Source of the DNA: Clostridia bacterium
GTDB taxonomy: Bacteria; Bacillota; Clostridia; Oscillospirales; Acutalibacteraceae
Assembly (NCBI GenBank): GCA_017473435.1
Contig: JAFULG010000002.1
Location: forward strand, 42,664-106,663
Direction of reading: 5' to 3'
Length of the DNA: 64,000 nucleotides
Shown here: positions 1 to 64,000 of the stretch, piece after piece
How the letters are laid out: the number at the start of each line of letters is the position of its first letter
How positions within the stretch are numbered: position 1 is the first letter of the stretch
Position numbers and translations under genes: made by a program
Notes under the pieces: generated by a model
Database searches by the model: none
Seen by the model: the letters and a program-made list of their open reading frames with translations, nothing else
Told to the model about the DNA's origin: nothing

Positions 1-138
1 GATGCAGAGGAGTGGGGCGTTTTCGACGCCGAGAGATGGAACAGCTATTACAAATGGGTCTATGATGAAGGTCTTATAGCAAAAGAAATTCCCGAAAACT
101 TCGGATTTACCAATGATTTTATAAAGGGTGATAACTGA
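1..138 (+). CDS. C-terminal fragment of an ABC-transporter substrate-binding protein (NMT1/THI5-like look); 5' end lies outside the window
   Basis: The frame of nt 1 is open to TGA 136-138 (DAEEWGVFDAERWNSYYKWVYDEGLIAKEIPENFGFTNDFIKGDN*). The stop is immediately followed by ATG 139 of an ABC ATPase, which is operon context. Only 45 codons are visible, so the family call is tentative. Confidence 0.4.
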   Translation, partial: DAEEWGVFDAERWNSYYKWVYDEGLIAKEIPENFGFTNDFIKGDN

Positions 139-876
139 ATGACAAAGCTCCGTGCGGAAAATGTAACGGTTACTTATGAAAATGAGCCCGTTATCGAAAA
201 AGTGAATCTTACCCTTGAAAAAGGCGAAATTGTATCCTTGCTCGGTGCAAGCGGAAGCGGAAAAACCACTTTTTTCAATGCCGTTGCAGGACTTTACAAG
301 GTCGATGAGGGCAGAATTTTCCTTGACGGTGAGGATATTACGGGTAAAACAGGTAGGGTGAGCTATATGTTGCAGAAGGATCTGCTCCTTGCTCACTATA
401 CAATCCTTGACAATGTTTCACTGCCTCTTGTGATGAAGGGTGAAAGCAAAAAGCTTGCCCGTGAAAAGGCAAGGGAATACTTTGAGCTTTTCGGTCTTGC
501 AGGCTGTGAGAAAAAATATCCCTCGGAGCTTTCCGGCGGTATGCGTCAGCGTGCGGCGCTTATGCGTACCTACCTTACGGGAAACGATGTTGTTCTCCTT
601 GACGAGCCCTTCAGCGCCCTTGACACCATCACAAAAAGTGCAATGCACTCATGGTATCTCGATATTATGCGTGAAATCGGACTTTCCACAGTTTTTGTCA
701 CTCACGATATTGATGAGGCAATACTCCTTTCCGACAGGGTGTATATTCTGTCGGGAGTACCCGGCAGGATAACTGATGAGATTAAAATTGACCTGCCCAA
801 GCCGAGGAGCATTGATGAGGTGACGGATGAGGAGTTTGTTAGGTACAAGAGGCTGATCAGGGAGAAGATAAAATAA
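139..876 (+). CDS. ABC transporter ATP-binding protein (NitT/TauT-type look)
   Basis: 245-aa ORF with Walker A GASGSGKTT, ABC signature LSGGMRQR, Walker B VVLLDEPFSALD and H-loop VTHD. It abuts the upstream binding-protein fragment. Confidence 0.9.
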   Translation: MTKLRAENVTVTYENEPVIEKVNLTLEKGEIVSLLGASGSGKTTFFNAVAGLYKVDEGRIFLDGEDITGKTGRVSYMLQKDLLLAHYTILDNVSLPLVMKGESKKLAREKAREYFELFGLAGCEKKYPSELSGGMRQRAALMRTYLTGNDVVLLDEPFSALDTITKSAMHSWYLDIMREIGLSTVFVTHDIDEAILLSDRVYILSGVPGRITDEIKIDLPKPRSIDEVTDEEFVRYKRLIREKIK

Positions 877-883
877 AACAAGT

Positions 884-942
884 AAAGTTTTGGTCAAGCT
901 TTTACAAAAGCTTGTGGGGTCATGGGGCAAAGCCCCTTGCTC
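884..942. repeat. Left copy of a 59-nt double-hairpin element, in inverted orientation to 1589-1647
   Basis: Nt 884-918 (aaagttttggtcaagcttttacaaaagcttgtggg) are the exact reverse complement of 1613-1647. The element contains hairpins caagctttt-ac-aaaagcttg and ggggc-aaa-gcccc. It starts 8 nt after the ABC ATPase stop. Confidence 0.75.
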
Positions 943-962
943 ATTAAAATGAACAACAAAGC

Positions 963-997
963 AAAGGTCATGGTTTCCGTGACCTTTAATTTTTAAT
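963..997 (+). terminator. Rho-independent terminator candidate
   Basis: Stem aaaggtca (963-970) pairs with tgaccttt (980-987) around a 9-nt loop, followed by aatttttaat. Confidence 0.55.
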
Positions 998-1022
998 GTT
1001 GTTTGATGCAATTTGCAATATA

Positions 1023-1051
1023 TTGACAAAAAAAACACGAGCTGATATAAT
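1023..1051 (+). promoter_or_regulatory. Consensus SigA-type promoter
   Basis: TTGACA (1023-1028), a 17-nt spacer, then TATAAT (1046-1051), with TG at 1043-1044 (extended -10). It lies 16 nt upstream of ORF 1067. Confidence 0.6.
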
Positions 1052-1066
1052 TGAATTGAAAACATT

Positions 1067-1537
1067 ATGAATCAAGGTGTTTTTATGGAGAATAAAATAA
1101 TTTTGAAAATTAAATACATACCGTCATTTTTGTATTCATTTTTAGAAGTGTGGCTTAATAAAATGAGCAAAAAGGGGTTGCAGTTGACACATTACAAAGG
1201 TTTTATATATTATTTTCAAAAGTCTGAACCGTCGGACAGAATTTATTTTGTGTATAACCATACAGGTTACAGAAACGACGAGGGTAAGTATAGTCTTTCT
1301 TTGAGATATCCTTGTATAGAAAAGTAGTATGCTTTATCGTCTCATTACTCAAAGATAAATAAATCAAATAAAAAACAAAATAATTGGAAGAAAATTGTAA
1401 AAATAGACAGTAATAAAATTGATGCTGATTTTAATGATATTGTTAATGAAAGAAACAGGATTTATTTAAAAAGATTTCTTCGTAATACAGCAATATTTTT
1501 AGTAACTGTTGCGGTATTGATATGGGCATTGATATAA
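1067..1537 (+). pseudogene. DUF2812-like small membrane protein gene interrupted by a single in-frame TAG (1325-1327)
   Basis: The track ORF 1067-1327 ends at TAG. The same frame then stays open for 69 more codons to TAA 1535-1537 and ends in a hydrophobic helix (AIFLVTVAVLIWALI). The N-terminal segment LEVWLNKMSKKGLQL resembles DUF2812 proteins, a tentative call. An alternative start is ATG 1085, with aaggtg 6 nt upstream. Confidence 0.45.
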
Positions 1538-1543
1538 AAACAC

Positions 1544-1580
1544 AAAGCACAAGGCAAAAAACCTTGTGCTTTTAATTTTC
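1544..1580 (+). terminator. Rho-independent terminator candidate
   Basis: Stem aaagcacaagg (1544-1554) pairs with ccttgtgcttt (1562-1572) around a 7-nt loop, followed by taattttc. Confidence 0.6.
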
Positions 1581-1588
1581 TGTTTTAC

Positions 1589-1647
1589 CAAGAGGGCTTT
1601 GCCCTCTTGACTCCCACAAGCTTTTGTAAAAGCTTGACCAAAACTTT
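1589..1647. repeat. Right copy of the 59-nt double-hairpin element, in inverted orientation to 884-942
   Basis: The reverse complement aligns with 884-942: 35 nt are identical, followed by a diverged but still self-complementary hairpin (caagagggc-aaa-gccctcttg). It lies about 15 nt beyond the prfB stop on the minus strand. Confidence 0.75.
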
Positions 1648-1661
1648 TATTACTTTAATTT

Positions 1662-2783
1662 TTACTCTCCGCTGAGTGCATCAAGTGACTGCTTTTTAAG
1701 ATAAGCATTGATAAAGCCGTCAATATCACCGTCCATAACAGCGTTGATGTTACCCATTTCAAAACCTGTTCTGTGGTCCTTTGCAAGGGTGTAGGGCATA
1801 AATACGTAGGAACGGATCTGGCTGCCCCAGCCGATTTCTTTCTGCTCGCCCTTAATGTCCTCAATCTTGTCAAGATGTTCTCTTTCCTTGATTTCGATAA
1901 GCTTGGACTTAAGCATCTTCATACAAACTTCTCTGTTCTGATGCTGGCTTCTTTCAACCTGACAGGAAACAACAATACCTGTGGGCTCATGGATAAGACG
2001 AACGGCTGATGAGGTCTTGTTAACCTTCTGTCCGCCTGCACCGGAAGCACGGTAAACCTCCATTTTTATATCTTCTTCACGGATTTCAACCTCAACGGTG
2101 TCATCAATTTCGGGCATTACCTCAAGTGAGGCAAATGAAGTATGACGGCGTCCCGAGGAGTCAAAGGGAGAAACACGTACAAGACGGTGAACGCCCATTT
2201 CGCCCTTGAGATAGCCGTAAGCATTTTCGCCCTCAATAACAACAGTTGCAGATTTAAGACCTGCTTCATCACCGTCAAGAAAGTCAACTGTTGTAAACTT
2301 GAAGCCGTGCTTTGTTGCCCACTGACCGTACATTCTGAAAAGCATCTGACACCAGTCCTGAGCCTCTGTTCCGCCTGCACCTGCGTGGAAGTTGAGAATA
2401 GCGTTGTTATTATCGTATTCACCTGAAAGGAGAGTTGCAAGGGTCTGCTTGTCAAGCTCATCCTCAACTGCCTTCACACTTTCCTCACAGTCGGGAAGAA
2501 GGTCAAGGTCGCCCTCCTCGTCGGAAAGCTCAATCATAACAAGTGCATCTTCAAAGGCTGAGGTAAGCTCCTCATATGCCTTGATTTTATTTTTGAGTGC
2601 AGCAATACGCTGAAGCACCTTCTGTGAATTTGCAAGGTCGCCCCAGAAATCCTCTGCAGCTGTCTGCTCTTCGAGGGTAGCAACTTCCTTTGCCATCTCC
2701 TCAAGTCCGAGGGCGGAAGCAAGCTCCTTAAGAGGCTTTTCACTTTCAAGAAGTCTTAATCTTAATTCTTCAAACTGAACCAT
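1662..2783 (-). CDS. prfB: Peptide chain release factor 2
   Basis: 373 aa, with the SPF stop-codon recognition tripeptide (RVSPFDS) and the GGQ motif (SGAGGQKVNKT). It is one uninterrupted ORF. Confidence 0.95.
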   Translation of the reverse strand: MVQFEELRLRLLESEKPLKELASALGLEEMAKEVATLEEQTAAEDFWGDLANSQKVLQRIAALKNKIKAYEELTSAFEDALVMIELSDEEGDLDLLPDCEESVKAVEDELDKQTLATLLSGEYDNNNAILNFHAGAGGTEAQDWCQMLFRMYGQWATKHGFKFTTVDFLDGDEAGLKSATVVIEGENAYGYLKGEMGVHRLVRVSPFDSSGRRHTSFASLEVMPEIDDTVEVEIREEDIKMEVYRASGAGGQKVNKTSSAVRLIHEPTGIVVSCQVERSQHQNREVCMKMLKSKLIEIKEREHLDKIEDIKGEQKEIGWGSQIRSYVFMPYTLAKDHRTGFEMGNINAVMDGDIDGFINAYLKKQSLDALSGE

Positions 2784-2987
2784 CTTGTCTTATCCTTTCG
2801 TAAACTTAAGTAATTTTTAACATTAACGTGTAAAATAATCATAATATAAAAATATCCTTTTACATTATACACATTTATTTGTAAAGGGCAACACCTTTGA
2901 GAGAAAAATTTTTAAACTGTTGCAATTATAGGATAAAAGTAGTATTATTTTACTAATACTGTTAAAACTATTCAAAAGGAGATATCT

Positions 2988-4100
2988 ATGAAATATACAG
3001 GTAACATCTGCGACGGTTGCGGTCTGCCTTTCTCCGACGAGGATGATGTTGTAGTCTGTCCCGAATGCGGAACTCCCCAGCACAGAGAGTGCTATGAAAA
3101 AGAAAATAAATGTGTCTGCTCCCATCTTCACACAGAAGACTACACCTGGAAGGGGATTGTTAATAAGGAGGCTCCTATTCCTGAAATAAAAAAAGAGCTT
3201 ATAAGCTGTCCCAACTGCGGCTACGGAAATCCTAAGGGCACGGAAGTGTGCAGAAACTGCGGAATGAAGTTCACTATTTTCGGTAAGAATGTTGTTGACG
3301 CAATGCACGAGCAGGAAAACCATAATTACAACCAAAACAGAGATATACCCGATTACAACGCACCTTTTACTCTCGGTGAGGGCGAGGGCTTCGATGCCCC
3401 CGTTGAAGCTGAGGAAAAGCCTGCGGCAGCTCAGGTTGAGGAGCTTATTACAAGCGTGCTTGAGGGAGATGCTCAGCAACCCGCTGAGGGTGACGGCAGA
3501 ATAAATCTCGGCGGTCCTTTCCCCGTAACCGATGAAATTGACGGGGTAATGACTAACACAATCGGTAATTTTATCGGAACAAACGCAATGGGCTATATTT
3601 CGAAGTTCAAAAAAATACAGAGAGGAAAAAAGCTTTCCTTTAACTTTGCCGCCTTTTTCTTCGGAGCCTACTGGTTATTTTACCGTAAGCTTTACAAAGC
3701 GGGCATAGTGCTTATGACTGTGCTGTTTTCATTGAGCATTATTATGACCCCATACCTTATGGATGTGCTTGAGGCTTATGAAAAGATCCTTCCCGTAATG
3801 GAGGGTGCGGCAATGAGTGAGGCTCAGCTTACAGCGCTTTACAATGAAATGCTTGCGGCAAGCGCTCCCCTTGCAATTTACTTCTTTATTACCCTTGCTC
3901 TTCAGTTTATCGTCGGCTTTTCGGCAAATCACATTTACAAAAAATATGTTATCGACCATTCCCGTAAGGCAGAACGTCTTCCGAGCAAAAGACTCGCAAT
4001 GGCTTATGTCGTAAAAAACGGCGGCTCATCAATCCTTATCGCAATTGCGGCGTATTTTGCACAGCAGCTGCTTTCGGTTGTGGTATCAGGCCTGTTATAA
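2988..4100 (+). CDS. Zinc-ribbon plus DUF2628-like membrane protein
   Basis: 370 aa. The N-terminus has paired CxxC motifs (CDGC..CPEC; CPNC..CRNC), followed by an acidic/Pro-rich linker. The C-terminal TM region includes FNFAAFFFGAYWLFYRKLY. RBS aaaggag lies 6 nt before the ATG. Confidence 0.7.
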   Translation: MKYTGNICDGCGLPFSDEDDVVVCPECGTPQHRECYEKENKCVCSHLHTEDYTWKGIVNKEAPIPEIKKELISCPNCGYGNPKGTEVCRNCGMKFTIFGKNVVDAMHEQENHNYNQNRDIPDYNAPFTLGEGEGFDAPVEAEEKPAAAQVEELITSVLEGDAQQPAEGDGRINLGGPFPVTDEIDGVMTNTIGNFIGTNAMGYISKFKKIQRGKKLSFNFAAFFFGAYWLFYRKLYKAGIVLMTVLFSLSIIMTPYLMDVLEAYEKILPVMEGAAMSEAQLTALYNEMLAASAPLAIYFFITLALQFIVGFSANHIYKKYVIDHSRKAERLPSKRLAMAYVVKNGGSSILIAIAAYFAQQLLSVVVSGLL

Positions 4101-4103
4101 AAC

Positions 4104-4142
4104 AAGTCAGGAATCTTTAACACTGATTCCTGACTTTTATTA
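4104..4142. terminator. Bidirectional terminator between convergent genes
   Basis: Stem aagtcaggaatc (4104-4115) pairs with gattcctgactt (4125-4136) around a 9-nt loop, and is T/A-rich on both sides. Confidence 0.6.
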
Positions 4143-4157
4143 TATTCTTTATTTAAT

Positions 4158-4991
4158 TTACGGAGTAAAAACCTCACGGAAAATTGAAAGTTTTGAAATT
4201 TCAAGCACTTTGCTTGCCGCGTGTGAGCAGAATGTACCGAGAAGCTTGTTACCGATATTCATTGCGTGAGCATCTATGCCGAATACCATATCGCCCTTCT
4301 TTTTCCATATACCCTTTTCAATGAGGTCAACCATTTTGTCGCAGTCGGTGCTTACCATATTGAGCGCCTTCATCGCACCTTCGGAGGCCTGCTCCTGGTT
4401 GCGGAAAATGTCAGTTTTTGTAAAGCCGGGACAGACAAGACCTACATAGCAGTCTTTTCTGTGCTCCTCTCTGAGGGCGTCGGTGAAGCTTTTGAGTGCG
4501 CCTTTACTTGCAGAATAAATTGATGTACCTGCAAGTGAGCAAAGGGCAGCCGAAGAAGCTATATTAACAATACCCGGTGTATCTGATTTCAAAAGTGTCG
4601 GAAGAAGTGCTTTGATGGCATAAAGTGATGAGTAGAAATTAATCTGCATTGTGTGGTTTACATCATCAAGAGTAATTTTTGAAAAGCGATTGAATTTGGG
4701 AAGTATGCCGGCGTTATTTATGAGAATATCGGGCTGAATACCTTCCTCCTTAAGCTTAGCAGCGAGCTTGTCCCAGTTTTCCTTGACAGAAACATCAAAG
4801 GGATAGTATGTGAATTTGTGACCGAGGCTGCCGAGCTCCTCCTTAAAGGCCTGAAGCTTTGACTCCGTGCGGGCAATTCCTATTACATCACAGCCGTGAT
4901 CACGTATAAGTCTTTCGGCAAGACCTTTACCCATACCGCTTGAAGCACCTGTAATTATTACGGTTTTGTAGTCGTACCAGCATTTGTTCAT
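4158..4991 (-). CDS. Short-chain dehydrogenase/reductase (SDR) family oxidoreductase
   Basis: 277 aa, with TGASSGMGKG (TGxxxGxG), NNAG and catalytic YSASK (YxxxK). Confidence 0.9.
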   Translation of the reverse strand: MNKCWYDYKTVIITGASSGMGKGLAERLIRDHGCDVIGIARTESKLQAFKEELGSLGHKFTYYPFDVSVKENWDKLAAKLKEEGIQPDILINNAGILPKFNRFSKITLDDVNHTMQINFYSSLYAIKALLPTLLKSDTPGIVNIASSAALCSLAGTSIYSASKGALKSFTDALREEHRKDCYVGLVCPGFTKTDIFRNQEQASEGAMKALNMVSTDCDKMVDLIEKGIWKKKGDMVFGIDAHAMNIGNKLLGTFCSHAASKVLEISKLSIFREVFTP

Positions 4992-5103
4992 AATGTTTTC
5001 TCCTTGATTTATAATGCTGTTTTTTTATAAATTCTTTTATAATTGTAACATAAATCCGTTAGCTTTTCAACTATAGTATAATTCAAATTTTTTTGATTTC
5101 AGC

Positions 5104-5733
5104 TTACTTTTTCCTTCCCTTGCACCATTGTGCCATACAGCACCTTTCACATTGCGGCCTCCTCGCAACACAAACCGCTCTGCCGTGAAGCACAGCCCTG
5201 TGACAGAAATCATTGCTCTTTTCCGGGGCAATGATTTTTTTCAGCTCAAGCTCAACCTTCTTCGGATCCTTTGTATTTACAAGTCCGAGGAGATTTGTAA
5301 TTCTTATAAGATGTGTATCAGCAACAATAGCCGGCTGACCGTAAACATCACCCATTATAAGATTTGCCGTTTTTCTGCCTATACCGGGAAGTGAGGTCAG
5401 CTTTTCAATTGAATCAGGGACTTTCCCGTCAAACTCGTCTCTTATTTTTATTGCAAGACCCTTGATATCACTTGCCTTCTGACGGTAAAATCCGCAAGAA
5501 AAAATTATTTTTTCTATATCCATTTCATCAGCCTCACAGTAGCTTTCAAGGGTAGGATATTTCTCGAAAAGTGCAGGTGTCACCTTATTTACCCTTTCGT
5601 CGGTGCACTGTGCGGAAAGCCTTGTTGCTATCAGTAATTCAAGAGGGTTTGACGCAACAAGTGAACAGAGTGCATCGGGATATTCCTTTTCAAGCGCCTC
5701 AACACAAAAGGCGGCTCTTTGCTTTTTTGTCAT
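5104..5733 (-). CDS. nth: Endonuclease III
   Basis: HhH motif LPGIGRKTANLIM and C-terminal 4Fe-4S ligands CVARRPQCERCCMAQWC (C-x6-C-x2-C-x5-C). I moved the start from the track value 5793 to ATG 5733 (MTKKQRAAF). That ATG has AGGA 9 nt upstream and lies just downstream of the stop (5747-5749) of the preceding minus-strand gene. Confidence 0.88.
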   Translation of the reverse strand: MTKKQRAAFCVEALEKEYPDALCSLVASNPLELLIATRLSAQCTDERVNKVTPALFEKYPTLESYCEADEMDIEKIIFSCGFYRQKASDIKGLAIKIRDEFDGKVPDSIEKLTSLPGIGRKTANLIMGDVYGQPAIVADTHLIRITNLLGLVNTKDPKKVELELKKIIAPEKSNDFCHRAVLHGRAVCVARRPQCERCCMAQWCKGRKK

Positions 5734-5746
5734 TTTTATCATTCCT

Positions 5747-6565
5747 TTATTCTTTAAGGTTTCTTCTCCAATGGAACAGATATTGCTGTGCAATACCTTC
5801 GTTACCTTTAAAAATTTCAGGTAATCCCTCGGGATACATCTCCGCCATAATACGCTTTACCCACACATCAACGGGAAAAGCCTCCATTCTGCCGAAGCCG
5901 TAAAGAAGTGTGCATTCAGCAACCTTTGCACCTACACCTTTTATTTTGCAAAGCTCTGTACGTGCCTCTTCAATAGGCATTTTTTCTATTTCTGAAAGTG
6001 AAACCTCACCGCTATTTAATTTTTCTACCGCATCAGCAATATATTTTGCACGAAAACCGGCCCTTAAAGGTGCAAGCTCCTCTGCCGTTATACCTTTTAA
6101 GCTTTCATAAGTAGGAAATGTATAATCTTCGCCGTTCAGTTTTTCACCAAAGGCTTTGCAAAATCTGTCAATTATTCCCGATATTCTTGGTATATTATTG
6201 TTCTGTGAAATTATAAATGAGCATAATGCTTCCCAGCTGTCCTGCTTAAGAATTCTTATTCCTTCATACTCATCAAAAGCCGTTTTAAAGCTTTTATCAG
6301 CGGATAGCACATTACATATTTTTTTATAGTCTCTTTTAAGATCAAAATAGCTTTCTATAAGCTTTTTTGTTTCTTCATCAGAAGTATTTTCAAATACAAT
6401 TTCACTGCCGTTCTGTTTTACATCTATTATTTTATCCTTTACAACAGCATGAAAACTTCCGTCATCTTTTCTTATCCATCTGAACGCCTGACCGCAAAAA
6501 AGTGTCCTTTCAAGGTTAAGACACGGAAAATCCTTCAAAACCATATTTTTTTGTATTTTTTCCAT
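5747..6565 (-). CDS. ogg: 8-oxoguanine DNA glycosylase (Ogg1-type HhH-GPD)
   Basis: N-terminal FCGQAFRW motif and HhH-GPD region KIKGVGAKVAECTLLYGFGRMEAFPVDVWVKR. The track start 6628 is a TTG without an RBS, so I prefer ATG 6565 (MEKIQKNMV). Confidence 0.75.
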   Translation of the reverse strand: MEKIQKNMVLKDFPCLNLERTLFCGQAFRWIRKDDGSFHAVVKDKIIDVKQNGSEIVFENTSDEETKKLIESYFDLKRDYKKICNVLSADKSFKTAFDEYEGIRILKQDSWEALCSFIISQNNNIPRISGIIDRFCKAFGEKLNGEDYTFPTYESLKGITAEELAPLRAGFRAKYIADAVEKLNSGEVSLSEIEKMPIEEARTELCKIKGVGAKVAECTLLYGFGRMEAFPVDVWVKRIMAEMYPEGLPEIFKGNEGIAQQYLFHWRRNLKE

Positions 6566-6787
6566 ATTTATACCTATTTTCCTTTTTGATTGTAATCTTA
6601 TTATAATATATTTCAAGTATAAAATCAACTTTTAGGGCGTATTTTAAAGCTTTCTTATTAAAAAGGCTTGAAAGTTGGATTTTTTTATGTTAAACTTATA
6701 GAGTGTAGTATTATGTATTTTATTATTATATTATTAATTTACTGATATATAAATATAAGTGATTTATATCTGACAGGAGGTAAAAAT

Positions 6788-8092
6788 ATGGATTCCTTTG
6801 CTGAAATTTGGCAACTTGTACAACAGGAACTTAAAAATCAGGTAACAGAAGTTGCCTATAATGTATGGCTCAGTCCCCTTGAGTTTGTTAAATTTGAAAA
6901 CGATACCGTTTATCTTTCCATAAGTGAATTTAAAAAGAATATAATTCTTGATAAATTTATGAATGCTATAACAAGTGCTTTTGAATCTATTTTAGGATTT
7001 TCCGTTGAAATTGTTTTTCTCGTTCCCGGTGAAACAAAATCACAGAAAAAGGAAGCAGCTGAAGAAACACAGTCATTTGAGCATGACTATACCTTTGATA
7101 ATTTCATCACAGGCCCGTCAAACCGTTTTGCTCATGCTGCTGCATTGAATGTTGCAAATAATCCCGGAATTACTTACAATCCTCTTTTCATTTACGGTCA
7201 CTCAGGACTTGGTAAAACCCATCTGCTTCTTGCTATAATGAACGAAATCAAGCAGCAACGCCCTGATGCAAAAATCATTTATACAAGCGGTGAGCTTTTT
7301 ACAAATGAGCTTATTTATTATATAGGAAATCATAACACCTATGCTTTCCATGAAAAATACAGAAACTGTGATGTTCTTCTTGTTGACGATATTCAGTTTA
7401 TAGCAAAAACAGAAACTACTCAGGAAGAATTTTTCCATACCTTCAATGCCCTTAAAAATAACGGCAGTCAGATTGTCCTTACCTCTGACCGTCCTCCCAG
7501 AGAAATGATGACTCTTGAGGAAAGACTCCGTACAAGATTTGAAATGGGTCTTATTGCAGATGTGCAGCCGCCGACTCTTGAAACAAGAATGGCTATCGTT
7601 AAAAAGAAATCTGACGATCTTAATATTTTCTTAAGTGACGATGTTGTAAAATTCATCGCAGAAAACATCAAAAAGAACATACGTCAGCTTGAAGGTATTG
7701 TTAAAAAAATAAGCGCTTACAGGGACGTGGAAGGCACTTCTCCCAGCATTGCCGTTGCAAAAAGAGCTATCAGCGATATTATTAACGACAATCAGCCTAC
7801 TCCCGTTACAGTTGAAAATATTATTAACGAGGTTGCAAGAACCTTTGATGTTTCCGCAGCGGACATCCGCTCATCAAAAAAGAGCGCAAATATATCTCTT
7901 GCCCGTCAGGTTGCTATTTATATAGTAGACCGCGTTACAGGTCTTTCACTTAAGGCAATCGGTAACGAATTCGGTAACAAGCATCACTCAACGATTATTT
8001 ATTCCCTTAAGGAAAGTAAAGCAAAAATTGAAAAGGATCTTGCTCTTAAAGCCACCGTTGACGATATTATCAAAAATATAAATGAACAGTAA
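6788..8092 (+). CDS. dnaA: Chromosomal replication initiator DnaA
   Basis: 434 aa, with Walker A GHSGLGKTHLL, Walker B VLLVDDIQF and a C-terminal DNA-binding domain (..NKHHSTIIYS..). RBS ggagg lies 7 nt upstream. Confidence 0.97.
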   Translation: MDSFAEIWQLVQQELKNQVTEVAYNVWLSPLEFVKFENDTVYLSISEFKKNIILDKFMNAITSAFESILGFSVEIVFLVPGETKSQKKEAAEETQSFEHDYTFDNFITGPSNRFAHAAALNVANNPGITYNPLFIYGHSGLGKTHLLLAIMNEIKQQRPDAKIIYTSGELFTNELIYYIGNHNTYAFHEKYRNCDVLLVDDIQFIAKTETTQEEFFHTFNALKNNGSQIVLTSDRPPREMMTLEERLRTRFEMGLIADVQPPTLETRMAIVKKKSDDLNIFLSDDVVKFIAENIKKNIRQLEGIVKKISAYRDVEGTSPSIAVAKRAISDIINDNQPTPVTVENIINEVARTFDVSAADIRSSKKSANISLARQVAIYIVDRVTGLSLKAIGNEFGNKHHSTIIYSLKESKAKIEKDLALKATVDDIIKNINEQ

Positions 8093-8093
8093 G

Positions 8094-8283
8094 TTTTCCA
8101 CAAACTAACTGACATTCCACATAACATTATCAACAGTTATAACATCAGCAAAAACTGCTGTGTTAATAACTTTTCATTTTACACATTTCTTTTAACAGAA
8201 AAAAATACCCTTAAAATACTGTAAAATCTGGGAAAATACCTATTTTCCACCTTTTCAACAGCACCTACTACTACTACTATTAT
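8094..8283. promoter_or_regulatory. oriC segment in the dnaA-dnaN spacer: DnaA-box-like 9-mers, a DnaA-trio-like tract and an AT-rich stretch
   Basis: The 9-mers are TTTTCCACA at 8094-8102, TTATCAACA at 8127-8135, TGTTAATAA (reverse orientation) at 8161-8169 and TTTTCCACC at 8243-8251. Then (TAC)4 at 8266-8277, which reads (TAG)4 on the minus strand, is followed by tattataaaatatacatttcat. Confidence 0.6.
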
Positions 8284-8326
8284 AAAATATACATTTCATC
8301 CGAAAAAAAGAAAGGAACCGCATTTT

Positions 8327-9430
8327 ATGAAAATTATTTGTGACAGTGCCGAACTTGCAAAAGCAGCCTTCAGCGTTCAGAGAACAGTTTCAGGTAAATC
8401 AACAATTCCTTCCCTTGAAGGTATTCTTATTGAAGCATTTGAAGATAAGATAAAGCTTACAGGCTATGACCTTGAGGTAGGCTCAACAATTATTATTGAT
8501 GCAGATGTAAGAAGTGAAGGAAAAATTGTTCTTAATGCAAAGAATTTCTGCGACATTTTAAGAATGGTTCCCGATGACAGTATTTCTATCGAAACAGACG
8601 ACAGAAACATTGCTAAAATAAAGAGCGGTGAAGCTGATTATTCAATTATAGCAACCAATGCCGATGATTATCCTGAGCTTCCTTCTCTTAATAAGTTTTC
8701 ACCCGTTGTTGTTGAGCTCGGTCTTTTGAAGGATATGATTAAAAAGACAATATTCTCTGTTTCAACCGGAGAAAGAAATCCCGTACACAACGGTGTTAAG
8801 TTTGAAATAACAAATAATAAAATTGTTCTTGTTGCTGTTGACGGTGCGAGACTTGCAGTCCGCCGTGAAGAAATAAGCTACGATGAAGAGCAGAACGGAA
8901 GCCTCAGCTTTGTTGTTCCTGCAAAGACTCTCGGTGAAATTCAGAAAAACACCAGCGATGATGATACACCGATTGAAATTAAAGTAGGTGACAGACACAT
9001 CATTTTCAAAATAGGGGAGTATCAGATTATTTCAAGACTTCTTGAAGGTAACTTCCTTAACTATAAATCTGCAATTCCTATGAGCAGCGAAACAAAGATT
9101 ATTGTTGAAACAAAAAGACTTATTGAAAGTATTGAAAGAACATCACTTATTATCACAGATAAGTCAAGTCCTCTTCGTCTTATTGTAGATAACGGTATTC
9201 TTAAGTTTTCATCAGTAACAGCACTTGGTACTGCCAGTGATAAAATGGCAGCAGATATTGAAGGTAAAAACATAGAAATAGGCTTTAATAACCGTTTTGT
9301 CCTTGACTGTCTCAAGGTCTGCGATGTTGAAAAAATAAAAATTGAAATGATTAGCGCAAATCAGCCTATTACCTTCTCTCCTCTTGAAGGAGATCATTTC
9401 TTCTTCCTTATTCTTCCCGTAAGAATATAA
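8327..9430 (+). CDS. dnaN: DNA polymerase III beta sliding clamp
   Basis: 367 aa at the conserved position after dnaA, with typical three-domain clamp length and sequence (..LEGILIEA.., ..GARLAVR.., ..LLEGNFLNY..). Confidence 0.95.
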   Translation: MKIICDSAELAKAAFSVQRTVSGKSTIPSLEGILIEAFEDKIKLTGYDLEVGSTIIIDADVRSEGKIVLNAKNFCDILRMVPDDSISIETDDRNIAKIKSGEADYSIIATNADDYPELPSLNKFSPVVVELGLLKDMIKKTIFSVSTGERNPVHNGVKFEITNNKIVLVAVDGARLAVRREEISYDEEQNGSLSFVVPAKTLGEIQKNTSDDDTPIEIKVGDRHIIFKIGEYQIISRLLEGNFLNYKSAIPMSSETKIIVETKRLIESIERTSLIITDKSSPLRLIVDNGILKFSSVTALGTASDKMAADIEGKNIEIGFNNRFVLDCLKVCDVEKIKIEMISANQPITFSPLEGDHFFFLILPVRI

Positions 9431-9457
9431 AAATTAAAGTATAAGAGTTGATGTAAT

Positions 9458-9709
9458 ATGAAAATTACCGTAAAGGTTAAGAAAAAAGAGGAAAAGGATA
9501 TTTTTATAAAAACAGAAAATATCCCTCTTGATAAGGTGCTTAAATTTTCCGGTATTGCAGGTACCGGAGGTCAGGCAAAAATGCTTATTCAGGACGGACT
9601 TGTAAAGGTAAACGGAGAGGTATGCCTTTCAAGAGGAAAAAAACTCAAGGATAAAGATAATTTCGAATTTCAGAATATAATCTATAACATTAAGCAAGCG
9701 GAGAAATAA
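9458..9709 (+). CDS. yaaA: S4-domain RNA-binding protein (YaaA-like)
   Basis: 83 aa with GGQAKMLIQDGLVKVNGEVCLSRGKKL. It sits at the conserved position between dnaN and recF. Confidence 0.8.
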   Translation: MKITVKVKKKEEKDIFIKTENIPLDKVLKFSGIAGTGGQAKMLIQDGLVKVNGEVCLSRGKKLKDKDNFEFQNIIYNIKQAEK

Positions 9710-9712
9710 AAG

Positions 9713-10810
9713 ATGGTTGTAAATCAACTTGAGGTAAAAAATTTCAGGAACATTGAAAATACCTCTTTAGAACCTTGCAAGGGAATAAATATAATATACG
9801 GTGAAAATGCCCAGGGAAAAACTAACTTGCTTGAAAGCATCTGGCTTTTTACAGGATGCCGTTCCTTCCGCGGTTCAAAGGATAATGAGATTATAAATTT
9901 TAACAGCACAAAAGCAAATATATATATGGATTTTAATGCTTTTGACAGGGAACAGAGTGCTTCGCTTGAAATAAGCGAAGGAAGAAGGTTTTTCCTGAAC
10001 GGAGTAAAAATGAAATCCTCAAGTCAGATTATGGGTGAATTTCTTTGTGTTGTTTTTTCTCCGGTTCATCTTTCGCTTGTTAAAGAAGGTCCTTATGAAA
10101 GAAGGCGTTTTCTTGATATTGCGATAAGTCAGCTTAAGCCTAAATACGGTGTAACTCTTTCACAGTATAATAAGGCAGTTGCTCAGAGAAATATTCTTTT
10201 AAAGGATGTCGCTTATCACAGTGAGCTTTATGATACCCTTGATATATGGGAGGACCGTATTGCATTTTTCGGCTCAGAAATTATAAGACAAAGACTGGGT
10301 TATATAAATAAGCTTTCGCTTTATACCGATGAAATTTATTCGGGACTTTCAAATGAAAGAGAAAGACTGAATATTGCATATAAGCAACAGGCAATCATAG
10401 GCGGTGACAATAAGCAGGAGCTTTATGAAAATCTCAAATCCCAGCTTTATGCCTCACGAAAAAATGATCTTATCACAGGTTCAACTTCTATAGGTCCTCA
10501 CAGAGACGATTTATCAATAAAGATAGACGGACTTTCCGCAAGAAGCTTCGGTTCACAGGGTCAGCAGCGTTCTGCCGCACTTGCACTTAAATTAGGTGAA
10601 GCAGCTGTTATAAAAAGCTTCAGCGGAGAACAGCCTGTTGCCCTACTCGATGATGTTATGAGTGAGCTTGATATAAACAGACAAAATTACATACTCAATC
10701 ACATCAAGGATTGGCAAGTATTTATTACTTGCTGTGACCCTGCTAACGTCAAGCATTTGAAGGACGGTAAGAGGTTTATGATGAAAAACGGAGTAGTAAA
10801 GAAAAAATAG
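9713..10810 (+). CDS. recF: DNA replication and repair protein RecF
   Basis: 365 aa with Walker A GENAQGKTNLLE, signature-like FGSQGQQRSAALALKL and Walker B ALLDDVMSELD. Confidence 0.95.
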   Translation: MVVNQLEVKNFRNIENTSLEPCKGINIIYGENAQGKTNLLESIWLFTGCRSFRGSKDNEIINFNSTKANIYMDFNAFDREQSASLEISEGRRFFLNGVKMKSSSQIMGEFLCVVFSPVHLSLVKEGPYERRRFLDIAISQLKPKYGVTLSQYNKAVAQRNILLKDVAYHSELYDTLDIWEDRIAFFGSEIIRQRLGYINKLSLYTDEIYSGLSNERERLNIAYKQQAIIGGDNKQELYENLKSQLYASRKNDLITGSTSIGPHRDDLSIKIDGLSARSFGSQGQQRSAALALKLGEAAVIKSFSGEQPVALLDDVMSELDINRQNYILNHIKDWQVFITCCDPANVKHLKDGKRFMMKNGVVKKK

Positions 10811-10837
10811 TCCGTACAAGGTGCTAAAGGAGTAATT

Positions 10838-13127
<2,290 letters not shown>

Positions 13128-13147
13128 TATTTAAAGGACTTGTTTTA

Positions 13148-13687
13148 ATGTTACCATACGGAATTATTATTAAGCAAAACAGAATAATAATGCAGAATTC
13201 TCTTGTAATATGGCAGAAAAAATTCGGAATTCTGAAGCCTTCTAAATTTTTAGGAACAGCTGTTCCTCTTATCTGTGCTTTTACGGTACTGTTTTCTGCG
13301 GTAAGTTATTTTACATCAGAGGGTCTTACACCGTTGATGTTTGTTTCTGAGCTTTTGCTCAATGCTGTACTTATAGTTACCTTTATGCTTTTAAATGCAA
13401 TCAAAACTATAAGAGAATATGCCGCAACTATGAAGGAAGACAGAATACAGTTAGTTTTAAAAGAGGATGTAATTGAAATTACAACAGAGTTTTCAAAAGA
13501 GGTTGTACCTTATGAGGAAATTGATCTTTGCTTTGAAAAAAATTTTGTTGTGGTTCTGATGTGTGATAAATACAGTTTTCCCATTGCAATTTCAAAAATG
13601 CATTTTGAAAAGGGAAATTATGATGTTTTTGTTTCACATTTAAAAAGTAAGCTTCCCGGAAAATATGAAAAGAGAGGGGAGAACTGA
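13148..13687 (+). CDS. Small membrane protein, two TM helices plus a soluble tail (YcxB-like layout, tentative)
   Basis: 179-aa ORF (alternative start M15 at 13190). Hydrophobic helices AVPLICAFTVLFSAVSYF and LMFVSELLLNAVLIVTFMLL are followed by a tail of about 90 aa. The next ORF has the same layout. Confidence 0.5.
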   Translation: MLPYGIIIKQNRIIMQNSLVIWQKKFGILKPSKFLGTAVPLICAFTVLFSAVSYFTSEGLTPLMFVSELLLNAVLIVTFMLLNAIKTIREYAATMKEDRIQLVLKEDVIEITTEFSKEVVPYEEIDLCFEKNFVVVLMCDKYSFPIAISKMHFEKGNYDVFVSHLKSKLPGKYEKRGEN

Positions 13688-13689
13688 TT

Positions 13690-14214
13690 ATGAAATATTT
13701 TTCCCTCAATTTTAGAATTGAAAAAGACGATTATAAGAACTACTACAAGGACTTCGGAAAAGCAATGCTTTTTAATCAGCTTAAGCGTTCGTTGATTATG
13801 ATTCTTTTCACTGCGGCAATGGCGATGTTTGTAATATCAGGTGATACAGTATGTTATGCCGTAACACTTATGTTTGTATTTTTTATTGCCTGCATTATGC
13901 CACTTGTGTTTTCAAAGAAAATTGCTCTTTTAATGCTTGATTCAAGAAACAGCAGAAAAGAAAATATTTACGATTTTTATTCTGACCACATTGAAATTCA
14001 TATTCCTGCAAGTGAAAAAAGCAAGGCATCAACCGAAAAGCATTTAAAAATGAACGGCTTTACAAATGTAACCGAAAGCAAAACAAACTTTTACTTTTCA
14101 TATATGAACGAAAAAATGCTTATTATCCCGAAGAGAGTTCTTGATAATGAAAAGTACGCAATGATAAAAAATCTTATAGAAAATTATTTTTCTGATGTGT
14201 ATATGACAGTTTAA
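13690..14214 (+). CDS. Small membrane protein, possibly related by layout to the preceding ORF
   Basis: 174 aa, starting 2 nt after the previous stop. Helices LIMILFTAAMAMFVI and AVTLMFVFFIACIMPLVF are followed by a soluble tail. Confidence 0.5.
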   Translation: MKYFSLNFRIEKDDYKNYYKDFGKAMLFNQLKRSLIMILFTAAMAMFVISGDTVCYAVTLMFVFFIACIMPLVFSKKIALLMLDSRNSRKENIYDFYSDHIEIHIPASEKSKASTEKHLKMNGFTNVTESKTNFYFSYMNEKMLIIPKRVLDNEKYAMIKNLIENYFSDVYMTV

Positions 14215-14257
14215 AAAATAAAAATTTTGCATTTTGTATTTTTTTGATGGTGATAAT

Positions 14258-16783
14258 ATGGAAAATTTAACCTACGAAAATCAGACCATAATTGACGTTG
14301 ATCTTAACAGAGAAATGAGAAAATCTTTCCTTGATTACTCAATGTCAGTTATTACTGCCCGTGCCCTTCCCGATGTAAGAGACGGACTTAAGCCCGTTCA
14401 TCGCCGTATTCTTTACACAATGCACGAAAACGGACTTTATCCCGAAAAGGCATACCGTAAGTGTGCCGATACCGTTGGTTCCGTGCTCGGTTCATATCAT
14501 CCTCACGGTGACGCATCAGTTTACGATGCAATGGTAAGACTTGCACAGAAGTTCTCAACAAGATATATTCTTGTTGACGGTCACGGTAACTTCGGTTCAA
14601 TTGACGGTGACCCCCCTGCTGCTTACCGTTATACCGAAAGTAAGATGAGTAAAATCTCAATGGAGATGCTCACTGATATTGATAAGGATACTGTTGACTT
14701 TGCTCCTAACTATGACGACCGTCTTAAGGAACCGACCGTACTTCCTTCAAGATTTCCTAACCTTCTTGTAAACGGTTCAACAGGTATTGCCGTTGGTATG
14801 GCAACAAACATTCCGCCTCATAACCTCGGTGAGGTTATCGACGGTATGTGCTATTATATCGATAACCCTGAAGCAGAGCTTGACGAGCTTATGCAGTTCA
14901 TCAAGGGTCCTGACTTCCCCACAGCAGGTATTGTTATGGGCAGAGCCGGTATCAGAGCCGCATATGCAACGGGTCGCGGAAAGATTGTTGTAAGAGCAAG
15001 AACGGAAATTGTCGAGGGCAAAAACGGCAGATTCCAGATTGTTGTTACCGAGCTTCCCTATCAGGTTAACAAGCGCCGTCTTATTGAAGCTATGGCTGAC
15101 CTTGTAAAGGATAAGAAAATTGAGGGTATTGCAGACATTAACGACTATTCAAGCCGTGAGGGTATGCGCCTTGTTGTTGACCTTAAGAGAGATGCTAATC
15201 CTCAGGTTGTTTTAAATCAGCTTTTCTCATATACACAGCTTCAGATTTCCTACGGTATTATTCTTCTCGCTCTTGTTGACGGTGTACCGAGAATACTTAC
15301 CCTTAAGCAGATTCTTGACCATTACATCAACTTCCAGAAGGAGGTTATTGTAAGAAGAACACGCTTTGACCTTAAAAAGGCACAGGAAAGAGCTCACATT
15401 TTAGAGGGTCTTAAAATTGCCCTTGACTTCATTGACGAGGTTATTGCAATTCTCCGTGCATCAAAGGACCAGGCAACAGGTAAGCAGAAGCTTATTGAGC
15501 GCTTCGGACTTACAGAGGTGCAGGCAGATGCTATTGTTAAGATGCGTCTCGGACAGCTCACCGGTCTTGAAAGAGAAAAGATTGAGGAAGAATTAAAGGT
15601 ACTCAAGGAAAAGATTGCAGAGTTTATGGATATCCTTGCAAACGAGTACAGAGTACTTGAGCTTGTTAAAACAGAGGCACAGGCTCTCTGCGATAAGTTC
15701 AGAGATGAAAGAAGAACAGAAATTGCCGCAATCACAGGTGAGGTTGATATTGAAGACCTTATTCCCGAGGAGGAGTGTGTTTATACACTTACGACTATGG
15801 GTTATATCAAGCGTCAGCCCGTTGAAACCTATACCCTTCAGAGAAGAGGCGGTAAGGGCATCAAGGGTATGACAAGAAGAGAAGAGGACGTTGCCGAAAC
15901 AATGTTCACCTGCTCAAGCCATGATTATATTATGTTCTTTACCACAAAGGGTAAGGTATATCGCCTTAAAGGCTATGAAATTCCTGAGGGAAGCAGACAG
16001 AGCAAGGGTATGAACGTTGTTAACCTTCTTCCCCTCGAGGGCGACGAAAAAATAAGCTCAATGATAAGAGTTCCCGACTTTGGCGGAGAAGAAATCAAGT
16101 ATCTCTGCATGGTTACAAGAAAGGGTATTATCAAGAGAACAGACCTTGAGCAGTATAAGAATCTCCGTAAGAGCGGTATTATTGCCATTAACCTTGACGA
16201 AGGCGATGAGCTTTCATGGGTATGGCTTACTGACGGAAATGATGATATTATCGTTGCAACAAGACTCGGTATGTCAATCCGCTTTAATGAGAATGATTGC
16301 CGCCCAATCGGCAGAACTGCAAGAGGTGTTAAGGCTATTGAGCTTAAAGAGGAAGACGAAGTTATCGGTATGTGCGTAATAGGTGAAAACGAAACCGACG
16401 AAAAGAAGGTTCTTACCGTTGCTGAAACAGGCTTAGGCCGACTCAGTGAGCACAGCGAATACAGACTTCAGTCAAGAGCAGGTAAGGGTGTACTTAATTA
16501 CCATATTGAAAAGTACGGTAAGGTTGCTTCTGTGGCTCTTGTTTCACCTGAGGATGATATTATTATGATTTCCTCTGACGGTATTCTTATAAGAATTCCC
16601 GCTTCACAGATTAATATTGTTTCACGTACATCCAAGGGTGTAAGAGTAATGCGTCTTGCAGAGGGCGAAAGAGTAGTTTCCGCAATAGCAGTTAAGGAAG
16701 CAGACAAAAAGGACGAAGAAGAAAATCAGGAGAGTACTGATGAAGGCGCTGAAGCTTCAGAAGGAAGCTCAAGTGAAGAATAA
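14258..16783 (+). CDS. gyrA: DNA gyrase subunit A
   Basis: QRDR region [17 protein letters not shown], active-site Tyr context AAYRYTE, a C-terminal beta-pinwheel repeat region and an acidic tail. The track start is TTG 14234; I prefer ATG 14258 (MENLTYENQ). Confidence 0.96.
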
Positions 16784-16816
16784 ATCGGATTATAAAAATT
16801 TCAAGGAAGTGAACTG

Positions 16817-17980
16817 ATGAATAAGAAAAAAACTTCTGTTTTGGACTTTTTATGGAAAGATAAAAAACACAGAGCGAAGAATTTCAATTTTATTCTTACC
16901 GTATTTGTCGTCATTAGTGCTGTTATTCTGGGCTTTGTAAATAGTAAGCTTGAAATGATGGAAACCCAGGATGATATTACAACCACAACAAAGATTGAGC
17001 AACAGCAAATTACTGAGCCTGTTACACAGCCGATTATTTATGATGAAGAAGAGCTTAAGCTTATGAAAGCAATAAGCGAAGCCGGATCTCTTAACGATTT
17101 TCTTTATCAGTGGTCTGAAAACGGCGGTGAATTATATTCAAGTAAAAATGTTATCAATCTCCTTCTTATCGGTCTGGACTCAGAAGATGCCCTTGAAAAC
17201 GGAGGACGCTCTGACAGTATGATTCTTGTTTCACTTAACAAGAAAACAAGTCAGATCAATATGATTTCATTTTTCCGTGATGCCTGGTGTTATACAAATG
17301 CAGGCGGATATGATACATTCAATAAAATGAATGCTTCTTATTATTACGGTGGACCCAGCGGTGTTATTAATACAATTGAAAAAAATTACAAGATTGATAT
17401 TGATTATTATGTTGCTGTTGACTTTTCATCCTTTGTGGATATAATTGACGCTCTCGGCGGACTTACCGTTGAGGTTCAACAATACGAGGCAGAATATATT
17501 AATGCTACTACCCGCTATACCATAAATCACGGTACAAATGTTACCCTCTCAGGCGGCGAAGCCCTTGTTTTTGCAAGAATAAGACAGAGTGACTCTGACT
17601 CTGATGTAAGCCGTACAAGAAGACAGCGTCAGGTTATAACTTCACTTATCAACAGCGTGAAAAATGCATCAATAAGTCAGCTTAACGATGTTCTTGATTT
17701 ACTTTTCCAGTATGTTAAAACTGACTTAAGTAAAATGCAGATTATATCCTATGCAACTCAGGCTCTTGCAAACGGCTGGCTCAACTATGAAATTGTTCAG
17801 CATTCATTTTTAAGTGAGGCCGATATTTACCGTACCGGCTATGTAGGTTCATCCTCTGTTGTTATTATGGACTTCCCTCTTGCGGCACAGAGAGTACAGA
17901 ATGCTGTTTACGGTGACACAAATATTGTTCTTGATGAGGAAAGACAGAATATTTTCTATCTTGTTGATGAGTTAGACTAA
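16817..17980 (+). CDS. LytR-CpsA-Psr (LCP) family cell-wall polymer ligase
   Basis: 387 aa with an N-terminal TM anchor (FNFILTVFVVISAVILGFV) and the LCP core LLIGLDS..RSDSMILVSLN..ISFFRDAW..ARIRQ. Confidence 0.85.
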   Translation: MNKKKTSVLDFLWKDKKHRAKNFNFILTVFVVISAVILGFVNSKLEMMETQDDITTTTKIEQQQITEPVTQPIIYDEEELKLMKAISEAGSLNDFLYQWSENGGELYSSKNVINLLLIGLDSEDALENGGRSDSMILVSLNKKTSQINMISFFRDAWCYTNAGGYDTFNKMNASYYYGGPSGVINTIEKNYKIDIDYYVAVDFSSFVDIIDALGGLTVEVQQYEAEYINATTRYTINHGTNVTLSGGEALVFARIRQSDSDSDVSRTRRQRQVITSLINSVKNASISQLNDVLDLLFQYVKTDLSKMQIISYATQALANGWLNYEIVQHSFLSEADIYRTGYVGSSSVVIMDFPLAAQRVQNAVYGDTNIVLDEERQNIFYLVDELD

Positions 17981-18001
17981 CAAAGAAAAGAGGAAGAAAC
18001 C

Positions 18002-18391
18002 ATGGATATGACAATAGGTACAAAGCATGAGGTTTCTATAACCGTTACAACTGATGTTACCGCAGTGAAAATGAAAAGCGGTTCTCTTGAGGTACTTGCC
18101 ACACCTTATATGGTAGCCCTTATGGAGCAGGCTGCAAGCGAGCTTTGTGATAAATTTGTTCCTGAAGGAATTTCAACTGTAGGAACTGCGCTTAATATTT
18201 CTCATCTTGCACCTACACCTGTAGGAGGAAAGGTTAAGGCCGTTGCTACCCTTACAGCCTTTGACGGCAGAAAGGCAAGCTTTGATGTTGAGGCATATGA
18301 TGATCTCGGTCTTATAGGCAAGGGAACTCACGAGCGATTCACTATAAAGATTGAATCATTCATGAAAAAGGCACTTGAAAGAAAGAGCTGA
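18002..18391 (+). CDS. Hot-dog fold thioesterase family protein
   Basis: 129 aa. Its size and sequence (LATPYMVALMEQAA.., GKGTHERF) resemble small FlK-type thioesterases. Confidence 0.6.
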   Translation: MDMTIGTKHEVSITVTTDVTAVKMKSGSLEVLATPYMVALMEQAASELCDKFVPEGISTVGTALNISHLAPTPVGGKVKAVATLTAFDGRKASFDVEAYDDLGLIGKGTHERFTIKIESFMKKALERKS

Positions 18392-18395
18392 TAAA

Positions 18396-19046
18396 ATGGC
18401 CAGGTACGATTATGTGATTTTTGATTTTGACGGTACGGTAGTTGATACCGGAGAGGGAATTATAAAAAGTCTGCAATATTCTTTTGAGCAGATGGGCAGA
18501 GAGATTCCTGATATGTCAGATCTGAAAAAATTCATCGGTCCCCCGATTTATTACAGCTATACCCATTTTTACGGTGTAAGTGAGGACGAGGTGGGTGAGT
18601 ACATCAGAAAATACCGTGAGCGTTATAAAGTGAAGGGTATTTATGAGTGTGAGCTTTATGACGGTATGAAGGAGCTTCTTAGCGAGCTGAGAAGCAGGGG
18701 AGTCAAGCTTGGTATAGCCTCCAGTAAACCCGAGCATCTTATTTACAGTGTTGCAGACTATCTGAAAATTACAGATATGTTTGATGCGATTGTCGGTGTT
18801 AAAATTGATGACAGCAACCACAGTACAAAAACCGGTCTTGTCCTCGATGCAATGAAAAAGCTGGGAGCAATGGACAAAAGCAGAGTCCTTATGATTGGTG
18901 ACCGATGCTTTGATATTGACGGTGCGGCAGGTGCAGGAGTAAAAAGTTGCGGAGCACTCTGGGGTTACGGTAATGAGGAAGAATTCAAGGCCCATAATGC
19001 CGATTTTATAATTTCCCTGCCGTCAGATGTACTTAGCTTGATTTAA
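18396..19046 (+). CDS. HAD-superfamily phosphatase (phosphoglycolate phosphatase-like)
   Basis: Motif I is DFDGTVVDT, motif II is ASSK and motif IV is GDRCFDIDGA. I moved the start to ATG 18396, 5 nt after the upstream stop; the track start 18375 overlaps the previous gene. Confidence 0.85.
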   Translation: MARYDYVIFDFDGTVVDTGEGIIKSLQYSFEQMGREIPDMSDLKKFIGPPIYYSYTHFYGVSEDEVGEYIRKYRERYKVKGIYECELYDGMKELLSELRSRGVKLGIASSKPEHLIYSVADYLKITDMFDAIVGVKIDDSNHSTKTGLVLDAMKKLGAMDKSRVLMIGDRCFDIDGAAGAGVKSCGALWGYGNEEEFKAHNADFIISLPSDVLSLI

Positions 19047-19082
19047 TAGCTTTATAATTCTTATAAAGAACAAAAATGGTAA

Positions 19083-19107
19083 AATATGTGAATATATTTC
19101 ACATATT
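19083..19107. terminator. AT-rich 10-bp-arm palindrome (weak terminator or operator candidate)
   Basis: aatatgtgaa-tatat-ttcacatatt followed by cgtttctgttt, located downstream of the HAD gene. Confidence 0.35.
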
Positions 19108-19193
19108 CGTTTCTGTTTGATAGAAAAAAATAAAATGATATAAGTATCATTGTAAAAAAATCTATTCAATAAAATTAAGGTAATATTTTAAGA

Positions 19194-19218
19194 GTTTTCC
19201 ACATCTGTTGTGGAAAAC
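19194..19218. promoter_or_regulatory. Inverted pair of DnaA-box-like 9-mers upstream of mnmG
   Basis: gTTTTCCACA-tctgt-TGTGGAAAAc, with 10-bp perfect arms. The 9-mer is identical to the one at 8094-8102, right after dnaA. Confidence 0.5.
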
Positions 19219-19256
19219 TTTCTTGAATTCAGAGACAATTAAAGGTCAGTGATTTT

Positions 19257-21131
19257 ATGAAATATTTTGCAAAAGAATATGATGTAATAGTAATCGGTGC
19301 AGGCCATGCCGGTATTGAAGCCGGTCTTGCGGCGGCACGTCTCGGTGTAAGCGTCGGTGTATTCACTATTAATATGGATTGGGTTGGTAATATGCCCTGC
19401 AATCCTTCAATCGGCGGAACCTCAAAGGGTCACCTTGTACGTGAGATTGATGCTCTCGGCGGTGAAATGGGTAAGGCAGCAGATGCCAATACTTTACAAA
19501 GCCGTATACTCAATCTCGGTAAAGGACCTGCCGTTCACTCCCTGCGTGCACAGATTGACCGCAGACATTACAGCGAATATATGAAGCACGTAATGGAGCT
19601 GCAGGAGGGTCTTGAAATAGTTCAGGCTGAAATTACCGACCTTGTAAGAAGCGAGGACGGTAAATGGCAGGTTACAACTATGCTGGAAGCTGTTTACAAG
19701 GCAAAGTGTGTAATTCTTGCAACGGGCACCTTCCTTGCTTCAAAGATATACGTAGGAGATGTTGTATATGACGGCGGACCTGACGGTATGTTTGCGGCAA
19801 CAAGATTAGGAGAATCTCTTAAAAAGCTCGGTGTTTCAACAAGACGTTTTAAAACAGGTACCCCATCACGTGTGAACAGACGCAGCATCGATTTTTCAGG
19901 TCTTGAACGTCAGGACGGAGACGAGAGGGTTGTCCCCTTCTCTTTTGACGGAAAATATCAGCCTGAAAACAAATTGCCATGCTATATTACATATACAAAT
20001 GAGGAAACCAAGCAGGTAATCCTTGATAATATTCATCGATCTCCCCTTTACAGCGGTAAGATTGACGGTGTAGGTCCCAGATACTGCCCTTCCATTGAGG
20101 ATAAAATTGTCCGCTTCTCTGAAAAGAAGAGACACCAGCTCTTTATTGAGCCTTGCGGAGAGAATACAGAGGAAATGTATCTTCAGGGAATGTCGTCTTC
20201 TTTGCCTGAGGATGTTCAGCTTAAGTTCCTTCGCACAATTCCCGGACTTGAAAATGTTCAGGTTATGCGTACAGCTTACGCAATTGAATATGACTGTGTT
20301 GATCCTCTTACTCTTAATGCCAGTCTTGAATTTAAAGAATTCAGCGGACTTTTCGGTGCCGGACAGTTCAACGGTTCTAGCGGATACGAGGAAGCGGCTG
20401 CTCAGGGTCTTGTTGCAGGTATAAATGCAGCGCAGAAGTGTCTTGGCAAGGATTATCTTATCCTTGACAGAGCTTCATCATATATCGGTACACTTATTGA
20501 TGACCTTGTTACAAAGGGTTGCTCTGATCCTTACAGAATGATGACCTCCCGTTCAGAATACCGCCTTATATTAAGACAGGATAATGCTGATATCCGTCTT
20601 ACAAAGTACGGTTATGATATAGGTCTTGTGAGCGAGGAAAAATGGCAGAGATTACAGGAAAAGCTGAAGCTTGTAGAAGAGGAAAAGGAAAGAATATCCC
20701 TTGTTTCCGTTCCTATGAGTAAGGAAATCGACGAGCTTCTTGTTTCACGTGGAACATCACCTCTTGTCACAGGCTGTCGAATTTCCGAGCTTCTGAAGCG
20801 GCCGCAACTGGATTATGAGGTGCTCAAGGATTTTGATCCGGAAAGACCTGACCTTCCCTATGAGATTTTCGAGCAGGTCGAAATTGGGATTAAATATGAA
20901 GGCTATATAAAACGTCAGCTTGCCCAGGTTGAGGAAATGAGAAGACTTGAGGTAAAGAGCTTAAAAATGATAAATGATTATAAAGAGGTTTTAGGCTTAA
21001 GAAGCGAAGCACAGGAAAAGCTTAACAAAATCAAGCCCGAAAACCTCGGTCAGGCTTCAAGAATAAGCGGTGTAAGCCCTGCTGATATATCGGTATTGCT
21101 TATTTACCTTGCAAAAAACGGATTGAATTAA
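19257..21131 (+). CDS. mnmG: tRNA uridine 5-carboxymethylaminomethyl modification enzyme MnmG (GidA)
   Basis: 624 aa with N-terminal FAD-binding VIVIGAGHAGIEA and GidA-family sequence throughout. Confidence 0.97.
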   Translation: MKYFAKEYDVIVIGAGHAGIEAGLAAARLGVSVGVFTINMDWVGNMPCNPSIGGTSKGHLVREIDALGGEMGKAADANTLQSRILNLGKGPAVHSLRAQIDRRHYSEYMKHVMELQEGLEIVQAEITDLVRSEDGKWQVTTMLEAVYKAKCVILATGTFLASKIYVGDVVYDGGPDGMFAATRLGESLKKLGVSTRRFKTGTPSRVNRRSIDFSGLERQDGDERVVPFSFDGKYQPENKLPCYITYTNEETKQVILDNIHRSPLYSGKIDGVGPRYCPSIEDKIVRFSEKKRHQLFIEPCGENTEEMYLQGMSSSLPEDVQLKFLRTIPGLENVQVMRTAYAIEYDCVDPLTLNASLEFKEFSGLFGAGQFNGSSGYEEAAAQGLVAGINAAQKCLGKDYLILDRASSYIGTLIDDLVTKGCSDPYRMMTSRSEYRLILRQDNADIRLTKYGYDIGLVSEEKWQRLQEKLKLVEEEKERISLVSVPMSKEIDELLVSRGTSPLVTGCRISELLKRPQLDYEVLKDFDPERPDLPYEIFEQVEIGIKYEGYIKRQLAQVEEMRRLEVKSLKMINDYKEVLGLRSEAQEKLNKIKPENLGQASRISGVSPADISVLLIYLAKNGLN

Positions 21132-21142
21132 GGAGAAAAGCT

Positions 21143-21865
21143 ATGGCAGATTTTATTTCAAAAAGCTTGCTTAAAGAAAAAGCGGATGAATTTGGTGTTG
21201 AGCTCGATGAAAAGGCACTTGACCGCTTTGATATTTACGCAAGACTTCTTGTAGATTGGAACGAAAAAATCAACCTTACTGCAATCACCGAGCCTGATGA
21301 GATTGTTATAAAGCATTTTGTGGATTCATTAACTTTATTTTCTTCAATCAATATTCCCAAAGGCGCAAAGGTAATTGATGTAGGTACAGGTGCAGGCTTT
21401 CCCGGTGTTGCAATGCTTATAGCCAGACCTGACCTTGATATTACCCTTATGGACAGTACAAACAAAAAGCTTAATGTAATCAGAGACATCCTCGAAAATA
21501 TGGACCTTGAGGCAAATGTTGTGCATAAGCGTGCAGAGGAAGCGGGTCAGAGCAAGGATTTCAGGGAGCAGTATGATTTTGCGACAGCAAGAGCAGTCTC
21601 AAATCTTCGAGATCTTTCAGAGTTTTGTCTGCCCTTTGTAAAGGTAGGAGGTACTTTCATTTCAATGAAAAGTGCAAAGGCTGATGAAGAGATTGAAGAG
21701 GCTAAAAAGGCAATTTCAGTTCTTGGCGGTAAAATCAGAGAAAAGAAAACCTTTTCGCTTGATAATGCAGGGGAGAGAACAATAATTTTAATCGAAAAGT
21801 TTTCGTCAACACCCGGCAAATATCCAAGACCTTCGGCAAAAATGGTTAAGAATCCTATAAGATAA
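21143..21865 (+). CDS. rsmG: 16S rRNA (guanine527-N7)-methyltransferase RsmG (GidB)
   Basis: 240 aa with SAM-binding DVGTGAGFPG, directly downstream of mnmG. Confidence 0.95.
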   Translation: MADFISKSLLKEKADEFGVELDEKALDRFDIYARLLVDWNEKINLTAITEPDEIVIKHFVDSLTLFSSINIPKGAKVIDVGTGAGFPGVAMLIARPDLDITLMDSTNKKLNVIRDILENMDLEANVVHKRAEEAGQSKDFREQYDFATARAVSNLRDLSEFCLPFVKVGGTFISMKSAKADEEIEEAKKAISVLGGKIREKKTFSLDNAGERTIILIEKFSSTPGKYPRPSAKMVKNPIR

Positions 21866-21916
21866 TGCCGAAAAAGATAAGCTATAATAAAATAATGTAA
21901 AACGGTTTTTATGGAC

Positions 21917-21965
21917 AACCTTTCCTTACTGTGGTATTCTTTACAGCAAGGAAAGGTTTTTTGTT
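21917..21965 (+). terminator. Rho-independent terminator candidate after rsmG
   Basis: Arms aacctttccttactgt and acagcaaggaaaggtt pair at 15 of 16 positions, followed by a T-run at 21957-21962. Confidence 0.6.
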
Positions 21966-21977
21966 TGGAGGTTGTAT

Positions 21978-22820
21978 ATGATAACTGAAAAGCCTAGGTC
22001 GGCAGGACAGGTTTTGCTTATACCCAGTGAGATAATTTATCCCAATCCCAATCAGCCGCGAAGAAGTTTTGATCAGGAGGAGCTTGTAAATCTTGCGATA
22101 AGCATAAGAATGAACGGAATACTTCAGCCGATAACCGTAAGAGAAACGCAAAACGGTTATGAAGTTGTTTCCGGAGAAAGAAGACTAAGAGCGTCGCGAC
22201 TCGCAGGAATGTTATCAGTACCGTGTATTGTTATTGATGTAAACAGCTTTAAGTCAGCGGTATATGCTCTTATTGAAAATCTGCAAAGACAAAATTTAGG
22301 TTATTTTGAAGAAGCAGCAGCGATCGAAAGACTGATGAAGGACTTTGGTCTTTCCCAGGAGGAAGCGGCAAAGCAGCTGGGTAAAGCTCCTTCAACAGTT
22401 TCAAACAAATTGAGACTTTTGTCTTTGCAAAGTGAAGCAAGGAATTTACTTTGTGAGCACGGACTTTCGGAAAGGCACGCCAGAGCTTTATTACGTTTAC
22501 CGGAAGATAAAATATTGCCTGTGCTTAACAAAGTTATTGAAAGAAAGCTTAATGTTACACAAACTGAAGCTTACATAGAAGAGATTCTTTCAGAAAAGCA
22601 GGGAAACAGAACTACAAAAACAATGTTCAGCGATGTTAAAATCTTTCTCAAAACCATTAACCATGCAGTTGAAACAATGAAAAAAGCAGGCATAAAGGCC
22701 GACATCAAAAAAGAGGAGCAAGAAGAAAGCTATGTCTATCATATAAAAATACCTAAAAAGGAAATGTACAAGCCTCCTGTACAAGCTGATGGCAACACCC
22801 AAAGTGGTGATTCCATATAA
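21978..22820 (+). CDS. ParB/Noc-like N-terminal-domain protein (ParB paralog)
   Basis: ParB-box GERRLRASR and N-terminal IIYPNPNQPRRSFDQEEL. It sits at the position between rsmG and soj that noc occupies in Bacilli. The start is ATG 21978, with ggagg 6 nt upstream. Confidence 0.8.
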   Translation: MITEKPRSAGQVLLIPSEIIYPNPNQPRRSFDQEELVNLAISIRMNGILQPITVRETQNGYEVVSGERRLRASRLAGMLSVPCIVIDVNSFKSAVYALIENLQRQNLGYFEEAAAIERLMKDFGLSQEEAAKQLGKAPSTVSNKLRLLSLQSEARNLLCEHGLSERHARALLRLPEDKILPVLNKVIERKLNVTQTEAYIEEILSEKQGNRTTKTMFSDVKIFLKTINHAVETMKKAGIKADIKKEEQEESYVYHIKIPKKEMYKPPVQADGNTQSGDSI

Positions 22821-22853
22821 TCATATCTTTCTCTTTCACACCCCACAATGAGG

Positions 22854-22888
22854 AAAACCGCATCTTTATGGTGCGGTTTTCTTCTTTT
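22854..22888 (+). terminator. Rho-independent terminator candidate
   Basis: Stem aaaaccgca (22854-22862) pairs with tgcggtttt (22872-22880), followed by cttctttt. Confidence 0.6.
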
Positions 22889-22894
22889 CGTAAA

Positions 22895-22910
22895 TGTTTC
22901 ATGTGAAACA
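22895..22910. promoter_or_regulatory. parS centromere-like site
   Basis: TGTTTCATGTGAAACA matches the TGTTNCACGTGAAACA consensus at 15 of 16 positions. It lies in the spacer just upstream of soj-spo0J. Confidence 0.75.
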
Positions 22911-23004
22911 ATTTATAAAAAATATAAAAAGCTCTTTAAAAACTGAATATATTGTGATATAATACTTGTCTAAACAAATATTTCTGATAAGAAAGGGTGA
23001 AACA

Positions 23005-23781
23005 ATGGGTAAAACTATAGCTATTGTTAACCAGAAGGGTGGCGTAGGAAAGACCACGTCTGCGGTAAACCTTGCTGCAGCTATCGGTTATTATGGATAT
23101 AAAGTGTTGCTTGTAGATATGGACCCTCAGGGTAATGCGACAAGCGGACTTGGTATAAATAAAAGAGAAATTGTCAAATCTACCTATGATATGACAGTAG
23201 GGGACACAAAAGCGGCAGAAATACTCAAAACCACACCTTATGCCAATCTTAGTGTGTTGCCTTCAAATATGAATCTTGCCGGTGCAGAGCTTGAGCTGGT
23301 TGATATGGACGACCGACAGGTAAGAATAAAAAATGCACTTGCTCCCCTGAAGGCAGACTATGATTTTATCATAATCGATTGTCCCCCCTCGCTTGGATTG
23401 CTTACGGTTAACGTGCTTTGCGCAAGTGACAGCGTTATTGTTCCGATTCAGTGTGAGTATTATGCTCTTGAAGGATTGTCACAGCTAATGAATACAATCC
23501 GACAGGTAAAAAGACTCTATAATCCTTTAATTGAGCTTGAGGGTGTACTTCTGACGATGTATGACGGCAGACTTAATCTTACTCAGCAGGTAGTAGGGGA
23601 GGTTAAACGCTTCTTTCCGCAGAAGGTATACGGAAGCGTAATTCCCCGTAACGTGCGTCTTTCAGAAGCTCCGTCCTTCGGTAAGCCGGTATATTATTAT
23701 GACAGAGCCTCAAAAGGCAGTACTGCATACGATGAATTTGCGGTTGAATTTCTAAATAAGAATAATAAGAAGGTGAAATAA
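23005..23781 (+). CDS. soj: Chromosome partitioning ATPase ParA/Soj
   Basis: Deviant Walker A KGGVGKTT, IIIDCPPSLG and a ParA-type C-terminus. I prefer ATG 23005 over the track TTG 22966. Confidence 0.95.
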   Translation: MGKTIAIVNQKGGVGKTTSAVNLAAAIGYYGYKVLLVDMDPQGNATSGLGINKREIVKSTYDMTVGDTKAAEILKTTPYANLSVLPSNMNLAGAELELVDMDDRQVRIKNALAPLKADYDFIIIDCPPSLGLLTVNVLCASDSVIVPIQCEYYALEGLSQLMNTIRQVKRLYNPLIELEGVLLTMYDGRLNLTQQVVGEVKRFFPQKVYGSVIPRNVRLSEAPSFGKPVYYYDRASKGSTAYDEFAVEFLNKNNKKVK

Positions 23782-23782
23782 T

Positions 23783-24652
23783 ATGGCAAAAAAACAAAGC
23801 GGTCTTGGAAAAGGTCTTGATGCTCTTTTCCTTGACAATTCGACAACAGACGGTGATAAGCCGTTAAGACTTCCGATTACTGAAATTGAGCCTAACAGAG
23901 ATCAGCCCAGAAAGCATTTTGATGATGAGGCATTGCAGGAGCTTTGTGACAGCATTAAAATTCACGGTGTTATTCAGCCACTTGTTGTAAGACCTATTTC
24001 CGACGGCGGTTATCAGCTTATTGCAGGTGAAAGACGTTGGAGAGCATCCCGTATGGCAGGTCTTACGGAGGTTCCCGTAGTTATAAGGGAAATGGCTGAA
24101 AACGAGACAATGGAAATCGCTTTAATAGAAAATTTACAGCGTGAGGACCTTAATCCCATTGAAGAGGCAGAGGGCTTCCGCGTGCTTATGGACAATTATT
24201 CTCTTACTCAGCAGGAGGCAGCAGAAAGGGTAGGTAAGTCCCGCCCTGCAGTTGCAAATACAATGCGACTTCTCGCCCTTCCCGTAAAAACTCTTGATTA
24301 CGTGAAACAAGGCAAGATTTCCGCCGGTCACGCAAGGGCACTTCTTCCTCTTAACGAGGAAGCAAGAATCAACCTTGTGGCTGATGAAATCATCAGAAAA
24401 GGTCTTTCCGTAAGAGATGTTGAAAAAATGGTAAAGAATATCCTTTCCGACAAAAAGCACAAGGAAAAGGATGAGGAAAAGAAGAAGGAGAAGCGCGATC
24501 CCTTCTATGATGAGTGTGAAATTGCTATCCGCGAGGAGCTTGGCAGAAAGGCCGAAATTCACCTCAAATCCGCAAACAAAGGCACTATTGAAATTGAGTT
24601 CTTCAGCAAGGTAGATCTTCAGTCAATTCTTGAAGCTCTTGCAGGTAACTGA
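23783..24652 (+). CDS. spo0J: Chromosome partitioning protein ParB/Spo0J
   Basis: 289 aa with ParB-box GERRWRASR, an HTH region (LTQQEAAERVGKSRPAVAN) and a C-terminal dimerisation region. Confidence 0.95.
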   Translation: MAKKQSGLGKGLDALFLDNSTTDGDKPLRLPITEIEPNRDQPRKHFDDEALQELCDSIKIHGVIQPLVVRPISDGGYQLIAGERRWRASRMAGLTEVPVVIREMAENETMEIALIENLQREDLNPIEEAEGFRVLMDNYSLTQQEAAERVGKSRPAVANTMRLLALPVKTLDYVKQGKISAGHARALLPLNEEARINLVADEIIRKGLSVRDVEKMVKNILSDKKHKEKDEEKKKEKRDPFYDECEIAIREELGRKAEIHLKSANKGTIEIEFFSKVDLQSILEALAGN

Positions 24653-24674
24653 TATATAAAGGAGAGTAATTAAA

Positions 24675-25943
24675 ATGTTAGATATTAAGCTTATCAGAGA
24701 AAATCCCGAAAAAGTTAAGGCAGCCATGAAAACAAGAAATAAGGATATGGATGCTGTTGTTGACGAAATTCTTGAAATTGATGCTCAGGTAAGAGCAATC
24801 ACACAGAAGGCAGATGCTCTTAAGGCTGAGCAGAACGCAGCAAGCAAAAAGATCCCTCAGATTAAGAAAGAGGGTGGCGATATCAGCGAGATTATGGCTC
24901 GTATGAATGAAATCAAGGAAGAGGTAAAGAGCCTTGATGCTGAAAAGAACGAGCTTGCCGCAAAGCAGAAGACTATGATGTACGAATTCCCCAATGTTCC
25001 TTCAGAAACAACTCCCGTTGGTAAGGATGACAGCGAAAACGTAGAAATCCGCCGTTACGGTGAGCCCAGAAAGTTTGATTTTGAAGCAAAAGCACACTGG
25101 GAAATCGGTGCAGATCTCGGCATTCTTGATCCTGAAACTGCTGCAAAGGTAACAGGTACACGCTTCCATTTCTATAAGGGTCTTGGTGCAAGACTTGAAA
25201 GAGCTATCATCAGCTTTTTCCTTAACACTCACACTGAGCACGGCTACACAGAGGTTTTCCCTCCCTTTATGGTTAACCGTGCATCAATGACCGGTACCGG
25301 TCAGCTTCCCAAGTTTGAAGAAGATGCTTTCAAGCTTACAAACGACTATTTCCTCATTCCTACAGCAGAGGTTCCCGTTACAAATATGTTCAGAGACGAT
25401 ATCCTCGAGGGAGACAAGCTTCCTATGAGCTTCTGTGCTTATTCAGCTTGCTTCCGTGCAGAGGCAGGTTCTGCCGGCAGAGACACAAGAGGTCTTATCC
25501 GTCAGCATCAGTTCAATAAGGTTGAGCTTGTTAAGTTTGTAAAGCCCGAGGAAAGCTATGCTGAGCTTGAAAAGCTTACCAACGATGCAGAAAGAGTGCT
25601 TCAGCTTCTCGGTCTTCCCTACAGAGTTGTTGCACTTACAACCGGTGATATCGGTTTCTCATCGGCAAAGACTTATGATATTGAAGTCTGGATGCCTTCT
25701 TACGGCAGATATGTTGAAATCAGCTCCTGCTCAAACTTCGAGGACTTCCAGGCAAGACGTGCTTCGATCCGTTTTAAGAACGGTCCCAAGGAAAAGGCTC
25801 AGCTTGTACACACACTCAACGGTTCAGGCGTTGCTGTAGGCAGAACAACCGCTGCAATCCTCGAAAACTATCAGAATGAAGACGGAACAGTAACAATTCC
25901 TGAGGTGCTTGTTCCTTATATGGGTACTGATATTATCAAATAA
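24675..25943 (+). CDS. serS: Seryl-tRNA synthetase
   Basis: 422 aa with an N-terminal coiled-coil arm and class II motifs ([21 protein letters not shown]; GSGVAVGRT). Confidence 0.97.
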
Positions 25944-25963
25944 ATTTTAGGGAGGTATTCAGA

Positions 25964-26800
25964 TTGTCAGCAATCACAAAACATAAAGACAATTTTCTAA
26001 AATACCGCTACCTTCTGAAGGAGCTTGTTATAAAGAACATCAAGCTTCAGTACAGAAATTCCGTACTCGGTATGTTCTGGACATTTTTACAGCCCCTTCT
26101 TACAATGGTGGTGCTTGCAGTTGTTTTCTCAAATCTTTTCGGAAAAAATTCGTCACAGGTAGTTAACTATCCTGTATATCTTCTTTCCGGTCGTTTGCTT
26201 TATGAGTTTTTCACCCAGAGTACAAAGCGCGCTATGCGCTCAATCCGTGCAAATTCATCTATTATAAAAAAGGTTTATGTTCCTAAGTATATTTACCCCC
26301 TTTCGGTGGTAATTTCAACCTTTGTAACATTTCTTATCTCCCTTTCCGTTCTTGCGATTGTTATTCTTTTCTTTAACATTCTTAAGAAAAATCCCGTTCC
26401 TGTTACATACAACGTCTTTTATGCAATCATTCCTATTATAATAATGTTTGTTTTCTCTCTCGGCGTAGGTATGTTTCTCGGAACACTCAATGTTTTCTTT
26501 AAGGATATAGAGAACTTTTACGATGTTTTCACCTTGCTTCTGTTCTATCTTACTCCCATTGTTTATACTGTGGACAGACTCGGTTTTCCAAAGGGCTCAT
26601 GGCAGGCACTTATGCTTAAGGCTAATCCTCTTTACGGAATGATTGAAATGTTCCGTGCCGCTGTTATTCACGGCGATAAGTTTATGGCTTATTTCAGTAT
26701 GAACCAGCTCTATTACACGTCAGCGGTAGCTATTGTTACACTTGTATTCGGCTTCATCGTATTTTACAAGAATCAGGATAAATTCATTCTTCACATTTAA
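25964..26800 (+). CDS. ABC-2 type exporter permease (TagG/Wzm-like, cell-surface glycopolymer export)
   Basis: 278 aa with multiple TM helices and the ABC-2 N-terminal signature region (YRNSVLGMFWTFLQPLL). TTG start 25964 has gggagg 8 nt upstream. Confidence 0.85.
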   Translation: MSAITKHKDNFLKYRYLLKELVIKNIKLQYRNSVLGMFWTFLQPLLTMVVLAVVFSNLFGKNSSQVVNYPVYLLSGRLLYEFFTQSTKRAMRSIRANSSIIKKVYVPKYIYPLSVVISTFVTFLISLSVLAIVILFFNILKKNPVPVTYNVFYAIIPIIIMFVFSLGVGMFLGTLNVFFKDIENFYDVFTLLLFYLTPIVYTVDRLGFPKGSWQALMLKANPLYGMIEMFRAAVIHGDKFMAYFSMNQLYYTSAVAIVTLVFGFIVFYKNQDKFILHI

Positions 26801-26814
26801 AGGAGGCGTCAACA

Positions 26815-27558
26815 TTGAAAGAATATGCTATTGAAGTAAATCATGTTAGTATGCTTTTTCATCTTAACAAAGAGCGTGTTGACAATGCCAAGGAATATTT
26901 TGTAAGACTTCTTACCAGAAGACTTACCTTTACTGAATTCTGGGCACTTAAGGATGTATCCTTCAAGATTGAAAAGGGTGACCGTGTAGGAGTTCTCGGC
27001 TTTAACGGAGCCGGTAAAAGTACATTGCTCAAGACTATTGCAGGCGTTCTCAAGCCTACAACAGGCAGTGTCAGGGTCAGCGGTGTAATTGCTCCATTGC
27101 TTGAGCTGGGAGCCGGCTTTGATCCCAATTATTCCGGAGCGGAAAATATTTACCTGTACGGTGCTACAATGGGATTTTCTCGTAAATTCATAGATGAAAA
27201 GTTTGACGAGATTGTTGAATTTTCCGAATTAGAAGAATTTATGGATGCTCCCCTTAAAAGCTACTCTTCAGGTATGAGAAGCCGTCTCGGCTTTGCCATA
27301 GCTACAGCGGTTCAGCCTGACGTGCTCATTCTTGACGAGGTGCTTTCTGTAGGTGACGCTGCTTTCAGGGCAAAGAGTGAACAGCGAGTGCTCGACATGA
27401 TGACAGAGGGTGTTACGGTGCTTTTTGTTTCACATAGCACAGAGTCCGTAAAGCGCATCTGCAATAAGGCAATTATTCTCACCAAGGGTCAGCTTGTTGC
27501 CGAGGGTGAGGTAAATGAAATCTGTGAAATTTACACGGAAATGATAAACGGGCGATGA
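26815..27558 (+). CDS. ABC exporter ATP-binding protein (TagH/Wzt-like, short form)
   Basis: 247 aa with Walker A GFNGAGKSTLLK, signature YSSGMRSRLGFA and Walker B VLILDEVLSVGD. TTG start 26815 has aggagg 8 nt upstream. Confidence 0.9.
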   Translation: MKEYAIEVNHVSMLFHLNKERVDNAKEYFVRLLTRRLTFTEFWALKDVSFKIEKGDRVGVLGFNGAGKSTLLKTIAGVLKPTTGSVRVSGVIAPLLELGAGFDPNYSGAENIYLYGATMGFSRKFIDEKFDEIVEFSELEEFMDAPLKSYSSGMRSRLGFAIATAVQPDVLILDEVLSVGDAAFRAKSEQRVLDMMTEGVTVLFVSHSTESVKRICNKAIILTKGQLVAEGEVNEICEIYTEMINGR

Positions 27559-27590
27559 ATAGCCCCTCAGTTAGATCTTACGGTCTGACA

Positions 27591-27618
27591 GCTCCCCTTT
27601 CAGGGGAGCAATTTTTTT
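27591..27618 (+). terminator. Rho-independent terminator
   Basis: gctcccct-ttc-aggggagc followed by aattttttt. Confidence 0.75.
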
Positions 27619-27749
27619 ACCTCTCCTGAAAGAGAAGGGGGACCACGAAAGCGGTGGAGGGGTCAATGTCAATTTAACCAAAGGCAAATTAACATTTTCG
27701 TCACAAGACACAATTTTTTAATAATTATAAAAGTTTTTAAAGATTGATA

Positions 27750-27779
27750 TTGACTTTATTGATTTTAGAATGATATACT
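27750..27779 (+). promoter_or_regulatory. SigA-type promoter candidate for the 2,406-aa protein gene
   Basis: TTGACT (27750-27755), an 18-nt spacer, then TATACT (27774-27779) with an upstream TG at 27771-27772. This implies a leader of about 195 nt. Confidence 0.5.
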
Positions 27780-27980
27780 GATACTAACTAAAAGTGACTC
27801 AATATGCCTTGTTGCGCCCATTTTGCATTTTACACGGTCAGGTCAGGGACCGGCAAAAGGGTTTATAGGGCAGAAAAAGGGCACATAAGTTTCGTTCAGA
27901 CGGTTAATATTTTAAAGGTCGCAGCTGCGACCTCAAAGCCGTTTTATATAACGACAATTTTTGTTAAGGAGGAAATCTTA

Positions 27981-30900
27981 ATGAAAAATCAATTAAAGAA
28001 AAGTTTATCTTTTGTAATGGCAGTGTTGATGATACTGTCTTGTTGGGTGTGGGTAGCACCGGAGAAGGCTGAGGCGGCCGGTGCGTATACTGTTGTTGTT
28101 ACGACAGGCTCTCAGGGAAATGAGTATCCGAATCCGGCTGAAAATCAGCATTACGTAAATATTTATGACAAAAGCGGAAACTATAAGCAATTTAACTGGG
28201 TAAATGCCCAAGATGGAAAAACCGGCCCGGAAATTTTTGAGGTTGATTATTGGCCTGCAAAAATAGGCTTCCATATTGCTTCTAAAAATGTTGCTGCTGT
28301 TAGGATTACCAATATTTCAATCAACGGTGTGGAGATTTTTGCCGATGCTTATAATATGAAATGTACTGGTGCGGGCACGGATGTGTATGTGGCTCACAAA
28401 GATGTGGTTATCGAAGCCGGCGGCACCCTTGAAAGTTGGACTTTTTCAAATTGGAAAGCACCCTATTTTAAATCTCTCACTGAAATGAGCGCAACAGATG
28501 TAGATGTAGTAAAATATCCTTCAACATCAGTATCAACATCTACCGTAACCGTTACCGGCGGTCTTGACCAGTACGGTGTACTATATGATGGTACAAAGCC
28601 CGGTACAGGCTATACGCATACATTAAAGTATACAACAAATCTTGGCGATATGGTTTCTCTTGATTCCAAGTATGCCAGGATTACAAGTGCTTCAGGAGCA
28701 AGTCCCGTAACAGTAACTGTTTATCCGGAGATTCAGAAGCTTTTTGAAGTTACCGGTTCTACAGAAATTTATCTTGAGTCTTATTATAACAGTGACACAA
28801 AAAGTGTTATACATACACCGATAATGTTACATTTCCCCAGATACTCCGCCTACTTCTATCCTAACGGCGGTACTATCGGTACAAGTAAAACAAATAATAC
28901 CTCCGATGACGCTAAGCCTCTCGAATACGGAAATATTCTTTACGGCGCTTTTATAAAGCAGTTACCCAAATATGCTGACAGAAGTTCAGAGGGTCTTGAG
29001 CTTGACGGATATTACAGCCAGAAATATGAGCCCTCAAGAGCTTTGAAGACTCACTTTGATGAAAAGCTCAAATATGACCCCGATAACTCTAAGATTGATG
29101 ATAAGGGTAATTCACATTGGTATGCAGCCTGGAAAGCAAAGACATATAAAGCTACCTTCAGAGTAAACACAAATATGCTCGGACAGCTTGACGCAAAGCA
29201 CGGCAAGGCCATGCTTGATGAAGGAATGTATGAAAGTGTGGCTGCAATTAACAGTATGCTTGCATCTGCATATGAATCAGCAGATAAGGACGCAATTAAA
29301 TTTGAAAATACTGCTAACTTTGGCCGAGCTCCCGTATTTGAGGATAATGTTTTTGTAGGTTGGAGAATGTTAAAGTCTGACGGTAGCCTTTTAGATCTTC
29401 AGAACGAAGTGATTACCGGCGATGTAGTTTTTGAGGCTGTTTTTGCAACAAGAGATGAAGCGGAAAAGAAATATACAACAACCTTCTATGACGGTAACGG
29501 CGGAATAGCAAAGCAGGAGACTCTTCCTTTCCGTTCTCTTGCAAAAGCTCCCGTAATCGCGGATAAGGAAGCTGATGTTAAGTATACTTATGAGTTTGCA
29601 GGCTGGGCAAAGAATGTAGGAAAAAAATTCTACACAGTTGATGCTGAGGGTAAGGACGAAACAGGAGCTTTCATTCCTTATATGCCTTACGATACAGCCG
29701 AATTTGTTGTAACAGAGGACGCATCCTATGTTCCTGTATTCAGAATGACAAAGATACCCTATAAGGTAACCTTTAATTTCAGAGGAAACATCGGCGAGAA
29801 TTATACAACCCAGTCGGTTGTAGTTGACGGTTACCATTACGGTGATCATATTACTGTACCCGAAACCGTAAAAACAAATTACACTTATAACGGAAAGAGA
29901 TATAATCTTACAGGCTGGAAGCAGGGCCTTAATGAGGTTGATATTGACGAAATTACCGTTACCGGAAATATGTCATTAAACCCCGTTTATGATAATGGCG
30001 CGGATGCTGTTTATACCATCAAATTCTATGATAAGGATAATAATCTTATCGGTGCAGAATATGATGACGAAGGAAACCTTATTAACGCTACTAAATATGA
30101 ATATATTCACAACGCAAGTGTAACCGTACCTGAGATCCCTATAACAATTGAAACCGAAACTTCACGTTATGTATTTGACCGCTGGTCATCAGAAGTTGCT
30201 GTTCAGGCAAAGGCTGATGCGGAATACAAGGCAATTTACGATAAAAAAGATTATGCGGATATCAGCTTTGAAAAAGCTGACGGAACTCCTATTTACAGCA
30301 TGTCAGGTAAAGAAAACAGCCAGTTTGTCGGTGATGTTATACCTGAATATGATGAAGAAACTTACGGCGCTCCCCAAAAGAATGCCGATGAAATCGGTTC
30401 GTATGAGTGGGTAGGTTGGGAAGATCAGAACGGTAATGAGGTTATTCCCGGTACAACAGTGCTTACCGGAAATACCATACTCAGACCTTTATACGAAATA
30501 ACCAAACATAAGTATACAGTTGAATTTGTAATTCCCGGTGAAGAAGGCAACCCGGATTTAGTTGTTTCTAAAGAAACTTATGAATACCGTGACAAGATAA
30601 CCGTTCCTGCTGATGCAGACGTTAAAAAAGAGGCAGATGATTATTATACCTATACTTTCTGGCAGTGGGATCCTGCTGTATCAGAAAACTGTTACGGTAA
30701 CGCAACTTATAGAGCAGTCTTTAAGAAAAAACCTATTTACTATACAGTTAAATGGCTTACAGATGCCAAGAATCTTTACAGAACAACACGAGTTGCATAC
30801 GGTAAAAAAATTCAGCAGACCTCAACACCTGAAACAGAAAGATTAGGTGCTGCTCCTACAGGTTACACCTGGGCGCTGAAGGAATGGATTCGCTGTAATG

Positions 30901-33900
30901 AATACGGTAATGATATTCTTGTAAACGGAGAACAGATTAAGTACAGCCGTGAAACCTTAATGGAAAAAGGTGAGATGTATTTTTATCCCGTTTATGAAGC
31001 AGTTGCCGGAAAGAACGCGGTAACATTCGGTAAAATGGTTGACGGTGAATTTAAGGCAGTAACAACCGAGCAGATTAACTATAACGCTCTTGTAAGCGAT
31101 TATACCCCCGGCGCTCTTGAAGCTGTCGGAATTCCTAAGTCAACAGATGATTACCATTATGTATTCGTTAAGTGGTTACCCGTTGGAGGTGGAGAGCTTG
31201 AGCGGAATGAAAATGGTGAATACATAATTACCGGTCCGGTACAGCTTTATCCGGAATTTGAAATTGAACAGCATACTTTTAAAGCAGGCGAGATTGTTAA
31301 GGCTCCTACTTGTCTTGAAAAAGGTTATGCAGTAAATGAGTGCACATATGAGTATTGTACTATAGAGCCTGGCTATATTGAGCTTGACAGAATCGCTGAC
31401 GAAAGTGCTCCCGAAGGTACAGTTTATATCGGTACAGAAAAGTGGACAATGAATAACTATACTGATGGAATTGACTACAGCGAAGACGAAATGGTTTATG
31501 TTAATGCAGGTTCTTCAACAATCGTAAACGCTGTTGATATCGGTACAAGAGGTAAGAACAATCCTGAAGCAAAGCTTTCAAGAGGTGTCGGTAAGATTGA
31601 ATATGCTGTTGTAAATGTAGATGATATTGAAAATTTTGCAACTTTCAATCCTCATACAGATATATCCGAAGGCTGGACAACAATTTATAATTACGAGAAC
31701 ATTTATAATTCAGTTCTTGAAGCTGTTCTTGCAAATAACGGAAAGAAGTTGTCAGATTATAATAATCTTGAAGATGCTCTCAAGAATAAAATTGACAGCG
31801 AGGTTAAGACTGTTCTTGCCGGATACAATGCTAATGCAACAGGTATCCTTGGCGGACTTAATCTTGAAAACGGCAATGAGTACGTTATCTACCTCAGACT
31901 TTCTGATATCGAAATTAACGGTGACGTAAATATTTCTTATATGAGCACCGGCAGACTTCATTACGGCACTGAGGCAGCTAAAATCACTCTGTCCGGTGAA
32001 GGCTACGGTACAAAGTTCTGTGAAGCGGTTACAATTAAAATAACTGACGATACAGAAGGCTTTGAAGCTTATATTGACGGTGAAAAGCAGAATATTACTG
32101 TAACATCAACAGGTGTAATTTCCGCAACCTTTACTAATAACAAGGTTGGCGTTCACACCTTGACTGTAGTTGATAAGAACGGTAACAAGTCAACAAAGAG
32201 CTTTGAAATCAAGAACGGACACAGCTACAGAAATTATACGGTAGCAGCAACATGTGAAAACGAAGGTTCAAGATATAACCTCTGTACAGTCTGCGGCACA
32301 AAGAATGATGTAGTTGCGCTTCCTGCAAAGGGACACAGCTTCACTGACAACTATACTGAAATTGCTCCCACTTGTATTGTCGACGGTACCAGAACCTATG
32401 TTTGTGACAATAACTGTGGCGAAAAGCTCACAGTTGGTCCTGCTTCCGGTGAAGATGAGCTTAAGGCTGTAGGAATTACTTCCGCTGATACGCTTAAGCA
32501 TCTCTTAGCAACAAAGACACATACCTATGCTAAGGTTCTTGATGATAATGGCAAGGAAACCTCTCAGGATGCATGGGTAATTGATAAGGCTGCTACCTGT
32601 ATGGTTAAAGGTAGTAAGCATAAGGACTGTATTGTCTGCGGCGCACGAGAAATCGAACCTATTGAAAAGGATACTGAAAACGGTCATAAGTTCTACCGTG
32701 CAAGAGTTGAAGACGGCGATGAAGCAACTTGTGTTAAGGACGGTATCAAGTCAGAAACCTGCCGTTACTGCAGTTATGAGAGAACTGTTGATACCATTCC
32801 TGCTCTCGGACATACCGAAGGCGAGTATGTAGTTACACTTGCTCCTACATGTACAACTGAGGGTTCAAAGGTTCTCAAGTGCACAGAATGTGATGCAACT
32901 CTGGGCGAAGCTGTAGTAGTTCCTGCAACAGGTCACAAGCTTGTAGCAAAGGATGTTCCTTTCCAGGGTGAAGGAACTGACACTAAATGGTATCAGATTT
33001 TTGAATGTGTTACCGATGGTTGTGACTATGAGGTAACAAAGGAAGTTGAACACGAGGAAGAGGCAAAGGGTACCGTAATATTCAAGAACGAGGACGCAAC
33101 TGTTGCAACCTTTGCAGATGAGACAGTTGGCGAAACAATACTTGCTTCTGATGTCGCTGTTCCTACAAAGACTTCTGATGTTGACTATAAGTACACATTC
33201 TCACACTGGGCAACAAGAACAGGTGAAGGTACTGAGGAAAGTCCTTATGAATACACGGCTGTTAAGTTCCCCATCACTGTTGAAGAAGGCAGTGCAACAT
33301 ATTATGCTGTATTTGCAAAGAAGAATATCAAGTACACAGTTACATATTATTATGACGATCAGATCACACAGTACAAAAAGGTAGGTTATCTTAATAACGC
33401 TGCTGAGCATAAACTTGAAGAAGGTCCTGAAAAGGCTGCAACAGTTAGCAAGACTTACAAATTTGTCGGTTGGGGCGAAAAGGTTGAGAAGGTTGTAACT
33501 GAAGAAGTAAAAGACGCAGACGGTAATCCTACAACTGTTGAAAAGACTGTTACAGAGATTGTACCTGTTGAAGGTGATACAGTAAAGATCAACGGAAAGA
33601 ATATTGTTCTTTATGCAGTATATGCTGCAAGTGACAGGTGTTACTCAGTTACTTATGCTGACGGTTCGGGCGAATTTATTGAAACCTTCTACGTAAAAGC
33701 AAACACAAAGGCTCGTGCTTGTGCAATAGAGCCTGAAAAGGATGCAGACAGCAAGTATCACTATACCTTCAAGAGCTGGAACAGATCAAATCAGCTCAGC
33801 AATGTTAAGAGCAATATTTATGCATCACCTGAATTCACAGCAGTGAGTCACACCTATCCTGTTGAAAACAGGGTAATCAAAACTGCAGCAACCTGTACAG

Positions 33901-35201
33901 AAAATGCAGTTTACACCTACAAATGCAGTTGCGGACGCAGCTACGATAAGGAAGAACCCGGTTCAGCTATTGGACATAGCTGGGGCGAGGCTAAGTATGA
34001 TGAAACAACAGGCAAGAACACTGTAACCTGTCAGATAGAAGGCTGCGGTGCAACTGAAGTTGATACACGTACATTTACATTCAAGTTCTACCTTGAAGAG
34101 CCTGCTGATGAAAATGCTAAGACTTATGACGATGTAAACAATATTTACTGGGGTTCAACAGTTGATTCTACAAGACTTCCTGCCGATCCTGAAAAGGATG
34201 CTAATGAACAGTATACTTACGAGTTTAAGGGTTGGAAGATTAAGGGCGATGAAACCGGAACTCTCTTAAGCAGTGCAGATATTGCAAAGCTTAAAGTTAC
34301 AAAAGATTATATCTTCGTAGCCGACTTTGATGAAATTGAGCGTGTATTCAAAGTTATATTCGCTTACGAACATTCACGTAAGGCTATTCAGGTTTTAACT
34401 GTGAAATACGGTGAATCCGCTGTATTTACCGAAGCAACTCCTGAAAAGTCAAAGGATACCGATCCCGGCTACAAGCCTAAGCTTAATCACTATACCTTCA
34501 AGGGCTGGTCAGCTGACACATCTTCAATCACCGAAGATCTTATAGTTTATGCTAAATTTGAAGAGGAAGCACATAGCTATACTCTTTCGGATACTATCGG
34601 AGAAGCTACTTGTGAAAAGGGCGCCGGATATGTGTTCACATGTAGCGGTTGCGGTGATTCATATGAAGATACCGGTAAAGCTCTCGGTCATGACCTTAAA
34701 GAGGTTGGTGTAGAAGAAGGCTATATCATTTATAAATGCACAAGATGTGACCATACAGAGAGCAAGCCTGTTGATGCTCCCGAGGAAGATGAAGAAGAAG
34801 TTGTAACAAAGGCAATGGCAACTGTTACTGTTCTTCGCGGCGATGAAAAGGTATCAGGCATTAAGGTTATTATCCAGCCTCTCGGTGAAGATGCACCTGT
34901 AATCGGCACAACAAATGCATACGGTGTTGCAAGCTTCGAAATCGATAAGAGCAAGACTTATGTTGCTTGGGTAGAAATTGAAGGTGAAAAGCTTCCTGTT
35001 TCACTTTCAGTTGGTGCAGACGGTAACATCAGCGGTGTTTACACCATTGAAGTTGCAGACAACAACGGTAATGGCAGCTGTGGCTGTGCATGTCACCGTA
35101 ACAATGTATGGGGCGCTATCTTCAGATTCTTCCATAAGATTATCAAGCTCTTTACAGGAGAATTCAAGTGCTGCGCTAACCCTGATCCCATGTATGGTTA
35201 A
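27981..35201 (+). CDS. Giant secreted or cell-surface protein (2,406 aa) with Listeria-Bacteroides-type repeats, His/Cys modules, a beta-sandwich domain and a Cys-rich C-terminal tail
   Basis: AAGGAGG (27966-27972) lies 8 nt before ATG 27981. The signal peptide is MKNQLKKSLSFVMAVLMILSCWVWVAPEKAEA|AG. At least 14 repeats end in Y-x-[YF]-x-F-x-[GKRQS]-W (YTYEFAGW, YVFDRW, YEWVGW, YTYTFWQW, YHYVFVKW, YKYTFSHW, YKFVGW, YHYTFKSW, YTYEFKGW, HYTFKGW). About 10 H..TC-x2-G-x5-C-x2-C modules are present. The track start 27804 is rejected. Confidence 0.9.
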   Translation: MKNQLKKSLSFVMAVLMILSCWVWVAPEKAEAAGAYTVVVTTGSQGNEYPNPAENQHYVNIYDKSGNYKQFNWVNAQDGKTGPEIFEVDYWPAKIGFHIASKNVAAVRITNISINGVEIFADAYNMKCTGAGTDVYVAHKDVVIEAGGTLESWTFSNWKAPYFKSLTEMSATDVDVVKYPSTSVSTSTVTVTGGLDQYGVLYDGTKPGTGYTHTLKYTTNLGDMVSLDSKYARITSASGASPVTVTVYPEIQKLFEVTGSTEIYLESYYNSDTKSVIHTPIMLHFPRYSAYFYPNGGTIGTSKTNNTSDDAKPLEYGNILYGAFIKQLPKYADRSSEGLELDGYYSQKYEPSRALKTHFDEKLKYDPDNSKIDDKGNSHWYAAWKAKTYKATFRVNTNMLGQLDAKHGKAMLDEGMYESVAAINSMLASAYESADKDAIKFENTANFGRAPVFEDNVFVGWRMLKSDGSLLDLQNEVITGDVVFEAVFATRDEAEKKYTTTFYDGNGGIAKQETLPFRSLAKAPVIADKEADVKYTYEFAGWAKNVGKKFYTVDAEGKDETGAFIPYMPYDTAEFVVTEDASYVPVFRMTKIPYKVTFNFRGNIGENYTTQSVVVDGYHYGDHITVPETVKTNYTYNGKRYNLTGWKQGLNEVDIDEITVTGNMSLNPVYDNGADAVYTIKFYDKDNNLIGAEYDDEGNLINATKYEYIHNASVTVPEIPITIETETSRYVFDRWSSEVAVQAKADAEYKAIYDKKDYADISFEKADGTPIYSMSGKENSQFVGDVIPEYDEETYGAPQKNADEIGSYEWVGWEDQNGNEVIPGTTVLTGNTILRPLYEITKHKYTVEFVIPGEEGNPDLVVSKETYEYRDKITVPADADVKKEADDYYTYTFWQWDPAVSENCYGNATYRAVFKKKPIYYTVKWLTDAKNLYRTTRVAYGKKIQQTSTPETERLGAAPTGYTWALKEWIRCNEYGNDILVNGEQIKYSRETLMEKGEMYFYPVYEAVAGKNAVTFGKMVDGEFKAVTTEQINYNALVSDYTPGALEAVGIPKSTDDYHYVFVKWLPVGGGELERNENGEYIITGPVQLYPEFEIEQHTFKAGEIVKAPTCLEKGYAVNECTYEYCTIEPGYIELDRIADESAPEGTVYIGTEKWTMNNYTDGIDYSEDEMVYVNAGSSTIVNAVDIGTRGKNNPEAKLSRGVGKIEYAVVNVDDIENFATFNPHTDISEGWTTIYNYENIYNSVLEAVLANNGKKLSDYNNLEDALKNKIDSEVKTVLAGYNANATGILGGLNLENGNEYVIYLRLSDIEINGDVNISYMSTGRLHYGTEAAKITLSGEGYGTKFCEAVTIKITDDTEGFEAYIDGEKQNITVTSTGVISATFTNNKVGVHTLTVVDKNGNKSTKSFEIKNGHSYRNYTVAATCENEGSRYNLCTVCGTKNDVVALPAKGHSFTDNYTEIAPTCIVDGTRTYVCDNNCGEKLTVGPASGEDELKAVGITSADTLKHLLATKTHTYAKVLDDNGKETSQDAWVIDKAATCMVKGSKHKDCIVCGAREIEPIEKDTENGHKFYRARVEDGDEATCVKDGIKSETCRYCSYERTVDTIPALGHTEGEYVVTLAPTCTTEGSKVLKCTECDATLGEAVVVPATGHKLVAKDVPFQGEGTDTKWYQIFECVTDGCDYEVTKEVEHEEEAKGTVIFKNEDATVATFADETVGETILASDVAVPTKTSDVDYKYTFSHWATRTGEGTEESPYEYTAVKFPITVEEGSATYYAVFAKKNIKYTVTYYYDDQITQYKKVGYLNNAAEHKLEEGPEKAATVSKTYKFVGWGEKVEKVVTEEVKDADGNPTTVEKTVTEIVPVEGDTVKINGKNIVLYAVYAASDRCYSVTYADGSGEFIETFYVKANTKARACAIEPEKDADSKYHYTFKSWNRSNQLSNVKSNIYASPEFTAVSHTYPVENRVIKTAATCTENAVYTYKCSCGRSYDKEEPGSAIGHSWGEAKYDETTGKNTVTCQIEGCGATEVDTRTFTFKFYLEEPADENAKTYDDVNNIYWGSTVDSTRLPADPEKDANEQYTYEFKGWKIKGDETGTLLSSADIAKLKVTKDYIFVADFDEIERVFKVIFAYEHSRKAIQVLTVKYGESAVFTEATPEKSKDTDPGYKPKLNHYTFKGWSADTSSITEDLIVYAKFEEEAHSYTLSDTIGEATCEKGAGYVFTCSGCGDSYEDTGKALGHDLKEVGVEEGYIIYKCTRCDHTESKPVDAPEEDEEEVVTKAMATVTVLRGDEKVSGIKVIIQPLGEDAPVIGTTNAYGVASFEIDKSKTYVAWVEIEGEKLPVSLSVGADGNISGVYTIEVADNNGNGSCGCACHRNNVWGAIFRFFHKIIKLFTGEFKCCANPDPMYG

Positions 35202-35220
35202 AATACAAAGTTAATCCTGA

Positions 35221-35256
35221 ACAGAGACTCCCGTTAAAGGAGTCTCTGTTTTTTCT
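35221..35256 (+). terminator. Rho-independent terminator
   Basis: Stem acagagactcc (35221-35231) pairs with ggagtctctgt (35239-35249) around a 7-nt loop, followed by tttttt. Confidence 0.8.
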
Positions 35257-35427
35257 TTGCAGAACATATTGTGTCTGTAGAAATTTGAAACACTATATAT
35301 GATTATTATATTTTTCTGTGCAAATATAATGAGAAAAAAGAAATAAAAACGCAGCAAGGAAAACTTAACAAATAAAAAAAGCTATATATATGCAAAATGT
35401 AGAATTAAAAAAAAATTAAAAAATATA

Positions 35428-35456
35428 TTGAAAATACTGACTTTAAATGATATACT
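35428..35456 (+). promoter_or_regulatory. SigA-type promoter candidate for the giant ORF
   Basis: TTGAAA (35428-35433), a 17-nt spacer, then TATACT (35451-35456) with an upstream TG at 35448-35449. An A-tract-rich UP-like region lies upstream. This implies a leader of about 127 nt. Confidence 0.55.
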
Positions 35457-35590
35457 TACGATAGTTATAGGTGTCTCTATGGGCGTTTTGCACCCTTTTT
35501 TAGGGAAAATCACTAAAAATCGTGCTTTTTTCCATAGAAAATCCTATTTTCAGCAATATATACAATCTTTCATTTAAGGAGGAAAATTTT

Positions 35591-38500
35591 ATGAAAGTTG
35601 GTAAAAAAGCGTTAAGTCTGCTTCTGGCCGTGATTATGCTCATGTCCAGCGTATCAGTGTCTTTCAGCGTTTTTGCTGCTGAAGGTGACATTGATTATGC
35701 ATACAGCATTCTCTCAACGTACTTTAAAGAACTCATGGTTGCTATTGACAGAAGCGAGGGAGCAATAGCAAAGGCAGGAGGAGCGGATAAGGCAGATTAT
35801 TCCGATCCTGCTTTTGATAGTGTGCCCGTCAAGGATGGCAGCAAATGGGTTATTAGACGAGACACTATAAACGGAGGTTGGGTTGCTGTTTCTCGAGCTG
35901 TGTCATACTATGCTGAAAACACAGTTGCAAGAAACAAAACTTACAACATGCTTGTTGACGATATGCTTGATGAATTACAAGCAGTGTCAGCAACGTTCCC
36001 TGACGGTCAGACTATCCAGGATTATGAAAAAATCCTTGGTTACTATCGTTTTGGTGACACCTCAGAAGGAGAGACATTCGGTACACAGGCATCGGTAACT
36101 CTTCAGATTGGTCATGGATTTGATCTTCTTGCATGGGATAGTGTTGCTGATATTAAAGCTGACCAGACATATTCTACAGCTGTACTTAAGTTCACCCCCA
36201 AAGGTGAGCTTGCTACCGGTTACAGCCTTAAGTCTGCTGAGGATATAAGCTTTACCTCAACAGATTATATTGAGGTTGAAGATAACTATGCAACTGATCT
36301 TAAGACAATTAAGGGTGTTCTTGAATGGTGTGTAGGTAACACTAAGGTTCAGCCTGAGGACTGGACTCTTGATAGCGGAACCTTCAAAACCTGGTTTGCT
36401 GCAGACACTCTTACTGTAGATCAGCTTGGTCAGATTACAAAGCTTCTTGCTTTATTTGATATGACAATGGGAATCGCAGGTCTCGGTTATACACCGGCTG
36501 AAATCTGGGATCACTATGTTGCGCCTGAAACAGGTATCAACAAAACATATACAGAAACCAAAGCCTGGTATGAAACCTCAGGTGCTCGTGCAGAGGCATA
36601 CTCAAGAGCAATAGCTTATAAAGCAGAGCTTGACACTCTTATGGCTACCCCTCTTGAAGGAAAGAAAGCAGCAGAACTTAATGCTGTCAAAGAAGCGATA
36701 GAGGCTGTTATTCAGGAAATGAATTATGATCAGTTCTCTTCACTCATATACGAAATTATCAATGAGCTTGCAGAAGATTATATCGGTGAAGCAACAAGCA
36801 CAGTAGATACTTATACTAAGAATCTTGGCATTAAAGTAGGCCAAGCTTACGCTGTTGAGGAATTGTCCGATAATATACTTACTAGCGGTGTATTGGGTAG
36901 TACATTTATTATTGCTGATAAGCTTGCCGAGCTTGCTGCTGCAGCTGACACACTGCAGACTATTGATGATCTTACAAAGGGTAAGACAGATGATGAGCTT
37001 AAGGATTTTGTATGGGAAGAAACACAGGCATATAAGGATAATGTTAACTGGCTTAGTGCTGCTACAGTTCTCTTGACTTTAATTGATAGCTATGTTATTT
37101 CCAATGCCGGTTTTGATGATCTTAAGGAAACAACTACCGCTTCCGGTAATGCTGTTACAAAAGAGAATTATGACAAGGTTAACGGTAAGCTGTCTGTAGT
37201 TGCTCTTGACATCTACGGTTCAAATTATTATGAACAGAAGTCTAAGATGGACACCATTATCAGCAAGACAATTCTTGCCGGTAAGGGTTATAATGCTATT
37301 TTTGAGCTTTCAAAGGAATTTGAAACATATTATACCGCAGCTCTTGATTTGAGCAAAGACACAACGATGGAAGATGTTTACAATACCGTATATCCCAACG
37401 GTATTGATCAGTATGCCGATTTTATACATGAGATGAAGGCTGCTGTTGCCGAAAGATTCTACAATCAGATGCTGACCATCGAAAACTACTTTAAGGATGG
37501 CGGTAAGGTTACATATTATAACTTTGAATCTATTATTGCAAGAGCTGAAGGTACATGGTTTGAAACCGGTTCCAAAAAAGATAACAGCGGCAATATGGTA
37601 ATATACTCAATTATAGGTAACTACCTTCTCGGCGGTGAAGAATACGGCATTGACTATGTAGCTGAAACCGGCGATTATACAATAAAGCAGCTTGAGGATA
37701 TGTATAATAAGGTCTTTGGTGTCGGCGGTTATTATACAAAGGCTTTGCAGTTCAAAGATGGTCTTCAGGCTCTTAAGAATCTTGCTTATGATACGAGCAA
37801 GGTTCGTGAAACTGAGCGCGATAAGAAAATTCTTGCTTACATTCTTAAAGCTGAACGTGTAAAGGAATCTCAGTATGGTTGGGAATCTTGCCTCGGCAGT
37901 GAATTCTCTGTTGACGAAATCAAGAAGTATGTAAGTGAGATTGAGCTTGCTCTCGATGCAGACGGTCTTGTTGAATATGATGGAGAAATCATCACAACAG
38001 GAAGTATTGAAAAGCTTATGACTGCAGCAGTTGAGGATCTTGACAGAATTCTTCTTTCAGATGACCTTGGTACACTTCTTAACGACCTTACTGCTAAGCA
38101 GAACGAAGAAACCGGTGAAACCACGGGCTTCCTTGGCGTGTGGAGCCGTGACTATACATTTAAGAATCCGGGTGGCGGAACAACATCGGTAAAGGCCGGT
38201 GACGAATGTAAGAACCTTCGTGAATTCCTTATCAACCTTATCGTTGATCTTCTTTGGGGCGGTTCACTTCAGACAACTCTCTTCACAGCACTTAACGGTG
38301 CTGTTGGTCCTGCTTGTTACAATATGGCAGCGCAATCAGCAACTGACCTTAAAGTAGCAAAGAGAGACCTTTGGTACTTCCTTCCCCAGATTCTTCATAT
38401 GGGTCTTCCCACAATGCCCCATGACTATGTTCAGAACTGGACGAACCCCGTAACCGGTGATACTAATAAAGAGATCAGTAAAATTTCTGATTGGACAATT

Positions 38501-41500
38501 GACTGGTATAAGTTCTTTACAGGTGCTGCCTACGGTGCCTCCGGAAATTCAGAATATGACTATACCATGATTCTTCATGTTCTTGATAAGGCTCCTATTG
38601 ATACAAAGGTAGGTACCGGCGTTCTTTCAAGATCGTATTGGGCACCCTTTACTTACGGCGGAATTTCAACAGATGAAAGGGGCAACTATAAGCCCGGTGA
38701 TGTAATTGTTGCAGGTCCAAATGCAGGTAACGCTCTTGATCCCGGATATTTCAAAGGCGAGCTTCCCCTTTATTATCAAAACGCTTCAGGCGCAAAGAGT
38801 GATGAAGCACTGACAGGATATGAACCTGTTTATTTCGACAGTGCTGCTTGTTGGCATATTAATGACTGGGATGATTTCTACCGTACATTCGCAACTGCAA
38901 CCTGCGGACTTCATGTTCCTCTTGCAGAACTTGTTACCAAGAAGTCAGCTGCATCAAGTATTTACGGTGAAACTGATATTCTCGGTCTTGACGTTACGGT
39001 TCCTCTTAAGAATACCGGTGACGCTCTTTATGACAGACTTTTCATTCCTCTTTACAGATTGCTTGGTATCAGCGATTACTACAATGTAAACTCCAATCCC
39101 GGCGGCTACCATGGCAGACAGGACATTCTTTATGCCAGCGGTACCTATTCATATGAAAACGGCTTCGTTGATGTATCATCAATTACGGATTCCGGTTTTA
39201 CACTTTGGAAATATGTACTCGAGCCTATTATTTATTGGCTTGAGAACGTTCTCTTTGTTTCTCCTGTAAAGACAATAGCTGAGCTTCTTCCCAATCTGCT
39301 TGCTATGCTTGAGTATGATCAGCTTATGCCTAAGCTCAAGAATATTCAGGCTGACATTGATGCTGTTGTTAAGCCTATTGGTATTACTCTCCGATTTGAC
39401 GTTCTTATTCTCAACCTTTCAGATATCGTTGTTCCTCTTCTTGAAGGACTCGGTCTTACAAGTGATGCTCTTTCGGGCGGTATCAACGGTCTTCTTACGG
39501 CTCTGATGGGCGGTACACGAACTACATATTACAACAAAGATGAAAAACTGCCTAACAGCGATAAAAATGTAACCTGGTTGATGGAAGTTTCAACCGAATT
39601 GCAGGAAGTAAAAGATGCAAACGGTAAGGTTGTTCTCGGCGATGACGGTAAGCCTCTTATGCAGGAGGTTAAAGTAACCAGCGAGGAAAATCCTGCTAAA
39701 TGGGTATCGGGAGATACGACTTATTATATTAAGAATCCCGGCTTGCTTACTTCGGTAATGTACGGCTTGTTCCTTAATAAGGATGACGTTACAAAGAACT
39801 CCTTCCTTGACTGGCTCTGGAGCACAACCTCAGGTGAGAAATCTCAGGTACCTCTTAACATTCCTGTAAACCGCTTCATGTCAGCAGGTACGCTTTATAA
39901 TCCCAAGCTTCCTGTTAATCAACAGAGTAACGTTACTCTTATTGAAGGTGTTTACGGCACAGTTAAGAACTATCATATCTATGCAGAACCCGGTATGTCT
40001 GTTCTTACTCTTTTGCGTTGGCTCCTTAATGAAGGTACCATTGATGTAATTATGCCTCTTCTTAACGGTCTTATCAAACCTACTGTTAATGAAGAAACCG
40101 GCGAAACACAGCCAAGCATACTTGATACAATTTTACCCTTGCTTGACGGTCAGGCAGATAACATTATGGCTATTGTTATTTGCTTACTTAATGACTATGT
40201 AATCGAGTACACAACATATGAAGATCCCGCTCAGAATCCCAAAGATTGGAAAAACTGGAATGCAGACGGTACTGCAGGCGAATCTTATATTAATGATGAC
40301 GGCTCCTCTAAGTTTGCTGTTGGTACAATACTTGAAAAATATCTTTCTGAAGGAAATGCCAACATAACTGATGAAGAGCGAACAAGCGGTAATTACACAG
40401 AAGCCGAACTTATTGCAAAGGCTGACCTTGCAGTCGCCAATGCTGATAAGCTTATCAACTCACTTGCCACAACGCTGTTTGTTGCACTTGAAGGAACCCT
40501 TATGGGTATTGATGCAGTTCGCGACCTTGGTTTTGGCCCTGTTATCGAAAGAATGAAAGCTTCAATCAACAGTGATAACCCTGCTGATAAGGTTACACTT
40601 GAAGATGTTGTTGCTGATACAGTTATCGGTAATAATCTGGTTGATATGCTTATGAATCTTCTCTTCGGTAACGGTCTTCCCACAAAGGCTAAGGATGCTG
40701 CCGGAACAGCTATCCAGGCTCACGAAGGTGCTGACTCAATGAAGATGAACTACACCTACGGTGACGGCACAACAAAGGAACTTACCTTCTATATCACAGA
40801 GGGTGATAAGGATAAAGATGTTCTTCTTGACGCAAACGGCGATCCTGAAATCGTACGTCAGGTTAAGTACAAACCCGTTCTTGATGAAAATGGCAAGGAG
40901 ACAGGCCAGTTCACAGACGATATCATCGGTTTTGTAGTTAATGAAGGTCTTCTCGGTGGTCTTTTCGCTGATCCTACAAGCATTCTTAATAAGGTTCTTG
41001 AGGCTCTTGGTGAATTTAATCTTGATCTTAGTCCTGCAGGTTTCTATAAGGCTTATACTGATACTACAATAAGCGGCTACAATAAAGAGCTTGCAGCTTG
41101 GATGAAGAAACAGGCTGAAGCCTTTGCCGGCACAGCTCTTGCTGACAGTAATGTAGAGGCAACACTTAAGACTATGACCTGGGGTGACCTTCGTGCACCG
41201 AAGGGTACAAAGTGGTTTGATGAAAACACTACAGATATGGATCTCAAGTTTGACCGTTTCGGTGAACTCATCTGCGACGTGCTTACTCCCATTAACCCCG
41301 TACTTGCATTCCTTCTTTCAGGTCAGGATATCGTTCTCTTTGACGAGCTTAAGCTTCAGGGTGAAAATGGCTATTCAAGAGGTATTGTTGTAATTCTTGA
41401 AGCTCTTGGTCTTGATGCAGCTTGTATGAGTCAGAACAGATTCGATAACTTTGTATACAAGGCACCTGCAAATACAGGTGAAACAGGCTCAAAGCTTCAT

Positions 41501-44500
41501 CAGTATATGAACAGTAATAATAGTGCATATGATAACGATGTTAGCGTTGATGACCTTTCAAAAGAAAAAATCACTCTTAACGGTAAGGTTGTAGAAAGAA
41601 GATTTGCAAAAACAATAAACTCACCTCTCAAGCCTCTTATCGTTGCTATTAAGGAGCTTCTTCTCGGTATTGAAGAAAACGGTACAGTTGTTGAACCCGG
41701 TCTTCTTGATTCACCTCTTACAGTTCTCTTCTCAAAGCTTCCCAACATTGCTTACAACCTGTATCTCTTTGAAACTGTAGAAACAGACCTTTTTGGTGAA
41801 GAGACGGTTAAGAATACCTATAACTTCTCAATCGCTGTTAAGAACCTTATTGCTCCCGTAACAAAGGTTCTTGATGTTGTTGATCCTGTTCTTTCCAGAC
41901 TTCTTAAGCTTGATATCAATGAACTGCTTGACAGCATCCTTGATATTGAAGCTCTCGTAAATAATCTTGTTGGTAGTCTTGTTGGTGGTGCTGACAGTAA
42001 GGGTACAAGTATGAAGATTTTCGACTTCGCTAAGCTTGCTGCCGACTCTTCAGTAATCAACAGAAACGCTACAACGAACCGTTATAACTTCACTAAGTTC
42101 ACCAAATTTGAAGGCTCACCCGGTAAGCTCTTCATCACTCTTATCAGAACTCTTCTTACAAGCGAAATCGTTGGTGCTATCGGTGGTCTTATCGCAAATG
42201 CATTTGGTGTAAACGATGAGACTCAGAATGTAACTGACGAACAGAAGGAAGCTTCAGAGAGAATTAAAAATATTGTAAAGATGATTCAGACTAACCTTTG
42301 TAAGCCTGATACGAAAAATGAGCTTGAAGGTGGTATGTACGTTGACTATCTTACAAGTATAATTCTCGATATCTTTACAGACTACCTTCCTTCAGACGGT
42401 GAATTCTACTTCTATGAAATCATTAACCGTGTAGATACTGAACTTATTAAGCTTGAGGATCAGATCAAAGCTATGAATGCGTACGGCGTTAAGCATCAGG
42501 GTTATGATTGGGCGAACAAGCCTAAGGATGATGAAGGCAACCTTCTTTTCACAGAAGCAGAAGTTAATACAACAATTGAAAATCTTGACTATGTTATAAA
42601 GAATGCTGTTCCTGAAGTACTTGCAACTCTTCAGGCTAATGGTATCCTTGGTGACGGACTTGATGCAAATCTTGCAGGTGATGCAGGTCTCTGGGGTCTT
42701 GTGAAGGGTCTTTTAGGTGATTTTATCCTCAAGGACGATTTCCTTACAACGCTTGCTAACCTCATCTGCGGTCTTCTCGGCGCATCAGGCGATACAGGCA
42801 CAACAGGTGTTATTCAGCAGGTTCTTAAGTCAGCAGGCTTTGATATCACCTTCAATGCGTTCCTCTATAAAGCAGACGGCAAAACAAAGTCCGAACTTTA
42901 CAGTTACTTTACATACGGTTTCTACAAGGAAAACGGTAGCCTTAAGCCCGGTGCTTCAGGTGGATACGATATGTACTACCTTGATACTGATGGTGACGGT
43001 TTAATTGACGACCTTAATAATAACGGTACTCATGGCGATGAAGGTGACGAAGTTGAAATCACCTGGGCTCAGGTTTACAAGAACCATAGCTATGATGTAT
43101 ACGAAACAAACGAAGACGGAGAGCTTGTTATAGTTAATGGCGAGCCTCAGTTCAAGACAGTTAAAGTACAGAAAACCAGAGAAGTTCAGGATGAAAAGGA
43201 CGGCGCTCCTGTTGTTGATGAAAACAATAAGCCCGTTATGAAAACACAGTACGCTTACTATTACTTCAATGAAACATTTACAGAAGTTTGGCTTGAAAGC
43301 GATAAGCGTACCAAGTATACCGTAAACGGTATTGAATATGATCTTGTAAAGGTTTACTCAGGTGAGGATGAGGATAAGACTCATAAATCACGAGTAAATG
43401 AAGAAACCGGAAACACAGAGTATGCTTATACCTATGTCAAGAAAGACAAGGAAGAAATCTGGCTTGATAAGTCCGGTGAAAGCACCGTTACAGTAGGACC
43501 AAGCTCCTATAGCTTGTCTATTGTTGAAACAGATAAGCTTGAGAATGTACTTGATGAAAACGGCAAAGTAGTTCTTGATGATAACGGTGAACCTGTAACA
43601 CGCAAGGTATATGAAAAAGCTCTTCTTACAACTGCATATCCGCAGCTTAAACAGGACGGTAAGTATGTTTATAGCTACAAAGATGCCGAAGGCGTTGAGC
43701 AGACATACTTATCAAATTACCAGCAGGAAACAAAACTTGATAGCGGCGAATCAAAGGACGGAAAGAAAATCTTCTTCGACCTTAGTCCTGTATACTCTGA
43801 AACACTCACCGACCGTGCATGGGTTTGGGGTATTGATGATCCTGTCCTTGTTAAACCTGATGGTACATTAAGAGATGAATTCACGGCTAAGAAGGTTGCC
43901 GTTGTTAATACTCTCTGGAGTGTTCTTGAACCCTTCGCTAACATTTTCTCAGCACTCTTTGCAGGCGATGCTCTTACACTCTTTGACGGAACACTCAATA
44001 TCGAAGGCGGTTGGGGTTACATCAACTATATCCGTCCCTTGATGAATGCATTCGGTCTTGATGCTATTCTTGAACAGCTTTCAGCCGAAGAAAAAGAAGC
44101 AATCCAGACAAAGGATGCAAATGGTCAAGTAATTGAGCACCTTATGACAGAAGAAGAGTATAAGGCAATGGTTTACAATGCAGACGGTACTCTTAATCCT
44201 GAAGGTCTCGGAACATCAGTAAAGAATGTAATTAACTATGTATTCTACTTTGTTGAAGTTCTTTGTAACTATCCTGTAGAAACACTTGCAGTTGCTCTTC
44301 CCACTCTTGCATATTTCCTCTATGCAGACGGTATTACAACTCTTGTAAGTAACATACTTGTTCCTATTACAACTCTTACTGACAGACTCGCAACAATTCT
44401 GAACATTGACATTAATGCTATAGGTGCAGGTCTTCTTGACATGCTTGCAACAGGCTCATGGAAGAACTTCCAGGTTGCTCTGGAAACATTCATGAAGATT

Positions 44501-47500
44501 GACGAGAACGGTAACCTTGTAACAAGTGTTGATACCGGTCTTTCACTCACAAAGTCTCTCTTTGCTCTTCTTACAACATTGCTTGAGCTTGATCTTTCAG
44601 GCATACTTGGTGAAGATGATCCTTACGGCGGTAAGTACGGTATAGTTCTCTTTATCAATAAAGAAGCTGAACTTGCAGCAAAGGCAAAGCTTAAGGAAGC
44701 AGAGGCTCTTAAGGTTGATGAAATCAACAATTCAACTGAGATTGCTAAGCTTACCGAGGAAGCAAAGAATATCCGCGGTACAGCTCTCAGTGATTTCCTT
44801 AAGTCAATCGCAGCTCTCGGCGACCCCGTAAGTGAGCATAGCGGCAGCGGTCACGGCCATGACCCCGCCGAAGAATATATTGCTGAGAATTATGCTGATT
44901 ATGTATATGTAACCAAGGACGGTCAGGTTCCCGTAAGCAAGGCTGAAGTTCTTATGTTCATTCTTGACTTTGCTTTCCAGAATGAAACACTTAAGAAGGT
45001 TATCGGTAACCTTCTCGGTTATGATATCACTGATGAAAACACCAGTGATGCAGAGCTTCTTGATGAAATTCTCACTAATGTATTTACAGATTACAATGCA
45101 CTTGTTGATGTTATTGTTGCTCTCTTCAGCGGTTACACAGCAAACGATATATTAGAGCTTGAGCTTAAGACGATCGATCAGGAAAACCACTTCAGATTCT
45201 ATGAAGATTACGGATTCTATGATCACAAGGATGTTCTTAAAGAGAACGAAAAGCTTAAGGCTGAGAATAAGGAGCTTATCACAGAGATTTCTCGTGTTAA
45301 GACTTCTGCAACAATAGATAACCTTGATGCACTTGTAGGTAAAATCCTTAATCTCTCACTCATTAAAGAGCCGCTTACTAGGGCTGATGACCTTACAACT
45401 CCTGAGAATGAGCAGGGTATCTTCAATATGTTTGGTCTTAACGGAGATGATACTATTACTCTCCAGGCTCTTGTTGATTCTATCTTTGAAACATATCTCT
45501 ACGACGATAAGGGTCTTAACAGTATTATGGATATGCTTATAGGTCTTCTCGGTGGAGAAAGTGCATCACAGATAATCAACATTGTTCTTGATATTCTTAA
45601 GGGCGCAAGTAAGGATGTTGACGGTAAACCCACAATGAACCTCAATCCTGATGCGTTTAAGAATAACGTACCTGAACTTGCCGGAACAATTGATAAGGCA
45701 ACCGACCTTAACGGTGACGGTAATATCTCCTGGGATGAGGTTGCAAAGGCTAACTCTCAGTATCAGTATGTTGTTAAGAATGAAAAAGATGAAGTTCTTG
45801 AAACCCTTTACAGCGAAAAGACTCCTGCTGAGCTTGACAAGAATGATGAAGGTGCTCTTGTTCTTGACGGTAAGGTTGTTTCTGCTGATATGATTCAGGA
45901 ACAGGATTATGTGATCAAGACTGAACAGGATAACAACGAAAAGGATATCCAGGTTAAATATTACAGGTATACTTATTCGGTATCAGTAGGTGACTCACTT
46001 CAGAATGTACCTGTTGAGCTCAAAGAATCAGGTATAACTGAATGGGTTGAAGTTGCAGATGATCCCGAAACAGACGAAAACGAAGAGGTTAAGCATCTTG
46101 TTAAGGCAGTTATGCGTGATACCGACAAGCAGAAGACTGCAGTTAAGATTTCCGCTACATGGAATATAAATACACGTGATGAGTTTGTAGACACTCTCTG
46201 GCGTTGCATTAAGCCTCTTGCTCCTGTATTTGCAATGCTCTTTGCAGAGGGCGAGCTCAGAGTATTTGATAAGATTGCACTTTCAGGTTCAAAGGGCTAC
46301 TTAGGCTTTGTACTTCCTCTTATCAATGCTCTTGGTATACCTGCTCTTAAGAAAACTGACGGTAGCAGTTATCTTACAGCAGATAAGTATATCTCAGATT
46401 ACGATGCATATAAGACTGCTGTTTACGGTAAAGATGCTAGGCTCACCTTTGATGAGCACGGCTATCTTAACGATACAGACGGTAAGGTTATGCTTACCAC
46501 CATCACTGATGCACTCTTTGCTCTCGTAGATTCACTTTGCGCAAGACCTGTAAACACTCTTCTTACAATTATTCCCTATCTTGCTCATGCAATTGACAGT
46601 GACGGAATAGATGTAATTCTCGAAAACCTTCTTGTTCCTGTAACAACAATTACAGGTATGATTGAAGATATCTACAGCATTAACATTCTTGGTATAATCA
46701 AGGATCTCCTCAGAGGTCTTATCAAGGATCTTAATGACAAGGCAGGCGTACCTTCTGACAGCACTGATTATGAAGATCAGGGTTCAACTGCTGCAGCCGC
46801 AGCTGCACTGCTCCTTGAAAAAGTAGAAGAAGCTGAAGAAAACACTCAGACCGGCGGAGAAGCTGCAATTGCTGCTCTTGCAGAGCCTGATCCTGCACTT
46901 GATCTCAGCGGTGCAGGCGGAGCAAACTACAAATTCCTTGATCTTATCAAGGAGCTTGTAAAGGGTCTTTCCATTAACGGTACATCACTTTCAAGTATTA
47001 TTGATGTAGATAACATCTTCACAAATCTTTCATCCATTGCATGGATGCCTACAGAAATGAAGGGCAACCTTGAATCAACCGGTGAAGTTCAGAAAGTTAT
47101 AATGAATGCTTCAGGCCGTGGCGGCAGCATTGACAGATATGACGCAACTGAATACACTGTTGACCGTGAGTCAGTTCTCATTAAGGTTCTCAACGATATC
47201 GTATTTACTGACGGTATCCGCGATCTTATCGGCGGTCTCCTCAAGTTTGACTTCAGCAATAAGGCAATGACAACACTTACAGAGACTGACAAGGATTATC
47301 TCCTTACAGTTCTTCTCTACGGTGTATTTGAAGATCCCGAAGCTCTTGAAAGACTTCTTATTGACCTGCTTTCATGGTATGATGTTGAATATCAGGATGC
47401 ACGTGTATCTTCTGCTTCAAATGTAACAGAGTTTGATTCATTTAATGAAGGCAGAGATGAACTCGTTTATGGCGAACAGGGTAACGGTCTTGATAAGGAG

Positions 47501-50500
47501 CAGATGGAAAAGCTTCCCGAAGACTTTGACAGCCTTATCGGTAAGATTGTTCCTGCTGTAATCGGTATGCTTCCTGAGGGTACACTTGGTGACCTTACTC
47601 TCACCGGTGCAAACCTTGAAGAAATGGTACACAACCTTCTCGTTGGTCTTATGGCTGATAAGGAAATCACCAACGAAGACGGCACAAAGACAATGAAGTA
47701 CGGCTTTGCTACTCAGCTTGTAGAGCTTCTTGTAGGTGCTCTCGGCGGTAACGCAACAGTTTCAATGATCGTAGGTCTTCTTCCCACTATCATAGATGGC
47801 GTTGATGTAGAGCTTAAGGACTTTAAGAAAGTTAATGCTGCATTCAACAGCTACTTCAAGAAGACTGACGGCACAGAACTTAACACATGGGCAGAAGCAT
47901 ACGAATACTTCAAGACAATCAAGAAGTATGTTGCACCTGAAAATCCCGCAGCCGGCTATGTTCCTCCCGCATACGAGGCAGATACACTTAATCTCTATGC
48001 AGTTGACGATGCAGGTAAGCCCATTCCCGAGTTCAAGCTCGACGAAAAAGGAGCAAAGATTCCCGTATACAAAAACGCTCCCTATGAAGAAGCATTCGGT
48101 GCAAGGTATTACACAGATGCAGGTTCTGCTCAGACTGAAAATGAGCAGCCTCTCGAAAATACCTATGTTGTTGCTACAAAGGACGGCAAGGTTGTTTATA
48201 CATACCAGTATGAACTCAAGCTTACAAATACCAACTCCTTCGGTATCAAAGATTATGATGATATTCTTGAGCTTGTATCACAGATTCTTGCTCCCTTCGC
48301 ACCCGTACTCCGCTTCCTTCTTACAGAGGCTGACCTCGTAGCACTTGACGGTGTTCATGTAACAGGTGGTGACGGCTATGATCGCTTCATCATTCCTCTG
48401 TTCGAGGTACTCGGTGTTGACAGTTATATGAATGATAGCGATTCAAGCTATGAAGGTAGCTACAAGTTCATTAACAAGAAAGCATTTGCAGCACTTGACA
48501 ATGAAGCATTTACAAAACAGGTTGTAGCTTATATCGACGCTCTTATCTCAATGGTACTTAACACTCCCATTCAGACAATCGTTGATCTTATTCCTGAGCT
48601 TGTATTCTTCATCTACTCTGACGGTCTTGCACAGGCTGTTGAACAGCTCGTTGCTCCTCTCCTTACTCTTGTTGACATGGTTAACGATATCACAGCTAAG
48701 GAAGTTGTAATCGAAGGCAGAGATGACAAGCTTGTAGCTCTTGATATCGTTGGACTTATCACCAACCTTATCAACGACAGCCTTATGAAGCCCAACGGTC
48801 TTCCCGTAGTAGATGGTTTCTATGGCGAAAACGGTCTTATTACAAGACTTCTTACAGCTGAAGGTCTTGAAACTCTTCTTCAGGGTCTTCTTGATAAGGC
48901 TAACACATATATTTATGCATACACATATGAAGTCCCCGCAGCTGAAGAGGGTAAAGAAGCTGAGGTTAAGACAGTATACCTTGATTCTGAAAATCAGAGC
49001 ACATATATTCCCGATGAGACAAAGCCTGACGAAGCATTTAATCTCACTCGTGCAGCTGATAAAGATAAGAAGGTTATCAATCTCGGTCTTGATAAGGACG
49101 GTGTCGGCGGCGCTGACGAGAAGCCCATTGAAGGCATCTTCAGATGGATCCTTAAAAAGACATGTAAGATTGAAAAAGTTGCAACTCTCCGTGAATTTGA
49201 TGCAGTAAACGGCAAGGTATGGGGCGTTAAGGCTAATCGTGCAGACACTCTTGTACAGATTATCTCTGAAACTCTCCTTGGCGGTGATATGCTTACAAGT
49301 CTTCTTGCATCCTTCGGTGTTGAAATTAAGGAAGGCGAAATCCTTGACACAATCCTTAAGGCTGTAACAGGCGAGAACAAGTATGTAATCTTCGTGGTTC
49401 TCCTTAAGTACTTCAACGAATACGAAGTTGAAACAATGCTCATGGAATACCTGTCCTTCGAAAAGCAGGAATATGAGTATGAGGCTATCGACGGCTCAAG
49501 ATTCACAAAGCGTAAGCTCAGAAGGGCTATCAAGAAGCTTGACGGTTCACTCCTTACAGTTGTTCCTGAGCTTATCCCGATGCTCGAAGATGTAGATCTT
49601 ATCAGAACACTCCTTGACAAGATTGGCGGCTATAAGCAGGGTCAGAGTCTCAACGACCTCGTTCATGAGCTCCTGAACGCTTATGTATTCAACGACAAGA
49701 CTGTCAATGAGCTCATGGGTCTTCTCATCGGTCTCCTCGGCGGTGAAAACCTTGCCGGCACTCTCGGCACAGTTCTTCCTCTCGTTAAGGATATCGTTGG
49801 TATCGACGTAACACCTGCAGGCTTTGCAGCTGAATCATCATCACAGGCTGTCAAGGCATTCCTCGGCGCTGCTATAGATGCAGCTGCTGCAGAGGAGGTA
49901 GTTGATAAGGACGGAAAGCCCGTAGTAGACGAAGACGGTAAAGCAGTCCTCAAGGGTAAAGAAAACGTAACCTGGCAGGATGTTGCTGAATTCTACACAG
50001 TATATGTATACTCATACAACGACGTAACAGCAGAAACCAAGTTTGCTTACACTTACACCGATAAGGACGGTAAGATTGTAAATTACTACTCTGCAGAAGA
50101 AGACGATGATCTTAAGATTATTGTTGACGAAGAGGAAGTAAAACTTGAAGCTAAGGGCACAAAGACCTTCTACTCATACACCACTAACTACATGTACAGC
50201 AATGACGCTACTCTCCACGGTACACCTGTTGAGGGTAAGGACGGCAAGACATGGTTCGGTTATGAGCAGGCAACAGATGCTGACGGAAACCTTCTCTGGG
50301 ATGAAACAAAGGGCGGCGAAGCAGCCGGTGTACCTCTTGCTAAGACAGAGAAGAAGACTGTTGATGTTATTGACGAAAAAACAGGCGAGCCCAAGAAGAA
50401 TGCTGACGGTACAACTGTTACTAAAGAAATTGATGTTCCCGTTCGAGCAACAAAGGTTGTTGCGCCTGAAGGCGACGAAGCATTCAACTGGCACTTTGAC

Positions 50501-53500
50501 AGATTTGACACATACCAGGGCAAGAAGAATGCATTTATCGAAATTCTTGCAGGTATCGTAACTCCTCTTGAAGGCGTTCTCAACTTCCTCCTTCGCGGTG
50601 ATTCACTCAGAATTCTTCCCGAGGGTGATGACGGCGCAGTTCTTGAGCTCTACGGTAATAAGGGTTACGAAAACGTAATTATGCCTCTCTTCCAGGCACT
50701 CGGTGTTGACCAGATCGGCGGCACAATCGTATCTGCTAAGGACTATGAAGACGGCAGAGGCACAGATATGACTCTCTATGCGATCACAGAAGGTATCTTC
50801 TCAATCATAGAAGCTATCACTCTCAATCCTCTTGAGTATATCTTCACACTTCTTCCCTCACTTTCATACTTCATCAGCTGTAACGGTCCCGAAACCGTTC
50901 TCAATAACCTCCTTTCACCCGTACTTGCACTCCTTAACCTCGCATATCCCATCGTTGGTGACCTTCTTGACGATCTTATCGGTGCATCCATCAGTGATAT
51001 TTTCGGCGACTTCATGCCCGACACTATCAATTACACCGTAAAGGTTAATAAGAAGTCTCCCGTATACAAGACCACTACAGAAGTTGTAGACGGTGTTGAA
51101 ACAGAAGTTAAGATTAAGGCAACTACAACAAGTGAAAAGGTTACCTATGAAGATAAGACATATTACATCACCGCCGGTGACGGAAAAGGTGAAGTAATCG
51201 CTGATGCTTATGTGGTAGAATATGATGAAGCTGCACAGGCTCCCGTATTCAACACATATAAGGCTTATGCTCTCACAGACCTTCTCAAGATCTGCGGTGA
51301 GTACGGTGAAAACCTTGTTAACATTATCAATAATCTTGTTGGTCCTCTCCTTCTTGGTAAGGACGCTACAGAAGAAGAACTCGCAGCATTCAAGCTTCTT
51401 GACGATACATTCTTTGCAGATTATGCCGCACAAGCACTTACAGTTAATAAGCAGAAGGACGAAGCAAAGTTCTACTACTTCGTTGAAACTGCAGACGGTA
51501 GCTGGATTAAGGTAAGAGACCTCCTCTACAAGAGCGAAATGGGCACAATCAAGGAAACTCACTACGTTGTTGACTGGTTCAAGGTTGACATTGCTGATTC
51601 AGCAGTATTCCTTCTTGACAATGTTCTCTCAGAGACACTCCTCAGAGAAATTGCAAAGCTCGCAAAGATTGATCTTACAGACGAGGATAATATCCTTGCT
51701 GCAATTATCAAGAACCTTATCAATAACGATAATCCCGGTCTTATAATTACAAGCATCATCACAGCGCTCTTTGAAAATTACACAATCAAATACAACGAAC
51801 TCTACGGTGAGTTCTTCACACCTGACCACAGTCATCTTGACAACCTCAAGACTGAGGAAGACAAGACAAAGGCCGCAGCAGTTCCCGGTCAGCTTGATAA
51901 GATTATCAAGAACGCACTTCCCGCAGTGGCTCCCATCCTTTCCAAGCTCCTTGCTCCCAAGGACGGTAAGAAACCCACAATCCTCAACGATATTGTTGAT
52001 AAATTCGACACAATCGCTAACACAACAGACGAAGTTGCTGACCTTTACGAAGTAGCACAGTATCTCCTTGATGAGCTTGTGCTTTCCGATGAGCTTGTAA
52101 ATACTCTTGCAGCTCTCATCGTAAATCTTATCGGCGGTACTGACATCATTGGAACTATTATCGAATACTTCGGTCTCACCGGTATCAAGCTTGATCCTCA
52201 GAGCTATCTTGCAACTGTTGAAAAGGCTTATACAGTCGATGATATGAAGACAGCTGTAGCTGCATTCAAGTCAATCATCGGTGAAGCTACAACCTGGGCA
52301 GATGTTGTAAGAAATGACACAACACCTCTCTATGCTTACGAGTATGCAACCGGAGAAAATGACGACAAGGGTAATCCCAAGAAGGCAACTGTATACCTTG
52401 CTGATGCAAACGCAACAACCTACGAGCTTACAAAGACCGTAGGTGAAGGCGAAGCAGCTAAGGAAGTTAAGGACGAAGTTGCTCTTACACAGGTACTTAC
52501 CGAAGACGGTAAGAGAGTTGTTAAGGCTGAATACAACAATGTTGTAGACGGCAAGAAGGTTGCAGAGCTCAACTGGGGCGTAAATAACGCAAAAGATAAG
52601 AAGGATGCATTCATCAAGGCTCTTTCAGTTATCATTGAGCCTCTCTTCCCCGTACTCCAGCTTGTACTTCAGGGCAAGATTCTTACTCTAGTTGGTCACA
52701 ACAAGAAATCGTACACACCTGTTAATATGGTTGAGTACAATTCTGACGGCACACACATTACAATCGAAGACGATTCAAGAACAGGTGAAGAAATCGGTAA
52801 CGGTTACATCGAGCTTATGGGTGTAAACGGCTACGAAGAGCTCCTTGTTCCCCTTCTCGATGCACTCGGCGGTCTTGAAGCATTCAAGGCTTATGATGAA
52901 GACAACAATCCCGACGGCATTATGACTGCTGATGAATTCAACGGTCTTGCAAATGCATATGATATGCTTGATTACATTGTTAACGTTGTATTCGCATTCG
53001 TAAATAATCTTGTAGCAAGCCCCGTAACATATCTTGCAAATTACCTGCCCTCACTCCTTTACTTCATCGGCAGTGACGGTGTATACAATGCAGTACAGTC
53101 AGTTCTTCAGCTTGTAAACGGTCTCATAGCAGTTGTTGAGCCCCTTATCGGACCTAACGGCATTAAGCTTTCTGACACACTCGGTCTTCCTCTTGATCTC
53201 CTCATGCTCAAGCTTGACGACTCAACAGTTCCCGGTAAGGTTCAGAAGACTAATGTCGACGGTAAATATGCTTACATCGCTAAGAACGACGAAACAAAGA
53301 CTGAGATTTACCTTGATAAATCAGGTCTTACAAAGAACGGCGACGTTGAAATCGAAGCAGTGATGGAAGATGGCTTCATCACAGTCAAGGGTCTCTGCTC
53401 AATGATCAATGACCTTATTAAGAAGCCTGACTTCATTAATAAGACTCTTCTTCTTAAGCTTGCAGGCTACCTTGGTGACTTTGAGGTAATCAGCACTGTA

Positions 53501-56500
53501 AGAAGAACAGCCGGTTCACTTCTCTACGATACAGAAACAGAAGCATATTATCGTGTTGTTGAAGTAAACGGAAAGAATACTACAATCCTCGTTGCTCAGA
53601 AGGAAGGAAAGCTCTGGGTTGACGATTTAGGCAACACTGTAAATAAGCCTGTAGATAAGGATGGCAAGATCACAACAATCGTTGGTGATACTCAGTACAC
53701 ACTTACAGGTCTTCTTCAGTTTGCTCTTGCAGACGGTCTTGTCAGCGGTTTCGTTGATACCTCCAAGATGGAAGGCATCCTCAAGACTATCCTTGATAAC
53801 GTAATGGGTCCCAACGCAACAGAAAATGTAGCTGCAATTCTCATCAAGCTTCTCAACAAGTATGTAATCACATACGAAGCTATAGAAGAACCTGCAGGTA
53901 TTGACACAGAAGGCAAGAGCTTTGCTGAATATCTCGACGCTCTTGTAGCAGCAGAAAATACAAAGGCTGAAGCTGAGGATGATTACACAGCAAAGACAGC
54001 TAAGGAAATCTATGCTGAGCTTGAAGAAAATAATGAGCTAAAGCTTGACCAGATTGCCGAAGCACTTACATACTTCAACAATGCTGTTGAATACGGTAAG
54101 TACGGTGTTGAAAAGGCTGAAGTACAGCTCGCTCTTAACAACATCCAGGCTCTCATTCCTGAAATCCTTGCACTTCTCAACGTTGGTTCACTTGAATCAC
54201 TTATTGCAGACAATCTCTACACAGATAATATCGCAAACCTTCTTGTAGGTCTTCTTGTAGGTCTCCTCGGCGGCCTTGACGATAAGACCTGGAACACCAT
54301 CACCGAAATCCTCGGCTATGTCAAGGATATCGTTGGTCTGAACATTGACATCAGTCCTGCAGCTTACGCTGTAAAAGACAATGTATTCAAGCCCTTTATT
54401 GATGCTGTAAATGTTGAAAGAGATGTTAAGAACGACGCTGGTGAAGTAACCGGTAAGGAACGTATTCCCGTTGAAGATCTTACATGGTCAGACGTTGCTA
54501 ACTTCTACACCAAGTACGAATACAAGTACGAAGTAGAAGCAGCTAAGGCAGCTGAAGGTGTTGAAGGCGAAGAAGGCTATAAGGCAGCAGTTCCCGCTAA
54601 GTTTGAAACTGTATGGCTTGCAGATGCAAATGCAACCAAGTACACACCTGCAGAAGGTGACCATGCAGGTACTGAATACGAACTCATCAAGGGTGAAACA
54701 ACCGAATATGAGTACAGCTACACAATTCCTGCAACTGAAGAAGGTAAGGAGGACGAAGTTAAGAAGTTCTTCTCAACTGACGACAAGCTTACCGAAACAA
54801 AGGTTGGCGAAACAACATATCCCGTAACAAAGACAGGCGAAACCAATGTTACTCATAACTCCAAGGTTGAATCAGACTTCGATTGGGGTATCGGTTCAGC
54901 TGACGGTCTTAATGCAAAGGCTGATAAGCTTGTTAAGGTAGTAACTGACCTTCTTAAGCCTCTCGACTGCGTACTTTCACTCCTGCTTGCAGGCGGTACC
55001 TACAACTTCGCAGAAACAAAGGCATACGGCGATTCACTCGGCGCATTTGAAGAAATCAACATCATGGGCGGTAGCGGCTACAACTATGCTATCATCCCGC
55101 TTCTTGAAGCTCTCAGCGTTCCTGCTGAAAGCATCAAGACTCAGGCAGAATACGAAGATACAATCGCAACAAAGGGTACACTCGGTTACATTCTCGAGAC
55201 TGTTCTCCATACTGTAAACGATAACCTCGACAAGCCTCTTGACTTCGTACTCGGTCTCTTTGCAAACCTTGCATACACAATCTCCAAGGACGGCGCAACA
55301 ACCTTCGTATCCAACCTCATTGCTCCTCTCAGTGAAGTAATCGAGGCAATCGAAGGCGTACTTCCCGTAGCTATCAAGATCAATCTTATGGCTCTTATGG
55401 ATGGCGGCAGCATTGCTGAAATCCTCCTTGGCAACGATGTAGCACTCAAGAAGGCTAAGGTAGGTCTTACTCTTGACCTTGACTGCGCAACTCTTGAAGA
55501 GCTCATTGCAAAGGTTCTCGCTAAGTTCGTATCAGGCTTTGATATCACAATCGACTTCGCAGAAATCGCTGCTAAGTCAGCAAAGCGTGACGAAATGGGC
55601 GGCATCGAATACAACAACTCCAAGGTAGATCCTGTGTGGGATATCTGCCTCGGTACACCCGGTAAGAATATCCAGGGCGATACAGCGGCCACAATAATAA
55701 CTCTTCTCGCAACAGTTATTACTTCTGAAAACATTGACGCACTTCTTAAGATGCTCAAGGTTGACCTCAGCACACTTCCCGTTGCTGTAACTGAGCTTAT
55801 TGATAAGGCAATTGATTCTCCTGATGTTCTCATCGGTGCAGTTATTAAGCTCCTTGCTTCTAACTACGATATCACAAGCATCATCAAAGAAATGTCATTC
55901 TACTTCCTTGGCGAAGCAGAGTATGATTACAAGAATATCGAAGGCGGACATAATGCCGTTAACAAGGCTATCGGCAAGTTCGACAGAATGATCAACAACC
56001 TCATTCCGAAGCTTCTTAAGCTCCTCGGTAATGAACTTGAAAAGCCCGTTGAGTTCATTAAGAATATCTATGTAGCTCTTGGCGAAGATGCAGAAGATGC
56101 TGACATCGCTGATGTAGTGGATTATCTCCTTAATGACTTCGTATTCAACGATGATATGATGAATACACTCCTCGGTCTTATCGTTGGTCTGCTTGGCGGT
56201 ATTGAAGCAAAGACCTTCAATACAATCGCTGATCTTGTTAACAAGATTCTTGGTATTGACCTTACTCCTGCCGGCGTAGCTGAAAAGTCCTACGGTGAAA
56301 TCGGTGCAGTTGCAAGCCTCATCGAAGCAGTTGCTGAAGAAGCAGGCAAGACTGTTAAGGAAATCACATGGGCTGAAATCGCAGCAGCATATACTAAGTA
56401 TGAATACAGGTATATGACAAAGGCAGCTGAAGGCGCACCTGATACAGAAGGCTATAAGGCTGCAGAATATGCAACCGTATACCTTGACGGTGCAGAGGAA

Positions 56501-59500
56501 ACAACCTACACCGTAAACGGCACAACATATGACCTTGAAAAGGTAACAAAGGACAACAAGCATGTAACTAAGTTTATTATCGAAGAAGCATGGGGCATCG
56601 CCGATAAGGACGACTTCCTCAAGATTGTCTACGAAATCACCGCAGTTGTTGAGCCTCTCCTTGCATTCCTCTTCAAGGGTGAAAACATCAATCTCTTTGT
56701 TGATACTCTCAGCCTCAAGGGTAACAACGGCTTCGAAAATGCTATCGTTCCTCTTGCAAAGGCACTCAATATCAAGCTTGCACATGAAGATGCAGATGAT
56801 TATGCAGATGCTAACGAAATGCTCAAGGCAGTTGTAAACGGTATCTTCGATCTCGTTAAGGATATCGAAAAGTCACCCATCTCAACAATTCTTGAACTCC
56901 TCGGCAGTGCATCCTACTTCATCGCAAACGACGGTGTTGCACTTGTTATCAACAACCTCATCAGCCCTGTTCTCGGTCTGCTTTCAATCTTCGAAAAGAA
57001 GACAAGCAAAATCGTAGACGGTGAAACTGTGGTTAAGAGCGAAGGTATCACAATGACTGATATCAACAAGCTTCTTAAGAGCCTCATCAAGATGGATCTT
57101 AACGACATCACAGGTATTGCAGGCGCTGACGGAAGCAAGCTCGTATCAATGATTAACGGTCTTCTTCCCAAGGTTTACCTTGAAGGCGAGGACGGTTCAA
57201 TCAGACTTGCAGAGCCTCTTCCCGCTAAGTTCTTTGAAAACATGAGCAAGTATGCTATCAACTACGACAGCCTTGATAAGGATGAAAAGGTTGATGCAAA
57301 CATCAGAAAACTTGCTGTAGAGAGATGGTCAGTTGATAAGGCAGACGTGCTTATGTATCTCCTTTCAACAGTTTGCTCCGACGAATTCCTCGCATTCCTT
57401 GGTGACCTTATTAAGGCAGAGGAAGGCACAATCCTCGGTGATCTTATCTTCGGTCTCTCCGGTGACGAAGATCTTGTAATCAACATCATCTCAATGCTTC
57501 TTAACAACTATAAGCTTGTATACAAGAAGTATGCACAGATTGATATTACAAAGATTGATGTTGTTCCCACAGAACCCTTCACTGACGAAAATCTTGCACA
57601 GGCAATCCAGGCAATCGACGGTCTTGTTCCTGCAATTATCGGCTTGTTCGTTAAGGATGCAGACTCACTCAAGGCGCTCGTTGAAAACCTTGTTGCCGAC
57701 GCAGATCTCGGTAACCTTCTCATGAATCTCCTTGTTCCTCTCCTTTCAGGTCTTGATATTGACGAAATCCTTGGCTATGTTAAGGAATTCAGCAACCTCA
57801 ATGTTAAGCTTGATCCTTCAGCATGGACAGCAAACGCTAACAGCGAAATTGCTAAGTTCATCCTTAAGGCTGATGCAGATGAAGACGGCAAGGTAACATG
57901 GAAGGAAGTAGAGGCATACTATACTCAGTATGAATTCACTTACACAATTCCCGCTACAACAGATACAGCAGCAAAGAACGTAACAGTTTATAAGCCCGCA
58001 GGCACAACAGAAATCGTTGTAGGCGAAGGCACAAATGCTGTTAAGTACAAACTTGCTCCTGTTTACGAGTACGAATACAAATACACCGTAACAACAGGTG
58101 AAGGCGAAGCTGCAAAGAAAGAAGAAAAGACTATCGTTCTTGCAGAAGCAGATCTTACCACAACAAAGATTGACAATAAGGATGTTGAAATTACCTTCAA
58201 CAGAAATATCCAGAAGTCAAAGATGGTAAGCGAATACAACTGGAATATCAAGACCTTCAATGATCTTAAGACATTTGCAGTTGACCTTCTCAAGCCTCTT
58301 GACGTAGTATTTGAGCTTCTCCTTGCAGGTGCAAACATCATCGTTGCTCCTGACAATACAACTGACGTTGAAGACGATAAGGCTCAGATCACCGTACGAG
58401 GTAGTGACGGCTACAACTTTGCAATCATTCCTCTCCTCGAGGCTATCGGTGCAAAGGATCTCAAGTCTCAGGCTGAATATGAGGCATTCTCAAAGAGGCC
58501 TGAAGTCGGTTCACACCTTGCATATATCCTTGATGTACTCTTTGCAGAGGTTGAGACAATTCTCAATGCTCCTGTATCAGAACTTATGTCAAGACTTGCA
58601 AACCTCTTCTACTTCATCGGCAACAACTCAATCAACGTTCTTGCAGATAACCTTCTTGCTCCTGTAAATACTCTTATTGCAGAAGTAGATCCCATCTTCC
58701 CGCTTGCAATCAACATTGATGTAAGCAAGGTTGGTGTAGAGGGTGCAAAGGTTCTTGAGCTCTTCCTCGGTAAGGCTCACGACGGCGTTGAAGCAGGTAT
58801 CCATGTAAATGTAGAAGCAAGTGCACTTGCAAATCTTCTCAACAACCTCCTTGCAGGTATAGAGATTAACGGTGCTAAGCTTGGTCTCAGCCTCGACCTT
58901 AACTGGATCGAAATCGCAAGAAAGATGGCTAAGACAAAGCTTCCCGACTCACAGAACACTACCGGTGCAGAAGTATCCAAGCTTGAATCAAGCATGGATT
59001 ACGAAGCTTACGAAAACGTTATCGGTACAACCGGATACACAGACGGCAAGTACTATAACATCGAAGGTAACGTAGTTGACACCTTTGTAACTCTCCTTCA
59101 GGTAATTCTCACTGAAGATAATACAGAAGCTATCAGTAACCTTGTAACAGGTCTCCTTAAGGATGCACCTCAGGAGGTTAAGGATATCCTCGACGGCATT
59201 CTTTCAGATCCCGATGCTATCGAAGAGCTTATCGGTGCAGTTGTTCTTCTCCTCACCGGCGAAGGCGCAATGAAGGATTATCCCTTAAGCTTCGTATTCA
59301 AGTACCTTGGCGAGCTTAACTACAACTACAGCACAATTAATGGCGGCGAAGCTGCAGTTAACAGTGCAATCAGTAAGTTTGATGCTATGATCGCCCGTGA
59401 GGCAGTCGGCGTAATCAAGATGTTCGGTGACACAACTGAAACAGATCAGACCAAGTGGACATTCTTTAACAAGATGTCAATGGCTCTTGAAGCTGACGAT

Positions 59501-62500
59501 ACTCTTGCTGACCTCGTAGCATGGCTCCTTGAAGAATTTGCCTTCACAGCAGCTAACTTTGATACAGTAATGGCTCTTCTCAACAATATCCTTGCTGACA
59601 ACATTACTGCAGATCTCTCAGGTATTATCTCAACAATTCTTCCCATCAACCTTATGCCTTACGAATTCGCAAAGGCTACAGGTAATACAGCTCTTCATGC
59701 ATACGTTGCAAAGGCATATGCAGCAGACGCAACAGAAGACGCTAAGAAGGCAGTAACATGGGCAGATGTACGTGACGCAAATGCAACAAGCAAGAAGAAC
59801 GGCGATAAGACAGAATGGACTTATGCAACAAGCTGGAACATTTCCGGTAAGGATGCATTCATCGGTGCATTCATCGACCTTCTCAAGCCTCTCAACCCGA
59901 TTCTTGACTTCCTGTTCGCAGGCAAGAACCTTAAGTTCAAAATCGACGGTGTTGAACTCTGGGGTGCAGACGGTTATGCTAATGCAATCGTTCCTCTTCT
60001 TAACGCTCTCGGTGCAAAGCAGCTTGGCGTAAATCTTCCTGCAGATGCAGCTAACACAACAGCCGCTCTCGGTTACATTGTTGATGCTCTCCTCGGTAAG
60101 GACGAAGCAATTACAGGCGGTCTTGATGACGAAGCTCAGATCACTCATATCAAGGGCGTTGTAGATGTAATCTGCGAAGCACCTCTTACCTCAATTCTCA
60201 CAATCGTAGGTAACCTCAGCTACTTCATTGCTAACGGTAACCTTGACGAGCTTATCCAAAACCTTGTAGCTCCTGTAATGGGTATCCTTGATCTCATCAA
60301 GCCTATCCTTCCCATCGGCGAGCTTGACAAGATTATCGAAGGTCTCGCAAAGATTACTCTTCCCGGCGGTAAGGCTCTCAATGTTACTAACATTATCAAC
60401 ATCGCAGGTGAAAAGGGTGAAGGTCTTGTAGCTCTTATCAATGAGCTCATCGGCACTCTCAAGGCATATGAAAAGACTCGTCTTGAGCTTGACGCAGACC
60501 ACAACATCGTTAAGTACACCTTTGCTGAAAAGGAAGCAGACAAGGATAACAAGTACATCGAGCTTACCGATGAAGAAGGTAACCTCACTAACGAATATGC
60601 AAAGGTACTTGAATCCAGTCAGATTGTTGAATACACTAAGGCACAGACTGAATTGTATCCTGATGCTGAATTTGTAGAACGCGATAAGACAGACGCTGAC
60701 GGTAAGGTTGTTACCGTAAAGGATGAAAATGGTAAAGATGTTCCTGTAAAGGTTTACTGGAGAGTAATTCAGTACATCAGCATTCTTCCTGAAGACTTCT
60801 TCGAGGATCTTTCAAGATACGTAGTTGAAAACAGCAAGTATGAGGATTCCTTCCGCGGTGAAGGCGACGAGGGCGACCCCGTTGACGAATGGACTATCAA
60901 TGCTGCTGAAGCACTTATGTATGTCCTTTCAACAGTTCTTGATTATGACTTCTTCTCAACTATCCTTAAGAAGATTGGTCTTAATCTCGGTGACGGTATC
61001 GGTCAAATCGTTGTATCAATGGCTGATAAGGAAAATGAGCTTATCGATGTAATCGTAATGCTCCTTAATAACTACGATGTTGTATACTCAAAGATTGAGC
61101 AGGCTCAGCTTCCCACTGATACTACCAAGACGGCAGCTCCCTATGCTTCCTTCGGTAAGAATGAGCAGAATGAGAACCTTCTCAATAATGAGAATACATC
61201 TAATGCAGTTGCAGCACTTGATCCTATTATCAACACTGTAGTTGCAATGCTTGCCGGCGGCAAGTCACTCGGCGGTCTTGTTGACGGACTTATAGCAGAT
61301 CTTGACGTTGCAAACCTTATCATGAACGCTCTTGTTCCCGTACTCGCAACTCTTGAAATTGATGAGATTCTTGCATACGTGAATGAGCTTACAAACATTC
61401 AGCTTACAACTCTTAATCCTTCACTCTGGACAGATAATGCAAATGTTAAGTTCGGTTCAGAACTTAAGAACTTCCTTAACGCTGTTCCCAAGAAGACAGA
61501 CGAGACAGGTAAGGAGCTTGCTCTTACATGGAAGGATGTAGCAGAATTCTACACCAAGTATGAATACACCTACACAATTCCTGCTAAGCAAGCAGTAGGC
61601 AAAGAGGGCGACAAGGACTTTGTAGCCGCAACAGAGGCTAAGACAGTAACAGTCTTCCTTGATGAAGGTGAAACAACAATTACGGTTGGTACCGAAAGCT
61701 ATGAGCTTACACCTGTATACACTTATGAGTACTATTATAATGATGCTGATAATAAGATTCAGAAGTACACTTCAACCACGGCAGGTCTTACAAAAGCCGA
61801 TGTAGACAACAATAAGGCTACAGCAGACGTTGAAGTAACCTACACCGGAAACAGCACACGCAACAAGAAGATGTACAGCGAGTTCAACTGGAATATCACC
61901 GGTCTTGACTCAACACTCATCAACTTTGTATGTGACCTTCTCCAGCCTCTTGATATCGTATTCCAGATTCTTCTCAGAGGCGAAAATATCAAGGCTCTTG
62001 AAGATACTTCAGCAGATCGTGCTGACATCAGAATCATGGGTGGCTTAGGCTACAATTACGCTATTATCCCGCTTCTTGAAGCATTCGGTGCAACAGGTCT
62101 TAAGACTCAGACTGAATATGATACTTATTCAAAAGAACAGGGCTCATCACTCAAGTATGTGCTTGAAGCACTTATCGGCGAAGTAGATAAGATTCTTGCT
62201 TCACCTCTCAATGAGCTTCTTTCAAGACTTGCAAACCTCTTCTACTTCATTGGTAGCGACGGAATCAACACAGTTGCTAATAACCTCCTTGCTCCTCTCA
62301 ATACTCTTATTGAAGAAGTTGACGACCTTGTTCCTCTTGCAATCAATATTGACATCAGTAAGATTGCAGCAGGTGAAGGCATAGGTCTCTACCTTCTTAA
62401 GGAACATGAAGGCGTTCCCGCAGGTATCACTGTAAATGTTGCAGGCGCTGACCTTGCAGAGCTCATCAACGGTCTTATTGGCGACCTTAAGATCGGCGAC

Positions 62501-64000
62501 GTAACTCTTAAGCTCAAGCTTGATCTTGACTGGACAGCAATCGCAGCTAAGATGGCTAAGAAGGATAAGCAGGGCTACATTCTCACAACAGCCTCAAAGC
62601 AGGATTACACTAAGGGTACAATCAGCAATCCTGATACACCTGATCTTGTAAATATCACAGGCGATGCAGCAAATGCAATCGTAACGCTCCTTGACACAGT
62701 TCTTACAAGAGAAAACTGTAAGAATATCTATAACCTTGTTGAAGGTATACTTCCTGATAACTTCGATGCAACTCTCAAGAACCTCATTCTTGAAATTGTA
62801 GGTAGCGACGCATCCATCAAGGGTATTGTTGCAGCAGTTGTACTTATCCTTACAGGTCAGTACGATGTTGAATCACTTCCCTACATCTTCAAATATCTTG
62901 GTATTCTTGAGTTTGCTAAGGCAGGAAATGCAGCAACAGCAGTAGACAGCCTTGATAAGGCTCTCGTTAAGGCTGTTCCTGTAATTATCGAAATGCTTGC
63001 AAAGGATAAGACAGATCCTTCTGACTTCCTCTACAAGCTTTACAACGGAACAGGCAAGAACGCAACACTTGTGAACATCGTTAATTACCTGCTTGGTGAT
63101 TTACTGTTCACTGACAGCATGATGAGCACCATCACCGGTGCACTCCTTGGTGTACTTAAGAACCTTGGTTCAGATATCACAGGCATTCTTAAGGACTTCC
63201 TCGGCGTTGATCTTGCTCCCGTAGCCTTCGCAGAAGCAACAGAAAATGCAGAGCTTAAGGCATACGTTGCCAAGGCATATGCAGCTGACGCAACGGAAGA
63301 AGCAAAGGCAGCCGTAACATGGGCAGCTGTAGTAGCAGCAAATACCGATGCAAACGGTAAGATTGCTCCTGTATTCACCGGCATTGATGCTGAGGGTAAG
63401 GACGAAATCAAGACAACAGATGAAAAGAAGGATGCATTTGTAAATGCAATTCTCGATCTCCTCAAGCCTCTTGAAAACGTGCTTGCATTCATCCTTACCG
63501 GTAAGGACCTTGAAGTTACTGTTAAGAACGGCAACGAAAAAGCAACACTTACCCTTAAGGGCGGCGATGCTTACAACACAGCAATCGTTCCTCTCCTCTT
63601 CCAGGGTCTCGGCCTTGAAGAGCTTATCACCGGTACTAACAAGTCAACAGTCAGCGGTGCTAAGGATGCTGCAACAGCAAACGAAGCTATCAAGAATACT
63701 CTTGATTACATCCTTGTTGACCTTGTAAATGCAATTGAAAAGGCTCCTCTTTCAACAATCATCACTGTTGTTGCAAACCTCGGCTACTTCATTGCAAATA
63801 ACGATGTTGCAGTTGTAATCCAGAACCTTGTTGCTCCTGTATTCGGCATCATTGATGCTCTCGGTGGTGTAATTAGCAGATCAGAGCTCGATCAGCTTAT
63901 TGGCGAACTTGTAAATGTTACACTTCCCAACGGTAAGAAGCTTAACATCACTAACATTGTTAACATTGCCGGCGATAATGGCGCTATCCTTATTGACCTC
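35591..64000 (+). CDS. Giant secreted protein of unknown family, at least 9,470 aa; 3' end outside the window
   Basis: AAGGAGG (35576-35582) lies 8 nt before ATG 35591. I translated this frame (positions equal to 2 mod 3) by eye to nt 64000 and met no stop. The signal peptide is MKVGKKALSLLLAVIMLMSSVSVSFSVFA|AEGD. All track ORFs in this span lie in other frames and are 296 aa or shorter. It is not in the track because no stop occurs before the window edge. Confidence 0.93.
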   Translation, partial: MKVGKKALSLLLAVIMLMSSVSVSFSVFAAEGDIDYAYSILSTYFKELMVAIDRSEGAIAKAGGADKADYSDPAFDSVPVKDGSKWVIRRDTINGGWVAVSRAVSYYAENTVARNKTYNMLVDDMLDELQAVSATFPDGQTIQDYEKILGYYRFGDTSEGETFGTQASVTLQIGHGFDLLAWDSVADIKADQTYSTAVLKFTPKGELATGYSLKSAEDISFTSTDYIEVEDNYATDLKTIKGVLEWCVGNTKVQPEDWTLDSGTFKTWFAADTLTVDQLGQITKLLALFDMTMGIAGLGYTPAEIWDHYVAPETGINKTYTETKAWYETSGARAEAYSRAIAYKAELDTLMATPLEGKKAAELNAVKEAIEAVIQEMNYDQFSSLIYEIINELAEDYIGEATSTVDTYTKNLGIKVGQAYAVEELSDNILTSGVLGSTFIIADKLAELAAAADTLQTIDDLTKGKTDDELKDFVWEETQAYKDNVNWLSAATVLLTLIDSYVISNAGFDDLKETTTASGNAVTKENYDKVNGKLSVVALDIYGSNYYEQKSKMDTIISKTILAGKGYNAIFELSKEFETYYTAALDLSKDTTMEDVYNTVYPNGIDQYADFIHEMKAAVAERFYNQMLTIENYFKDGGKVTYYNFESIIARAEGTWFETGSKKDNSGNMVIYSIIGNYLLGGEEYGIDYVAETGDYTIKQLEDMYNKVFGVGGYYTKALQFKDGLQALKNLAYDTSKVRETERDKKILAYILKAERVKESQYGWESCLGSEFSVDEIKKYVSEIELALDADGLVEYDGEIITTGSIEKLMTAAVEDLDRILLSDDLGTLLNDLTAKQNEETGETTGFLGVWSRDYTFKNPGGGTTSVKAGDECKNLREFLINLIVDLLWGGSLQTTLFTALNGAVGPACYNMAAQSATDLKVAKRDLWYFLPQILHMGLPTMPHDYVQNWTNPVTGDTNKEISKISDWTIDWYKFFTGAAYGASGNSEYDYTMILHVLDKAPIDTKVGTGVLSRSYWAPFTYGGISTDERGNYKPGDVIVAGPNAGNALDPGYFKGELPLYYQNASGAKSDEALTGYEPVYFDSAACWHINDWDDFYRTFATATCGLHVPLAELVTKKSAASSIYGETDILGLDVTVPLKNTGDALYDRLFIPLYRLLGISDYYNVNSNPGGYHGRQDILYASGTYSYENGFVDVSSITDSGFTLWKYVLEPIIYWLENVLFVSPVKTIAELLPNLLAMLEYDQLMPKLKNIQADIDAVVKPIGITLRFDVLILNLSDIVVPLLEGLGLTSDALSGGINGLLTALMGGTRTTYYNKDEKLPNSDKNVTWLMEVSTELQEVKDANGKVVLGDDGKPLMQEVKVTSEENPAKWVSGDTTYYIKNPGLLTSVMYGLFLNKDDVTKNSFLDWLWSTTSGEKSQVPLNIPVNRFMSAGTLYNPKLPVNQQSNVTLIEGVYGTVKNYHIYAEPGMSVLTLLRWLLNEGTIDVIMPLLNGLIKPTVNEETGETQPSILDTILPLLDGQADNIMAIVICLLNDYVIEYTTYEDPAQNPKDWKNWNADGTAGESYINDDGSSKFAVGTILEKYLSEGNANITDEERTSGNYTEAELIAKADLAVANADKLINSLATTLFVALEGTLMGIDAVRDLGFGPVIERMKASINSDNPADKVTLEDVVADTVIGNNLVDMLMNLLFGNGLPTKAKDAAGTAIQAHEGADSMKMNYTYGDGTTKELTFYITEGDKDKDVLLDANGDPEIVRQVKYKPVLDENGKETGQFTDDIIGFVVNEGLLGGLFADPTSILNKVLEALGEFNLDLSPAGFYKAYTDTTISGYNKELAAWMKKQAEAFAGTALADSNVEATLKTMTWGDLRAPKGTKWFDENTTDMDLKFDRFGELICDVLTPINPVLAFLLSGQDIVLFDELKLQGENGYSRGIVVILEALGLDAACMSQNRFDNFVYKAPANTGETGSKLHQYMNSNNSAYDNDVSVDDLSKEKITLNGKVVERRFAKTINSPLKPLIVAIKELLLGIEENGTVVEPGLLDSPLTVLFSKLPNIAYNLYLFETVETDLFGEETVKNTYNFSIAVKNLIAPVTKVLDVVDPVLSRLLKLDINELLDSILDIEALVNNLVGSLVGGADSKGTSMKIFDFAKLAADSSVINRNATTNRYNFTKFTKFEGSPGKLFITLIRTLLTSEIVGAIGGLIANAFGVNDETQNVTDEQKEASERIKNIVKMIQTNLCKPDTKNELEGGMYVDYLTSIILDIFTDYLPSDGEFYFYEIINRVDTELIKLEDQIKAMNAYGVKHQGYDWANKPKDDEGNLLFTEAEVNTTIENLDYVIKNAVPEVLATLQANGILGDGLDANLAGDAGLWGLVKGLLGDFILKDDFLTTLANLICGLLGASGDTGTTGVIQQVLKSAGFDITFNAFLYKADGKTKSELYSYFTYGFYKENGSLKPGASGGYDMYYLDTDGDGLIDDLNNNGTHGDEGDEVEITWAQVYKNHSYDVYETNEDGELVIVNGEPQFKTVKVQKTREVQDEKDGAPVVDENNKPVMKTQYAYYYFNETFTEVWLESDKRTKYTVNGIEYDLVKVYSGEDEDKTHKSRVNEETGNTEYAYTYVKKDKEEIWLDKSGESTVTVGPSSYSLSIVETDKLENVLDENGKVVLDDNGEPVTRKVYEKALLTTAYPQLKQDGKYVYSYKDAEGVEQTYLSNYQQETKLDSGESKDGKKIFFDLSPVYSETLTDRAWVWGIDDPVLVKPDGTLRDEFTAKKVAVVNTLWSVLEPFANIFSALFAGDALTLFDGTLNIEGGWGYINYIRPLMNAFGLDAILEQLSAEEKEAIQTKDANGQVIEHLMTEEEYKAMVYNADGTLNPEGLGTSVKNVINYVFYFVEVLCNYPVETLAVALPTLAYFLYADGITTLVSNILVPITTLTDRLATILNIDINAIGAGLLDMLATGSWKNFQVALETFMKIDENGNLVTSVDTGLSLTKSLFALLTTLLELDLSGILGEDDPYGGKYGIVLFINKEAELAAKAKLKEAEALKVDEINNSTEIAKLTEEAKNIRGTALSDFLKSIAALGDPVSEHSGSGHGHDPAEEYIAENYADYVYVTKDGQVPVSKAEVLMFILDFAFQNETLKKVIGNLLGYDITDENTSDAELLDEILTNVFTDYNALVDVIVALFSGYTANDILELELKTIDQENHFRFYEDYGFYDHKDVLKENEKLKAENKELITEISRVKTSATIDNLDALVGKILNLSLIKEPLTRADDLTTPENEQGIFNMFGLNGDDTITLQALVDSIFETYLYDDKGLNSIMDMLIGLLGGESASQIINIVLDILKGASKDVDGKPTMNLNPDAFKNNVPELAGTIDKATDLNGDGNISWDEVAKANSQYQYVVKNEKDEVLETLYSEKTPAELDKNDEGALVLDGKVVSADMIQEQDYVIKTEQDNNEKDIQVKYYRYTYSVSVGDSLQNVPVELKESGITEWVEVADDPETDENEEVKHLVKAVMRDTDKQKTAVKISATWNINTRDEFVDTLWRCIKPLAPVFAMLFAEGELRVFDKIALSGSKGYLGFVLPLINALGIPALKKTDGSSYLTADKYISDYDAYKTAVYGKDARLTFDEHGYLNDTDGKVMLTTITDALFALVDSLCARPVNTLLTIIPYLAHAIDSDGIDVILENLLVPVTTITGMIEDIYSINILGIIKDLLRGLIKDLNDKAGVPSDSTDYEDQGSTAAAAAALLLEKVEEAEENTQTGGEAAIAALAEPDPALDLSGAGGANYKFLDLIKELVKGLSINGTSLSSIIDVDNIFTNLSSIAWMPTEMKGNLESTGEVQKVIMNASGRGGSIDRYDATEYTVDRESVLIKVLNDIVFTDGIRDLIGGLLKFDFSNKAMTTLTETDKDYLLTVLLYGVFEDPEALERLLIDLLSWYDVEYQDARVSSASNVTEFDSFNEGRDELVYGEQGNGLDKEQMEKLPEDFDSLIGKIVPAVIGMLPEGTLGDLTLTGANLEEMVHNLLVGLMADKEITNEDGTKTMKYGFATQLVELLVGALGGNATVSMIVGLLPTIIDGVDVELKDFKKVNAAFNSYFKKTDGTELNTWAEAYEYFKTIKKYVAPENPAAGYVPPAYEADTLNLYAVDDAGKPIPEFKLDEKGAKIPVYKNAPYEEAFGARYYTDAGSAQTENEQPLENTYVVATKDGKVVYTYQYELKLTNTNSFGIKDYDDILELVSQILAPFAPVLRFLLTEADLVALDGVHVTGGDGYDRFIIPLFEVLGVDSYMNDSDSSYEGSYKFINKKAFAALDNEAFTKQVVAYIDALISMVLNTPIQTIVDLIPELVFFIYSDGLAQAVEQLVAPLLTLVDMVNDITAKEVVIEGRDDKLVALDIVGLITNLINDSLMKPNGLPVVDGFYGENGLITRLLTAEGLETLLQGLLDKANTYIYAYTYEVPAAEEGKEAEVKTVYLDSENQSTYIPDETKPDEAFNLTRAADKDKKVINLGLDKDGVGGADEKPIEGIFRWILKKTCKIEKVATLREFDAVNGKVWGVKANRADTLVQIISETLLGGDMLTSLLASFGVEIKEGEILDTILKAVTGENKYVIFVVLLKYFNEYEVETMLMEYLSFEKQEYEYEAIDGSRFTKRKLRRAIKKLDGSLLTVVPELIPMLEDVDLIRTLLDKIGGYKQGQSLNDLVHELLNAYVFNDKTVNELMGLLIGLLGGENLAGTLGTVLPLVKDIVGIDVTPAGFAAESSSQAVKAFLGAAIDAAAAEEVVDKDGKPVVDEDGKAVLKGKENVTWQDVAEFYTVYVYSYNDVTAETKFAYTYTDKDGKIVNYYSAEEDDDLKIIVDEEEVKLEAKGTKTFYSYTTNYMYSNDATLHGTPVEGKDGKTWFGYEQATDADGNLLWDETKGGEAAGVPLAKTEKKTVDVIDEKTGEPKKNADGTTVTKEIDVPVRATKVVAPEGDEAFNWHFDRFDTYQGKKNAFIEILAGIVTPLEGVLNFLLRGDSLRILPEGDDGAVLELYGNKGYENVIMPLFQALGVDQIGGTIVSAKDYEDGRGTDMTLYAITEGIFSIIEAITLNPLEYIFTLLPSLSYFISCNGPETVLNNLLSPVLALLNLAYPIVGDLLDDLIGASISDIFGDFMPDTINYTVKVNKKSPVYKTTTEVVDGVETEVKIKATTTSEKVTYEDKTYYITAGDGKGEVIADAYVVEYDEAAQAPVFNTYKAYALTDLLKICGEYGENLVNIINNLVGPLLLGKDATEEELAAFKLLDDTFFADYAAQALTVNKQKDEAKFYYFVETADGSWIKVRDLLYKSEMGTIKETHYVVDWFKVDIADSAVFLLDNVLSETLLREIAKLAKIDLTDEDNILAAIIKNLINNDNPGLIITSIITALFENYTIKYNELYGEFFTPDHSHLDNLKTEEDKTKAAAVPGQLDKIIKNALPAVAPILSKLLAPKDGKKPTILNDIVDKFDTIANTTDEVADLYEVAQYLLDELVLSDELVNTLAALIVNLIGGTDIIGTIIEYFGLTGIKLDPQSYLATVEKAYTVDDMKTAVAAFKSIIGEATTWADVVRNDTTPLYAYEYATGENDDKGNPKKATVYLADANATTYELTKTVGEGEAAKEVKDEVALTQVLTEDGKRVVKAEYNNVVDGKKVAELNWGVNNAKDKKDAFIKALSVIIEPLFPVLQLVLQGKILTLVGHNKKSYTPVNMVEYNSDGTHITIEDDSRTGEEIGNGYIELMGVNGYEELLVPLLDALGGLEAFKAYDEDNNPDGIMTADEFNGLANAYDMLDYIVNVVFAFVNNLVASPVTYLANYLPSLLYFIGSDGVYNAVQSVLQLVNGLIAVVEPLIGPNGIKLSDTLGLPLDLLMLKLDDSTVPGKVQKTNVDGKYAYIAKNDETKTEIYLDKSGLTKNGDVEIEAVMEDGFITVKGLCSMINDLIKKPDFINKTLLLKLAGYLGDFEVISTVRRTAGSLLYDTETEAYYRVVEVNGKNTTILVAQKEGKLWVDDLGNTVNKPVDKDGKITTIVGDTQYTLTGLLQFALADGLVSGFVDTSKMEGILKTILDNVMGPNATENVAAILIKLLNKYVITYEAIEEPAGIDTEGKSFAEYLDALVAAENTKAEAEDDYTAKTAKEIYAELEENNELKLDQIAEALTYFNNAVEYGKYGVEKAEVQLALNNIQALIPEILALLNVGSLESLIADNLYTDNIANLLVGLLVGLLGGLDDKTWNTITEILGYVKDIVGLNIDISPAAYAVKDNVFKPFIDAVNVERDVKNDAGEVTGKERIPVEDLTWSDVANFYTKYEYKYEVEAAKAAEGVEGEEGYKAAVPAKFETVWLADANATKYTPAEGDHAGTEYELIKGETTEYEYSYTIPATEEGKEDEVKKFFSTDDKLTETKVGETTYPVTKTGETNVTHNSKVESDFDWGIGSADGLNAKADKLVKVVTDLLKPLDCVLSLLLAGGTYNFAETKAYGDSLGAFEEINIMGGSGYNYAIIPLLEALSVPAESIKTQAEYEDTIATKGTLGYILETVLHTVNDNLDKPLDFVLGLFANLAYTISKDGATTFVSNLIAPLSEVIEAIEGVLPVAIKINLMALMDGGSIAEILLGNDVALKKAKVGLTLDLDCATLEELIAKVLAKFVSGFDITIDFAEIAAKSAKRDEMGGIEYNNSKVDPVWDICLGTPGKNIQGDTAATIITLLATVITSENIDALLKMLKVDLSTLPVAVTELIDKAIDSPDVLIGAVIKLLASNYDITSIIKEMSFYFLGEAEYDYKNIEGGHNAVNKAIGKFDRMINNLIPKLLKLLGNELEKPVEFIKNIYVALGEDAEDADIADVVDYLLNDFVFNDDMMNTLLGLIVGLLGGIEAKTFNTIADLVNKILGIDLTPAGVAEKSYGEIGAVASLIEAVAEEAGKTVKEITWAEIAAAYTKYEYRYMTKAAEGAPDTEGYKAAEYATVYLDGAEETTYTVNGTTYDLEKVTKDNKHVTKFIIEEAWGIADKDDFLKIVYEITAVVEPLLAFLFKGENINLFVDTLSLKGNNGFENAIVPLAKALNIKLAHEDADDYADANEMLKAVVNGIFDLVKDIEKSPISTILELLGSASYFIANDGVALVINNLISPVLGLLSIFEKKTSKIVDGETVVKSEGITMTDINKLLKSLIKMDLNDITGIAGADGSKLVSMINGLLPKVYLEGEDGSIRLAEPLPAKFFENMSKYAINYDSLDKDEKVDANIRKLAVERWSVDKADVLMYLLSTVCSDEFLAFLGDLIKAEEGTILGDLIFGLSGDEDLVINIISMLLNNYKLVYKKYAQIDITKIDVVPTEPFTDENLAQAIQAIDGLVPAIIGLFVKDADSLKALVENLVADADLGNLLMNLLVPLLSGLDIDEILGYVKEFSNLNVKLDPSAWTANANSEIAKFILKADADEDGKVTWKEVEAYYTQYEFTYTIPATTDTAAKNVTVYKPAGTTEIVVGEGTNAVKYKLAPVYEYEYKYTVTTGEGEAAKKEEKTIVLAEADLTTTKIDNKDVEITFNRNIQKSKMVSEYNWNIKTFNDLKTFAVDLLKPLDVVFELLLAGANIIVAPDNTTDVEDDKAQITVRGSDGYNFAIIPLLEAIGAKDLKSQAEYEAFSKRPEVGSHLAYILDVLFAEVETILNAPVSELMSRLANLFYFIGNNSINVLADNLLAPVNTLIAEVDPIFPLAINIDVSKVGVEGAKVLELFLGKAHDGVEAGIHVNVEASALANLLNNLLAGIEINGAKLGLSLDLNWIEIARKMAKTKLPDSQNTTGAEVSKLESSMDYEAYENVIGTTGYTDGKYYNIEGNVVDTFVTLLQVILTEDNTEAISNLVTGLLKDAPQEVKDILDGILSDPDAIEELIGAVVLLLTGEGAMKDYPLSFVFKYLGELNYNYSTINGGEAAVNSAISKFDAMIAREAVGVIKMFGDTTETDQTKWTFFNKMSMALEADDTLADLVAWLLEEFAFTAANFDTVMALLNNILADNITADLSGIISTILPINLMPYEFAKATGNTALHAYVAKAYAADATEDAKKAVTWADVRDANATSKKNGDKTEWTYATSWNISGKDAFIGAFIDLLKPLNPILDFLFAGKNLKFKIDGVELWGADGYANAIVPLLNALGAKQLGVNLPADAANTTAALGYIVDALLGKDEAITGGLDDEAQITHIKGVVDVICEAPLTSILTIVGNLSYFIANGNLDELIQNLVAPVMGILDLIKPILPIGELDKIIEGLAKITLPGGKALNVTNIINIAGEKGEGLVALINELIGTLKAYEKTRLELDADHNIVKYTFAEKEADKDNKYIELTDEEGNLTNEYAKVLESSQIVEYTKAQTELYPDAEFVERDKTDADGKVVTVKDENGKDVPVKVYWRVIQYISILPEDFFEDLSRYVVENSKYEDSFRGEGDEGDPVDEWTINAAEALMYVLSTVLDYDFFSTILKKIGLNLGDGIGQIVVSMADKENELIDVIVMLLNNYDVVYSKIEQAQLPTDTTKTAAPYASFGKNEQNENLLNNENTSNAVAALDPIINTVVAMLAGGKSLGGLVDGLIADLDVANLIMNALVPVLATLEIDEILAYVNELTNIQLTTLNPSLWTDNANVKFGSELKNFLNAVPKKTDETGKELALTWKDVAEFYTKYEYTYTIPAKQAVGKEGDKDFVAATEAKTVTVFLDEGETTITVGTESYELTPVYTYEYYYNDADNKIQKYTSTTAGLTKADVDNNKATADVEVTYTGNSTRNKKMYSEFNWNITGLDSTLINFVCDLLQPLDIVFQILLRGENIKALEDTSADRADIRIMGGLGYNYAIIPLLEAFGATGLKTQTEYDTYSKEQGSSLKYVLEALIGEVDKILASPLNELLSRLANLFYFIGSDGINTVANNLLAPLNTLIEEVDDLVPLAINIDISKIAAGEGIGLYLLKEHEGVPAGITVNVAGADLAELINGLIGDLKIGDVTLKLKLDLDWTAIAAKMAKKDKQGYILTTASKQDYTKGTISNPDTPDLVNITGDAANAIVTLLDTVLTRENCKNIYNLVEGILPDNFDATLKNLILEIVGSDASIKGIVAAVVLILTGQYDVESLPYIFKYLGILEFAKAGNAATAVDSLDKALVKAVPVIIEMLAKDKTDPSDFLYKLYNGTGKNATLVNIVNYLLGDLLFTDSMMSTITGALLGVLKNLGSDITGILKDFLGVDLAPVAFAEATENAELKAYVAKAYAADATEEAKAAVTWAAVVAANTDANGKIAPVFTGIDAEGKDEIKTTDEKKDAFVNAILDLLKPLENVLAFILTGKDLEVTVKNGNEKATLTLKGGDAYNTAIVPLLFQGLGLEELITGTNKSTVSGAKDAATANEAIKNTLDYILVDLVNAIEKAPLSTIITVVANLGYFIANNDVAVVIQNLVAPVFGIIDALGGVISRSELDQLIGELVNVTLPNGKKLNITNIVNIAGDNGAILIDL
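41360..63613 (+). repeat. Protein-level tandem array of at least 12 divergent modules inside the giant ORF
   Basis: The anchor motif G-x-x-G-[YF]-x-x-x-[IL]-[IV]-P-L-x-x-A-[LF]-G starts at 41360, 44006, 46286, 48365, 50654, 52820, 55067, 56720, 58400, 59963, 62039 and 63560. Spacing is 1,521-2,646 nt, always in frame. Confidence 0.85.

Follow-up and report, generated by a model that had tools for sequence, protein, structure and literature searches.

In Gram-positive stalk-type adhesins and pilins such as SpaC, BcpA and the B-domain protein SdrD, the N-terminal head is variable, repeated beta domains form the stalk and the C-terminus is attached to the cell, by a sortase link to peptidoglycan via LPXTG. 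The exported Escherichia coli enzyme PBP5 attaches differently, through an amphipathic helix at its C-terminus that keeps it on the outer face of the cytoplasmic membrane; helices of the PBP5 type have no Cys or His clusters alongside and are not strongly conserved in sequence. Staphylococcus aureus Ebh is a giant alpha-helical protein that spans the wall. Human and ruminant guts commonly harbor Acutalibacteraceae and related Oscillospirales, which are uncultured, and we know of no work on protein surface display in these bacteria.

Two further proteins resemble parts of the locus described here. Listeria monocytogenes InlB (PF09479; 2Y5P) has a single B-repeat between its LRR region and the GW modules through which it attaches to the cell surface. 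The IgA protease of Thomasclavelia ramosa is an M64 metalloprotease that carries an SPQTG sortase signal and a transmembrane helix, and its C-terminal stalk is ZBD1-BB8-ZBD2 (9QA6; PMC12237041). ZBD1 and ZBD2 are not needed for catalysis and are predicted to hold structural zinc, with sites that were not resolved experimentally and no disulfides observed; the protease is mostly in the culture supernatant although its anchor is present (PMC12237041).

We analyzed a 64,000-nt stretch of an Acutalibacteraceae genome (the window), in which the gene for a 2,406-aa protein, here called gene 1, lies upstream of a giant open reading frame. All features reported are on the + strand. Gene 1 and the giant gene occur as a conserved pair in nearly all of the related uncultured gut Clostridia genomes that we examined, which makes the locus easy to recognise by its two very large exported proteins. 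The gene 1 protein is composed of ordinary domain types; what is new is a conserved C-terminal tail, together with the conserved promoters and leaders of the two genes.

Gene 1 encodes a secreted chain of small beta domains

The open frame of gene 1 extends from 27804 to 35201, and the coding sequence begins at ATG 27981, the start chosen in the earlier note. The ribosome binding site AAGGAGG (27966-27972) precedes this ATG, the N-terminus reads MKNQLKKSLSFVMAVLMILSCWVWVAPEKAEA, and the beginning of the N-terminal peptide is identical in 120/120 homologues among the matches listed. A database gene call (P0001) is likewise 2,406 aa and is listed as 100% identical, with a difference at residue 1277. 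Homologues carry the database label 'InlB B-repeat-containing protein', and all of the carrier genomes are uncultured metagenome-assembled genomes. Searched as a whole, the protein gave nothing but a weak BiPBP_C match in Pfam and no NCBIfam match at E <= 1. Neither library gave a catalytic family for the whole protein or for its parts, and SLH, LysM, choline- or cell-wall-binding repeats and GW modules are absent from the whole protein and its parts in Pfam. The LPXTG-like pattern [LIS]P.[TAS]G does not occur anywhere in the protein.

The signal peptide reported at the N-terminus is confirmed by its sequence and by its conservation across homologues. It comprises residues 1-32 (27981..28076), has an A-x-A site at AEA, after which the protein, exported by Sec, would probably be cleaved, and shows ~70% identity over 107 homologues. 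Synonymous codons are free to vary among these homologues, so selection acts at the peptide level; an RNA-level constraint is ruled out by the same variation. Residues 18-21 (ILSC) fit a lipobox (L-x-[GAS] + Cys) loosely, with a hydrophobic WVWVAP segment and the A-x-A site lying downstream, and some homologues (P0071, P0111, P0119 and P0203) have Ala in place of the Cys. Identity over the body of the family is just 25-48%; conservation is highest in the signal peptide and in the final 40 residues.

The region between the signal peptide and the first repeat, residues 33-285 (28077..28835), varies more within the family than any other part, with 6-25% identity in most 20-residue blocks and 40% in block 181-200. 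The region has no Pfam, NCBIfam or meaningful PDB sequence match and no recognised fold, so that an enzymatic or toxic head is possible.

Fourteen B-repeats follow in three groups: U1-U9 in residues 286-1096 (28836..31268), U10-U12 in residues 1695-1957 (33063..33851) and U13-U14 in residues 2030-2196 (34068..34568). BLAST of the whole protein against itself returned the identity match alone, and 100-aa windows were needed to expose the repeats. By window-against-protein BLAST and an iterated HMM the units were recovered at E = 1e-14 to 1e-24, and the count of 9 + 5 uses the standard domain register. The repeats are diverged members of the InlB class, as indicated both by searches of the PDB and by the scores of orthologues. 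With a 14-unit profile the top six places in the PDB are all InlB B-repeats, the best being 2y5p (E = 0.002), where profile positions 3-82 align with chain residues 5-73, which is the whole domain. In hhalign the repeat profile matches the InlB B-repeat with 94% probability over the C-terminal 40 columns. Flg_new (PF09479) scores 27.6-64.7 bits on full-length orthologues at homologous positions, whereas 3/10 single units of gene 1 reach 16.7-17.9 bits, below the cut-off of 27. Units of ~70-100 aa and a common order of motifs (YxVxF, a P-x-K segment, Y-x-F-x-G-W and l-Y-A-v-F) are shared with InlB. The gene 1 repeats differ in an additional 'E-K-x-A-D-x-x-Y-T-Y' segment, in long insertions and in falling below the Pfam threshold, and they number 14 rather than one, in a protein that lacks the GW modules of InlB.

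The earlier note had counted about 9 and 5 B-repeats, and these numbers stand. Its proposal that each unit ends in Y-x-Y-x-F-x-G-W does not, as the strict motif occurs in 7 units only and lies mid-domain rather than at the end. The PF09479/TIGR02543 check that it put forward had a divided outcome: the whole protein gave no match, while orthologues scored above the threshold and single units below it, so that the repeat class narrowly escaped the refutation that the note had tied to a lack of PF09479-type matches. The block of 5-6 Cys modules that it described is present, as is the interleaving of Cys modules with the second set of repeats.

About 11 Cys modules are distributed along the protein. 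Module M0, residues 1097-1137 (31269..31391), follows U9, is part of module alignment A5, whose profile matches ZBD1/ZBD2. Residues 1413-1692 (32217..33056) contain five full modules and one partial module, each with C-x9-C-x2-C and then G-H. M6 and M6b, residues 1957-2029 (33849..34067), were placed by the module alignment and lie between U12 and U13. M7 and M7b, residues 2197-2263 (34569..34769), are modelled as three-stranded beta units with block-mean pLDDT 94-97, and their invariant residues H, C, C, C, H, C and C are candidate ligands. A profile of eight modules matches three stretches of the IgA protease chain 9qa6_A, which carries ZBD1 and ZBD2 (E = 3.6e-10). Shared with the stalk ZBD1-BB8-ZBD2 (9QA6; PMC12237041) are the motifs H-x-F, A-T-C-T-x-x-G and C-x2-C-G, small three-stranded beta subdomains with predicted Cys3His or Cys2His2 sites, and a place in a spacer region of a secreted protein from a gut Firmicute; unlike the protease, the gene 1 protein has neither a protease domain nor a sortase signal. 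The link between these modules and the 'ZBD' of the IgA protease shows the putative zinc fold to be widespread as an element of stalks.

Between M0 and the block of Cys modules lies a central region, residues 1138-1412 (31392..32216). A unique domain of about 300 aa had been proposed here at 31360-32210; the position holds, but the AlphaFold2 model (mean pLDDT 85) predicts first a beta-sandwich that carries a helical insert and then another Ig-like domain, an Ig-like pair rather than a single unique domain. Foldseek matches are chains built of Ig-like and MG-like domains, for example the HPI S-layer protein, complement C3 and SiiE, and by 100-aa window BLAST the second domain resembles the C-terminal sandwich. 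The Ig-like fold given by AlphaFold2 and Foldseek rules out an enzyme role for this region.

The acidic linker VDAPEEDEEEVVT (34770..34808) was found where it had been reported, ahead of the last sandwich; its pLDDT is low (65), and it is often gapped in the alignment of the family. The sandwich itself, residues 2277-2358 (34809..35054), is assigned to the transthyretin-like CarboxypepD_reg/CnaB class by its model, Foldseek and orthologues. The model has 8 strands with block-mean pLDDT 93-98, and Foldseek matches include 4v4c_B (E = 1.6e-4), CnaB pilins, 5-hydroxyisourate hydrolase and CBM41, as well as the CnaB/transthyretin-like domains of SpaC, BcpA and SdrD. PF13620 gives no match to the gene 1 sandwich even at E <= 10. 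At the homologous position of four orthologues it scores 35.9-43 bits in three and 26.2 in the fourth (cut-off 32.3). Fold and orthologue scores together support the carboxypeptidase-regulatory-like look that had been noted for this domain of ~85 aa.

The C-terminal tail and the giant partner

The Cys-rich end of the protein that had been pointed out before corresponds to residues 2367-2406 (35079..35198) and consists of CxCxCH, an amphipathic helix (residues 2376-2392) and CC-x2-PD. The helix follows the pattern WGxIFRFFHKIIKLFTG, is present in the structure model and has a hydrophobic moment of 0.61, a mean hydrophobicity of 0.41 and four basic residues on one face; its moment is comparable to or above that of PBP5, for which an approximate sequence was used. 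Across the family the tail is 76% identical, with C, C, C, H, W, R, F, G, C and C invariant, and it is present in 119/120 homologues among the matches listed. A tail search of 1.84 billion representative proteins gave 137 matches only. The new matches bearing CxCxCH were at the extreme C-terminus in every case, starting 33-56 residues from the end in 105/105.

Neither of the two tail types matches a family at E <= 10 in NCBIfam (PEP-CTERM, GlyGly-CTERM, Firmicu-CTERM and others) or in Pfam. The CxCxCH-helix-CC tail is, judged from sequence, a new element that is in none of the family libraries searched. Variant tails occur on secreted BspA-type LRR, transglutaminase-like and Flg_new/CarboxypepD_reg proteins, and such a spread over varied secreted proteins fits a general anchoring module; a variant-tail profile search of a large protein database returned six tiny fragments only. 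In several proteins the tail comes directly after the same type of sandwich domain as in gene 1.

The giant ORF begins with ATG 35591 and runs without a stop to the end of the window (35591..64000, >9,470 aa). It starts with a signal peptide and contains an alpha-rich unit of ~550-600 aa in 12 or more diverged copies. On another contig the full gene product is 10,697 aa. Pfam has no match to the 9,470 aa in the window, FIVAR and GA modules included, and 1,200 aa of the ORF, searched against a large protein database, returned four fragments and no full-length protein. With Ebh the giant protein shares a length of ~10,000 aa, a signal peptide, a repetitive alpha-rich body and, in homologues of the partner, a putative C-terminal membrane-associating element; it differs in having no sequence or Pfam relation to Ebh, no FIVAR/GA modules and a repeat unit of ~550-600 aa. 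The C-terminal fragment of one giant homologue ends in NWFQRLIQAIRNFFAKIFRFGR, an amphipathic helix.

A giant homologue lies downstream of gene 1 homologues in 4/4 metagenome contigs and, in a genome scan with a tight tail alignment as query, in 25/27 testable species genomes; in the two exceptions (L035 and L037) the giant gene is missing directly downstream. The reverse search from the giant gene found gene 1 upstream in 4/4 testable loci. This strong co-occurrence in both search directions supports the functional link to the giant ORF that the earlier note had suggested.

A possible tail-anchored fibre and the alternatives

On balance we favor the view that the gene 1 protein is a long, non-enzymatic surface fibre, anchored by its tail, with a variable N-terminal head and acting with the giant partner. 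In this monoderm gut Clostridia bacterium of the Acutalibacteraceae/Oscillospirales group the exported protein would reach the cell surface as a stalk of ~30 small beta domains (14 B-repeats, ~11 zinc-type Cys modules, the Ig-like domains and the one transthyretin-like sandwich), an arrangement comparable to that of the stalk-type adhesins. Its polarity is suggested by the head being the most variable part (mostly 6-25% identity) and the tail (76%) and signal peptide (~70%) the most conserved; the variable 250 N-terminal residues would be the distal head in contact with the environment. The tail may attach the protein to the cell, and anchoring by the tail is favored because no LPXTG-like motif, SLH, LysM or cell-wall-binding domain offers an alternative. 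Where SpaC, BcpA and SdrD carry LPXTG, gene 1 has a Cys/His-flanked amphipathic helix, whose basic and aromatic residues would place it in the outer face of the cytoplasmic membrane, with the flanking CxCxCH and CC groups probably clamping it via a metal. Together with the exported alpha-rich neighbor of ~10,000 aa, a homologue of which likewise ends in an amphipathic helix, the fibre could build a surface coat or adhesive apparatus. Such a pair probably shapes the surface of the cell and how this surface interacts with mucus, food particles, other microbes or phages. Should the tail prove to be an attachment signal, monoderm bacteria would have a sortase-independent route, besides the known ones, for keeping proteins at the envelope, and surface proteomes could be predicted from metagenomes.

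The near-invariance of FRFFHKIIK exceeds the needs of a lipid-binding helix and points to specific protein recognition. The tail could be a docking peptide for the giant partner or, as LPXTG is for sortase, the signal by which a dedicated enzyme recognises substrates for sorting or modification, with protein-to-protein or covalent attachment. The extreme conservation of the tail against a body at 25-48% identity would suit such a signal, as would the near confinement of the CC-x2-PD subtype to the family paired with the giant gene, and the conservation of the signal peptide at the peptide level likewise suggests dedicated machinery. We nevertheless regard this explanation as doubtful, since variant tails are carried by many unrelated secreted proteins of 360-3,900 aa, the ~3-4 kb upstream hold no conserved sortase-like third gene, and the tail has neither the layout of known sorting signals (transmembrane helix plus basic end) nor an NCBIfam sorting-signal match. 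Release of the protein to form a scaffold for extracellular matrix or aggregation, with the tail as a small metal-binding cap or oligomerisation element, would agree with the absence of a classical wall or membrane anchor, and the five invariant Cys and one invariant His could make a self-contained metal knot. The related IgA protease is also largely in the supernatant despite its anchor (PMC12237041). This is unlikely given a strongly amphipathic helix with an aromatic and a basic face, as in surface-seeking helices, and a strictly terminal tail that in several proteins directly follows the sandwich and resembles a base module.

The neighborhood might also be nothing but inherited order near the replication origin, with functionally unrelated genes. 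The window pair adjoins gidA, gidB, parB/parA and serS, a region of stable gene order, and the two genes have separate promoter-like sites with a terminator-like hairpin in between. We consider this explanation very improbable, as the pair is retained next to different upstream genes (transposase, response regulator, RF-1), adjacency is kept down to 26-30% protein identity, the pairing is seen from either gene, and the spacer stays at about 390-500 nt in most loci. Upstream of the pair, 9 loci (the window among them) have an ABC transporter, 6 have an IS200-type transposase and 5 an Rce1-like protease; a conserved third gene was rejected, since the neighbors vary over roughly 3-4 kb.

Promoters, leaders and terminator

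A consensus scan placed a promoter-like site of gene 1 at 27750..27779 (TTGACT-18-TATACT with a TG extension), and its hexamers are kept in 16/18 aligned loci, the exceptions being L033 and L036. It is followed by a 5' leader of ~200 nt (27780..27980) with invariant blocks and the AAGGAGG at its end; the leader alignment (n = 17) has a mean column identity of 74%. Rfam has no match across 27400-35700. A structured riboswitch-like element in this leader is unsupported, because RNAalifold gave a weak structure with a single compensatory pair. The giant gene has a promoter-like site (TTGAAA-17-TG-TATACT) and a nearly invariant leader of its own at 35428..35590, so that promoters and leaders of both genes are conserved at the nucleotide level. 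Transcription is predicted to start near 27786 for gene 1 and near 35463 for the giant gene.

These leaders enter a broader proposal that we put forward tentatively. The tail (CxCxCH, the basic/aromatic amphipathic helix, then CC or CxCG-x2-HY) would be an undescribed Oscillospirales envelope attachment or sorting signal, possibly metal-stabilised, that in this family is accompanied by an unusually conserved signal peptide and serves a conserved two-gene giant surface apparatus (2,400 + 10,000 aa). The long transcripts of this apparatus would be controlled via dedicated 5' leaders of conserved sequence, which might for instance load a processivity or antitermination factor.

Behind gene 1 lies a terminator-like hairpin (35219..35251), a 13-bp stem followed by a T-run, where shuffled sequences lead one to expect 0.1 hairpins of this type. 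The promoter and terminator that the earlier note had assigned to gene 1 hold at the consensus level and are reinforced by conservation across genomes, with a comparable hairpin in 23/27 related loci.

Gene 1: start, family and modular architecture

The open frame of gene 1, which encodes the 2,406-aa surface protein, spans 27804-35201, with AAGGAGG at 27966-27972 preceding ATG 27981 and a protein N-terminus of MKNQLKKSLSFVMAVLMILSCWVWVAPEKAEA. P0001, a gene call in a public protein collection, matches the gene 1 product in length (2,406 aa) and is recorded there as 100% identical; residue 1277 differs. The same starting peptide occurs in 120/120 homologues listed. Because the ribosome-binding site, the length of P0001 and this common peptide agree, ATG 27981, the start proposed in the earlier note, is the right one. 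The mechanical ORF begins 59 codons further 5', at ATG 27804; the in-frame extension (27804-27980) lies inside a conserved leader and is absent from the protein in every homologue.

A database search with the gene 1 protein found 156 proteins. Most have 2,200-2,900 aa, share 24-48% identity with the query and align collinearly across 78-100% of it. Sources that name them use 'InlB B-repeat-containing protein' and give Acutalibacteraceae, Ruminococcus sp. or Clostridia MAGs as the origin. Conservation is very uneven along the protein: in an alignment of 107 members, identity is about 70% in the signal peptide, mostly 6-25% in the head (residues 41-280), about 20-50% in the body and 76% over the final 26 residues. 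Synonymous codons of the signal peptide are free to vary, and selection therefore acts on the peptide itself, which is probably cleaved after AEA. The N-terminal region matched nothing in Pfam, NCBIfam or PDB sequences.

Comparison of 100-aa windows with the whole protein gave many internal matches at ~30% identity, and an iterated HMM found 12 repeat copies (E = 1e-14 to 1e-24), to which reading in the standard domain register added two more diverged units. Nine units occupy residues 286-1096 and five occupy residues 1695-2196. The motif Y-x-Y-x-F-x-G-W, which the earlier note assigned to the end of each repeat, is strict in just 7 units and lies inside the domain. A weak BiPBP_C match was the sole Pfam match for the whole protein, and NCBIfam gave none at E <= 1. 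On single units Flg_new (PF09479) scored 16.7-17.9 bits in 3/10, under the cut-off of 27. With a profile of 14 units, internalin B filled the top six PDB places, the isolated B-repeat 2y5p aligned over its full length (E = 0.002), and the hhalign probability for the relation was 94%. Four full-length orthologues scored 27.6-64.7 bits with Flg_new at positions matching the gene 1 units. On the strength of the sub-threshold scores, the profile searches and the orthologues, the units are identified by sequence as diverged B-repeats, the class suggested previously, with the orthologues passing the Flg_new cut-off and the gene 1 units falling below it.

The protein has 42 Cys, a few scattered and the rest grouped in modules that read H-x12-C-x9-C-x2-C-x12-G-H, together with shorter C-x2-4-C units, at residues 1097-1137, 1413-1692, 1957-2029 and 2197-2263. 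The H, C, C, C, H, C and C of the modules are invariant in 26 homologues. A profile of eight modules had one strong PDB match, in several copies, to 9qa6_A, the IgA protease of Thomasclavelia ramosa (E = 3.6e-10). The matching regions of that protease, ZBD1 and ZBD2, are three-stranded subdomains by prediction, and their putative structural zinc sites would have two His and two Cys or three Cys and one His as ligands; disulfides were not observed, flexible linkers join the domains, catalysis does not need them, and the authors could find no close structural relative (PMC12237041). Like these domains, the units modelled in gene 1 residues 2195-2406 are three-stranded (block-mean pLDDT 94-97), and the gene 1 protein may bind zinc.

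In the model of residues 1096-1460 (mean pLDDT 85, pTM 0.74), the central region is a beta-sandwich interrupted by a helical insert, followed by a second Ig-like domain. Its Foldseek matches were confined to proteins built as chains of Ig-like or MG-like domains (Deinococcus HPI S-layer protein, complement C3, alpha-2-macroglobulin, GhpA and SiiE). As modelled, this region is a structural module and not an enzyme. Further on, an acidic linker leads to an all-beta domain (residues 2277-2358; block-mean pLDDT 93-98), followed by the 40-residue tail. Foldseek matched this sandwich to the pyrogallol transhydroxylase beta subunit (E = 1.6e-4), CnaB-type pilins, 5-hydroxyisourate hydrolase and CBM41, and 3/4 orthologues scanned passed the PF13620 threshold at its position, so the 'carboxypeptidase-regulatory-like look' noted earlier is correct as a fold class. 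The previously described layout of repeats, Cys modules, acidic linker, beta domain and tail likewise agrees with this anatomy.

Pairing of gene 1 with a giant gene

The giant ORF downstream of gene 1 starts at ATG 35591 behind AAGGAGG and has no stop to base 64000 (>9,470 codons); its product on a longer contig is 10,697 aa. The protein has a signal peptide and is Leu- and Ala-rich. It is made of 12 or more diverged copies of a unit that is alpha-rich and ~550-600 aa long, and in which motifs such as GGxGYNYAIIPLLEA and NLxAPV recur; the ORF (35591-64000) had no Pfam match. P0121, a C-terminal fragment of a giant homologue, ends in the amphipathic helix NWFQRLIQAIRNFFAKIFRFGR, which is free of Cys, and a transmembrane helix closes a more distant relative.

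Four metagenome contigs carry gene 1 homologues (100, 41, 31 and 26% identity), and in 4/4 the gene directly downstream is co-oriented and encodes 10,697, 10,243, 10,207 or 9,342 aa; the genes upstream of the pair differ among them. Scanning one genome per species yielded 33 loci with a gene 1 homologue, every one in an uncultured gut MAG; the hosts are humans, goats, sheep and roe deer. Downstream sequence of 2 kb or more is available at 27 of these loci, and at 25 of the 27 a tblastn search with the first 3,000 aa of the giant detects a same-strand homologue downstream of gene 1; the two genes are 2.5 kb apart at L023 and 6.4 kb apart at L029. The tail-bearing homologues at L035 and L037 lack a downstream giant gene; ordinary-sized genes follow there (L035 7600-17596, on the opposite strand; L037 8340-13985). 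In the reverse direction, a metagenome scan with the giant's N-terminus gave six loci, and 4/4 with enough upstream sequence have a tail-bearing gene 1 homologue ending about 400-530 nt before the giant's start codon. The spacer is mostly 390-500 nt, and in 23/27 loci a strong hairpin and T-run lie 30-70 nt past the gene 1 stop. With adjacency found from both search directions and this hairpin in most spacers, the two are separate transcription units kept together in evolution, which supports the proposed link.

The C-terminal tail and its possible role

The tail (residues 2367-2406) has the consensus CxCxCH-x4-WGxIFRFFHKIIKLFTG-x3-CC-x2-PD, with C, C, C, H, W, R, F, G, C and C invariant, and is present in 119/120 homologues listed. 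It matched no Pfam or NCBIfam model, even at E <= 10, and of 1.84 billion representative proteins just 137 matched a tail profile at E <= 0.001. CxCxCH begins 33-56 residues from the C-terminus in 105/105 newly returned matches bearing it. The stronger matches are the gene 1 family and its fragments; the weaker, seen through a profile tuned to the CC-type tail, carry the variant CxCxCH..GFIYKIxRFFWKLFK..CxCG-x2-HY. These variant-tail proteins (P0189-P0232, from outside the window) are secreted Clostridia proteins of 360-3,900 aa. Ten that we scanned contain BspA-type LRRs, transglutaminase-like domains, Flg_new or Flg_new_2; in 3/10 CarboxypepD_reg directly precedes the tail, as in the gene 1 protein. 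The modelled tail helix (residues 2376-2392, block-mean pLDDT 84-87) has a hydrophobic moment of 0.61 and a mean hydrophobicity of 0.41, and R, H, K and K line one of its faces.

Neither an LPXTG-like motif nor a wall-binding module was found in the gene 1 protein. Given this, the terminal position, the variant tails elsewhere and the amphipathic helix, the tail resembles a C-terminal attachment element of general use, and the protein may bind the membrane through it. The leading alternative is docking of the tail to the giant partner or to a sorting enzyme; the strong sequence conservation of the tail is compatible with a specific protein partner. The best reading is an anchored surface fibre: the gene 1 protein would be a long fibre of small, rigid beta modules, held at the membrane by its tail and presenting a fast-evolving head, and would work jointly with the alpha-rich giant protein in a surface coat or adhesive apparatus. 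What the analysis shows directly is which domains are present, the uneven conservation from head to tail, where the tail sits and how widely it occurs, and the pairing of the two genes; any adhesive role is presumptive.

Conserved leaders and genomic setting

The gene 1 promoter and ~200-nt 5' leader (27750-27980) are conserved as nucleotide sequence, with counterparts upstream of gene 1 among loci L004-L038. Column identity averages 74% over 17 loci whose encoded proteins are just 26-48% identical, and GATACTAACTAAAAGTG and ACGGTCAGGTCAGGGAC are among the invariant blocks. Structure prediction gives a weak consensus fold, in which one hairpin has compensatory changes. The giant promoter and leader (35428-35590) are nearly invariant in the window and 18 related loci, reading TTGAAA-17-TG-TATACT, then ATAGTTATAGGTGTCTCTATGGGC..TTGCACCCTTTTTTAGGG..ATAGGGAATCCTATT..TTTAAGGAGGAAAATTTTATG. 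The two leaders are unlike in sequence, and neither had an Rfam match. The giant leader may serve to load a factor required for transcription of the 32-kb gene. Every body domain of the gene 1 protein is of a kind that is known or was described recently; its homologues are already named B-repeat proteins in databases, and a giant-gene preprint describes Listeria-Bacteroides repeats in large Clostridia gut proteins in general terms (10.1101/2023.11.21.568195). Four features were absent from the libraries and literature searched: the fixed architecture of 2,400 aa, the association with a gene of 10,000 aa, the amphipathic tail with its Cys and His residues, and the conserved leaders.

Six loci carry IS200-type (Y1_Tnp) transposase genes immediately upstream of gene 1 (L004, L006, L008, L033, L034 and L036; coordinates 2363-2827 in L004, 6725-7237 and 8800-9597 in L006), and a gene for an Rce1-like (CPBP) intramembrane protease lies upstream in five (L004, L015, L016, L019 and L021); neither is conserved across the family. 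In the window, 19257-27558 holds gidA, gidB, parB-like, parA, parB and serS, and an ABC-2 transporter pair adjoins gene 1 on its upstream side (Pfam calls taken from an identical contig). ORFs further upstream have the lengths expected for dnaA, dnaN, recF, gyrB and gyrA, judged from length alone. The gene pair appears to sit in a replication-origin region.

Follow-up and report, generated by a model that had tools for sequence, protein, structure and literature searches.

The final 40 residues of a secreted protein of 2,406 amino acids, encoded in a 64,000-nucleotide stretch of Clostridia DNA (the window, meaning the whole stretch that was analyzed), are the type-A form of a modular and previously unannotated C-terminal tail of about 40 amino acids. 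Hundreds of secreted proteins that differ from one another carry this module in gut Clostridia; its hosts are gut and rumen Oscillospirales, namely members of the Acutalibacteraceae, Oscillospiraceae, and Ruminococcaceae. As to what the tail does, we tentatively favor, with somewhat less than even confidence, a non-covalent surface-retention module in which an in-plane membrane helix would be clamped by metal-binding thiol/imidazole clusters, a function that we infer from sequence and predicted structure.

The original prediction had put this Cys-rich stretch forward as a candidate anchoring or sorting signal. What it foresaw at the sequence level (recurrence of the tail, an amphipathic helix, and signal peptides on the carriers) was borne out, whereas its claim that the tail is the only plausible retention element was not, and the anchoring or sorting role itself keeps the standing of a proposal.

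The tail and the gene that carries it

The tail-bearing gene, of the type-A family, occupies positions 27981 to 35201 (stop codon included) and, like all features described below, lies on the forward strand. The longest open reading frame (ORF) runs from 27804; because all homologs begin at MKNQLKK (27981), with MKNQ or MKKQ across the family, we place the start at 27981 and the length at 2,406 aa. The protein P0001 is 100% identical to the window protein. Translation of 35079–35198 gives CGCACHRNNVWGAIFRFFHKIIKLFTGEFKCCANPDPMYG, exactly the predicted Cys-rich tail at the end of a signal-peptide-bearing protein of that length, and the stop codon follows at 35199–35201. The layout of these final 40 residues is CGCACH-x24-CC-x8-stop, with cysteines at residues 2367, 2369, 2371, 2397, and 2398. 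The CC pair, earlier described as lying 9 residues from the end, sits at the 10th and 9th positions from the end and has eight residues after it.

The last folded domain before the tail is a β-sandwich of the CarboxypepD_reg/transthyretin-like kind (34824–35048), which AlphaFold2 places at residues 1–75 of a 125-aa model with pLDDT above 90. PF13620 is precomputed on many homologs; a Foldseek comparison of the model with the PDB gave no match for the tail and, for the sandwich, nothing beyond transthyretin-like folds that fall short of significance. Then comes a short hydrophilic linker, EVADNNGNGS (35049–35078), variable in sequence and length among homologs, whose pLDDT stays below 60 and falls below 50 at model residues 80–84. 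The tail itself opens with the proximal cluster C-G-C-A-C-H (C-x-C-x-C-H; 35079–35096) and continues with an amphipathic, cationic, aromatic helix, VWGAIFRFFHKIIKLFT (35106–35156), recognized from the AlphaFold2 model and the hydrophobic moment. The invariant distal Cys pair (35169–35174) stands exactly 24 residues past the His, and the terminal octapeptide ANPDPMYG (35175–35198) conforms to the type-A consensus ..PD..Y, in which P37 and Y41 of the tail alignment are at least 90% conserved. A terminator-like hairpin with a 13 bp stem and a subsequent T-run (35219–35251) closes the gene.

At the other end of the protein, the signal peptide MKNQLKKSLSFVMAVLMILSCWVWVAPEKAEA (27981–28076) is the sole hydrophobic segment: no other part of the protein has a Kyte–Doolittle 19-residue mean of at least 1.3, and here the mean reaches 2.17. 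It contains a family-specific W-V-W-V-A-P motif, found in 147 of 157 type-A proteins, and this 32-aa region shows 74.7% identity across orthologs, a value equal to that of the tail. Judged by this sequence conservation, the signal peptide could have a special role of its own in targeting or retention, and to call the tail the only plausible retention element was therefore too strong. We rejected a lipobox reading of its ILSC, since family members carry Ala or Thr in place of this Cys (MTAWVFVAP).

Downstream lies a giant ORF (35591–64000) that is still open at the window end after more than 9,470 aa; on the ENA contig its length is 10,697 aa. Type-A genes have this ORF as a conserved downstream partner: the pair is kept at 26–31% identity and is found in at least 13 GTDB loci. 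The giant ORF appears to lack the tail at its own far C-terminus, as suggested by the exhaustive search, which gave no match longer than 4,100 aa, and by the tail-bearing ORFs among the matches listed, none of which resembles it. A scan of JGI metagenomes, aimed at this C-terminus, yielded no relative. Upstream, an ABC-2 permease and an ATPase (25964–27558) were considered as dedicated partners and rejected, as they are absent beside the P0103 ortholog.

Distribution and conservation of the module

The tail ends all 120 listed homologs of the window protein (25–48% identical to it), and an internal C.C.CH occurs in none of them. Identity to the window protein amounts to 74.7% in the tail core versus 31.7% in the bodies, and the core was the better conserved part in every one of the 143 orthologs compared. 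Searched exhaustively with a profile, a set of 1.84 billion protein representatives gave 113 matches, the true ones all C-terminal. Among 199 tails defined by homology or hidden Markov model, C.C.CH is kept in 198, always at the C-terminus, and the 24-residue spacing is fixed in 192.

For a scan of GTDB genomes we used a degenerate DNA pattern (matching the window at 35079–35171) for which fewer than one chance match is estimated in 596 Gb. True tails make up 119 of the 121 matches listed and are distributed over at least 82 species-level Oscillospirales assemblies, all gut or rumen metagenome-assembled genomes (MAGs). Among the matches listed, the tail was seen only in MAGs, and 28 of the 82 assemblies carry two or more tail loci. 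The other two matches, L006 in an archaeon and L044 in a member of the Verrucomicrobiota, have no ORF and were set aside as chance hits. Conservation, position, and the GTDB scan together rule out a chance origin of the tail.

The carriers are secreted proteins, large and small, with different passengers such as InlB B-repeats, BspA leucine-rich repeats, and transglutaminase-like domains. The C-terminal pattern search proposed earlier for enrichment on signal-peptide proteins thus had a clear outcome, with signal peptides on 47 of 50 and 162 of 169 carriers (~95%), and the tail turned out to be neither unique to one protein nor detached from secretion. Three sequence types (A, B, and C) share a single architecture: a flexible linker, C-x-C-x-C-H, 24 residues including the helix, distal cysteines, and the stop, with up to about 12 residues between the distal Cys cluster and the stop. 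The distal cluster is CC in types A and C and C-x-C-G-x-x-H in type B. Type B also corresponds to the CxCxCH...FF.KI..FF...C.C tails that the original prediction mentioned for other large Clostridia surface proteins. All three types coexist in single genomes, once even on one contig.

We propose a family rule that combines C-x-C-x-C-H, 24 (±1) residues, and then CC or CxC; a stripe of hydrophobic residues at +4, +8, +11, +15, and +19 with basic ones at +10 and +17; and a stop no more than about 20 residues further on, all in a protein that has a signal peptide. The window protein shows every element of this CxCxCH-helix-CC rule, as do 184 of 204 retrieved proteins and at least 119 GTDB tails. 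Existing resources do not describe it: Pfam, NCBIfam, and the PDB gave no significant match to the tail, and in the literature on the motif strings, giant proteins, and Acutalibacteraceae we found no description. A word-indexed homology search with the 50-aa tail was essentially empty (the index needs three shared 5-mers), and the same kind of search with a profile built from tails of types B and C returned P0203 only.

The domain before the tail is always a CarboxypepD_reg-like sandwich in types A and C; in type B, a D.DGDG.CD.CG motif takes its place. This regularity, together with carriers that are full of His/Cys knots, would fit a structural cap without any localization role, that is, a metal-stabilized mini-domain that finishes or stabilizes the last β-sandwich or Cys-knot domain. 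We nevertheless consider such a cap very improbable, since the linker that separates sandwich and tail is of low confidence and variable sequence, the same tail stands behind different upstream domains, and it is never found at an internal position behind any of the numerous other sandwich or knot repeats. Moreover, an exposed face of 9–10 aromatic or aliphatic residues would be implausible if left free.

Helix, cysteine clusters, and proposed retention at the cell surface

The helix is 17–18 residues long, cationic, rich in Trp and Phe, and amphipathic, as had been anticipated from the sequence. AlphaFold2 models it as an isolated helix (model residues 95–111) past the low-confidence linker, with a block-mean pLDDT of about 81–87. 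In a set of 152 type-A tails, the hydrophobic moment reaches 0.61 (z=3.1 versus shuffles) and the mean hydrophobicity 0.39, and the helix has 3 K/R and 0.0 D/E, a composition that would suit contact with an anionic surface better than coiled coils held together by salt bridges. Overall, tail helices have moments of 0.55–0.61 and mean hydrophobicities of 0.39–0.40, which puts them above the Eisenberg surface-seeking line (0.600 − 0.342<H>) and below the transmembrane cut-off (<H> >0.51). The hydrophobic and basic positions of the family rule are common to types A, B, and C. A transmembrane stop-transfer anchor was rejected, as tail hydropathy is too low: the Kyte–Doolittle 19-residue maximum is 0.69 for the window tail and averages 0.87 over 265 tails, of which 0.8% reach 1.6.

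Five cysteines and one histidine are near-invariant across tails; in the proximal cluster of the type-A alignment, C5, C7, and H8 are invariant and C3 is at least 90% conserved. Each tail offers 5 Cys plus 1–2 His as potential ligands, a number compatible with zinc binding. Extracellular metal sites would be normal for the window protein, as its body has seven His+3Cys knots. Zinc ribbons and zinc knuckles gather four ligands through two CxxC(G)-type knuckles; in the tail, C-x-C-x-C-H and CC flank a 17-residue helix, a spacing unlike that of a ribbon. CGCACH also contains C-x3-C-H, which could presumably be read as a c-type heme site, although supporting context for this is lacking.

In the retention model that we favor, Sec would export the body of the protein, and the tail, emerging last from the translocon, would remain at the outer face of the cytoplasmic membrane. 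There the helix would act as an in-plane anchor in the membrane interface, like the C-terminal helix of PBP5, with its aromatic face in the acyl region and its Arg/Lys stripe toward anionic head groups. The two thiol/imidazole clusters at the helix ends, held at a fixed distance, would clamp it by binding metal, most likely Zn2+ in the reducing gut, and may also bridge neighboring tails. The net result would be a protein kept on the cell surface non-covalently, without sortase, SLH, or choline-binding modules. The model is supported by the modularity of the tail and the selection on it, the properties of the helix, the Cys/His clusters, the lack of another anchor, and the precedent of PBP5.

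Critically speaking, some observations do not sit well with it. Lipid-binding helices usually conserve only a physico-chemical pattern, whereas the type-A helix sequence is nearly frozen (IFRFFHKIIK) across orthologs whose bodies are 25–48% identical. This frozen sequence and the coexisting types point toward pairing of like tails or a specific partner protein. A simple membrane anchor does not account for the odd count of invariant cysteines (five), and among the loci listed there is no co-located partner gene that ties the tail to the membrane.

Docking or self-assembly is therefore a serious rival, which we regard as possible if on balance doubtful. The tail would then be a protein–protein element, analogous to dockerins or to the C-terminal cystine-knot dimerization domains of mucins. 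The helix would bury its hydrophobic face on a dedicated receptor, on the giant neighbor, or on other tails; the proximal cluster of one chain would be bridged through metal or thiols to the distal cluster of another in an antiparallel pair, and types A, B, and C would be separate specificities. Such a role would agree with the very high within-type conservation (75% versus 32% for the body), with the three types standing side by side in the same genomes, and with the link of type A to the gene pair that includes the giant ORF. In addition, the 24-residue spacing sets the clusters at opposite ends of a ~25 Å helix, so that one metal could not be chelated within a monomer unless the arms fold back. 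On the other hand, no candidate receptor gene recurs beside the tail genes among the loci listed; the neighbors of 118 tail loci among the matches listed share no universal gene. Cysteine is scarce in the giant ORF (0.3%), whose 9,470 visible residues contain no cluster complementary to those of the tail, and a helix devoid of acidic residues is unusual for coiled-coil or docking interfaces. AlphaFold2 also models the helix without a partner, although this is weak evidence.

Relation to known anchors and sorting signals

The statement that the 2,406 residues contain no classical anchor agrees with our Pfam and NCBIfam searches, an LPXTG regular expression, and hydropathy. No anchor domain matched the window protein in Pfam or NCBIfam at E≤1: SLH, CWB2, choline-binding, GW, LysM, WxL, and SH3b domains gave no Pfam match, and Gram_pos_anchor was absent from the results of both databases. 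Pfam-A returned only a sub-threshold BiPBP_C (E=0.09) for the full protein and nothing for the last 100 aa. The LPXTG-like expression gave three loose internal matches (residues 1066, 1223, and 1647), none near the C-terminus.

The LPXTG, PEP-CTERM, PGF-CTERM, GlyGly-CTERM, MYXO-CTERM, and Firmicu-CTERM signals and the tail are all short C-terminal elements with a motif before a hydrophobic stretch; all are lineage-restricted and occur on many unrelated secreted proteins, several per genome. This brings up a cleaved or processed sorting signal read by a dedicated enzyme, as in the LPXTG/sortase, PEP-CTERM/exosortase, and MYXO-CTERM/protease systems, with C-x-C-x-C-H as its signature; the tail would be removed, or one Cys would be the site of a covalent lipid or cell-wall link. 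The extreme C-terminal position, the unrelated secreted passengers, and the several copies per genome are hallmarks of sorting signals, and the signature motif is invariant and located at the N-terminal edge of the hydrophobic stretch. We still judge this distinctly unlikely, because the tripartite form of such signals is not there. LPXTG signals have a transmembrane-grade segment and a basic end, and exosortase, archaeosortase, and rhombosortase signals a transmembrane helix and an Arg-rich cluster; the stretch in the tail is not transmembrane-like, and the tail ends without a terminal basic cluster in ..PDPMYG (ANPDPMYG in the window) or ..HY. The tail alone has a second conserved Cys cluster past the helix, and the conservation of this distal pair and the later residues, which equals that of the motif, would be surprising if the segment were thrown away. 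The NCBIfam and TIGRFAM sorting-domain models did not match, and NCBIfam release 20 returned no family for type A, B, or C tails at E≤10. Among the loci listed, the surroundings of the tail genes contain no candidate processing enzyme, although sortase genes, too, are often located away from those of their substrates.

A functional precedent for the surface retention that we favor is PBP5, which is attached to the inner membrane, on its outer face, by a C-terminal 18-aa amphipathic helix (PMC2909392). PBP5/DacA, PBP6, and PBP4 of E. coli and the carriers studied here are alike in being Sec-exported proteins with a C-terminal, amphipathic, non-transmembrane helix of ~18 residues, and the tail helix falls within the surface-seeking region that characterizes the PBP5 type. 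The PBP anchors differ, however, in being unrelated in sequence, in forming the very last residues without flanking Cys/His clusters, in not being modular over unrelated passengers, and in being far less constrained in sequence. The only PDB sequence match to the tail, which is not significant (E=0.95), is likewise membrane-active, namely the peptide PSM-alpha3. Phenol-soluble modulins and the tail share Phe/Lys-rich amphipathic helices of about 20 residues, a likeness in composition only, as the modulins are free peptides without Cys clusters that are exported by an ABC transporter.

Dockerins of the Ruminococcus and Clostridium cellulosomes and amylosomes are C-terminal modular tags on diverse secreted proteins from the same bacterial order. 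They are metal-dependent, as the tail would be by our reading, and both may have several specificity types. Unlike the tail, they consist of ~70-aa duplicated Ca2+-binding, EF-hand-like segments without Cys (PF00404, 22-residue segments). Dockerin gave no Pfam match for the tail, Asp/Asn-rich loops are absent, and no cohesin-like partner was found. Juxtamembrane Cys clusters or Cys strings are S-acylated in eukaryotic and viral proteins and resemble the tail in that Cys groups lie directly beside a membrane-interacting helix (as proposed for the tail). To our knowledge, there is no bacterial enzyme for such S-acylation, and the invariant His in the tail clusters points to metal rather than lipid.

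A broader possibility, which seems to us somewhat unlikely, is that the tail is the address tag of a new surface-protein sorting or attachment pathway of the Oscillospirales, which would rely either on covalent modification of thiols or on a dedicated envelope receptor to which the tail docks by metal bridges; types A, B, and C would each have a specificity of their own. If so, it would found a new class of Gram-positive anchor beside LPXTG, SLH, and dockerin, whose users include a conserved pair of proteins of 2,400 and 10,000 aa. If the tail is instead an in-plane anchor of the PBP5 kind, giant proteins would be using a modular version clamped by metal, of which we know no other example.

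The Oscillospirales, including Acutalibacteraceae, Ruminococcaceae, and Oscillospiraceae, are abundant gut and rumen bacteria with very large adhesin-like proteins, and the tail provides a simple sequence rule that lists an unrecognized set of their surface proteins (at least 119 genes in at least 82 species-level assemblies). As a 40-residue peptide, it can be synthesized and directly assayed for lipid binding, metal binding, and self-association, and it might serve as a handle for surface display or in the search for partner machinery. Should it represent a distinct anchoring or sorting route, the catalog of Gram-positive surface-attachment mechanisms would gain a member.

The tail and the protein that bears it

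The Cys-rich end of the window protein belongs to a family of modular C-terminal tails that secreted proteins of one bacterial lineage carry under strong selection. It is encoded at 35079-35198 (+), where the translation is exactly as originally predicted (CGCACHRNNVWGAIFRFFHKIIKLFTGEFKCCANPDPMYG, then the stop). The ORF ending in it is listed from 27804; the true start, used by all homologues, is the MKNQ/MKKQ methionine at 27981, which gives the 2,406 residues of the original prediction. The mechanical ORF extends 59 codons 5' of this start (27804-27980, MPCCAHFAFYTV...), and because these codons are missing in all homologues they are most likely an untranslated leader. The absence of a conventional anchor was likewise upheld: a motif search found nothing LPXTG-like near the C-terminal end, Pfam-A and NCBIfam gave no anchor domain and no significant match (whole protein; last 100 residues), and the sole hydrophobic segment on the Kyte-Doolittle scale is the N-terminus (MKNQLKKSLSFVMAVLMILSCWVWVAPEKAEA), the tail reaching a maximum 19-residue mean of 0.69. 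Between B-repeat-like domains of the protein body lie seven H-x12-14-(A)TC-x9-C-x2-C modules, each with a His plus three Cys (residues about 1412-2224; window about 32214-34652). They match no Pfam model and are probably small extracellular metal-binding knots, so that His/Cys sites outside the cell would be regular for this protein.

A full-length homology search returned 159 homologues. The best 120 of these (nearly all 2,200-2,900 aa long with 24-48% identity; the MAGs of origin are named Acutalibacteraceae, Ruminococcus sp. or Clostridia) all close with the tail, and C.C.CH is found internally in none of them. When 71 distinct tails are aligned, C5, C7, H8 and both distal Cys never vary, while C3, W13, F17, R18, F20, K22, G29, P37 and Y41 reach at least 90% conservation. 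Mean identity to the window protein over 143 orthologues is 74.7% for the 32-residue tail core versus 31.7% for the bodies, the tail exceeding the body in every one of them. The signal peptide of this family (type A; window 27981-28076) is conserved to the same degree: 32 residues anchored on W-V-W-V-A-P show 74.7% identity across 136 orthologues (bodies about 32%). Of 157 type-A proteins, 147 have the motif, against only 3 of 52 with the type-B tail described below. This points to a signal peptide specialised for targeting, comparable to YSIRK, or to an N-terminal anchor that is not cleaved.

Tail types, distribution and novelty

A tail profile searched without a word index against 1.84 billion representatives gave 113 matches at E<=1e-3 (84 of these at E<=1e-10). 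Four were false positives (Cys-repeat proteins), and all true matches end within a few residues of the protein C-terminus. Some are in proteins with no relationship to the 2,400-aa family and add two tail types, which bears out the original suggestion of similar tails on other large Clostridia surface proteins. Type A reads C.C.CH...FWG.IFRFFHKIIK.FTG...CC..PD..Y, type B C.C.CHK.GI.GFF.KI.LFF.K.F..NK.C.CG..H(Y), and type C CDC.CH...IWA.L.R...K...FG....CCDD; each tail consists of two Cys/His clusters flanking an amphipathic helix at a fixed distance. Once spurious gaps are removed from the alignment, exactly 24 residues separate the His from the first distal Cys in all three, with hydrophobic residues at +4, +8, +11, +15 and +19 and basic ones at +10 and +17. 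Among 199 tails defined by homology or HMM, C.C.CH is present in 198, a distal CC or CxC also in 198, and the exact spacing in 192. Type B is the commonest, and the proteins that end in it range from about 230 to over 1,600 aa. Among the passenger domains of the tails are BspA-type LRR, InlB B-repeats, CarboxypepD_reg sandwiches and a transglutaminase-like core. A CarboxypepD_reg-like sandwich precedes tails of types A and C. Type-B tails are usually directly preceded by D.DGDG.CD.CG (database proteins P0074, P0078, P0079, P0119, P0192, P0198, P0200 and P0201, and many genomic loci), a motif resembling a Ca-binding loop with CxxC after it.

The shared architecture was also encoded as a 93-nt degenerate DNA pattern, which recovers 184 of 204 retrieved proteins and, assuming uniform base composition, should match by chance less than once in the 596-Gb GTDB species set. 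Among the 121 matches listed, 119 terminate long ORFs, with the stop 4-20 codons past the distal Cys; the two without an ORF (an archaeal and a Verrucomicrobiota contig) are attributed to chance. The matches listed comprise at least 118 real loci in at least 82 assemblies, all of them Oscillospirales-type MAGs of gut or rumen origin (hosts include human, goat, sheep, deer, cattle and water buffalo), and at least 28 of the assemblies have two to four loci each. Two type-B genes stand in tandem at one locus (L088 4377-6250, GTDB JAFVVQ010000034.1). Types A and B occur in one genome in assemblies CAKTDF, CAKTFN, JAZRTP, JAZRJR, JAZRFT and JAZUOC, once on a single contig (loci L091 and L110, CAKTDF010000004.1), so they are not simply lineage variants of each other. 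By a simple, lenient heuristic, applied by the same rule to tail and other ORFs, 47 of 50 complete tail ORFs have a signal peptide versus 152 of 366 other ORFs at the same loci; among long database proteins with the tail the count is 162 of 169. The tail is therefore neither unique to the window protein nor evenly spread over secreted and other proteins.

No Pfam (2025) or NCBIfam (June 2026) model covers type A, B or C, and full-text literature searches, by motif string and for giant proteins related to these, turned up no account of the tail; Apilactobacillus giant proteins end in SH3b-like/DUF5776 instead (PMC12863079). The tail lacks the defining features of LPXTG and exosortase-/rhombosortase-type CTERM signals, of SLH, CWB2, choline-binding, GW, LysM, WxL and SH3b modules, and of dockerins. 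It is an unannotated domain family.

Genomic neighbourhood and the giant ORF

Upstream of the tail gene, window 19257-25943 carries gidA, gidB, noc/parB, parA, parB and serS, a set typical of the region adjoining the replication origin (locus L125 is arranged alike); the surface-protein pair, formed by the tail gene with the giant ORF after it, thus adjoins the chromosomal origin region. Directly upstream lie an ABC-2 permease and an ABC ATPase (25964-27558). This pair is kept in close relatives (loci L001-L003 and L125) and missing beside P0103, a 26%-identical orthologue (locus L124), so it is probably not a dedicated partner of the tail. The AT-rich, 390-nt intergenic region (35202-35590) has a strong hairpin resembling a terminator (35219-35251) as well as two promoter-like sites, at 35285-35312 and 35428-35456, so the tail gene and its giant neighbour appear to be transcribed separately.

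The giant ORF runs from 35591 (+) and is open at the window end (64000) after 9,470 codons; on ENA ERZ28654267 scaffold_157 its full length is 10,697 aa, the final 1,227 residues lying beyond the window. It is found downstream of the type-A gene in three contigs (10,697, 10,207 and 9,342 aa), its N-terminal fragments follow type-A genes in at least 13 GTDB loci among the matches listed, and the gene pair is conserved down to 26% identity. The visible 9,470 residues have their own signal peptide, 0.3% Cys, no Pfam match and no further transmembrane-like segment. The exhaustive tail profile search gave no match longer than 4,100 aa, and none of the tail-bearing ORFs resembles the giant, which suggests indirectly that the giant does not end in the tail. 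When every ORF of 100 aa or more at 118 loci was clustered, no other gene recurred beyond small syntenic groups, and no dedicated enzyme or receptor linked to the tail genes was found.

The helix and possible modes of retention

AlphaFold2, given the C-terminal 125 residues and an alignment of 62 sequences (mean pLDDT 86), predicts a beta-sandwich (model residues 1-75, pLDDT above 90), a low-confidence linker (residues 80-84 below 50), a single helix at 95-111, exactly VWGAIFRFFHKIIKLFT (block-mean about 81-87), and a coil end (about 75). With Foldseek, the sandwich has transthyretin/CarboxypepD-like matches only, none significant, and the tail part has none. That the tail is a mere structural cap is highly improbable, since it follows a flexible linker and exposes a large hydrophobic face.

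The predicted amphipathic aromatic/basic character was confirmed for the 18-residue core of 267 unique tails: the helical moment at 100 degrees is 0.55-0.61 (z 2.5-3.1 versus shuffles), the beta-strand moment at 170 degrees 0.15 and the Eisenberg mean hydrophobicity 0.39-0.40, with about 3 Lys/Arg and 0 Asp/Glu. The core falls on the upper side of the surface-seeking line (<muH> = 0.600-0.342<H>) without reaching the transmembrane criterion (<H> greater than 0.51; PMC3189734), and only 0.8% of tails attain a Kyte-Doolittle 19-residue mean of 1.6. These positions and low values mark the segment as a predicted amphipathic, cationic, aromatic helix that is not membrane-spanning. A sortase-like signal that is cleaved off would fit the distribution of the tail, but it is improbable: there is no transmembrane stretch and no basic end, and residues past the helix are conserved.

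A role in anchoring or sorting is well motivated, and we infer a C-terminal surface-retention module. Tentatively, we favour a metal-clamped anchor lying in-plane on the outer face of the cytoplasmic membrane; the total absence of acidic residues would agree with this, as would Trp and Tyr at the interface. The helix would lie in the manner of PBP5, its Trp/Phe face buried and its Arg/Lys stripe towards anionic lipids; the two Cys/His clusters would clamp it through a metal, probably Zn2+, and might also bridge neighbouring tails. PBP5 has a documented in-plane anchor in its C-terminal helix of 18 residues (PMC2909392), and such anchors seem closest in mode of working, although the tail is not homologous to them and the clamps are extra. 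The only PDB sequence match is PSM-alpha3 (E=0.95), a compositional likeness only.

Two points speak most against a membrane anchor: lipid binding rarely freezes sequence to 75% identity, the level seen in the tail, and three distinct tail types coexist in one genome. Both would be better explained by a specific protein partner or by homotypic pairing of tails. The helix also separates the clusters by about 25 A, so that an antiparallel pair of chains would satisfy both clusters more easily. We rate this reading a serious rival, a little less probable than the membrane anchor, and consider it unlikely, though not remote, that the tail represents a genuinely new route of sorting or attachment. 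Small proteins (about 228-263 aa) with a signal peptide, one domain and the tail, ending ...SETTFTMGVFNV.AEAVYKD-CEC.CH..., recur in many Acutalibacteraceae MAGs and would be the simplest natural test objects.

Follow-up and report, generated by a model that had tools for sequence, protein, structure and literature searches.

An open reading frame of 10,697 codons from an uncultured ruminant-gut Clostridia bacterium carries tandem modules of a new protein family and may encode a cell-surface fibre

What kind of protein is encoded by a bacterial reading frame that stays open for 9,470 codons and then runs off the edge of the available DNA? The frame lies in a stretch of 64,000 nt, here called the window; all coordinates are positions in this window, and residues are numbered from the ATG at 35591. 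Translation of 35591-64000 gave no stop codon, and the nearest upstream in-frame stop is at 35501. At the stop frequency expected from the base composition of the window, 0.063 per codon, the probability of meeting no stop over 9,470 codons is about 1e-268, and the five remaining frames of the same stretch contain 179 to 1,221 stops each. The longest side ORF on the plus strand has 168 aa (47835-48341, start equal to 0 mod 3); on the antisense strand, no ORF is longer than 296 aa (55895-56785). A sequence-only reading had reported the stop-free frame from ATG 35591 through 64000, plus-strand side ORFs starting at 0 mod 3 and shorter than 170 aa, a longest antisense ORF of 296 aa and a canonical start context (AAGGAGG, an 8-nt spacer, ATG), and had argued that a frame this long must be coding; our translation agrees on the frame, the side ORFs and the start context. 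The same reading placed the gene about 27 kb from oriC, and its start does lie 27 to 29 kb from dnaA/oriC.

Could the frame be an artefact, that is, a non-coding or misassembled stretch that is open by chance? Its origin in a metagenome assembly is the only point in favor of this, and the evidence against it is of several kinds besides the probability given above. The RSCU of the giant ORF correlates with that of dnaA, dnaN, gyrB, gyrA, mnmG and serS at r = 0.94, compared with -0.14 for a shifted frame. Colinear, open orthologues that are 60 to 66% identical occur in two independent MAGs (L005 and L006), and dN/dS is 0.21 against the L006 orthologue (3,929 aligned codons) and 0.24 against the L005 orthologue (3,730 aligned codons). 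The window contains no N. Collapsed repeats had been raised as a concern, and DNA repeats are indeed present within the ORF, but they reach at most 211 nt and 85% identity and are thus too diverged for assembly collapse to be the cause; no sign of collapse was seen in the window. An artefact is therefore left with next to no probability. In view of the stop-free frame, the codon usage, a dN/dS near 0.2, the colinear orthologues and a gene call in the ENA, and also of its own terminator, promoter-like site and RBS (Table 1), the giant ORF is one real, native gene of an uncultured ruminant-gut Clostridia/Oscillospiraceae bacterium, as the earlier claims of native codon usage and of a single translated-looking gene had held.

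The gene call was made on ENA contig ERZ28654267 scaffold_157 (XIEF21-1_SAMN15829983_METAG-scaffold_157, 136,542 bp), which matches the window sequence but for 2 mismatches in 21 kb; the product called there has 10,697 aa. The ORF is consequently expected to run on for some 3.7 kb beyond the window edge, to a stop near window-equivalent positions 67,682-67,684. The orthologue ORFs extend approximately 1,195 to 1,200 aa beyond the point equivalent to the window end. With 10,697 codons, the protein has a mass of about 1.17 MDa and is acidic, with a pI of about 4.4. Its description as one of the largest bacterial proteins was an overstatement. A preprint (10.1101/2023.11.21.568195) describes predictions of bacterial proteins that exceed 30,000 aa and reach 85,804 aa, and it mentions gut Clostridia proteins of 10,000 to 30,000 aa, so that the present protein is very large, yet not record-breaking.

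Table 1. Features of the giant gene and its upstream region (window positions; residues counted from ATG 35591)
Feature	Position	Strand	Residues	Basis or remark
Intrinsic terminator-like hairpin	35219..35251	+		13-bp stem and T-run; closes the upstream 2,406-aa gene
Promoter-like site	35428..35456	+		TTGAAA-17-TATACT with TG extension; consensus match only
RBS AAGGAGG	35576..35582	+		8-nt spacer to ATG; sequence
Giant ORF	35591..64000	+	1-9470	First 9,470 of 10,697 codons; runs past window edge
Sec (type I) signal peptide	35591..35677	+	1-29	Sequence inspection
Non-repeated head	35678..38785	+	30-1065	1,036 residues; protein and profile searches
M1	38786..40480	+	1066-1630	Most diverged; iterated HMMs, similarity matrix
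M2	40589..42631	+	1667-2347	Iterated HMMs, similarity matrix
M3	43343..45364	+	2585-3258	Iterated HMMs, similarity matrix
M4	45473..47572	+	3295-3994	Iterated HMMs, similarity matrix
M5	47690..49585	+	4034-4665	Iterated HMMs, similarity matrix
M6	49661..51940	+	4691-5450	Iterated HMMs, similarity matrix
M7	52055..54178	+	5489-6196	Iterated HMMs, similarity matrix
M8	54191..56026	+	6201-6812	Subtype A; iterated HMMs, similarity matrix
M9	56117..57649	+	6843-7353	Subtype B; iterated HMMs, similarity matrix
M10	57668..59425	+	7360-7945	Subtype A; HMMs, similarity matrix, AlphaFold2 model
M11	59516..61258	+	7976-8556	Subtype B; iterated HMMs, similarity matrix
M12	61268..62998	+	8560-9136	Subtype A; iterated HMMs, similarity matrix
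M13	63080..64000	+	9164-9470 and beyond	Subtype B, cut by window edge; iterated HMMs, similarity matrix

The N-terminus, judged by inspection, has the pattern of a type I signal peptide, in line with the Sec signal peptide that had been proposed: MKVGKK is followed by the hydrophobic core ALSLLLAVIMLMSSVSVSFSV and then by VFA/AEG, with cleavage between A29 and A30. A signal peptide of this type calls for a basic n-region, a hydrophobic h-region of 10 to 15 residues and small residues at -3 and -1 of the cleavage site, with which the N-terminus agrees, and a signal-peptide-like N-terminus was found in 112 of the 161 family members described below. The head that follows is common to only six other proteins, five of which are truncated by the end of their contig. 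The head matched nothing in Pfam, its alignment matched nothing below E = 0.3 in PDB sequence profiles, and no adhesin-type domain was recognized in it.

From residue 1066 onward the visible protein consists of 13 diverged tandem modules of 510 to 760 aa each, an internal structure that had been missed when the protein was taken to be featureless. The modules were delimited by tile-against-tile BLAST, iterated HMMs and a module similarity matrix, and a 237-aa stretch ahead of M3 lies outside profile coverage. The final six visible modules (M8 to M13) form an alternating A-B super-repeat, in which M12 and M10 are 45% identical. By their sequences, the modules are products of internal duplication, and the complete protein probably has 15 of them. 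Each module combines a mostly helical core of about 250 residues with variable beta-rich inserts. The core motif reads L.PL.PVL..LL.G ... G..GY..AI.PLLEALG ... P...LL..LPNL.YFI..DG...NLLAPV, its invariant residues being mainly G, P, Y and hydrophobic, and the cores are rich in hydrophobic helices that look buried. The AlphaFold2 model of M10 begins with helices and a beta-rich insert, continues with a helical core that surrounds GxxGYxxAIIPLLEALG and closes with further helices. Core pLDDT is about 80 to 88 in the AlphaFold2 models, while the two models overall are moderate (mean pLDDT 63.5 and 73, pTM 0.56 to 0.58). On these models the modules are predicted to be mostly helical.

None of this corresponds to a domain that is already named, in agreement with the earlier failure to recognize any. 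Across all 9,470 visible residues, Pfam gave 0 families at E <= 0.01, and NCBIfam and PHROGs gave 0 matches. Pfam searches of 16 diverse family members returned only isolated spurious matches, and those of 50 members of the small family of relatives, at E <= 1, returned no recurrent family. PDB sequence-profile searches with the module and small-family alignments found nothing below E = 0.3. Foldseek comparison of both AlphaFold models also found nothing, either in the PDB (best E 1.1 and 0.029) or in BFVD (best E 0.0067), with TM-scores of at most 0.15 in both cases. Among the domains looked for by name in the visible residues, Pfam found no FIVAR (PF07554), GA (PF01468) or DUF1542, no cohesin, dockerin or CBM modules, and no SLH (PF00395) or CWB2, the last two being lacking from the 16 family members as well. 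Pfam and NCBIfam likewise found no RHS/YD repeats or LXG N-domain and no condensation, adenylation, PCP, KS or AT domains of NRPS/PKS type, and no enzyme domain was found there by Pfam, NCBIfam or PHROGs. RTX/T1SS adhesins carry Big/Ig-like or cadherin-like repeats and C-terminal RTX nonapeptides and have no N-terminal signal peptide; the giant protein, with no Pfam domains and an N-terminal Sec signal, is not of this type (LapA, SiiE).

The protein is nevertheless no orphan. An exhaustive search with the module profile among 1.84 billion representatives recovered 622 clusters (50% identity) at E <= 1e-3, of which 348 were found at E <= 1e-30. Among the matches listed (150 of the 622 clusters), most are proteins of 2,000 to 7,700 aa; wherever a source is named, the entry is a "hypothetical protein" from Clostridia MAGs. 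The module thus defines a new, unnamed family of Clostridia, which we call GxxGY-PLLEALG after its core and which lies outside Pfam, NCBIfam, PHROGs, PDB sequences and Foldseek matches. Membership is defined by at least one copy of the core; the visible giant protein has 13.

The last 1,227 residues lie beyond the window; a scan of JGI metagenomes returned nothing, and neither of the two protein searches recovered the 10,697-aa product itself. The two orthologues, together with the wider family, therefore serve to describe the tail. We infer that the giant protein continues with two further cores and a conserved tail that would end in an amphipathic Phe/Lys helix (NWFQRLIAKIKAFFEKIFSVFK). Both orthologues end in ...NWFQRLI(A/K)KIK.FF.KIFS.FK, and the last 3,400 or so residues of each contain no LPxTG-like motif. 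In ten other members, close matches to the last 330 aa of an orthologue reach precisely to the C-terminus. A strict regular expression for the terminal FFxKIIxFFKxLF helix matched 15 of the 161 members, many of the 161 being truncated by contig ends, and 12 of these 15 also have a signal peptide. The hydrophobic moment of the helix, 0.60 to 0.71, is above the 99th percentile (0.50) of the 22-mers of the protein. The helix would not be a classical anchor: LPXTG and SLH are lacking, and so is a transmembrane segment followed by a basic tail. A transmembrane anchor that had been considered in the orthologue tails (VADLIVAALFEVFGIGIVL) was withdrawn because most members have YY(I/V)F(Y/F)... at this place and no basic flank follows it.

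Upstream of the gene are LytR_cpsA_psr, a Wzm/Wzt-like ABC-2 exporter that lies 0.4 kb upstream of two giant genes, and another secreted protein of 2,406 aa, which is unrelated to the giant protein. The promoter-like site suggests that the giant gene may have a promoter of its own. In L005, the orthologue is followed by three GT2 glycosyltransferases. Around four other giant family members no conserved partner gene was seen, so that context gives little functional support.

The most likely function, to which we assign a probability of roughly 0.55, is that of a long, non-enzymatic cell-surface fibre, Ebh-like in its working but not homologous to Ebh. The signal peptide, the lack of any enzyme domain and invariant residues that are mostly G, P, Y and hydrophobic argue for a secreted, non-enzymatic protein. 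The chain would be exported by Sec and held at the cell by its C-terminal end, as judged from orthologues that are 60 to 66% identical, the Phe/Lys helix serving as a tether at the membrane surface or for self-association. If a rod shape is assumed, the acidic helical modules could give rise to a rod or fibre of great length, tens to hundreds of nanometres, that would carry the head away from the cell, and the resulting surface structure may act in spacing, adhesion or envelope organization. The envelope context, comprising the three upstream genes and the GT2 genes of L005, was counted in favor of the fibre, and the head without an adhesin-type domain, the non-classical terminal anchor and the moderate models were counted against it.

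Ebh and Embp are giant surface proteins of Staphylococcus with FIVAR-GA helical-bundle repeats. They share with the giant protein a size of about 10,000 aa and 1.1 MDa, an acidic character, a Gram-positive host, a secretion signal and a non-repeated region at the N-terminus, a long, mostly alpha-helical array that is expected to be rod-like and, on the giant's side by way of its orthologues, a presumed C-terminal membrane association. In contrast, the giant protein has no FIVAR, GA or DUF1542 match in Pfam and no YSIRK motif, its repeat unit is 510 to 760 aa and far more diverged, as opposed to about 126 aa, and its orthologues end in an amphipathic helix where Ebh and Embp have a transmembrane segment and a basic repeat region. 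For the helix itself, the closest parallel considered was PBP5/PBP6 of Escherichia coli, which have C-terminal amphipathic-helix membrane anchors. These are likewise exported, with a strongly amphipathic terminal helix, no transmembrane segment and no lipid or sortase signal, but there is no sequence relationship, and the helix of the giant family is a Phe/Lys heptad-like repeat and a putative anchor. A literature search on giant surface proteins of the rumen found nothing relevant. The giants of West-Roberts et al. (10.1101/2023.11.21.568195) are also metagenome-derived, more than 10,000 aa long and repetitive, come from mammalian gut Clostridia and have a proposed role in adhesion. Those from Clostridia have RCC1, Listeria-Bacteroides repeat, YG repeat, dockerin and LRR domains (10.1101/2023.11.21.568195), none of which is found in the present protein, and it also lacks the many transmembrane regions and SecA-like domains of the Omnitrophota giants described there.

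A second reading, which we consider unlikely, sees the core at work outside the cytoplasm, within a transport or mechanotransmission system for hydrophobic or envelope substrates, with the giant as its multi-copy, envelope-spanning version and no passive fibre or adhesin. It starts from small relatives of about 875 aa. These are genuinely homologous to the module core (E 1e-12 to 1e-18, 29 to 35% identity), and they combine a signal peptide with two cores and a classical C-terminal transmembrane anchor with a basic tail. In all four loci examined, the two-core gene stands in the conserved order marR, two-core gene, fused ABC_tran+FtsX gene (MacB-type, 911 to 917 aa), with a gap of 3 to 15 nt to the ABC gene, and the members at these loci are only 36 to 47% identical to P0012. 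MacB/FtsX-type ABC proteins act through extracytoplasmic partner proteins, and these operons hint at a different, transport-linked role of the core domain. The abundant hydrophobic helices of the cores and the ABC-2 exporter upstream of the giant gene are also consistent with transport. However, the similarity covers only 17 to 29% of the giant's module, and the giant protein shares with the two-core proteins the signal peptide and a presumed membrane attachment at the C-terminus but has neither their number of cores, nor their type of anchor, nor their ABC_tran+FtsX linkage. The window has no FtsX-type gene, no ABC gene recurs beside the giant family members examined, and the upstream exporter is of another ABC class and separated from the giant gene by a gene and a terminator.

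It is rather improbable, too, that many copies self-associate into an extracellular matrix, sheath or S-layer-like layer in place of single tethered fibres. The heptad-like repeat of the terminal helix could form a Phe-zipper coiled coil, for example for self-association, and the acidic pI is like that of many surface-layer proteins. Origin-proximal, leading-strand genes with a strong RBS, of which this is one, tend toward high expression. The visible residues contain no SLH, CWB2 or other wall-binding domain, though, and a subunit of 1.17 MDa would be very costly for a lattice. Many giant bacterial ORFs are polymorphic toxins, contact-dependent effectors or mega-enzymes of NRPS/PKS type, but size alone favors such a function here, and it is largely refuted and very improbable, given that Pfam and NCBIfam found no RHS/YD, LXG, toxin, haemagglutinin, condensation, adenylation or ketosynthase domain in the visible part, that the orthologue C-termini are conserved, with a tail kept in ten other members, where toxins have variable tips, and that GT2 glycosyltransferases and no small immunity-like gene follow the L005 orthologue.

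Bacterial genes for giant, repetitive surface proteins are known already; what is new here is the module and its family. The family proteins cost 0.2 to 1.2 MDa each and occur in many uncultured Clostridia of the rumen and gut, where they probably shape the contact of cells with plant fibre, host surfaces or other microbes. The definition of the module would permit a new domain-family entry, and the module, the family-wide C-terminal helix and the MacB-type ABC link of the small relatives are starting points for structural and genetic work. We think it improbable, on present evidence, that the core of about 250 residues is a new fold and an extracytoplasmic partner of MacB/FtsX-type mechanotransmission ABC transporters, with the giants as lineage-specific, megadalton, envelope-crossing filaments held by a novel Phe/Lys-helix anchor; if it were true, the family would represent a previously unrecognized cell-envelope system of monoderm gut Clostridia.

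Computational translation of the frame opening at ATG 35591 gave 9,470 sense codons through nucleotide 64000 on the plus strand, with no stop, as the sequence-only reading had reported. The closest in-frame stop upstream of the ATG is at 35501. At the base composition of the window, a random frame meets one stop per about 16 codons, which puts the probability of 9,470 open codons at about 1e-268, and the remaining five frames of the region contain 179 to 1,221 stops. The side ORFs were likewise as described, with maxima of 168 aa on the plus strand (47835-48341) and 296 aa in antisense (55895-56785). An exact look-up with the SerS protein of the window located the same locus on a public scaffold (ENA ERZ28654267, XIEF21-1_SAMN15829983_METAG-scaffold_157, 136,542 bp), with 2 mismatches in 21,269 bases relative to the window. 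The gene beginning there at the equivalent of 35591 has a called product of 10,697 residues, so that its stop is expected at about 67,682-67,684 in window-equivalent coordinates; the ORFs of the two orthologues described below run 1,194 to 1,199 residues beyond the equivalent of the window end, consistent with that call. The protein has an estimated mass of about 1.17 MDa, and its visible part has a pI of 4.4.

Four independent lines, namely, codon usage, two colinear orthologues, dN/dS, and repeat divergence, upheld the further claim of a real, native gene. RSCU in the giant gene correlated with that in dnaA, dnaN, gyrB, gyrA, mnmG, and serS of the same window at r = 0.94, and a control in which the giant-gene DNA was shifted by one base gave r = -0.14. 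Scanning one genome per GTDB species yielded colinear orthologues in two other MAGs, Oscillospiraceae bacterium SIG577 (contig L005) and Clostridia bacterium RGIG4510 from roe deer rectum (contig L006), with more than 5,000 codons open in each. The first 4,029 available residues of the L006 protein pair end to end with window residues 5246-9470 (60.5% identity), and the first 3,855 of the L005 protein pair with residues 5506-9470 (66% identity). Nei-Gojobori dN/dS values of 0.21 and 0.24 against L006 and L005, respectively, indicate purifying selection on the giant gene. Because DNA repeats within the ORF are short and diverged, none exceeding 211 nt or 85% identity, repeat collapse or mis-joining is implausible. 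One gene, conserved and native to its genome, encodes this megadalton protein and its Sec signal. The host, an uncultured Clostridia/Oscillospiraceae bacterium by its nearest relatives, probably comes from a ruminant gut, given the source of the L006 orthologue and a sample prefix, XIEF21, that we take to denote a published ruminant gut MAG study.

The sequence-only reading was right at its core, that of a real, native, secreted giant without a recognisable domain, but the featurelessness it had implied did not survive, since tandem modules starting at residue 1066 had gone unnoticed. A non-repeated head precedes at least 13 diverged helical modules. Residues 1-29 have the usual make-up of a Sec signal peptide, with MKVGKK ahead of a hydrophobic core and VFA|AEG, and the head, residues 30-1065, follows; it is free of repeats and gave no Pfam match and no PDB sequence-profile match. 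The first 1,200 residues found five matches only in a 5.8-billion-sequence database, at 44-55% identity, all in Clostridia MAGs and all contig-truncated; the head also occurs in P0021, a 5,829-aa homologue with both head and C-terminal tail. Tile-against-tile BLAST and iterated profile searches delimited modules M1-M13, of 510-760 residues each; M13 runs off the window edge. The modules are joined by linkers of 3-39 residues, except for a 237-residue uncovered stretch ahead of M3, and are 20-45% identical to one another. There are two subtypes, M8/M10/M12 and M9/M11/M13, so that A and B alternate through the last six modules, with a super-repeat unit of about 1,150-1,200 residues. Within each module, conservation is highest in a core of about 250 residues that carries the motifs L.PL.PVL..LL.G, G..GY..AI.PLLEALG, P...LL..LPNL.YFI..DG, and NLLAPV; the invariant positions of the core are chiefly Gly, Pro, Tyr, or hydrophobic, a pattern more in keeping with a structural domain than with a catalytic one. 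Since the orthologues add two cores past the window-end equivalent, the full protein probably has 15 modules.

AlphaFold2 models of moderate quality were obtained for M10, using a 12-row alignment of internal copies (mean pLDDT 63.5, about 80 in the core; pTM 0.56), and for P0012, a small two-core relative, using a 50-row alignment (mean pLDDT 73, 80-88 in both cores). In the M10 model, N-terminal helices lead into a beta-rich insert, after which come a helical core containing short hairpins, a disordered segment, and a helical C-terminal part. The P0012 model is also mostly helical, with a beta-hairpin immediately ahead of the GxxGY motif. Neither model had a meaningful Foldseek match: against 350,542 PDB chains the best E values were 1.1 and 0.029, with TM-scores of at most 0.15 to generic helical proteins, and against BFVD the best E value was 0.0067. 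Provisionally, then, the modeled core and module would have no known fold among PDB and BFVD entries.

The giant is one of a large family, and every member with a source name is entered, without annotation, as a "hypothetical protein [Clostridia bacterium]." Searched exhaustively with HMMER and the module profile, 1.84 billion cluster representatives yielded 622 proteins at E <= 1e-3, 348 of them at E <= 1e-30. Among the best 150 of the 622, most have 2,000-7,700 residues and match in 4-23 stretches; core spacing in the retrieved proteins has a median of about 590 residues per core. Pfam revealed no genuine domain in 16 diverse members, and 112 of 161 have a signal-peptide-like N terminus. The 10,697-residue protein is the longest member seen; the database matches included neither this protein nor any above 7,691 residues, so longer members may exist. 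On contig L012 (1-7695) of another MAG, an Lgt gene and a different giant surface protein (>3,268 aa, with FIVAR repeats) precede P0040, a 4,705-aa member; several unrelated giant surface proteins can thus cluster in such genomes.

About 50 complete relatives are small, at roughly 875 residues: a signal peptide, a pair of cores, and, at the C terminus, a classical TM anchor followed by a basic tail. We examined four loci in Clostridia MAGs, with two-core proteins (about 875-946 aa) only 36-47% identical to P0012, and all four showed the order marR, two-core gene, and a fused ABC_tran+FtsX gene (MacB-type, 911-917 residues) starting 3-15 nt past the two-core stop. At three of the four, a divergent marR and two ABC_membrane exporter genes lie upstream. 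No other conserved functional association of the core domain came to light, and by analogy with the small relatives the core of the giant might be linked to transport or mechanotransmission. The linkage is absent for the giants, however: the neighborhoods of four other giants have no partner gene in common, and the window contains no FtsX gene.

The C terminus was studied in the orthologues and other members. The last 330 residues of the L006 protein, comprising the final core and the tail, matched in full length at the exact C terminus of ten other members. The L005 and L006 tails end in NWFQRLI(A/K)KIK.FF.KIFS.FK, and a heptad-like Phe/Lys amphipathic helix, e.g., GLIKFFQKIIEFFQKLITFFKSLF, follows PNG family-wide at the C terminus, among others in P0025, P0042-44, P0067, P0072, P0096, P0115, P0133, and P0154. 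A strict regex for the terminal ...PNG.I.FF.KII.FFK.LF helix recovered 15 of 161 members, a count lowered by the contig ends that cut many of the 161; 12 of the 15 have a signal peptide. In the two orthologues, the terminal helix has a helical hydrophobic moment of 0.60-0.71, relative to a 99th percentile of 0.50 among the 22-residue windows of the whole protein, and the last 3,400 or so residues of the chain contain no LPxTG-like motif. Some 100 residues before the end lies a hydrophobic stretch that was considered as a TM anchor and rejected, as other members have YY(I/V)F(Y/F)... there and no basic flank after it. To our knowledge, the helix is unlike any familiar anchoring or sorting signal (LPXTG, SLH, GW, WxL, or TM plus basic tail); it might anchor the protein at the membrane surface or act as an oligomerisation zipper.

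The gene order of the window is dnaA, dnaN, gyrB, gyrA, a LytR_cpsA_psr gene, mnmG, rsmG, noc/parA/parB (parA lying between the two ParB-family genes), serS, an exporter, the gene for a 2,406-residue protein, and the giant gene. The cumulative GC-skew minimum at about 6,000-8,300, at dnaA/dnaN, marks the replication origin, and as all the genes are on the plus strand, they are co-oriented with replication.

Features of the giant-gene region, the two-core loci, and the orthologue C termini
Feature	Sequence	Coordinates	Strand	Remark
dnaA	window	6788-8092	+	
dnaN	window	8327-9430	+	
LytR_cpsA_psr gene	window	16817-17980	+	
noc-like ParB-family gene	window	21972-22820	+	
spo0J-like ParB-family gene	window	23783-24652	+	
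Wzm/Wzt-like (TagG/TagH-like) ABC-2 exporter	window	25964-27558	+	
2,406-residue secreted Cys-rich protein gene	window	27981-35201	+	mechanical ORF from 27804
Good intrinsic terminator	window	35219-35251	+	
Promoter-like site	window	35428-35456	+	
Ribosome-binding site AAGGAGG	window	35576-35582	+	8 bases ahead of giant-gene ATG
marR / two-core / ABC_tran+FtsX locus	L007	7215-13394		
marR / two-core / ABC_tran+FtsX locus	L009	6792-13388		
marR / two-core / ABC_tran+FtsX locus	L014	4439-10598		
marR / two-core / ABC_tran+FtsX locus	L015	3714-10361		
C-terminal helix codons	L006	about 15,620-15,685		orthologue
C-terminal helix codons	L005	about 15,080-15,148		orthologue

The surroundings are loosely those of a cell-envelope region. 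Three GT2 glycosyltransferases lie directly 3' of the L005 orthologue (L005 15228-20402), and the L006 orthologue has unrelated genes downstream and no GT2. The envelope-glycopolymer genes, upstream of the two giant genes in the window and downstream of the L005 orthologue, may be a hint that the giants are glycosylated or bind a wall polymer. The 2,406-aa protein adjoining the giant gene, sized from the public contig call, begins with the signal peptide MKNQLKKSLSFVMAVLMILSCWVWVAPEKAEAAG. It carries 42 cysteines in repeated C..C-containing blocks, a Cys-rich C-terminal end, and Y.Y.F.GW-type motifs reminiscent of Listeria-Bacteroides repeats; it showed no Pfam match at E <= 0.01 and no kinship with the giant. 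Three other assemblies (contigs L002, L003, and L004), compared with window 17759-35445, have this locus at 97-99.7% DNA identity with identical SerS, and all three contigs stop ahead of or within the 2,406-aa gene; alignment of both L002 and L003 to the window breaks at 28069/28467, where some 400 nt close to the 5' end of the gene are variable. It is evidently at these giant genes that short-read assemblies fragment.

We propose that the giant protein would be exported, then tethered by its C-terminal amphipathic helix, as an extended fibre that presents the head and serves for structure, spacing, or adhesion. Among known systems, staphylococcal Ebh/Embp is the closest working analogue, being of the same size class, with helical repeats, a signal at the N terminus, and membrane association at the C terminus; in Pfam searches the giant differs in lacking FIVAR, GA, and DUF1542 domains, which excludes membership in that group. 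Alternatively, the same protein might build a layer by self-assembly. Readings as a toxin, a megasynthase, or an artefact are effectively excluded by the domain searches, the conserved C terminus, and the selection signal. The near-record size supposed in the sequence-only reading does not hold either, since a preprint reports predicted bacterial proteins with as many as 85,804 residues, together with gut Clostridia proteins of 10,000-30,000 residues (10.1101/2023.11.21.568195). The latter are made of known domains, whereas the window giant is built from an undescribed module family; giant repetitive surface proteins are a known kind, and the module family is not. Length alone is not the point: the weight of the finding lies in a fold that went unrecognised, in how large the family is, and in the lead offered by the ABC operon.

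Follow-up and report, generated by a model that had tools for sequence, protein, structure and literature searches.

The DNA analysed here is a 64,000-nucleotide stretch (the window), and all coordinates given below refer to features on its + strand. Frame 2 of the window is open from 35504 to 64000, giving 9,499 codons that run off the window end. The likely start of the giant gene is the ATG at 35591, which is preceded by AAGGAGG, so that the gene (35591..64000) has 9,470 codons in the window and is cut by the window end. About 10,700 codons are predicted for the complete gene, because collinear orthologs continue for about 1,200 residues past the window-end point; these residues comprise two more modules of the kind described below and a C-terminal amphipathic helix. 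The C-terminus of the gene itself lies outside the window, and its tail is predicted from orthologs. Four of these (L006, L007, L009 and L010) and the homolog P0003 are collinear with the giant protein at 61–69% identity. The gene is chromosomal and lies near dnaA-gyrA-parB-serS. A plasmid or phage origin of the locus was rejected, there being no plasmid or phage match.

The giant protein begins with a signal peptide (35591..35686; MKVGKKALSLLLAVIMLMSSVSVSFSVFA, followed by AEG after the cleavage site) that has a basic n-region, a hydrophobic core with a Kyte-Doolittle mean of 2.23 over 19 residues, and a small-residue cleavage motif. The same kind of N-terminal start was found in 119 of the 164 family proteins of at least 800 residues, and no other transmembrane-grade segment was found in the 9,470 residues. 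The composition is acidic, with 15.6% Asp and Glu against 8.5% Lys and Arg, and is low in Cys, His, Met and Arg. The signal peptide is followed by a region of about 1,040 residues (35687..38800) that gave no internal repeat matches and is conserved in the family, being collinear with and 26% identical to that of P0006 and 45–53% identical to those of P0202–P0206. This region had no match in Pfam, NCBIfam or a PDB sequence search, and presumably forms a distal head.

Upstream of the giant gene is a second large gene (27981..35201) encoding a secreted protein of about 2,400 residues, with a signal peptide at an internal ATG and without the module. It gave no match in Pfam, NCBIfam or PDB, and an exact-sequence lookup was also empty. 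The protein is a conserved upstream partner of the giant gene: in locus L069 a full-length homolog with 42% identity is encoded immediately upstream of the giant gene, and in L070 another one is. Its tail resembles the tails of three family members in short-query BLAST and was undetected by an HMM of 118 family tails; as the HMM is blind to the resemblance and short-query BLAST alone provides the link, it was kept only as a lead. A consensus scan placed a terminator-like hairpin between the two large genes (35219..35251, a 13-bp stem then a T-run) and promoter-like sites 3′ of the hairpin (35285–35312 and 35428–35456). A Wzm/Wzt- or TagGH-like ABC-2 exporter is encoded 0.4 kb upstream of these two genes, and its orthologs are found 2–3 kb from the giant-gene end in L024 and L025, even though the gene order differs there. 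The genes downstream of giant homologs encode sulfite reductase, siderophore and amino-acid ABC systems, OTCase, aldose epimerase and alpha-galactosidase. These genes are variable, unrelated to each other and give no functional hint, and the idea of a conserved downstream operon was rejected on this ground.

The original prediction described the giant protein as a tandem array of at least 12 divergent modules, each carrying an anchor motif, and every one of the 12 anchor peptides was found at exactly the nucleotide position listed. The anchor-to-anchor spacings are 882, 760, 693, 763, 722, 749, 551, 560, 521, 692 and 507 residues. The predicted internal periodicity was clearly visible in a self-BLAST dot-plot as a full lattice of off-diagonal matches, in which the best pair had 48.6% identity (E 8.5e-76) and the median identity was 29%. 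When each module was scored with an HMM of the other 11, it gave 64–195 bits, compared to at most 9.6 bits in 200 shuffles. The count of at least 12 was too low, and the window contains 13 modules, 12 strong and one weak. The weak copy, module 0 (38801..39514, residues 1100–1337), is degenerate, has the anchor remnant TGDALYDRLFIPLYRLLG, and was identified with a family-wide HMM of 916 modules (61.3 bits, iE 1.2e-20).

Modules W1–W6 (40970..53332; anchors at 41360, 44006, 46286, 48365, 50654 and 52820) have long spacings of 693–882 residues. In modules W7–W12 (53333..64000; anchors at 55067, 56720, 58400, 59963, 62039 and 63560) two subtypes alternate, A in W7, W9 and W11 (36–58% identical) and B in W8, W10 and W12 (36–45%). 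An A and B pair forms a super-repeat of about 1,200 residues in these last six modules, a feature absent from the original prediction; the best HSPs and the dot-plot align residues 7233–8300 with 8422–9499. Nucleotide similarity between copies is nearly absent, in line with the prediction. Only nine weak blastn matches were obtained (65–87% identity, mostly below 110 nt), all confined to the C-terminal part spanning W7–W12.

The four-part conserved skeleton that had been proposed for the modules is less uniform than claimed as regards elements 1 and 2. Practically every module carries the anchor together with element 3 (LKPL..VL.FLL) and element 4 (L.YFI...NLLAPV). The strict form of element 2 (TWxDVAxFYTKYEY) occurs only at residues 6327, 6955, 7465 and 8675, and that of element 1 (GIDLxPxxF) in three modules, and both elements are visible in the majority consensus when full modules are aligned. 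The family signature obtained from 916 modules is F..L.P....L...LL.G ... G..GY.....PLLEALG ... P.......LPNL.YFI...GL.....NLL.P. The only residues conserved over these modules are G, P, Y, F, L, A, E and N; no H, C, S, D, K or R is conserved, and conserved residues of the catalytic type are absent.

Two AF2 models were made, one of a single module and one of a two-module segment for which the boundaries were re-cut and 22 sequences were used. Both are of moderate confidence (mean pLDDT 57 and 61, core 70–87) and agree with the expectation of helical bundles with beta inserts, showing about 10–12 helices per module, a sheet of about six strands at element 2 and another, short one following element 4. 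In W9 the beta-sheet insert (57896..58270; element 2, TWKEVEAYYTQYEF...) is modelled with six strands and is the highest-confidence part of model 1, with a pLDDT of 81–87. It is also the part of W9 least conserved between orthologs, with 45–55% identity and indels. The core of W9, which represents the universal core (58286..58780), consists of the element 3 helix, a beta hairpin, the G..GY anchor helix and the element 4 helices; its pLDDT is 70–87 and ortholog identity peaks here, reaching 82% at the anchor and element 4. Among orthologs the beta inserts are generally the most variable and indel-prone parts of the modules and the core is the most constrained. An elongated shape of the whole protein has no firm footing in these models because of their modest confidence (pTM 0.47).

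Comparison with homologs bore out the view that the array is ancient and selectively maintained. W1–W8 match modules 1–8 of the full-length homolog P0006 one-to-one with clear margins (28–44% identical), making modules 1–8 positional orthologs between proteins that are just 30–40% identical. Similarly, W3–W12 match modules 1–10 of P0003 one-to-one at 61–75%, compared to 22–39% for paralogous modules within the protein. The dN/dS relative to the L010 ortholog is about 0.24, indicating purifying selection over the whole length. The same architecture recurs in many independent assemblies, and the copies are very old and highly diverged. The array is thus neither a recent duplication nor an assembly artefact, with the nuance that the C-terminal A/B pairs (W9–W12) were duplicated later.

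No described repeat family was matched by the modules in Pfam, NCBIfam, PDB sequences, Foldseek-PDB or Foldseek-BFVD. Pfam gave no family at E≤0.01 over all 9,469 residues, and no recognisable binding domain was found in the giant protein. When the giant protein, its 2,400-residue neighbour and 13 homologs were scanned with Pfam and NCBIfam, a single Flg_new_2 domain in P0164 was the only family match. The best match of a module profile to PDB sequences had an E of 0.16. Foldseek searches with the AF2 models gave best E values of 0.3 and 3.5 (PDB) and 0.5 (BFVD); a solved fold could still hide behind this result because the mean pLDDT of the models is only 57–61. A literature search returned analogous giant proteins and no description of this module family. 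From these sequence and model comparisons, the module of 500–880 residues appears to be undescribed, matching no described family or solved structure.

Word-indexed searches were poorly suited to finding homologs, returning 2, 12 and 5 matches and missing the 61%-identical P0003, and the family emerged only by exhaustive profile search. This gave 602 cluster representatives, mostly of 2,000–7,700 residues with 4–14 modules; the named members are all annotated as hypothetical protein and come from Oscillospirales MAGs. All homologs derive from metagenomes or MAGs, and the relatives are uncultured gut and rumen bacteria. One cluster contains 62 members of 6,546–6,572 residues. The family architecture is uniform, with a signal peptide, an N-terminal region of 850–1,900 residues, 2–14 modules and a tail of 200–280 residues. 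The giant protein has the family features that were examined, namely at least two signature modules, the signal peptide and the N-terminal region.

The C-termini of the family fall into several types. In 116 of 164 proteins the sequence ends in a Phe-rich amphipathic helix with a muH of about 0.6 and a mean hydrophobicity of about 0.3, and a further 19 of the 164 end in a transmembrane helix followed by KKKK. In one protein, P0164, a Pro/Thr/Glu/Asp-rich linker leads to a sortase-like NVETG, a transmembrane segment and KKRK. The four closest orthologs of the giant protein all end in LNWFQRLIKKIKEFFEKIFSIFK, and P0003 also has an amphipathic tail. Tails of the types ...NGFIKFFQKIxxFFKNLF and LNWFQRLIKKIKEFFEKIF were taken as candidate anchors. 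Judged by sequence, the amphipathic, transmembrane and sortase-like ends may be three interchangeable ways to hold the protein at the envelope; the amphipathic helix could instead be a docking or secretion motif.

On balance, we lean towards reading the giant protein as an elongated cell-surface fibril, tethered to the membrane at its C-terminus and built from a new type of module, with an inferred structural or adhesive function. In its favour are the signal peptide and the lack of internal transmembrane segments, the uniform family architecture and its C-terminal ends, the acidic composition, the kinds of residue that are conserved, the variable beta inserts beside a constrained core, purifying selection and the AF2 models, and also the neighbours, which are envelope genes, namely the ABC-2 exporter and the second secreted protein. 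The protein, of about 10,700 residues, would be exported through Sec by an uncultured gut bacterium of the Oscillospirales, near Acutalibacteraceae, with cleavage of the signal peptide after export. The C-terminal amphipathic helix, rich in Phe, Lys and Ile, would tether it to the cytoplasmic membrane on the outer side. About 15 modules in a chain may then form a long, semi-rigid stalk, bringing the non-repeat N-terminal region (about 1,000 residues) out through the wall and past it. Each module would consist of a helical core around G-x-x-G-Y...P-L-L-E-A-L-G, L-P-N-L-x-Y-F-I and N-L-L-x-P together with a variable beta-sheet insert. The role is likely to be structural or adhesive, as a spacer, fibril or binding surface, and non-catalytic. 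A more extended proposal is possible, if doubtful: that the module has a new fold, that it defines a large, wholly undescribed class of envelope fibrils in uncultured gut and rumen Oscillospirales, and that a shared and previously unrecognised C-terminal FFxKI anchor or sorting signal holds these fibrils on the membrane and also marks the 2,400-residue partner, placing both in one surface apparatus.

It is rather improbable that the modules are instead the extracytoplasmic working parts of an ABC-transporter-linked envelope machine and not a passive fibril, for example partnering exporters of the MacB/FtsX or Wzm/Wzt type and holding, channelling or organising wall glycopolymers or lipids. The smallest members, P0161 and P0167 (about 875 residues, two modules, a signal peptide and a C-terminal transmembrane segment), suggest such an arrangement, as they sit downstream of a MarR gene and 4 bp upstream of a MacB-like ABC_tran and FtsX fusion; however, the two loci are 71% identical, close relatives that count as one observation. 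The ABC-2 exporter near the giant gene in the window, L024 and L025 points the same way, but terminator and promoter signals set the giant gene apart from the 2,400-residue gene and the latter from the ABC-2 operon, and at most giant homologs the neighbours are unrelated. This arrangement also gives no reason for 15 modules.

A lattice or coat in place of single fibrils, such as an S-layer-like sheet, exosporium or spore appendage, is quite improbable. It would accommodate a very large, acidic and conserved protein apparently encoded once per locus examined and paired with a second large secreted protein, and spore formation is common in Oscillospirales. However, no SLH, CWB2 or other wall-binding domain was found with Pfam or NCBIfam, the membrane-type C-terminal anchors point to tethered molecules, and a module number of 2–14 is an unusual variation for lattice proteins. 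There is only a very slight chance that the protein is a multi-module enzyme or toxin-delivery protein, of the carbohydrate-active or polymorphic toxin kind. Huge proteins of these types are frequent in gut Clostridia (10.1101/2023.11.21.568195), but neither Pfam nor NCBIfam detected a catalytic, CBM, dockerin/cohesin, RHS or toxin domain in the giant protein, nor did Pfam in nine homologs scanned whole (P0161 was scanned against NCBIfam only). The lack of a conserved catalytic-type residue across the 916 modules and an ortholog C-terminus of the anchor type, in place of a variable toxin tip, also argue against it. Finally, chance, low complexity or misassembly as the source of the repeats is refuted by the leave-one-out scores set against those of shuffles, by collinear orthologs in many independent assemblies and by the lack of any near-identical DNA repeat able to mislead an assembler.

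The favoured tethered fibril can be compared with several known systems. The Ebh or Mrp-type surface proteins of staphylococci have about 10,000 residues, FIVAR-GA helical repeats and a C-terminal membrane anchor. They share with the giant protein a Gram-positive host, a signal peptide, a mass of about 1 MDa, a long and mainly helical array, C-terminal membrane tethering, which is proposed in the present case, and a presumed envelope-spanning rod. However, FIVAR, GA and DUF1542 are absent here (Pfam), the repeat unit is 500–880 residues with a beta insert compared to about 126, the anchor in most members is an amphipathic helix and not a transmembrane segment, and the phylogenetic range differs. 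Exported enzymes such as E. coli PBP5 and PBP6 are held at the outer side of the cytoplasmic membrane by a short C-terminal amphipathic helix, as is proposed for the tails described above; only the mechanism is analogous, there being no sequence relation and membrane binding here being putative. Serine-rich repeat and LPXTG proteins are not resembled, as Ser is 4.4%, the orthologs end without LPXTG and only the distant P0164 has the sortase-like NVETG. The cohesin and dockerin of cellulosomal or amylosomal scaffoldins gave no Pfam match.

Giant1-3 of Apilactobacillus kunkeei, one of which has 13 repeats of 366 residues, are of unknown function (PMC12863079). They resemble the giant protein in having a signal peptide, highly imperfect repeats, a conserved C-terminal segment, predicted elongated alpha-helical rods and consecutive giant genes. 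Giant1-3 carry C-terminal DUF5776 domains and an N-terminal beta-solenoid (PMC12863079) and differ in composition, being Asn/Ala-rich; no sequence relation was detectable, and Pfam found no DUF5776 in the giant protein or in the scanned homologs whose C-termini are complete (P0090, P0109, P0128 and P0164). West-Roberts et al. (10.1101/2023.11.21.568195) described giant proteins from Oscillospiraceae and other Clostridia, and a Hodor megaplasmid encodes a pair of more than 7,300 and more than 2,600 residues (PMC12934698). These share the bacterial order and habitat, are secreted and far above ordinary size, and in Hodor are also paired, but carry RCC1, Listeria-Bacteroides repeat, YG repeat, dockerin and S-layer/MBG domains, whereas the giant protein is chromosomal and has no Pfam domain, tandem RCC1 repeats (PF00415) included.

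The Oscillospirales (Acutalibacteraceae, Ruminococcaceae and Oscillospiraceae) are abundant and mostly uncultured in the human and ruminant gut, and their surface contacts with host, diet particles and neighbours are largely unknown. In the present organism the giant gene would occupy about 32 kb beside the replication origin. The family has more than 600 sequence clusters and is named in no database; the module alignment and signature now allow it to be annotated and its occurrence to be compared with host or diet. At about 560 residues, a single module is suited to expression for structure and binding studies. If the C-terminal amphipathic tail is a true anchor or sorting signal, it would be a new display route on Gram-positive cells and could be used to find further surface proteins in these genomes.

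The giant gene lies in frame 2 of the forward strand, which has no stop codon between 35504 and the final base of the window, a stretch of 9,499 codons. Its start was placed at 35591, the earliest ATG preceded by a ribosome-binding site (AAGGAGG), and the resulting N-terminus, MKVGKKALSLLLAVIMLMSSVSVSFSVFA|AEG, is a typical Sec signal peptide; no further transmembrane-grade hydrophobic segment was found in the 9,470 residues of the giant protein. All 12 anchor peptides, one for each of the tandem modules W1–W12, were recovered at the positions assigned to them by the original prediction. The predicted internal periodicity was confirmed by self-BLAST of 300-residue chunks, which gave 374 off-diagonal matches in a regular lattice with a median identity of 29%; the best pair was 48.6% identical over 288 residues (E 8.5e-76). 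Circularity was avoided by a leave-one-out design in which an HMM built from 11 module cores scored the twelfth, each module in turn, giving 64–195 bits; when the left-out sequence was shuffled 200 times, no score exceeded 9.6 bits. The claim that the copies resemble each other at the protein level only holds, because blastn produced just nine weak DNA matches, all inside the C-terminal six modules.

The count of 12 modules falls short, as a family-wide HMM built from 916 modules of homologs revealed a degenerate thirteenth at residues 1100–1337 (61 bits, iE 1.2e-20) with the anchor remnant TGDALYDRLFIPLYRLLG. Of the four-part skeleton proposed for each module, element 3 (LKPL..VL.FLL), the anchor and element 4 (L.YFI...NLLAPV) are universal and, with a beta hairpin ahead of the anchor, make up the common part. 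Elements 1 and 2 are strict only in a subset, three modules for GIDLxPxxF and four for TWxDVAxFYTKYEY, with weaker forms persisting in the majority consensus. The last six modules alternate between an A type (W7, W9 and W11; anchor G..GYN[YF]AIIPLLEA) and a B type (W8, W10 and W12; anchor G..G[YF].NAIVPL), so that the true period in this region is approximately 1,200 residues.

Pfam and NCBIfam scans of the giant protein returned no family match, and a word-indexed homolog search returned fragments only. Searching metagenomic proteomes with a module profile, as had been proposed, was productive: an exhaustive search of 1.84 billion cluster representatives identified 602 proteins at E≤1e-3, 338 of them at E≤1e-30. 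Most contain 2,000–7,700 residues and 4–14 module matches, and the sole name on any named relative is 'hypothetical protein', in metagenome-assembled genomes (MAGs) of Ruminococcus sp., Oscillospiraceae, Acutalibacteraceae and Clostridia. Scanning one genome per GTDB species gave 61 loci, all in MAGs from human, cattle, goat, sheep, deer or buffalo gut, the nearest being Acutalibacteraceae; plasmid and phage collections contained no match. The architecture is uniform, with a signal peptide, a non-repeat region of 850–1,900 residues, the modules and a tail of 200–280 residues. Module spacing is 400–700 residues and narrows toward the C-terminus, likewise in the giant protein. The smallest members (about 875 residues) carry two modules between a signal peptide and a C-terminal transmembrane helix. 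In two MAGs of 56–57% GC, antisense frames stay open for 3,300–5,200 codons across giant-gene homologs (L024, 2–15616, and L025, 6152–16069, both on the reverse strand), most likely a composition effect.

Homologous proteins and loci also indicate the full length. P0003, a relative of 6,933 residues, is collinear with residues 3565–9499 at 61% identity and runs 1,199 residues further. Four Acutalibacteraceae loci (L006, L007, L009 and L010) are collinear at 64–69% identity, each continuing for about 1,200 residues past the equivalent of the window end through two more modules to a tail ending LNWFQRLIKKIKEFFEKIFSIFK. From these extensions, the complete giant protein is predicted to contain approximately 10,700 residues and 15 modules. 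The DnaA of the window (6788–8089) is identical to that on locus L001 (ENA ERZ28654267 scaffold_157, 136.5 kb), which should reach about 30 kb beyond the window end and is thus expected to hold the missing 3' end.

The array had been described as ancient and selectively maintained, and comparison with homologs bears this out. Module cores within the giant protein are 22–39% identical, rising to 58% inside the A type, while each of W3–W12 pairs unambiguously with one module of P0003 at 61–75% identity. W1–W8 pair in order with modules 1–8 of the full-length homolog P0006 at 28–44% identity, with large margins over the second-best module. Judged from this one-to-one pairing in both homologs, these lineages split after an array of at least eight modules had formed; W9–W12 reflect a later duplication of an A/B pair. 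More distant family members showed no positional orthology of modules. Comparison with the L010 ortholog gave a dN of 0.19, a dS of 0.77 and a dN/dS of 0.24; taken separately, the cores give 0.23 and the beta inserts 0.30. Identity between orthologs is highest at the anchor and element 4 (82%) and lowest, with indels, in the beta-insert region (45–55%).

AlphaFold2 modelling of one module, using the 12 paralogs as alignment, gave a pLDDT of 56.6, and a two-module model (residues 7170–8330, boundaries re-cut, 22 sequences) gave a pLDDT of 61.1 and a pTM of 0.47, with core segments at 70–87. In both models the module is predicted to begin with some 10–12 helices and a sheet of about six strands at element 2, followed by a long helix (element 3) and a hairpin that runs into the G..GY turn and anchor helix, and to end with four or five further helices (element 4) and a short three-strand sheet. 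Foldseek matches were not significant, with best E values of 0.3 and 3.5 in the PDB and 0.5 in BFVD; since model quality is modest, this means that no known fold was detected and is not proof of a new one. Residues conserved at 70% or more across the 916 modules are G, G, Y, P, E, A, L, G, P, L, P, Y, F and N, together with aliphatics.

The C-terminal ends were classed in 164 family proteins of at least 800 residues. In 116 the end is an F/K/I-rich amphipathic helix with a hydrophobic moment of about 0.6 (consensus ...APNGFIAFFQKIIEFFQKIINFFKKLF; LNWFQRLIKKIKEFFEKIF in the clade of the giant protein), in 19 it is a transmembrane helix with a lysine cluster after it, and one carries a sortase-like NVETG signal behind a Pro/Thr/Glu/Asp-rich linker. 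The remainder are mostly truncated gene calls.

The window covers the replication-origin region of a low-GC Firmicute chromosome, in the order dnaA, dnaN, recF, gyrB, gyrA, LCP transferase, mnmG, rsmG, noc/soj/spo0J and serS. Between gyrB and gyrA (13148–14214, forward strand) are two small ORFs (179 and 174 residues) that could not be convincingly assigned to a family, one with a weak YcxB-like match. GC skew is clearly positive in the co-oriented origin-proximal genes before the giant gene and near zero or negative (−0.07 to +0.06) at 38001–64000, within the giant gene, where AT skew is positive (up to +0.10); the giant gene has a slightly higher GC content (43%) than the housekeeping block (40%). 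A Wzm/Wzt- or TagGH-like ABC-2 glycopolymer exporter (25964–27558, forward strand) lies just before two large genes, the first encoding a secreted partner protein of about 2,400 residues (27981–35201, forward strand) and the second the giant protein. Terminator-like hairpins follow the ABC ATPase gene of the exporter (27591–27609) and the partner gene (35219–35251, a strong 13-bp stem with a T-run), and promoter-like sites precede each large gene, those of the giant gene at 35285–35312 and 35428–35456. These features, all from a consensus scan only, suggest three separate transcription units.

The partner protein contains YTYxFxGW-like and Cys-rich (C..C) repeats, and had no Pfam, NCBIfam or PDB match. 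Its gene also immediately precedes the giant gene in two relatives, as a full-length homolog of 42% identity in L069 and a C-terminal fragment in L070. Its last 40 residues (CGCACHRNNVWGAIFRFFHKIIKLFTGEFKCC; 35070–35198) align with the extreme C-termini of the module-family proteins P0065, P0071 and P0043 (E 4e-5 to 7e-3; blastp-short, small database), which have the same Cys-flanked F-rich amphipathic helix. The two large proteins may therefore share one anchoring or sorting signal, a lead rather than a result since the general tail HMM of the module family did not detect the partner tail.

Several features point to a cell-surface location and a scaffold or binding role for the giant protein: the signal peptide, an acidic composition with little Cys, His or Arg, three C-terminal retention devices that stand in for one another across the family, variable beta inserts on a constrained helical core, the absence of any enzyme signature, and envelope-related neighbours. 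The most serious rival is a functional link of the module family to ABC exporters. Two-module members (L067, 10001–15400; L068, 10001–15373) are separated by 4 bp from a downstream MacB-like ABC_tran+FtsX fusion gene and have a MarR regulator gene on their other side, and orthologs of the ABC-2 exporter (67–74% identical) are found 2–3 kb downstream of the giant gene end in L024 (18301–19882) and L025 (18008–19595). As these more distant rumen MAGs differ in gene order, the linkage of exporter and giant gene outlives rearrangement. However, the case is thin, consisting of two closely related loci and two others, and the neighbours of most giant homologs are unrelated. A lattice or spore coat is less likely, as is an enzyme or toxin; His, Cys, Ser, Asp, Lys and Arg are all missing from the conserved residues of the 916 modules, which argues against catalysis. 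An artefact is also less likely. The original prediction was correct, if somewhat understated, in that the module exists, is ancient and has been maintained by selection.

An exported surface fibril of the cell envelope is accordingly the reading that we lean towards, by a modest degree. The long chain of modules would act as a stalk keeping the N-terminal region off the membrane, and the C-terminal amphipathic helix may serve as the anchor, by analogy with PBP5-type exported enzymes. Ebh and Giant1-3 of A. kunkeei (PMC12863079) are analogues for the whole protein. None of the three is related by family, and the defining domains tested for these analogue families were absent from the giant protein and the homologs scanned. 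The module appears in no curated resource searched and marks out a large family that has so far been seen only in uncultured Oscillospirales of gut and rumen. Giant repetitive surface proteins of Gram-positive bacteria are known as a kind, but not this module with its size and probable fold, nor the amphipathic tail at the C-terminus.
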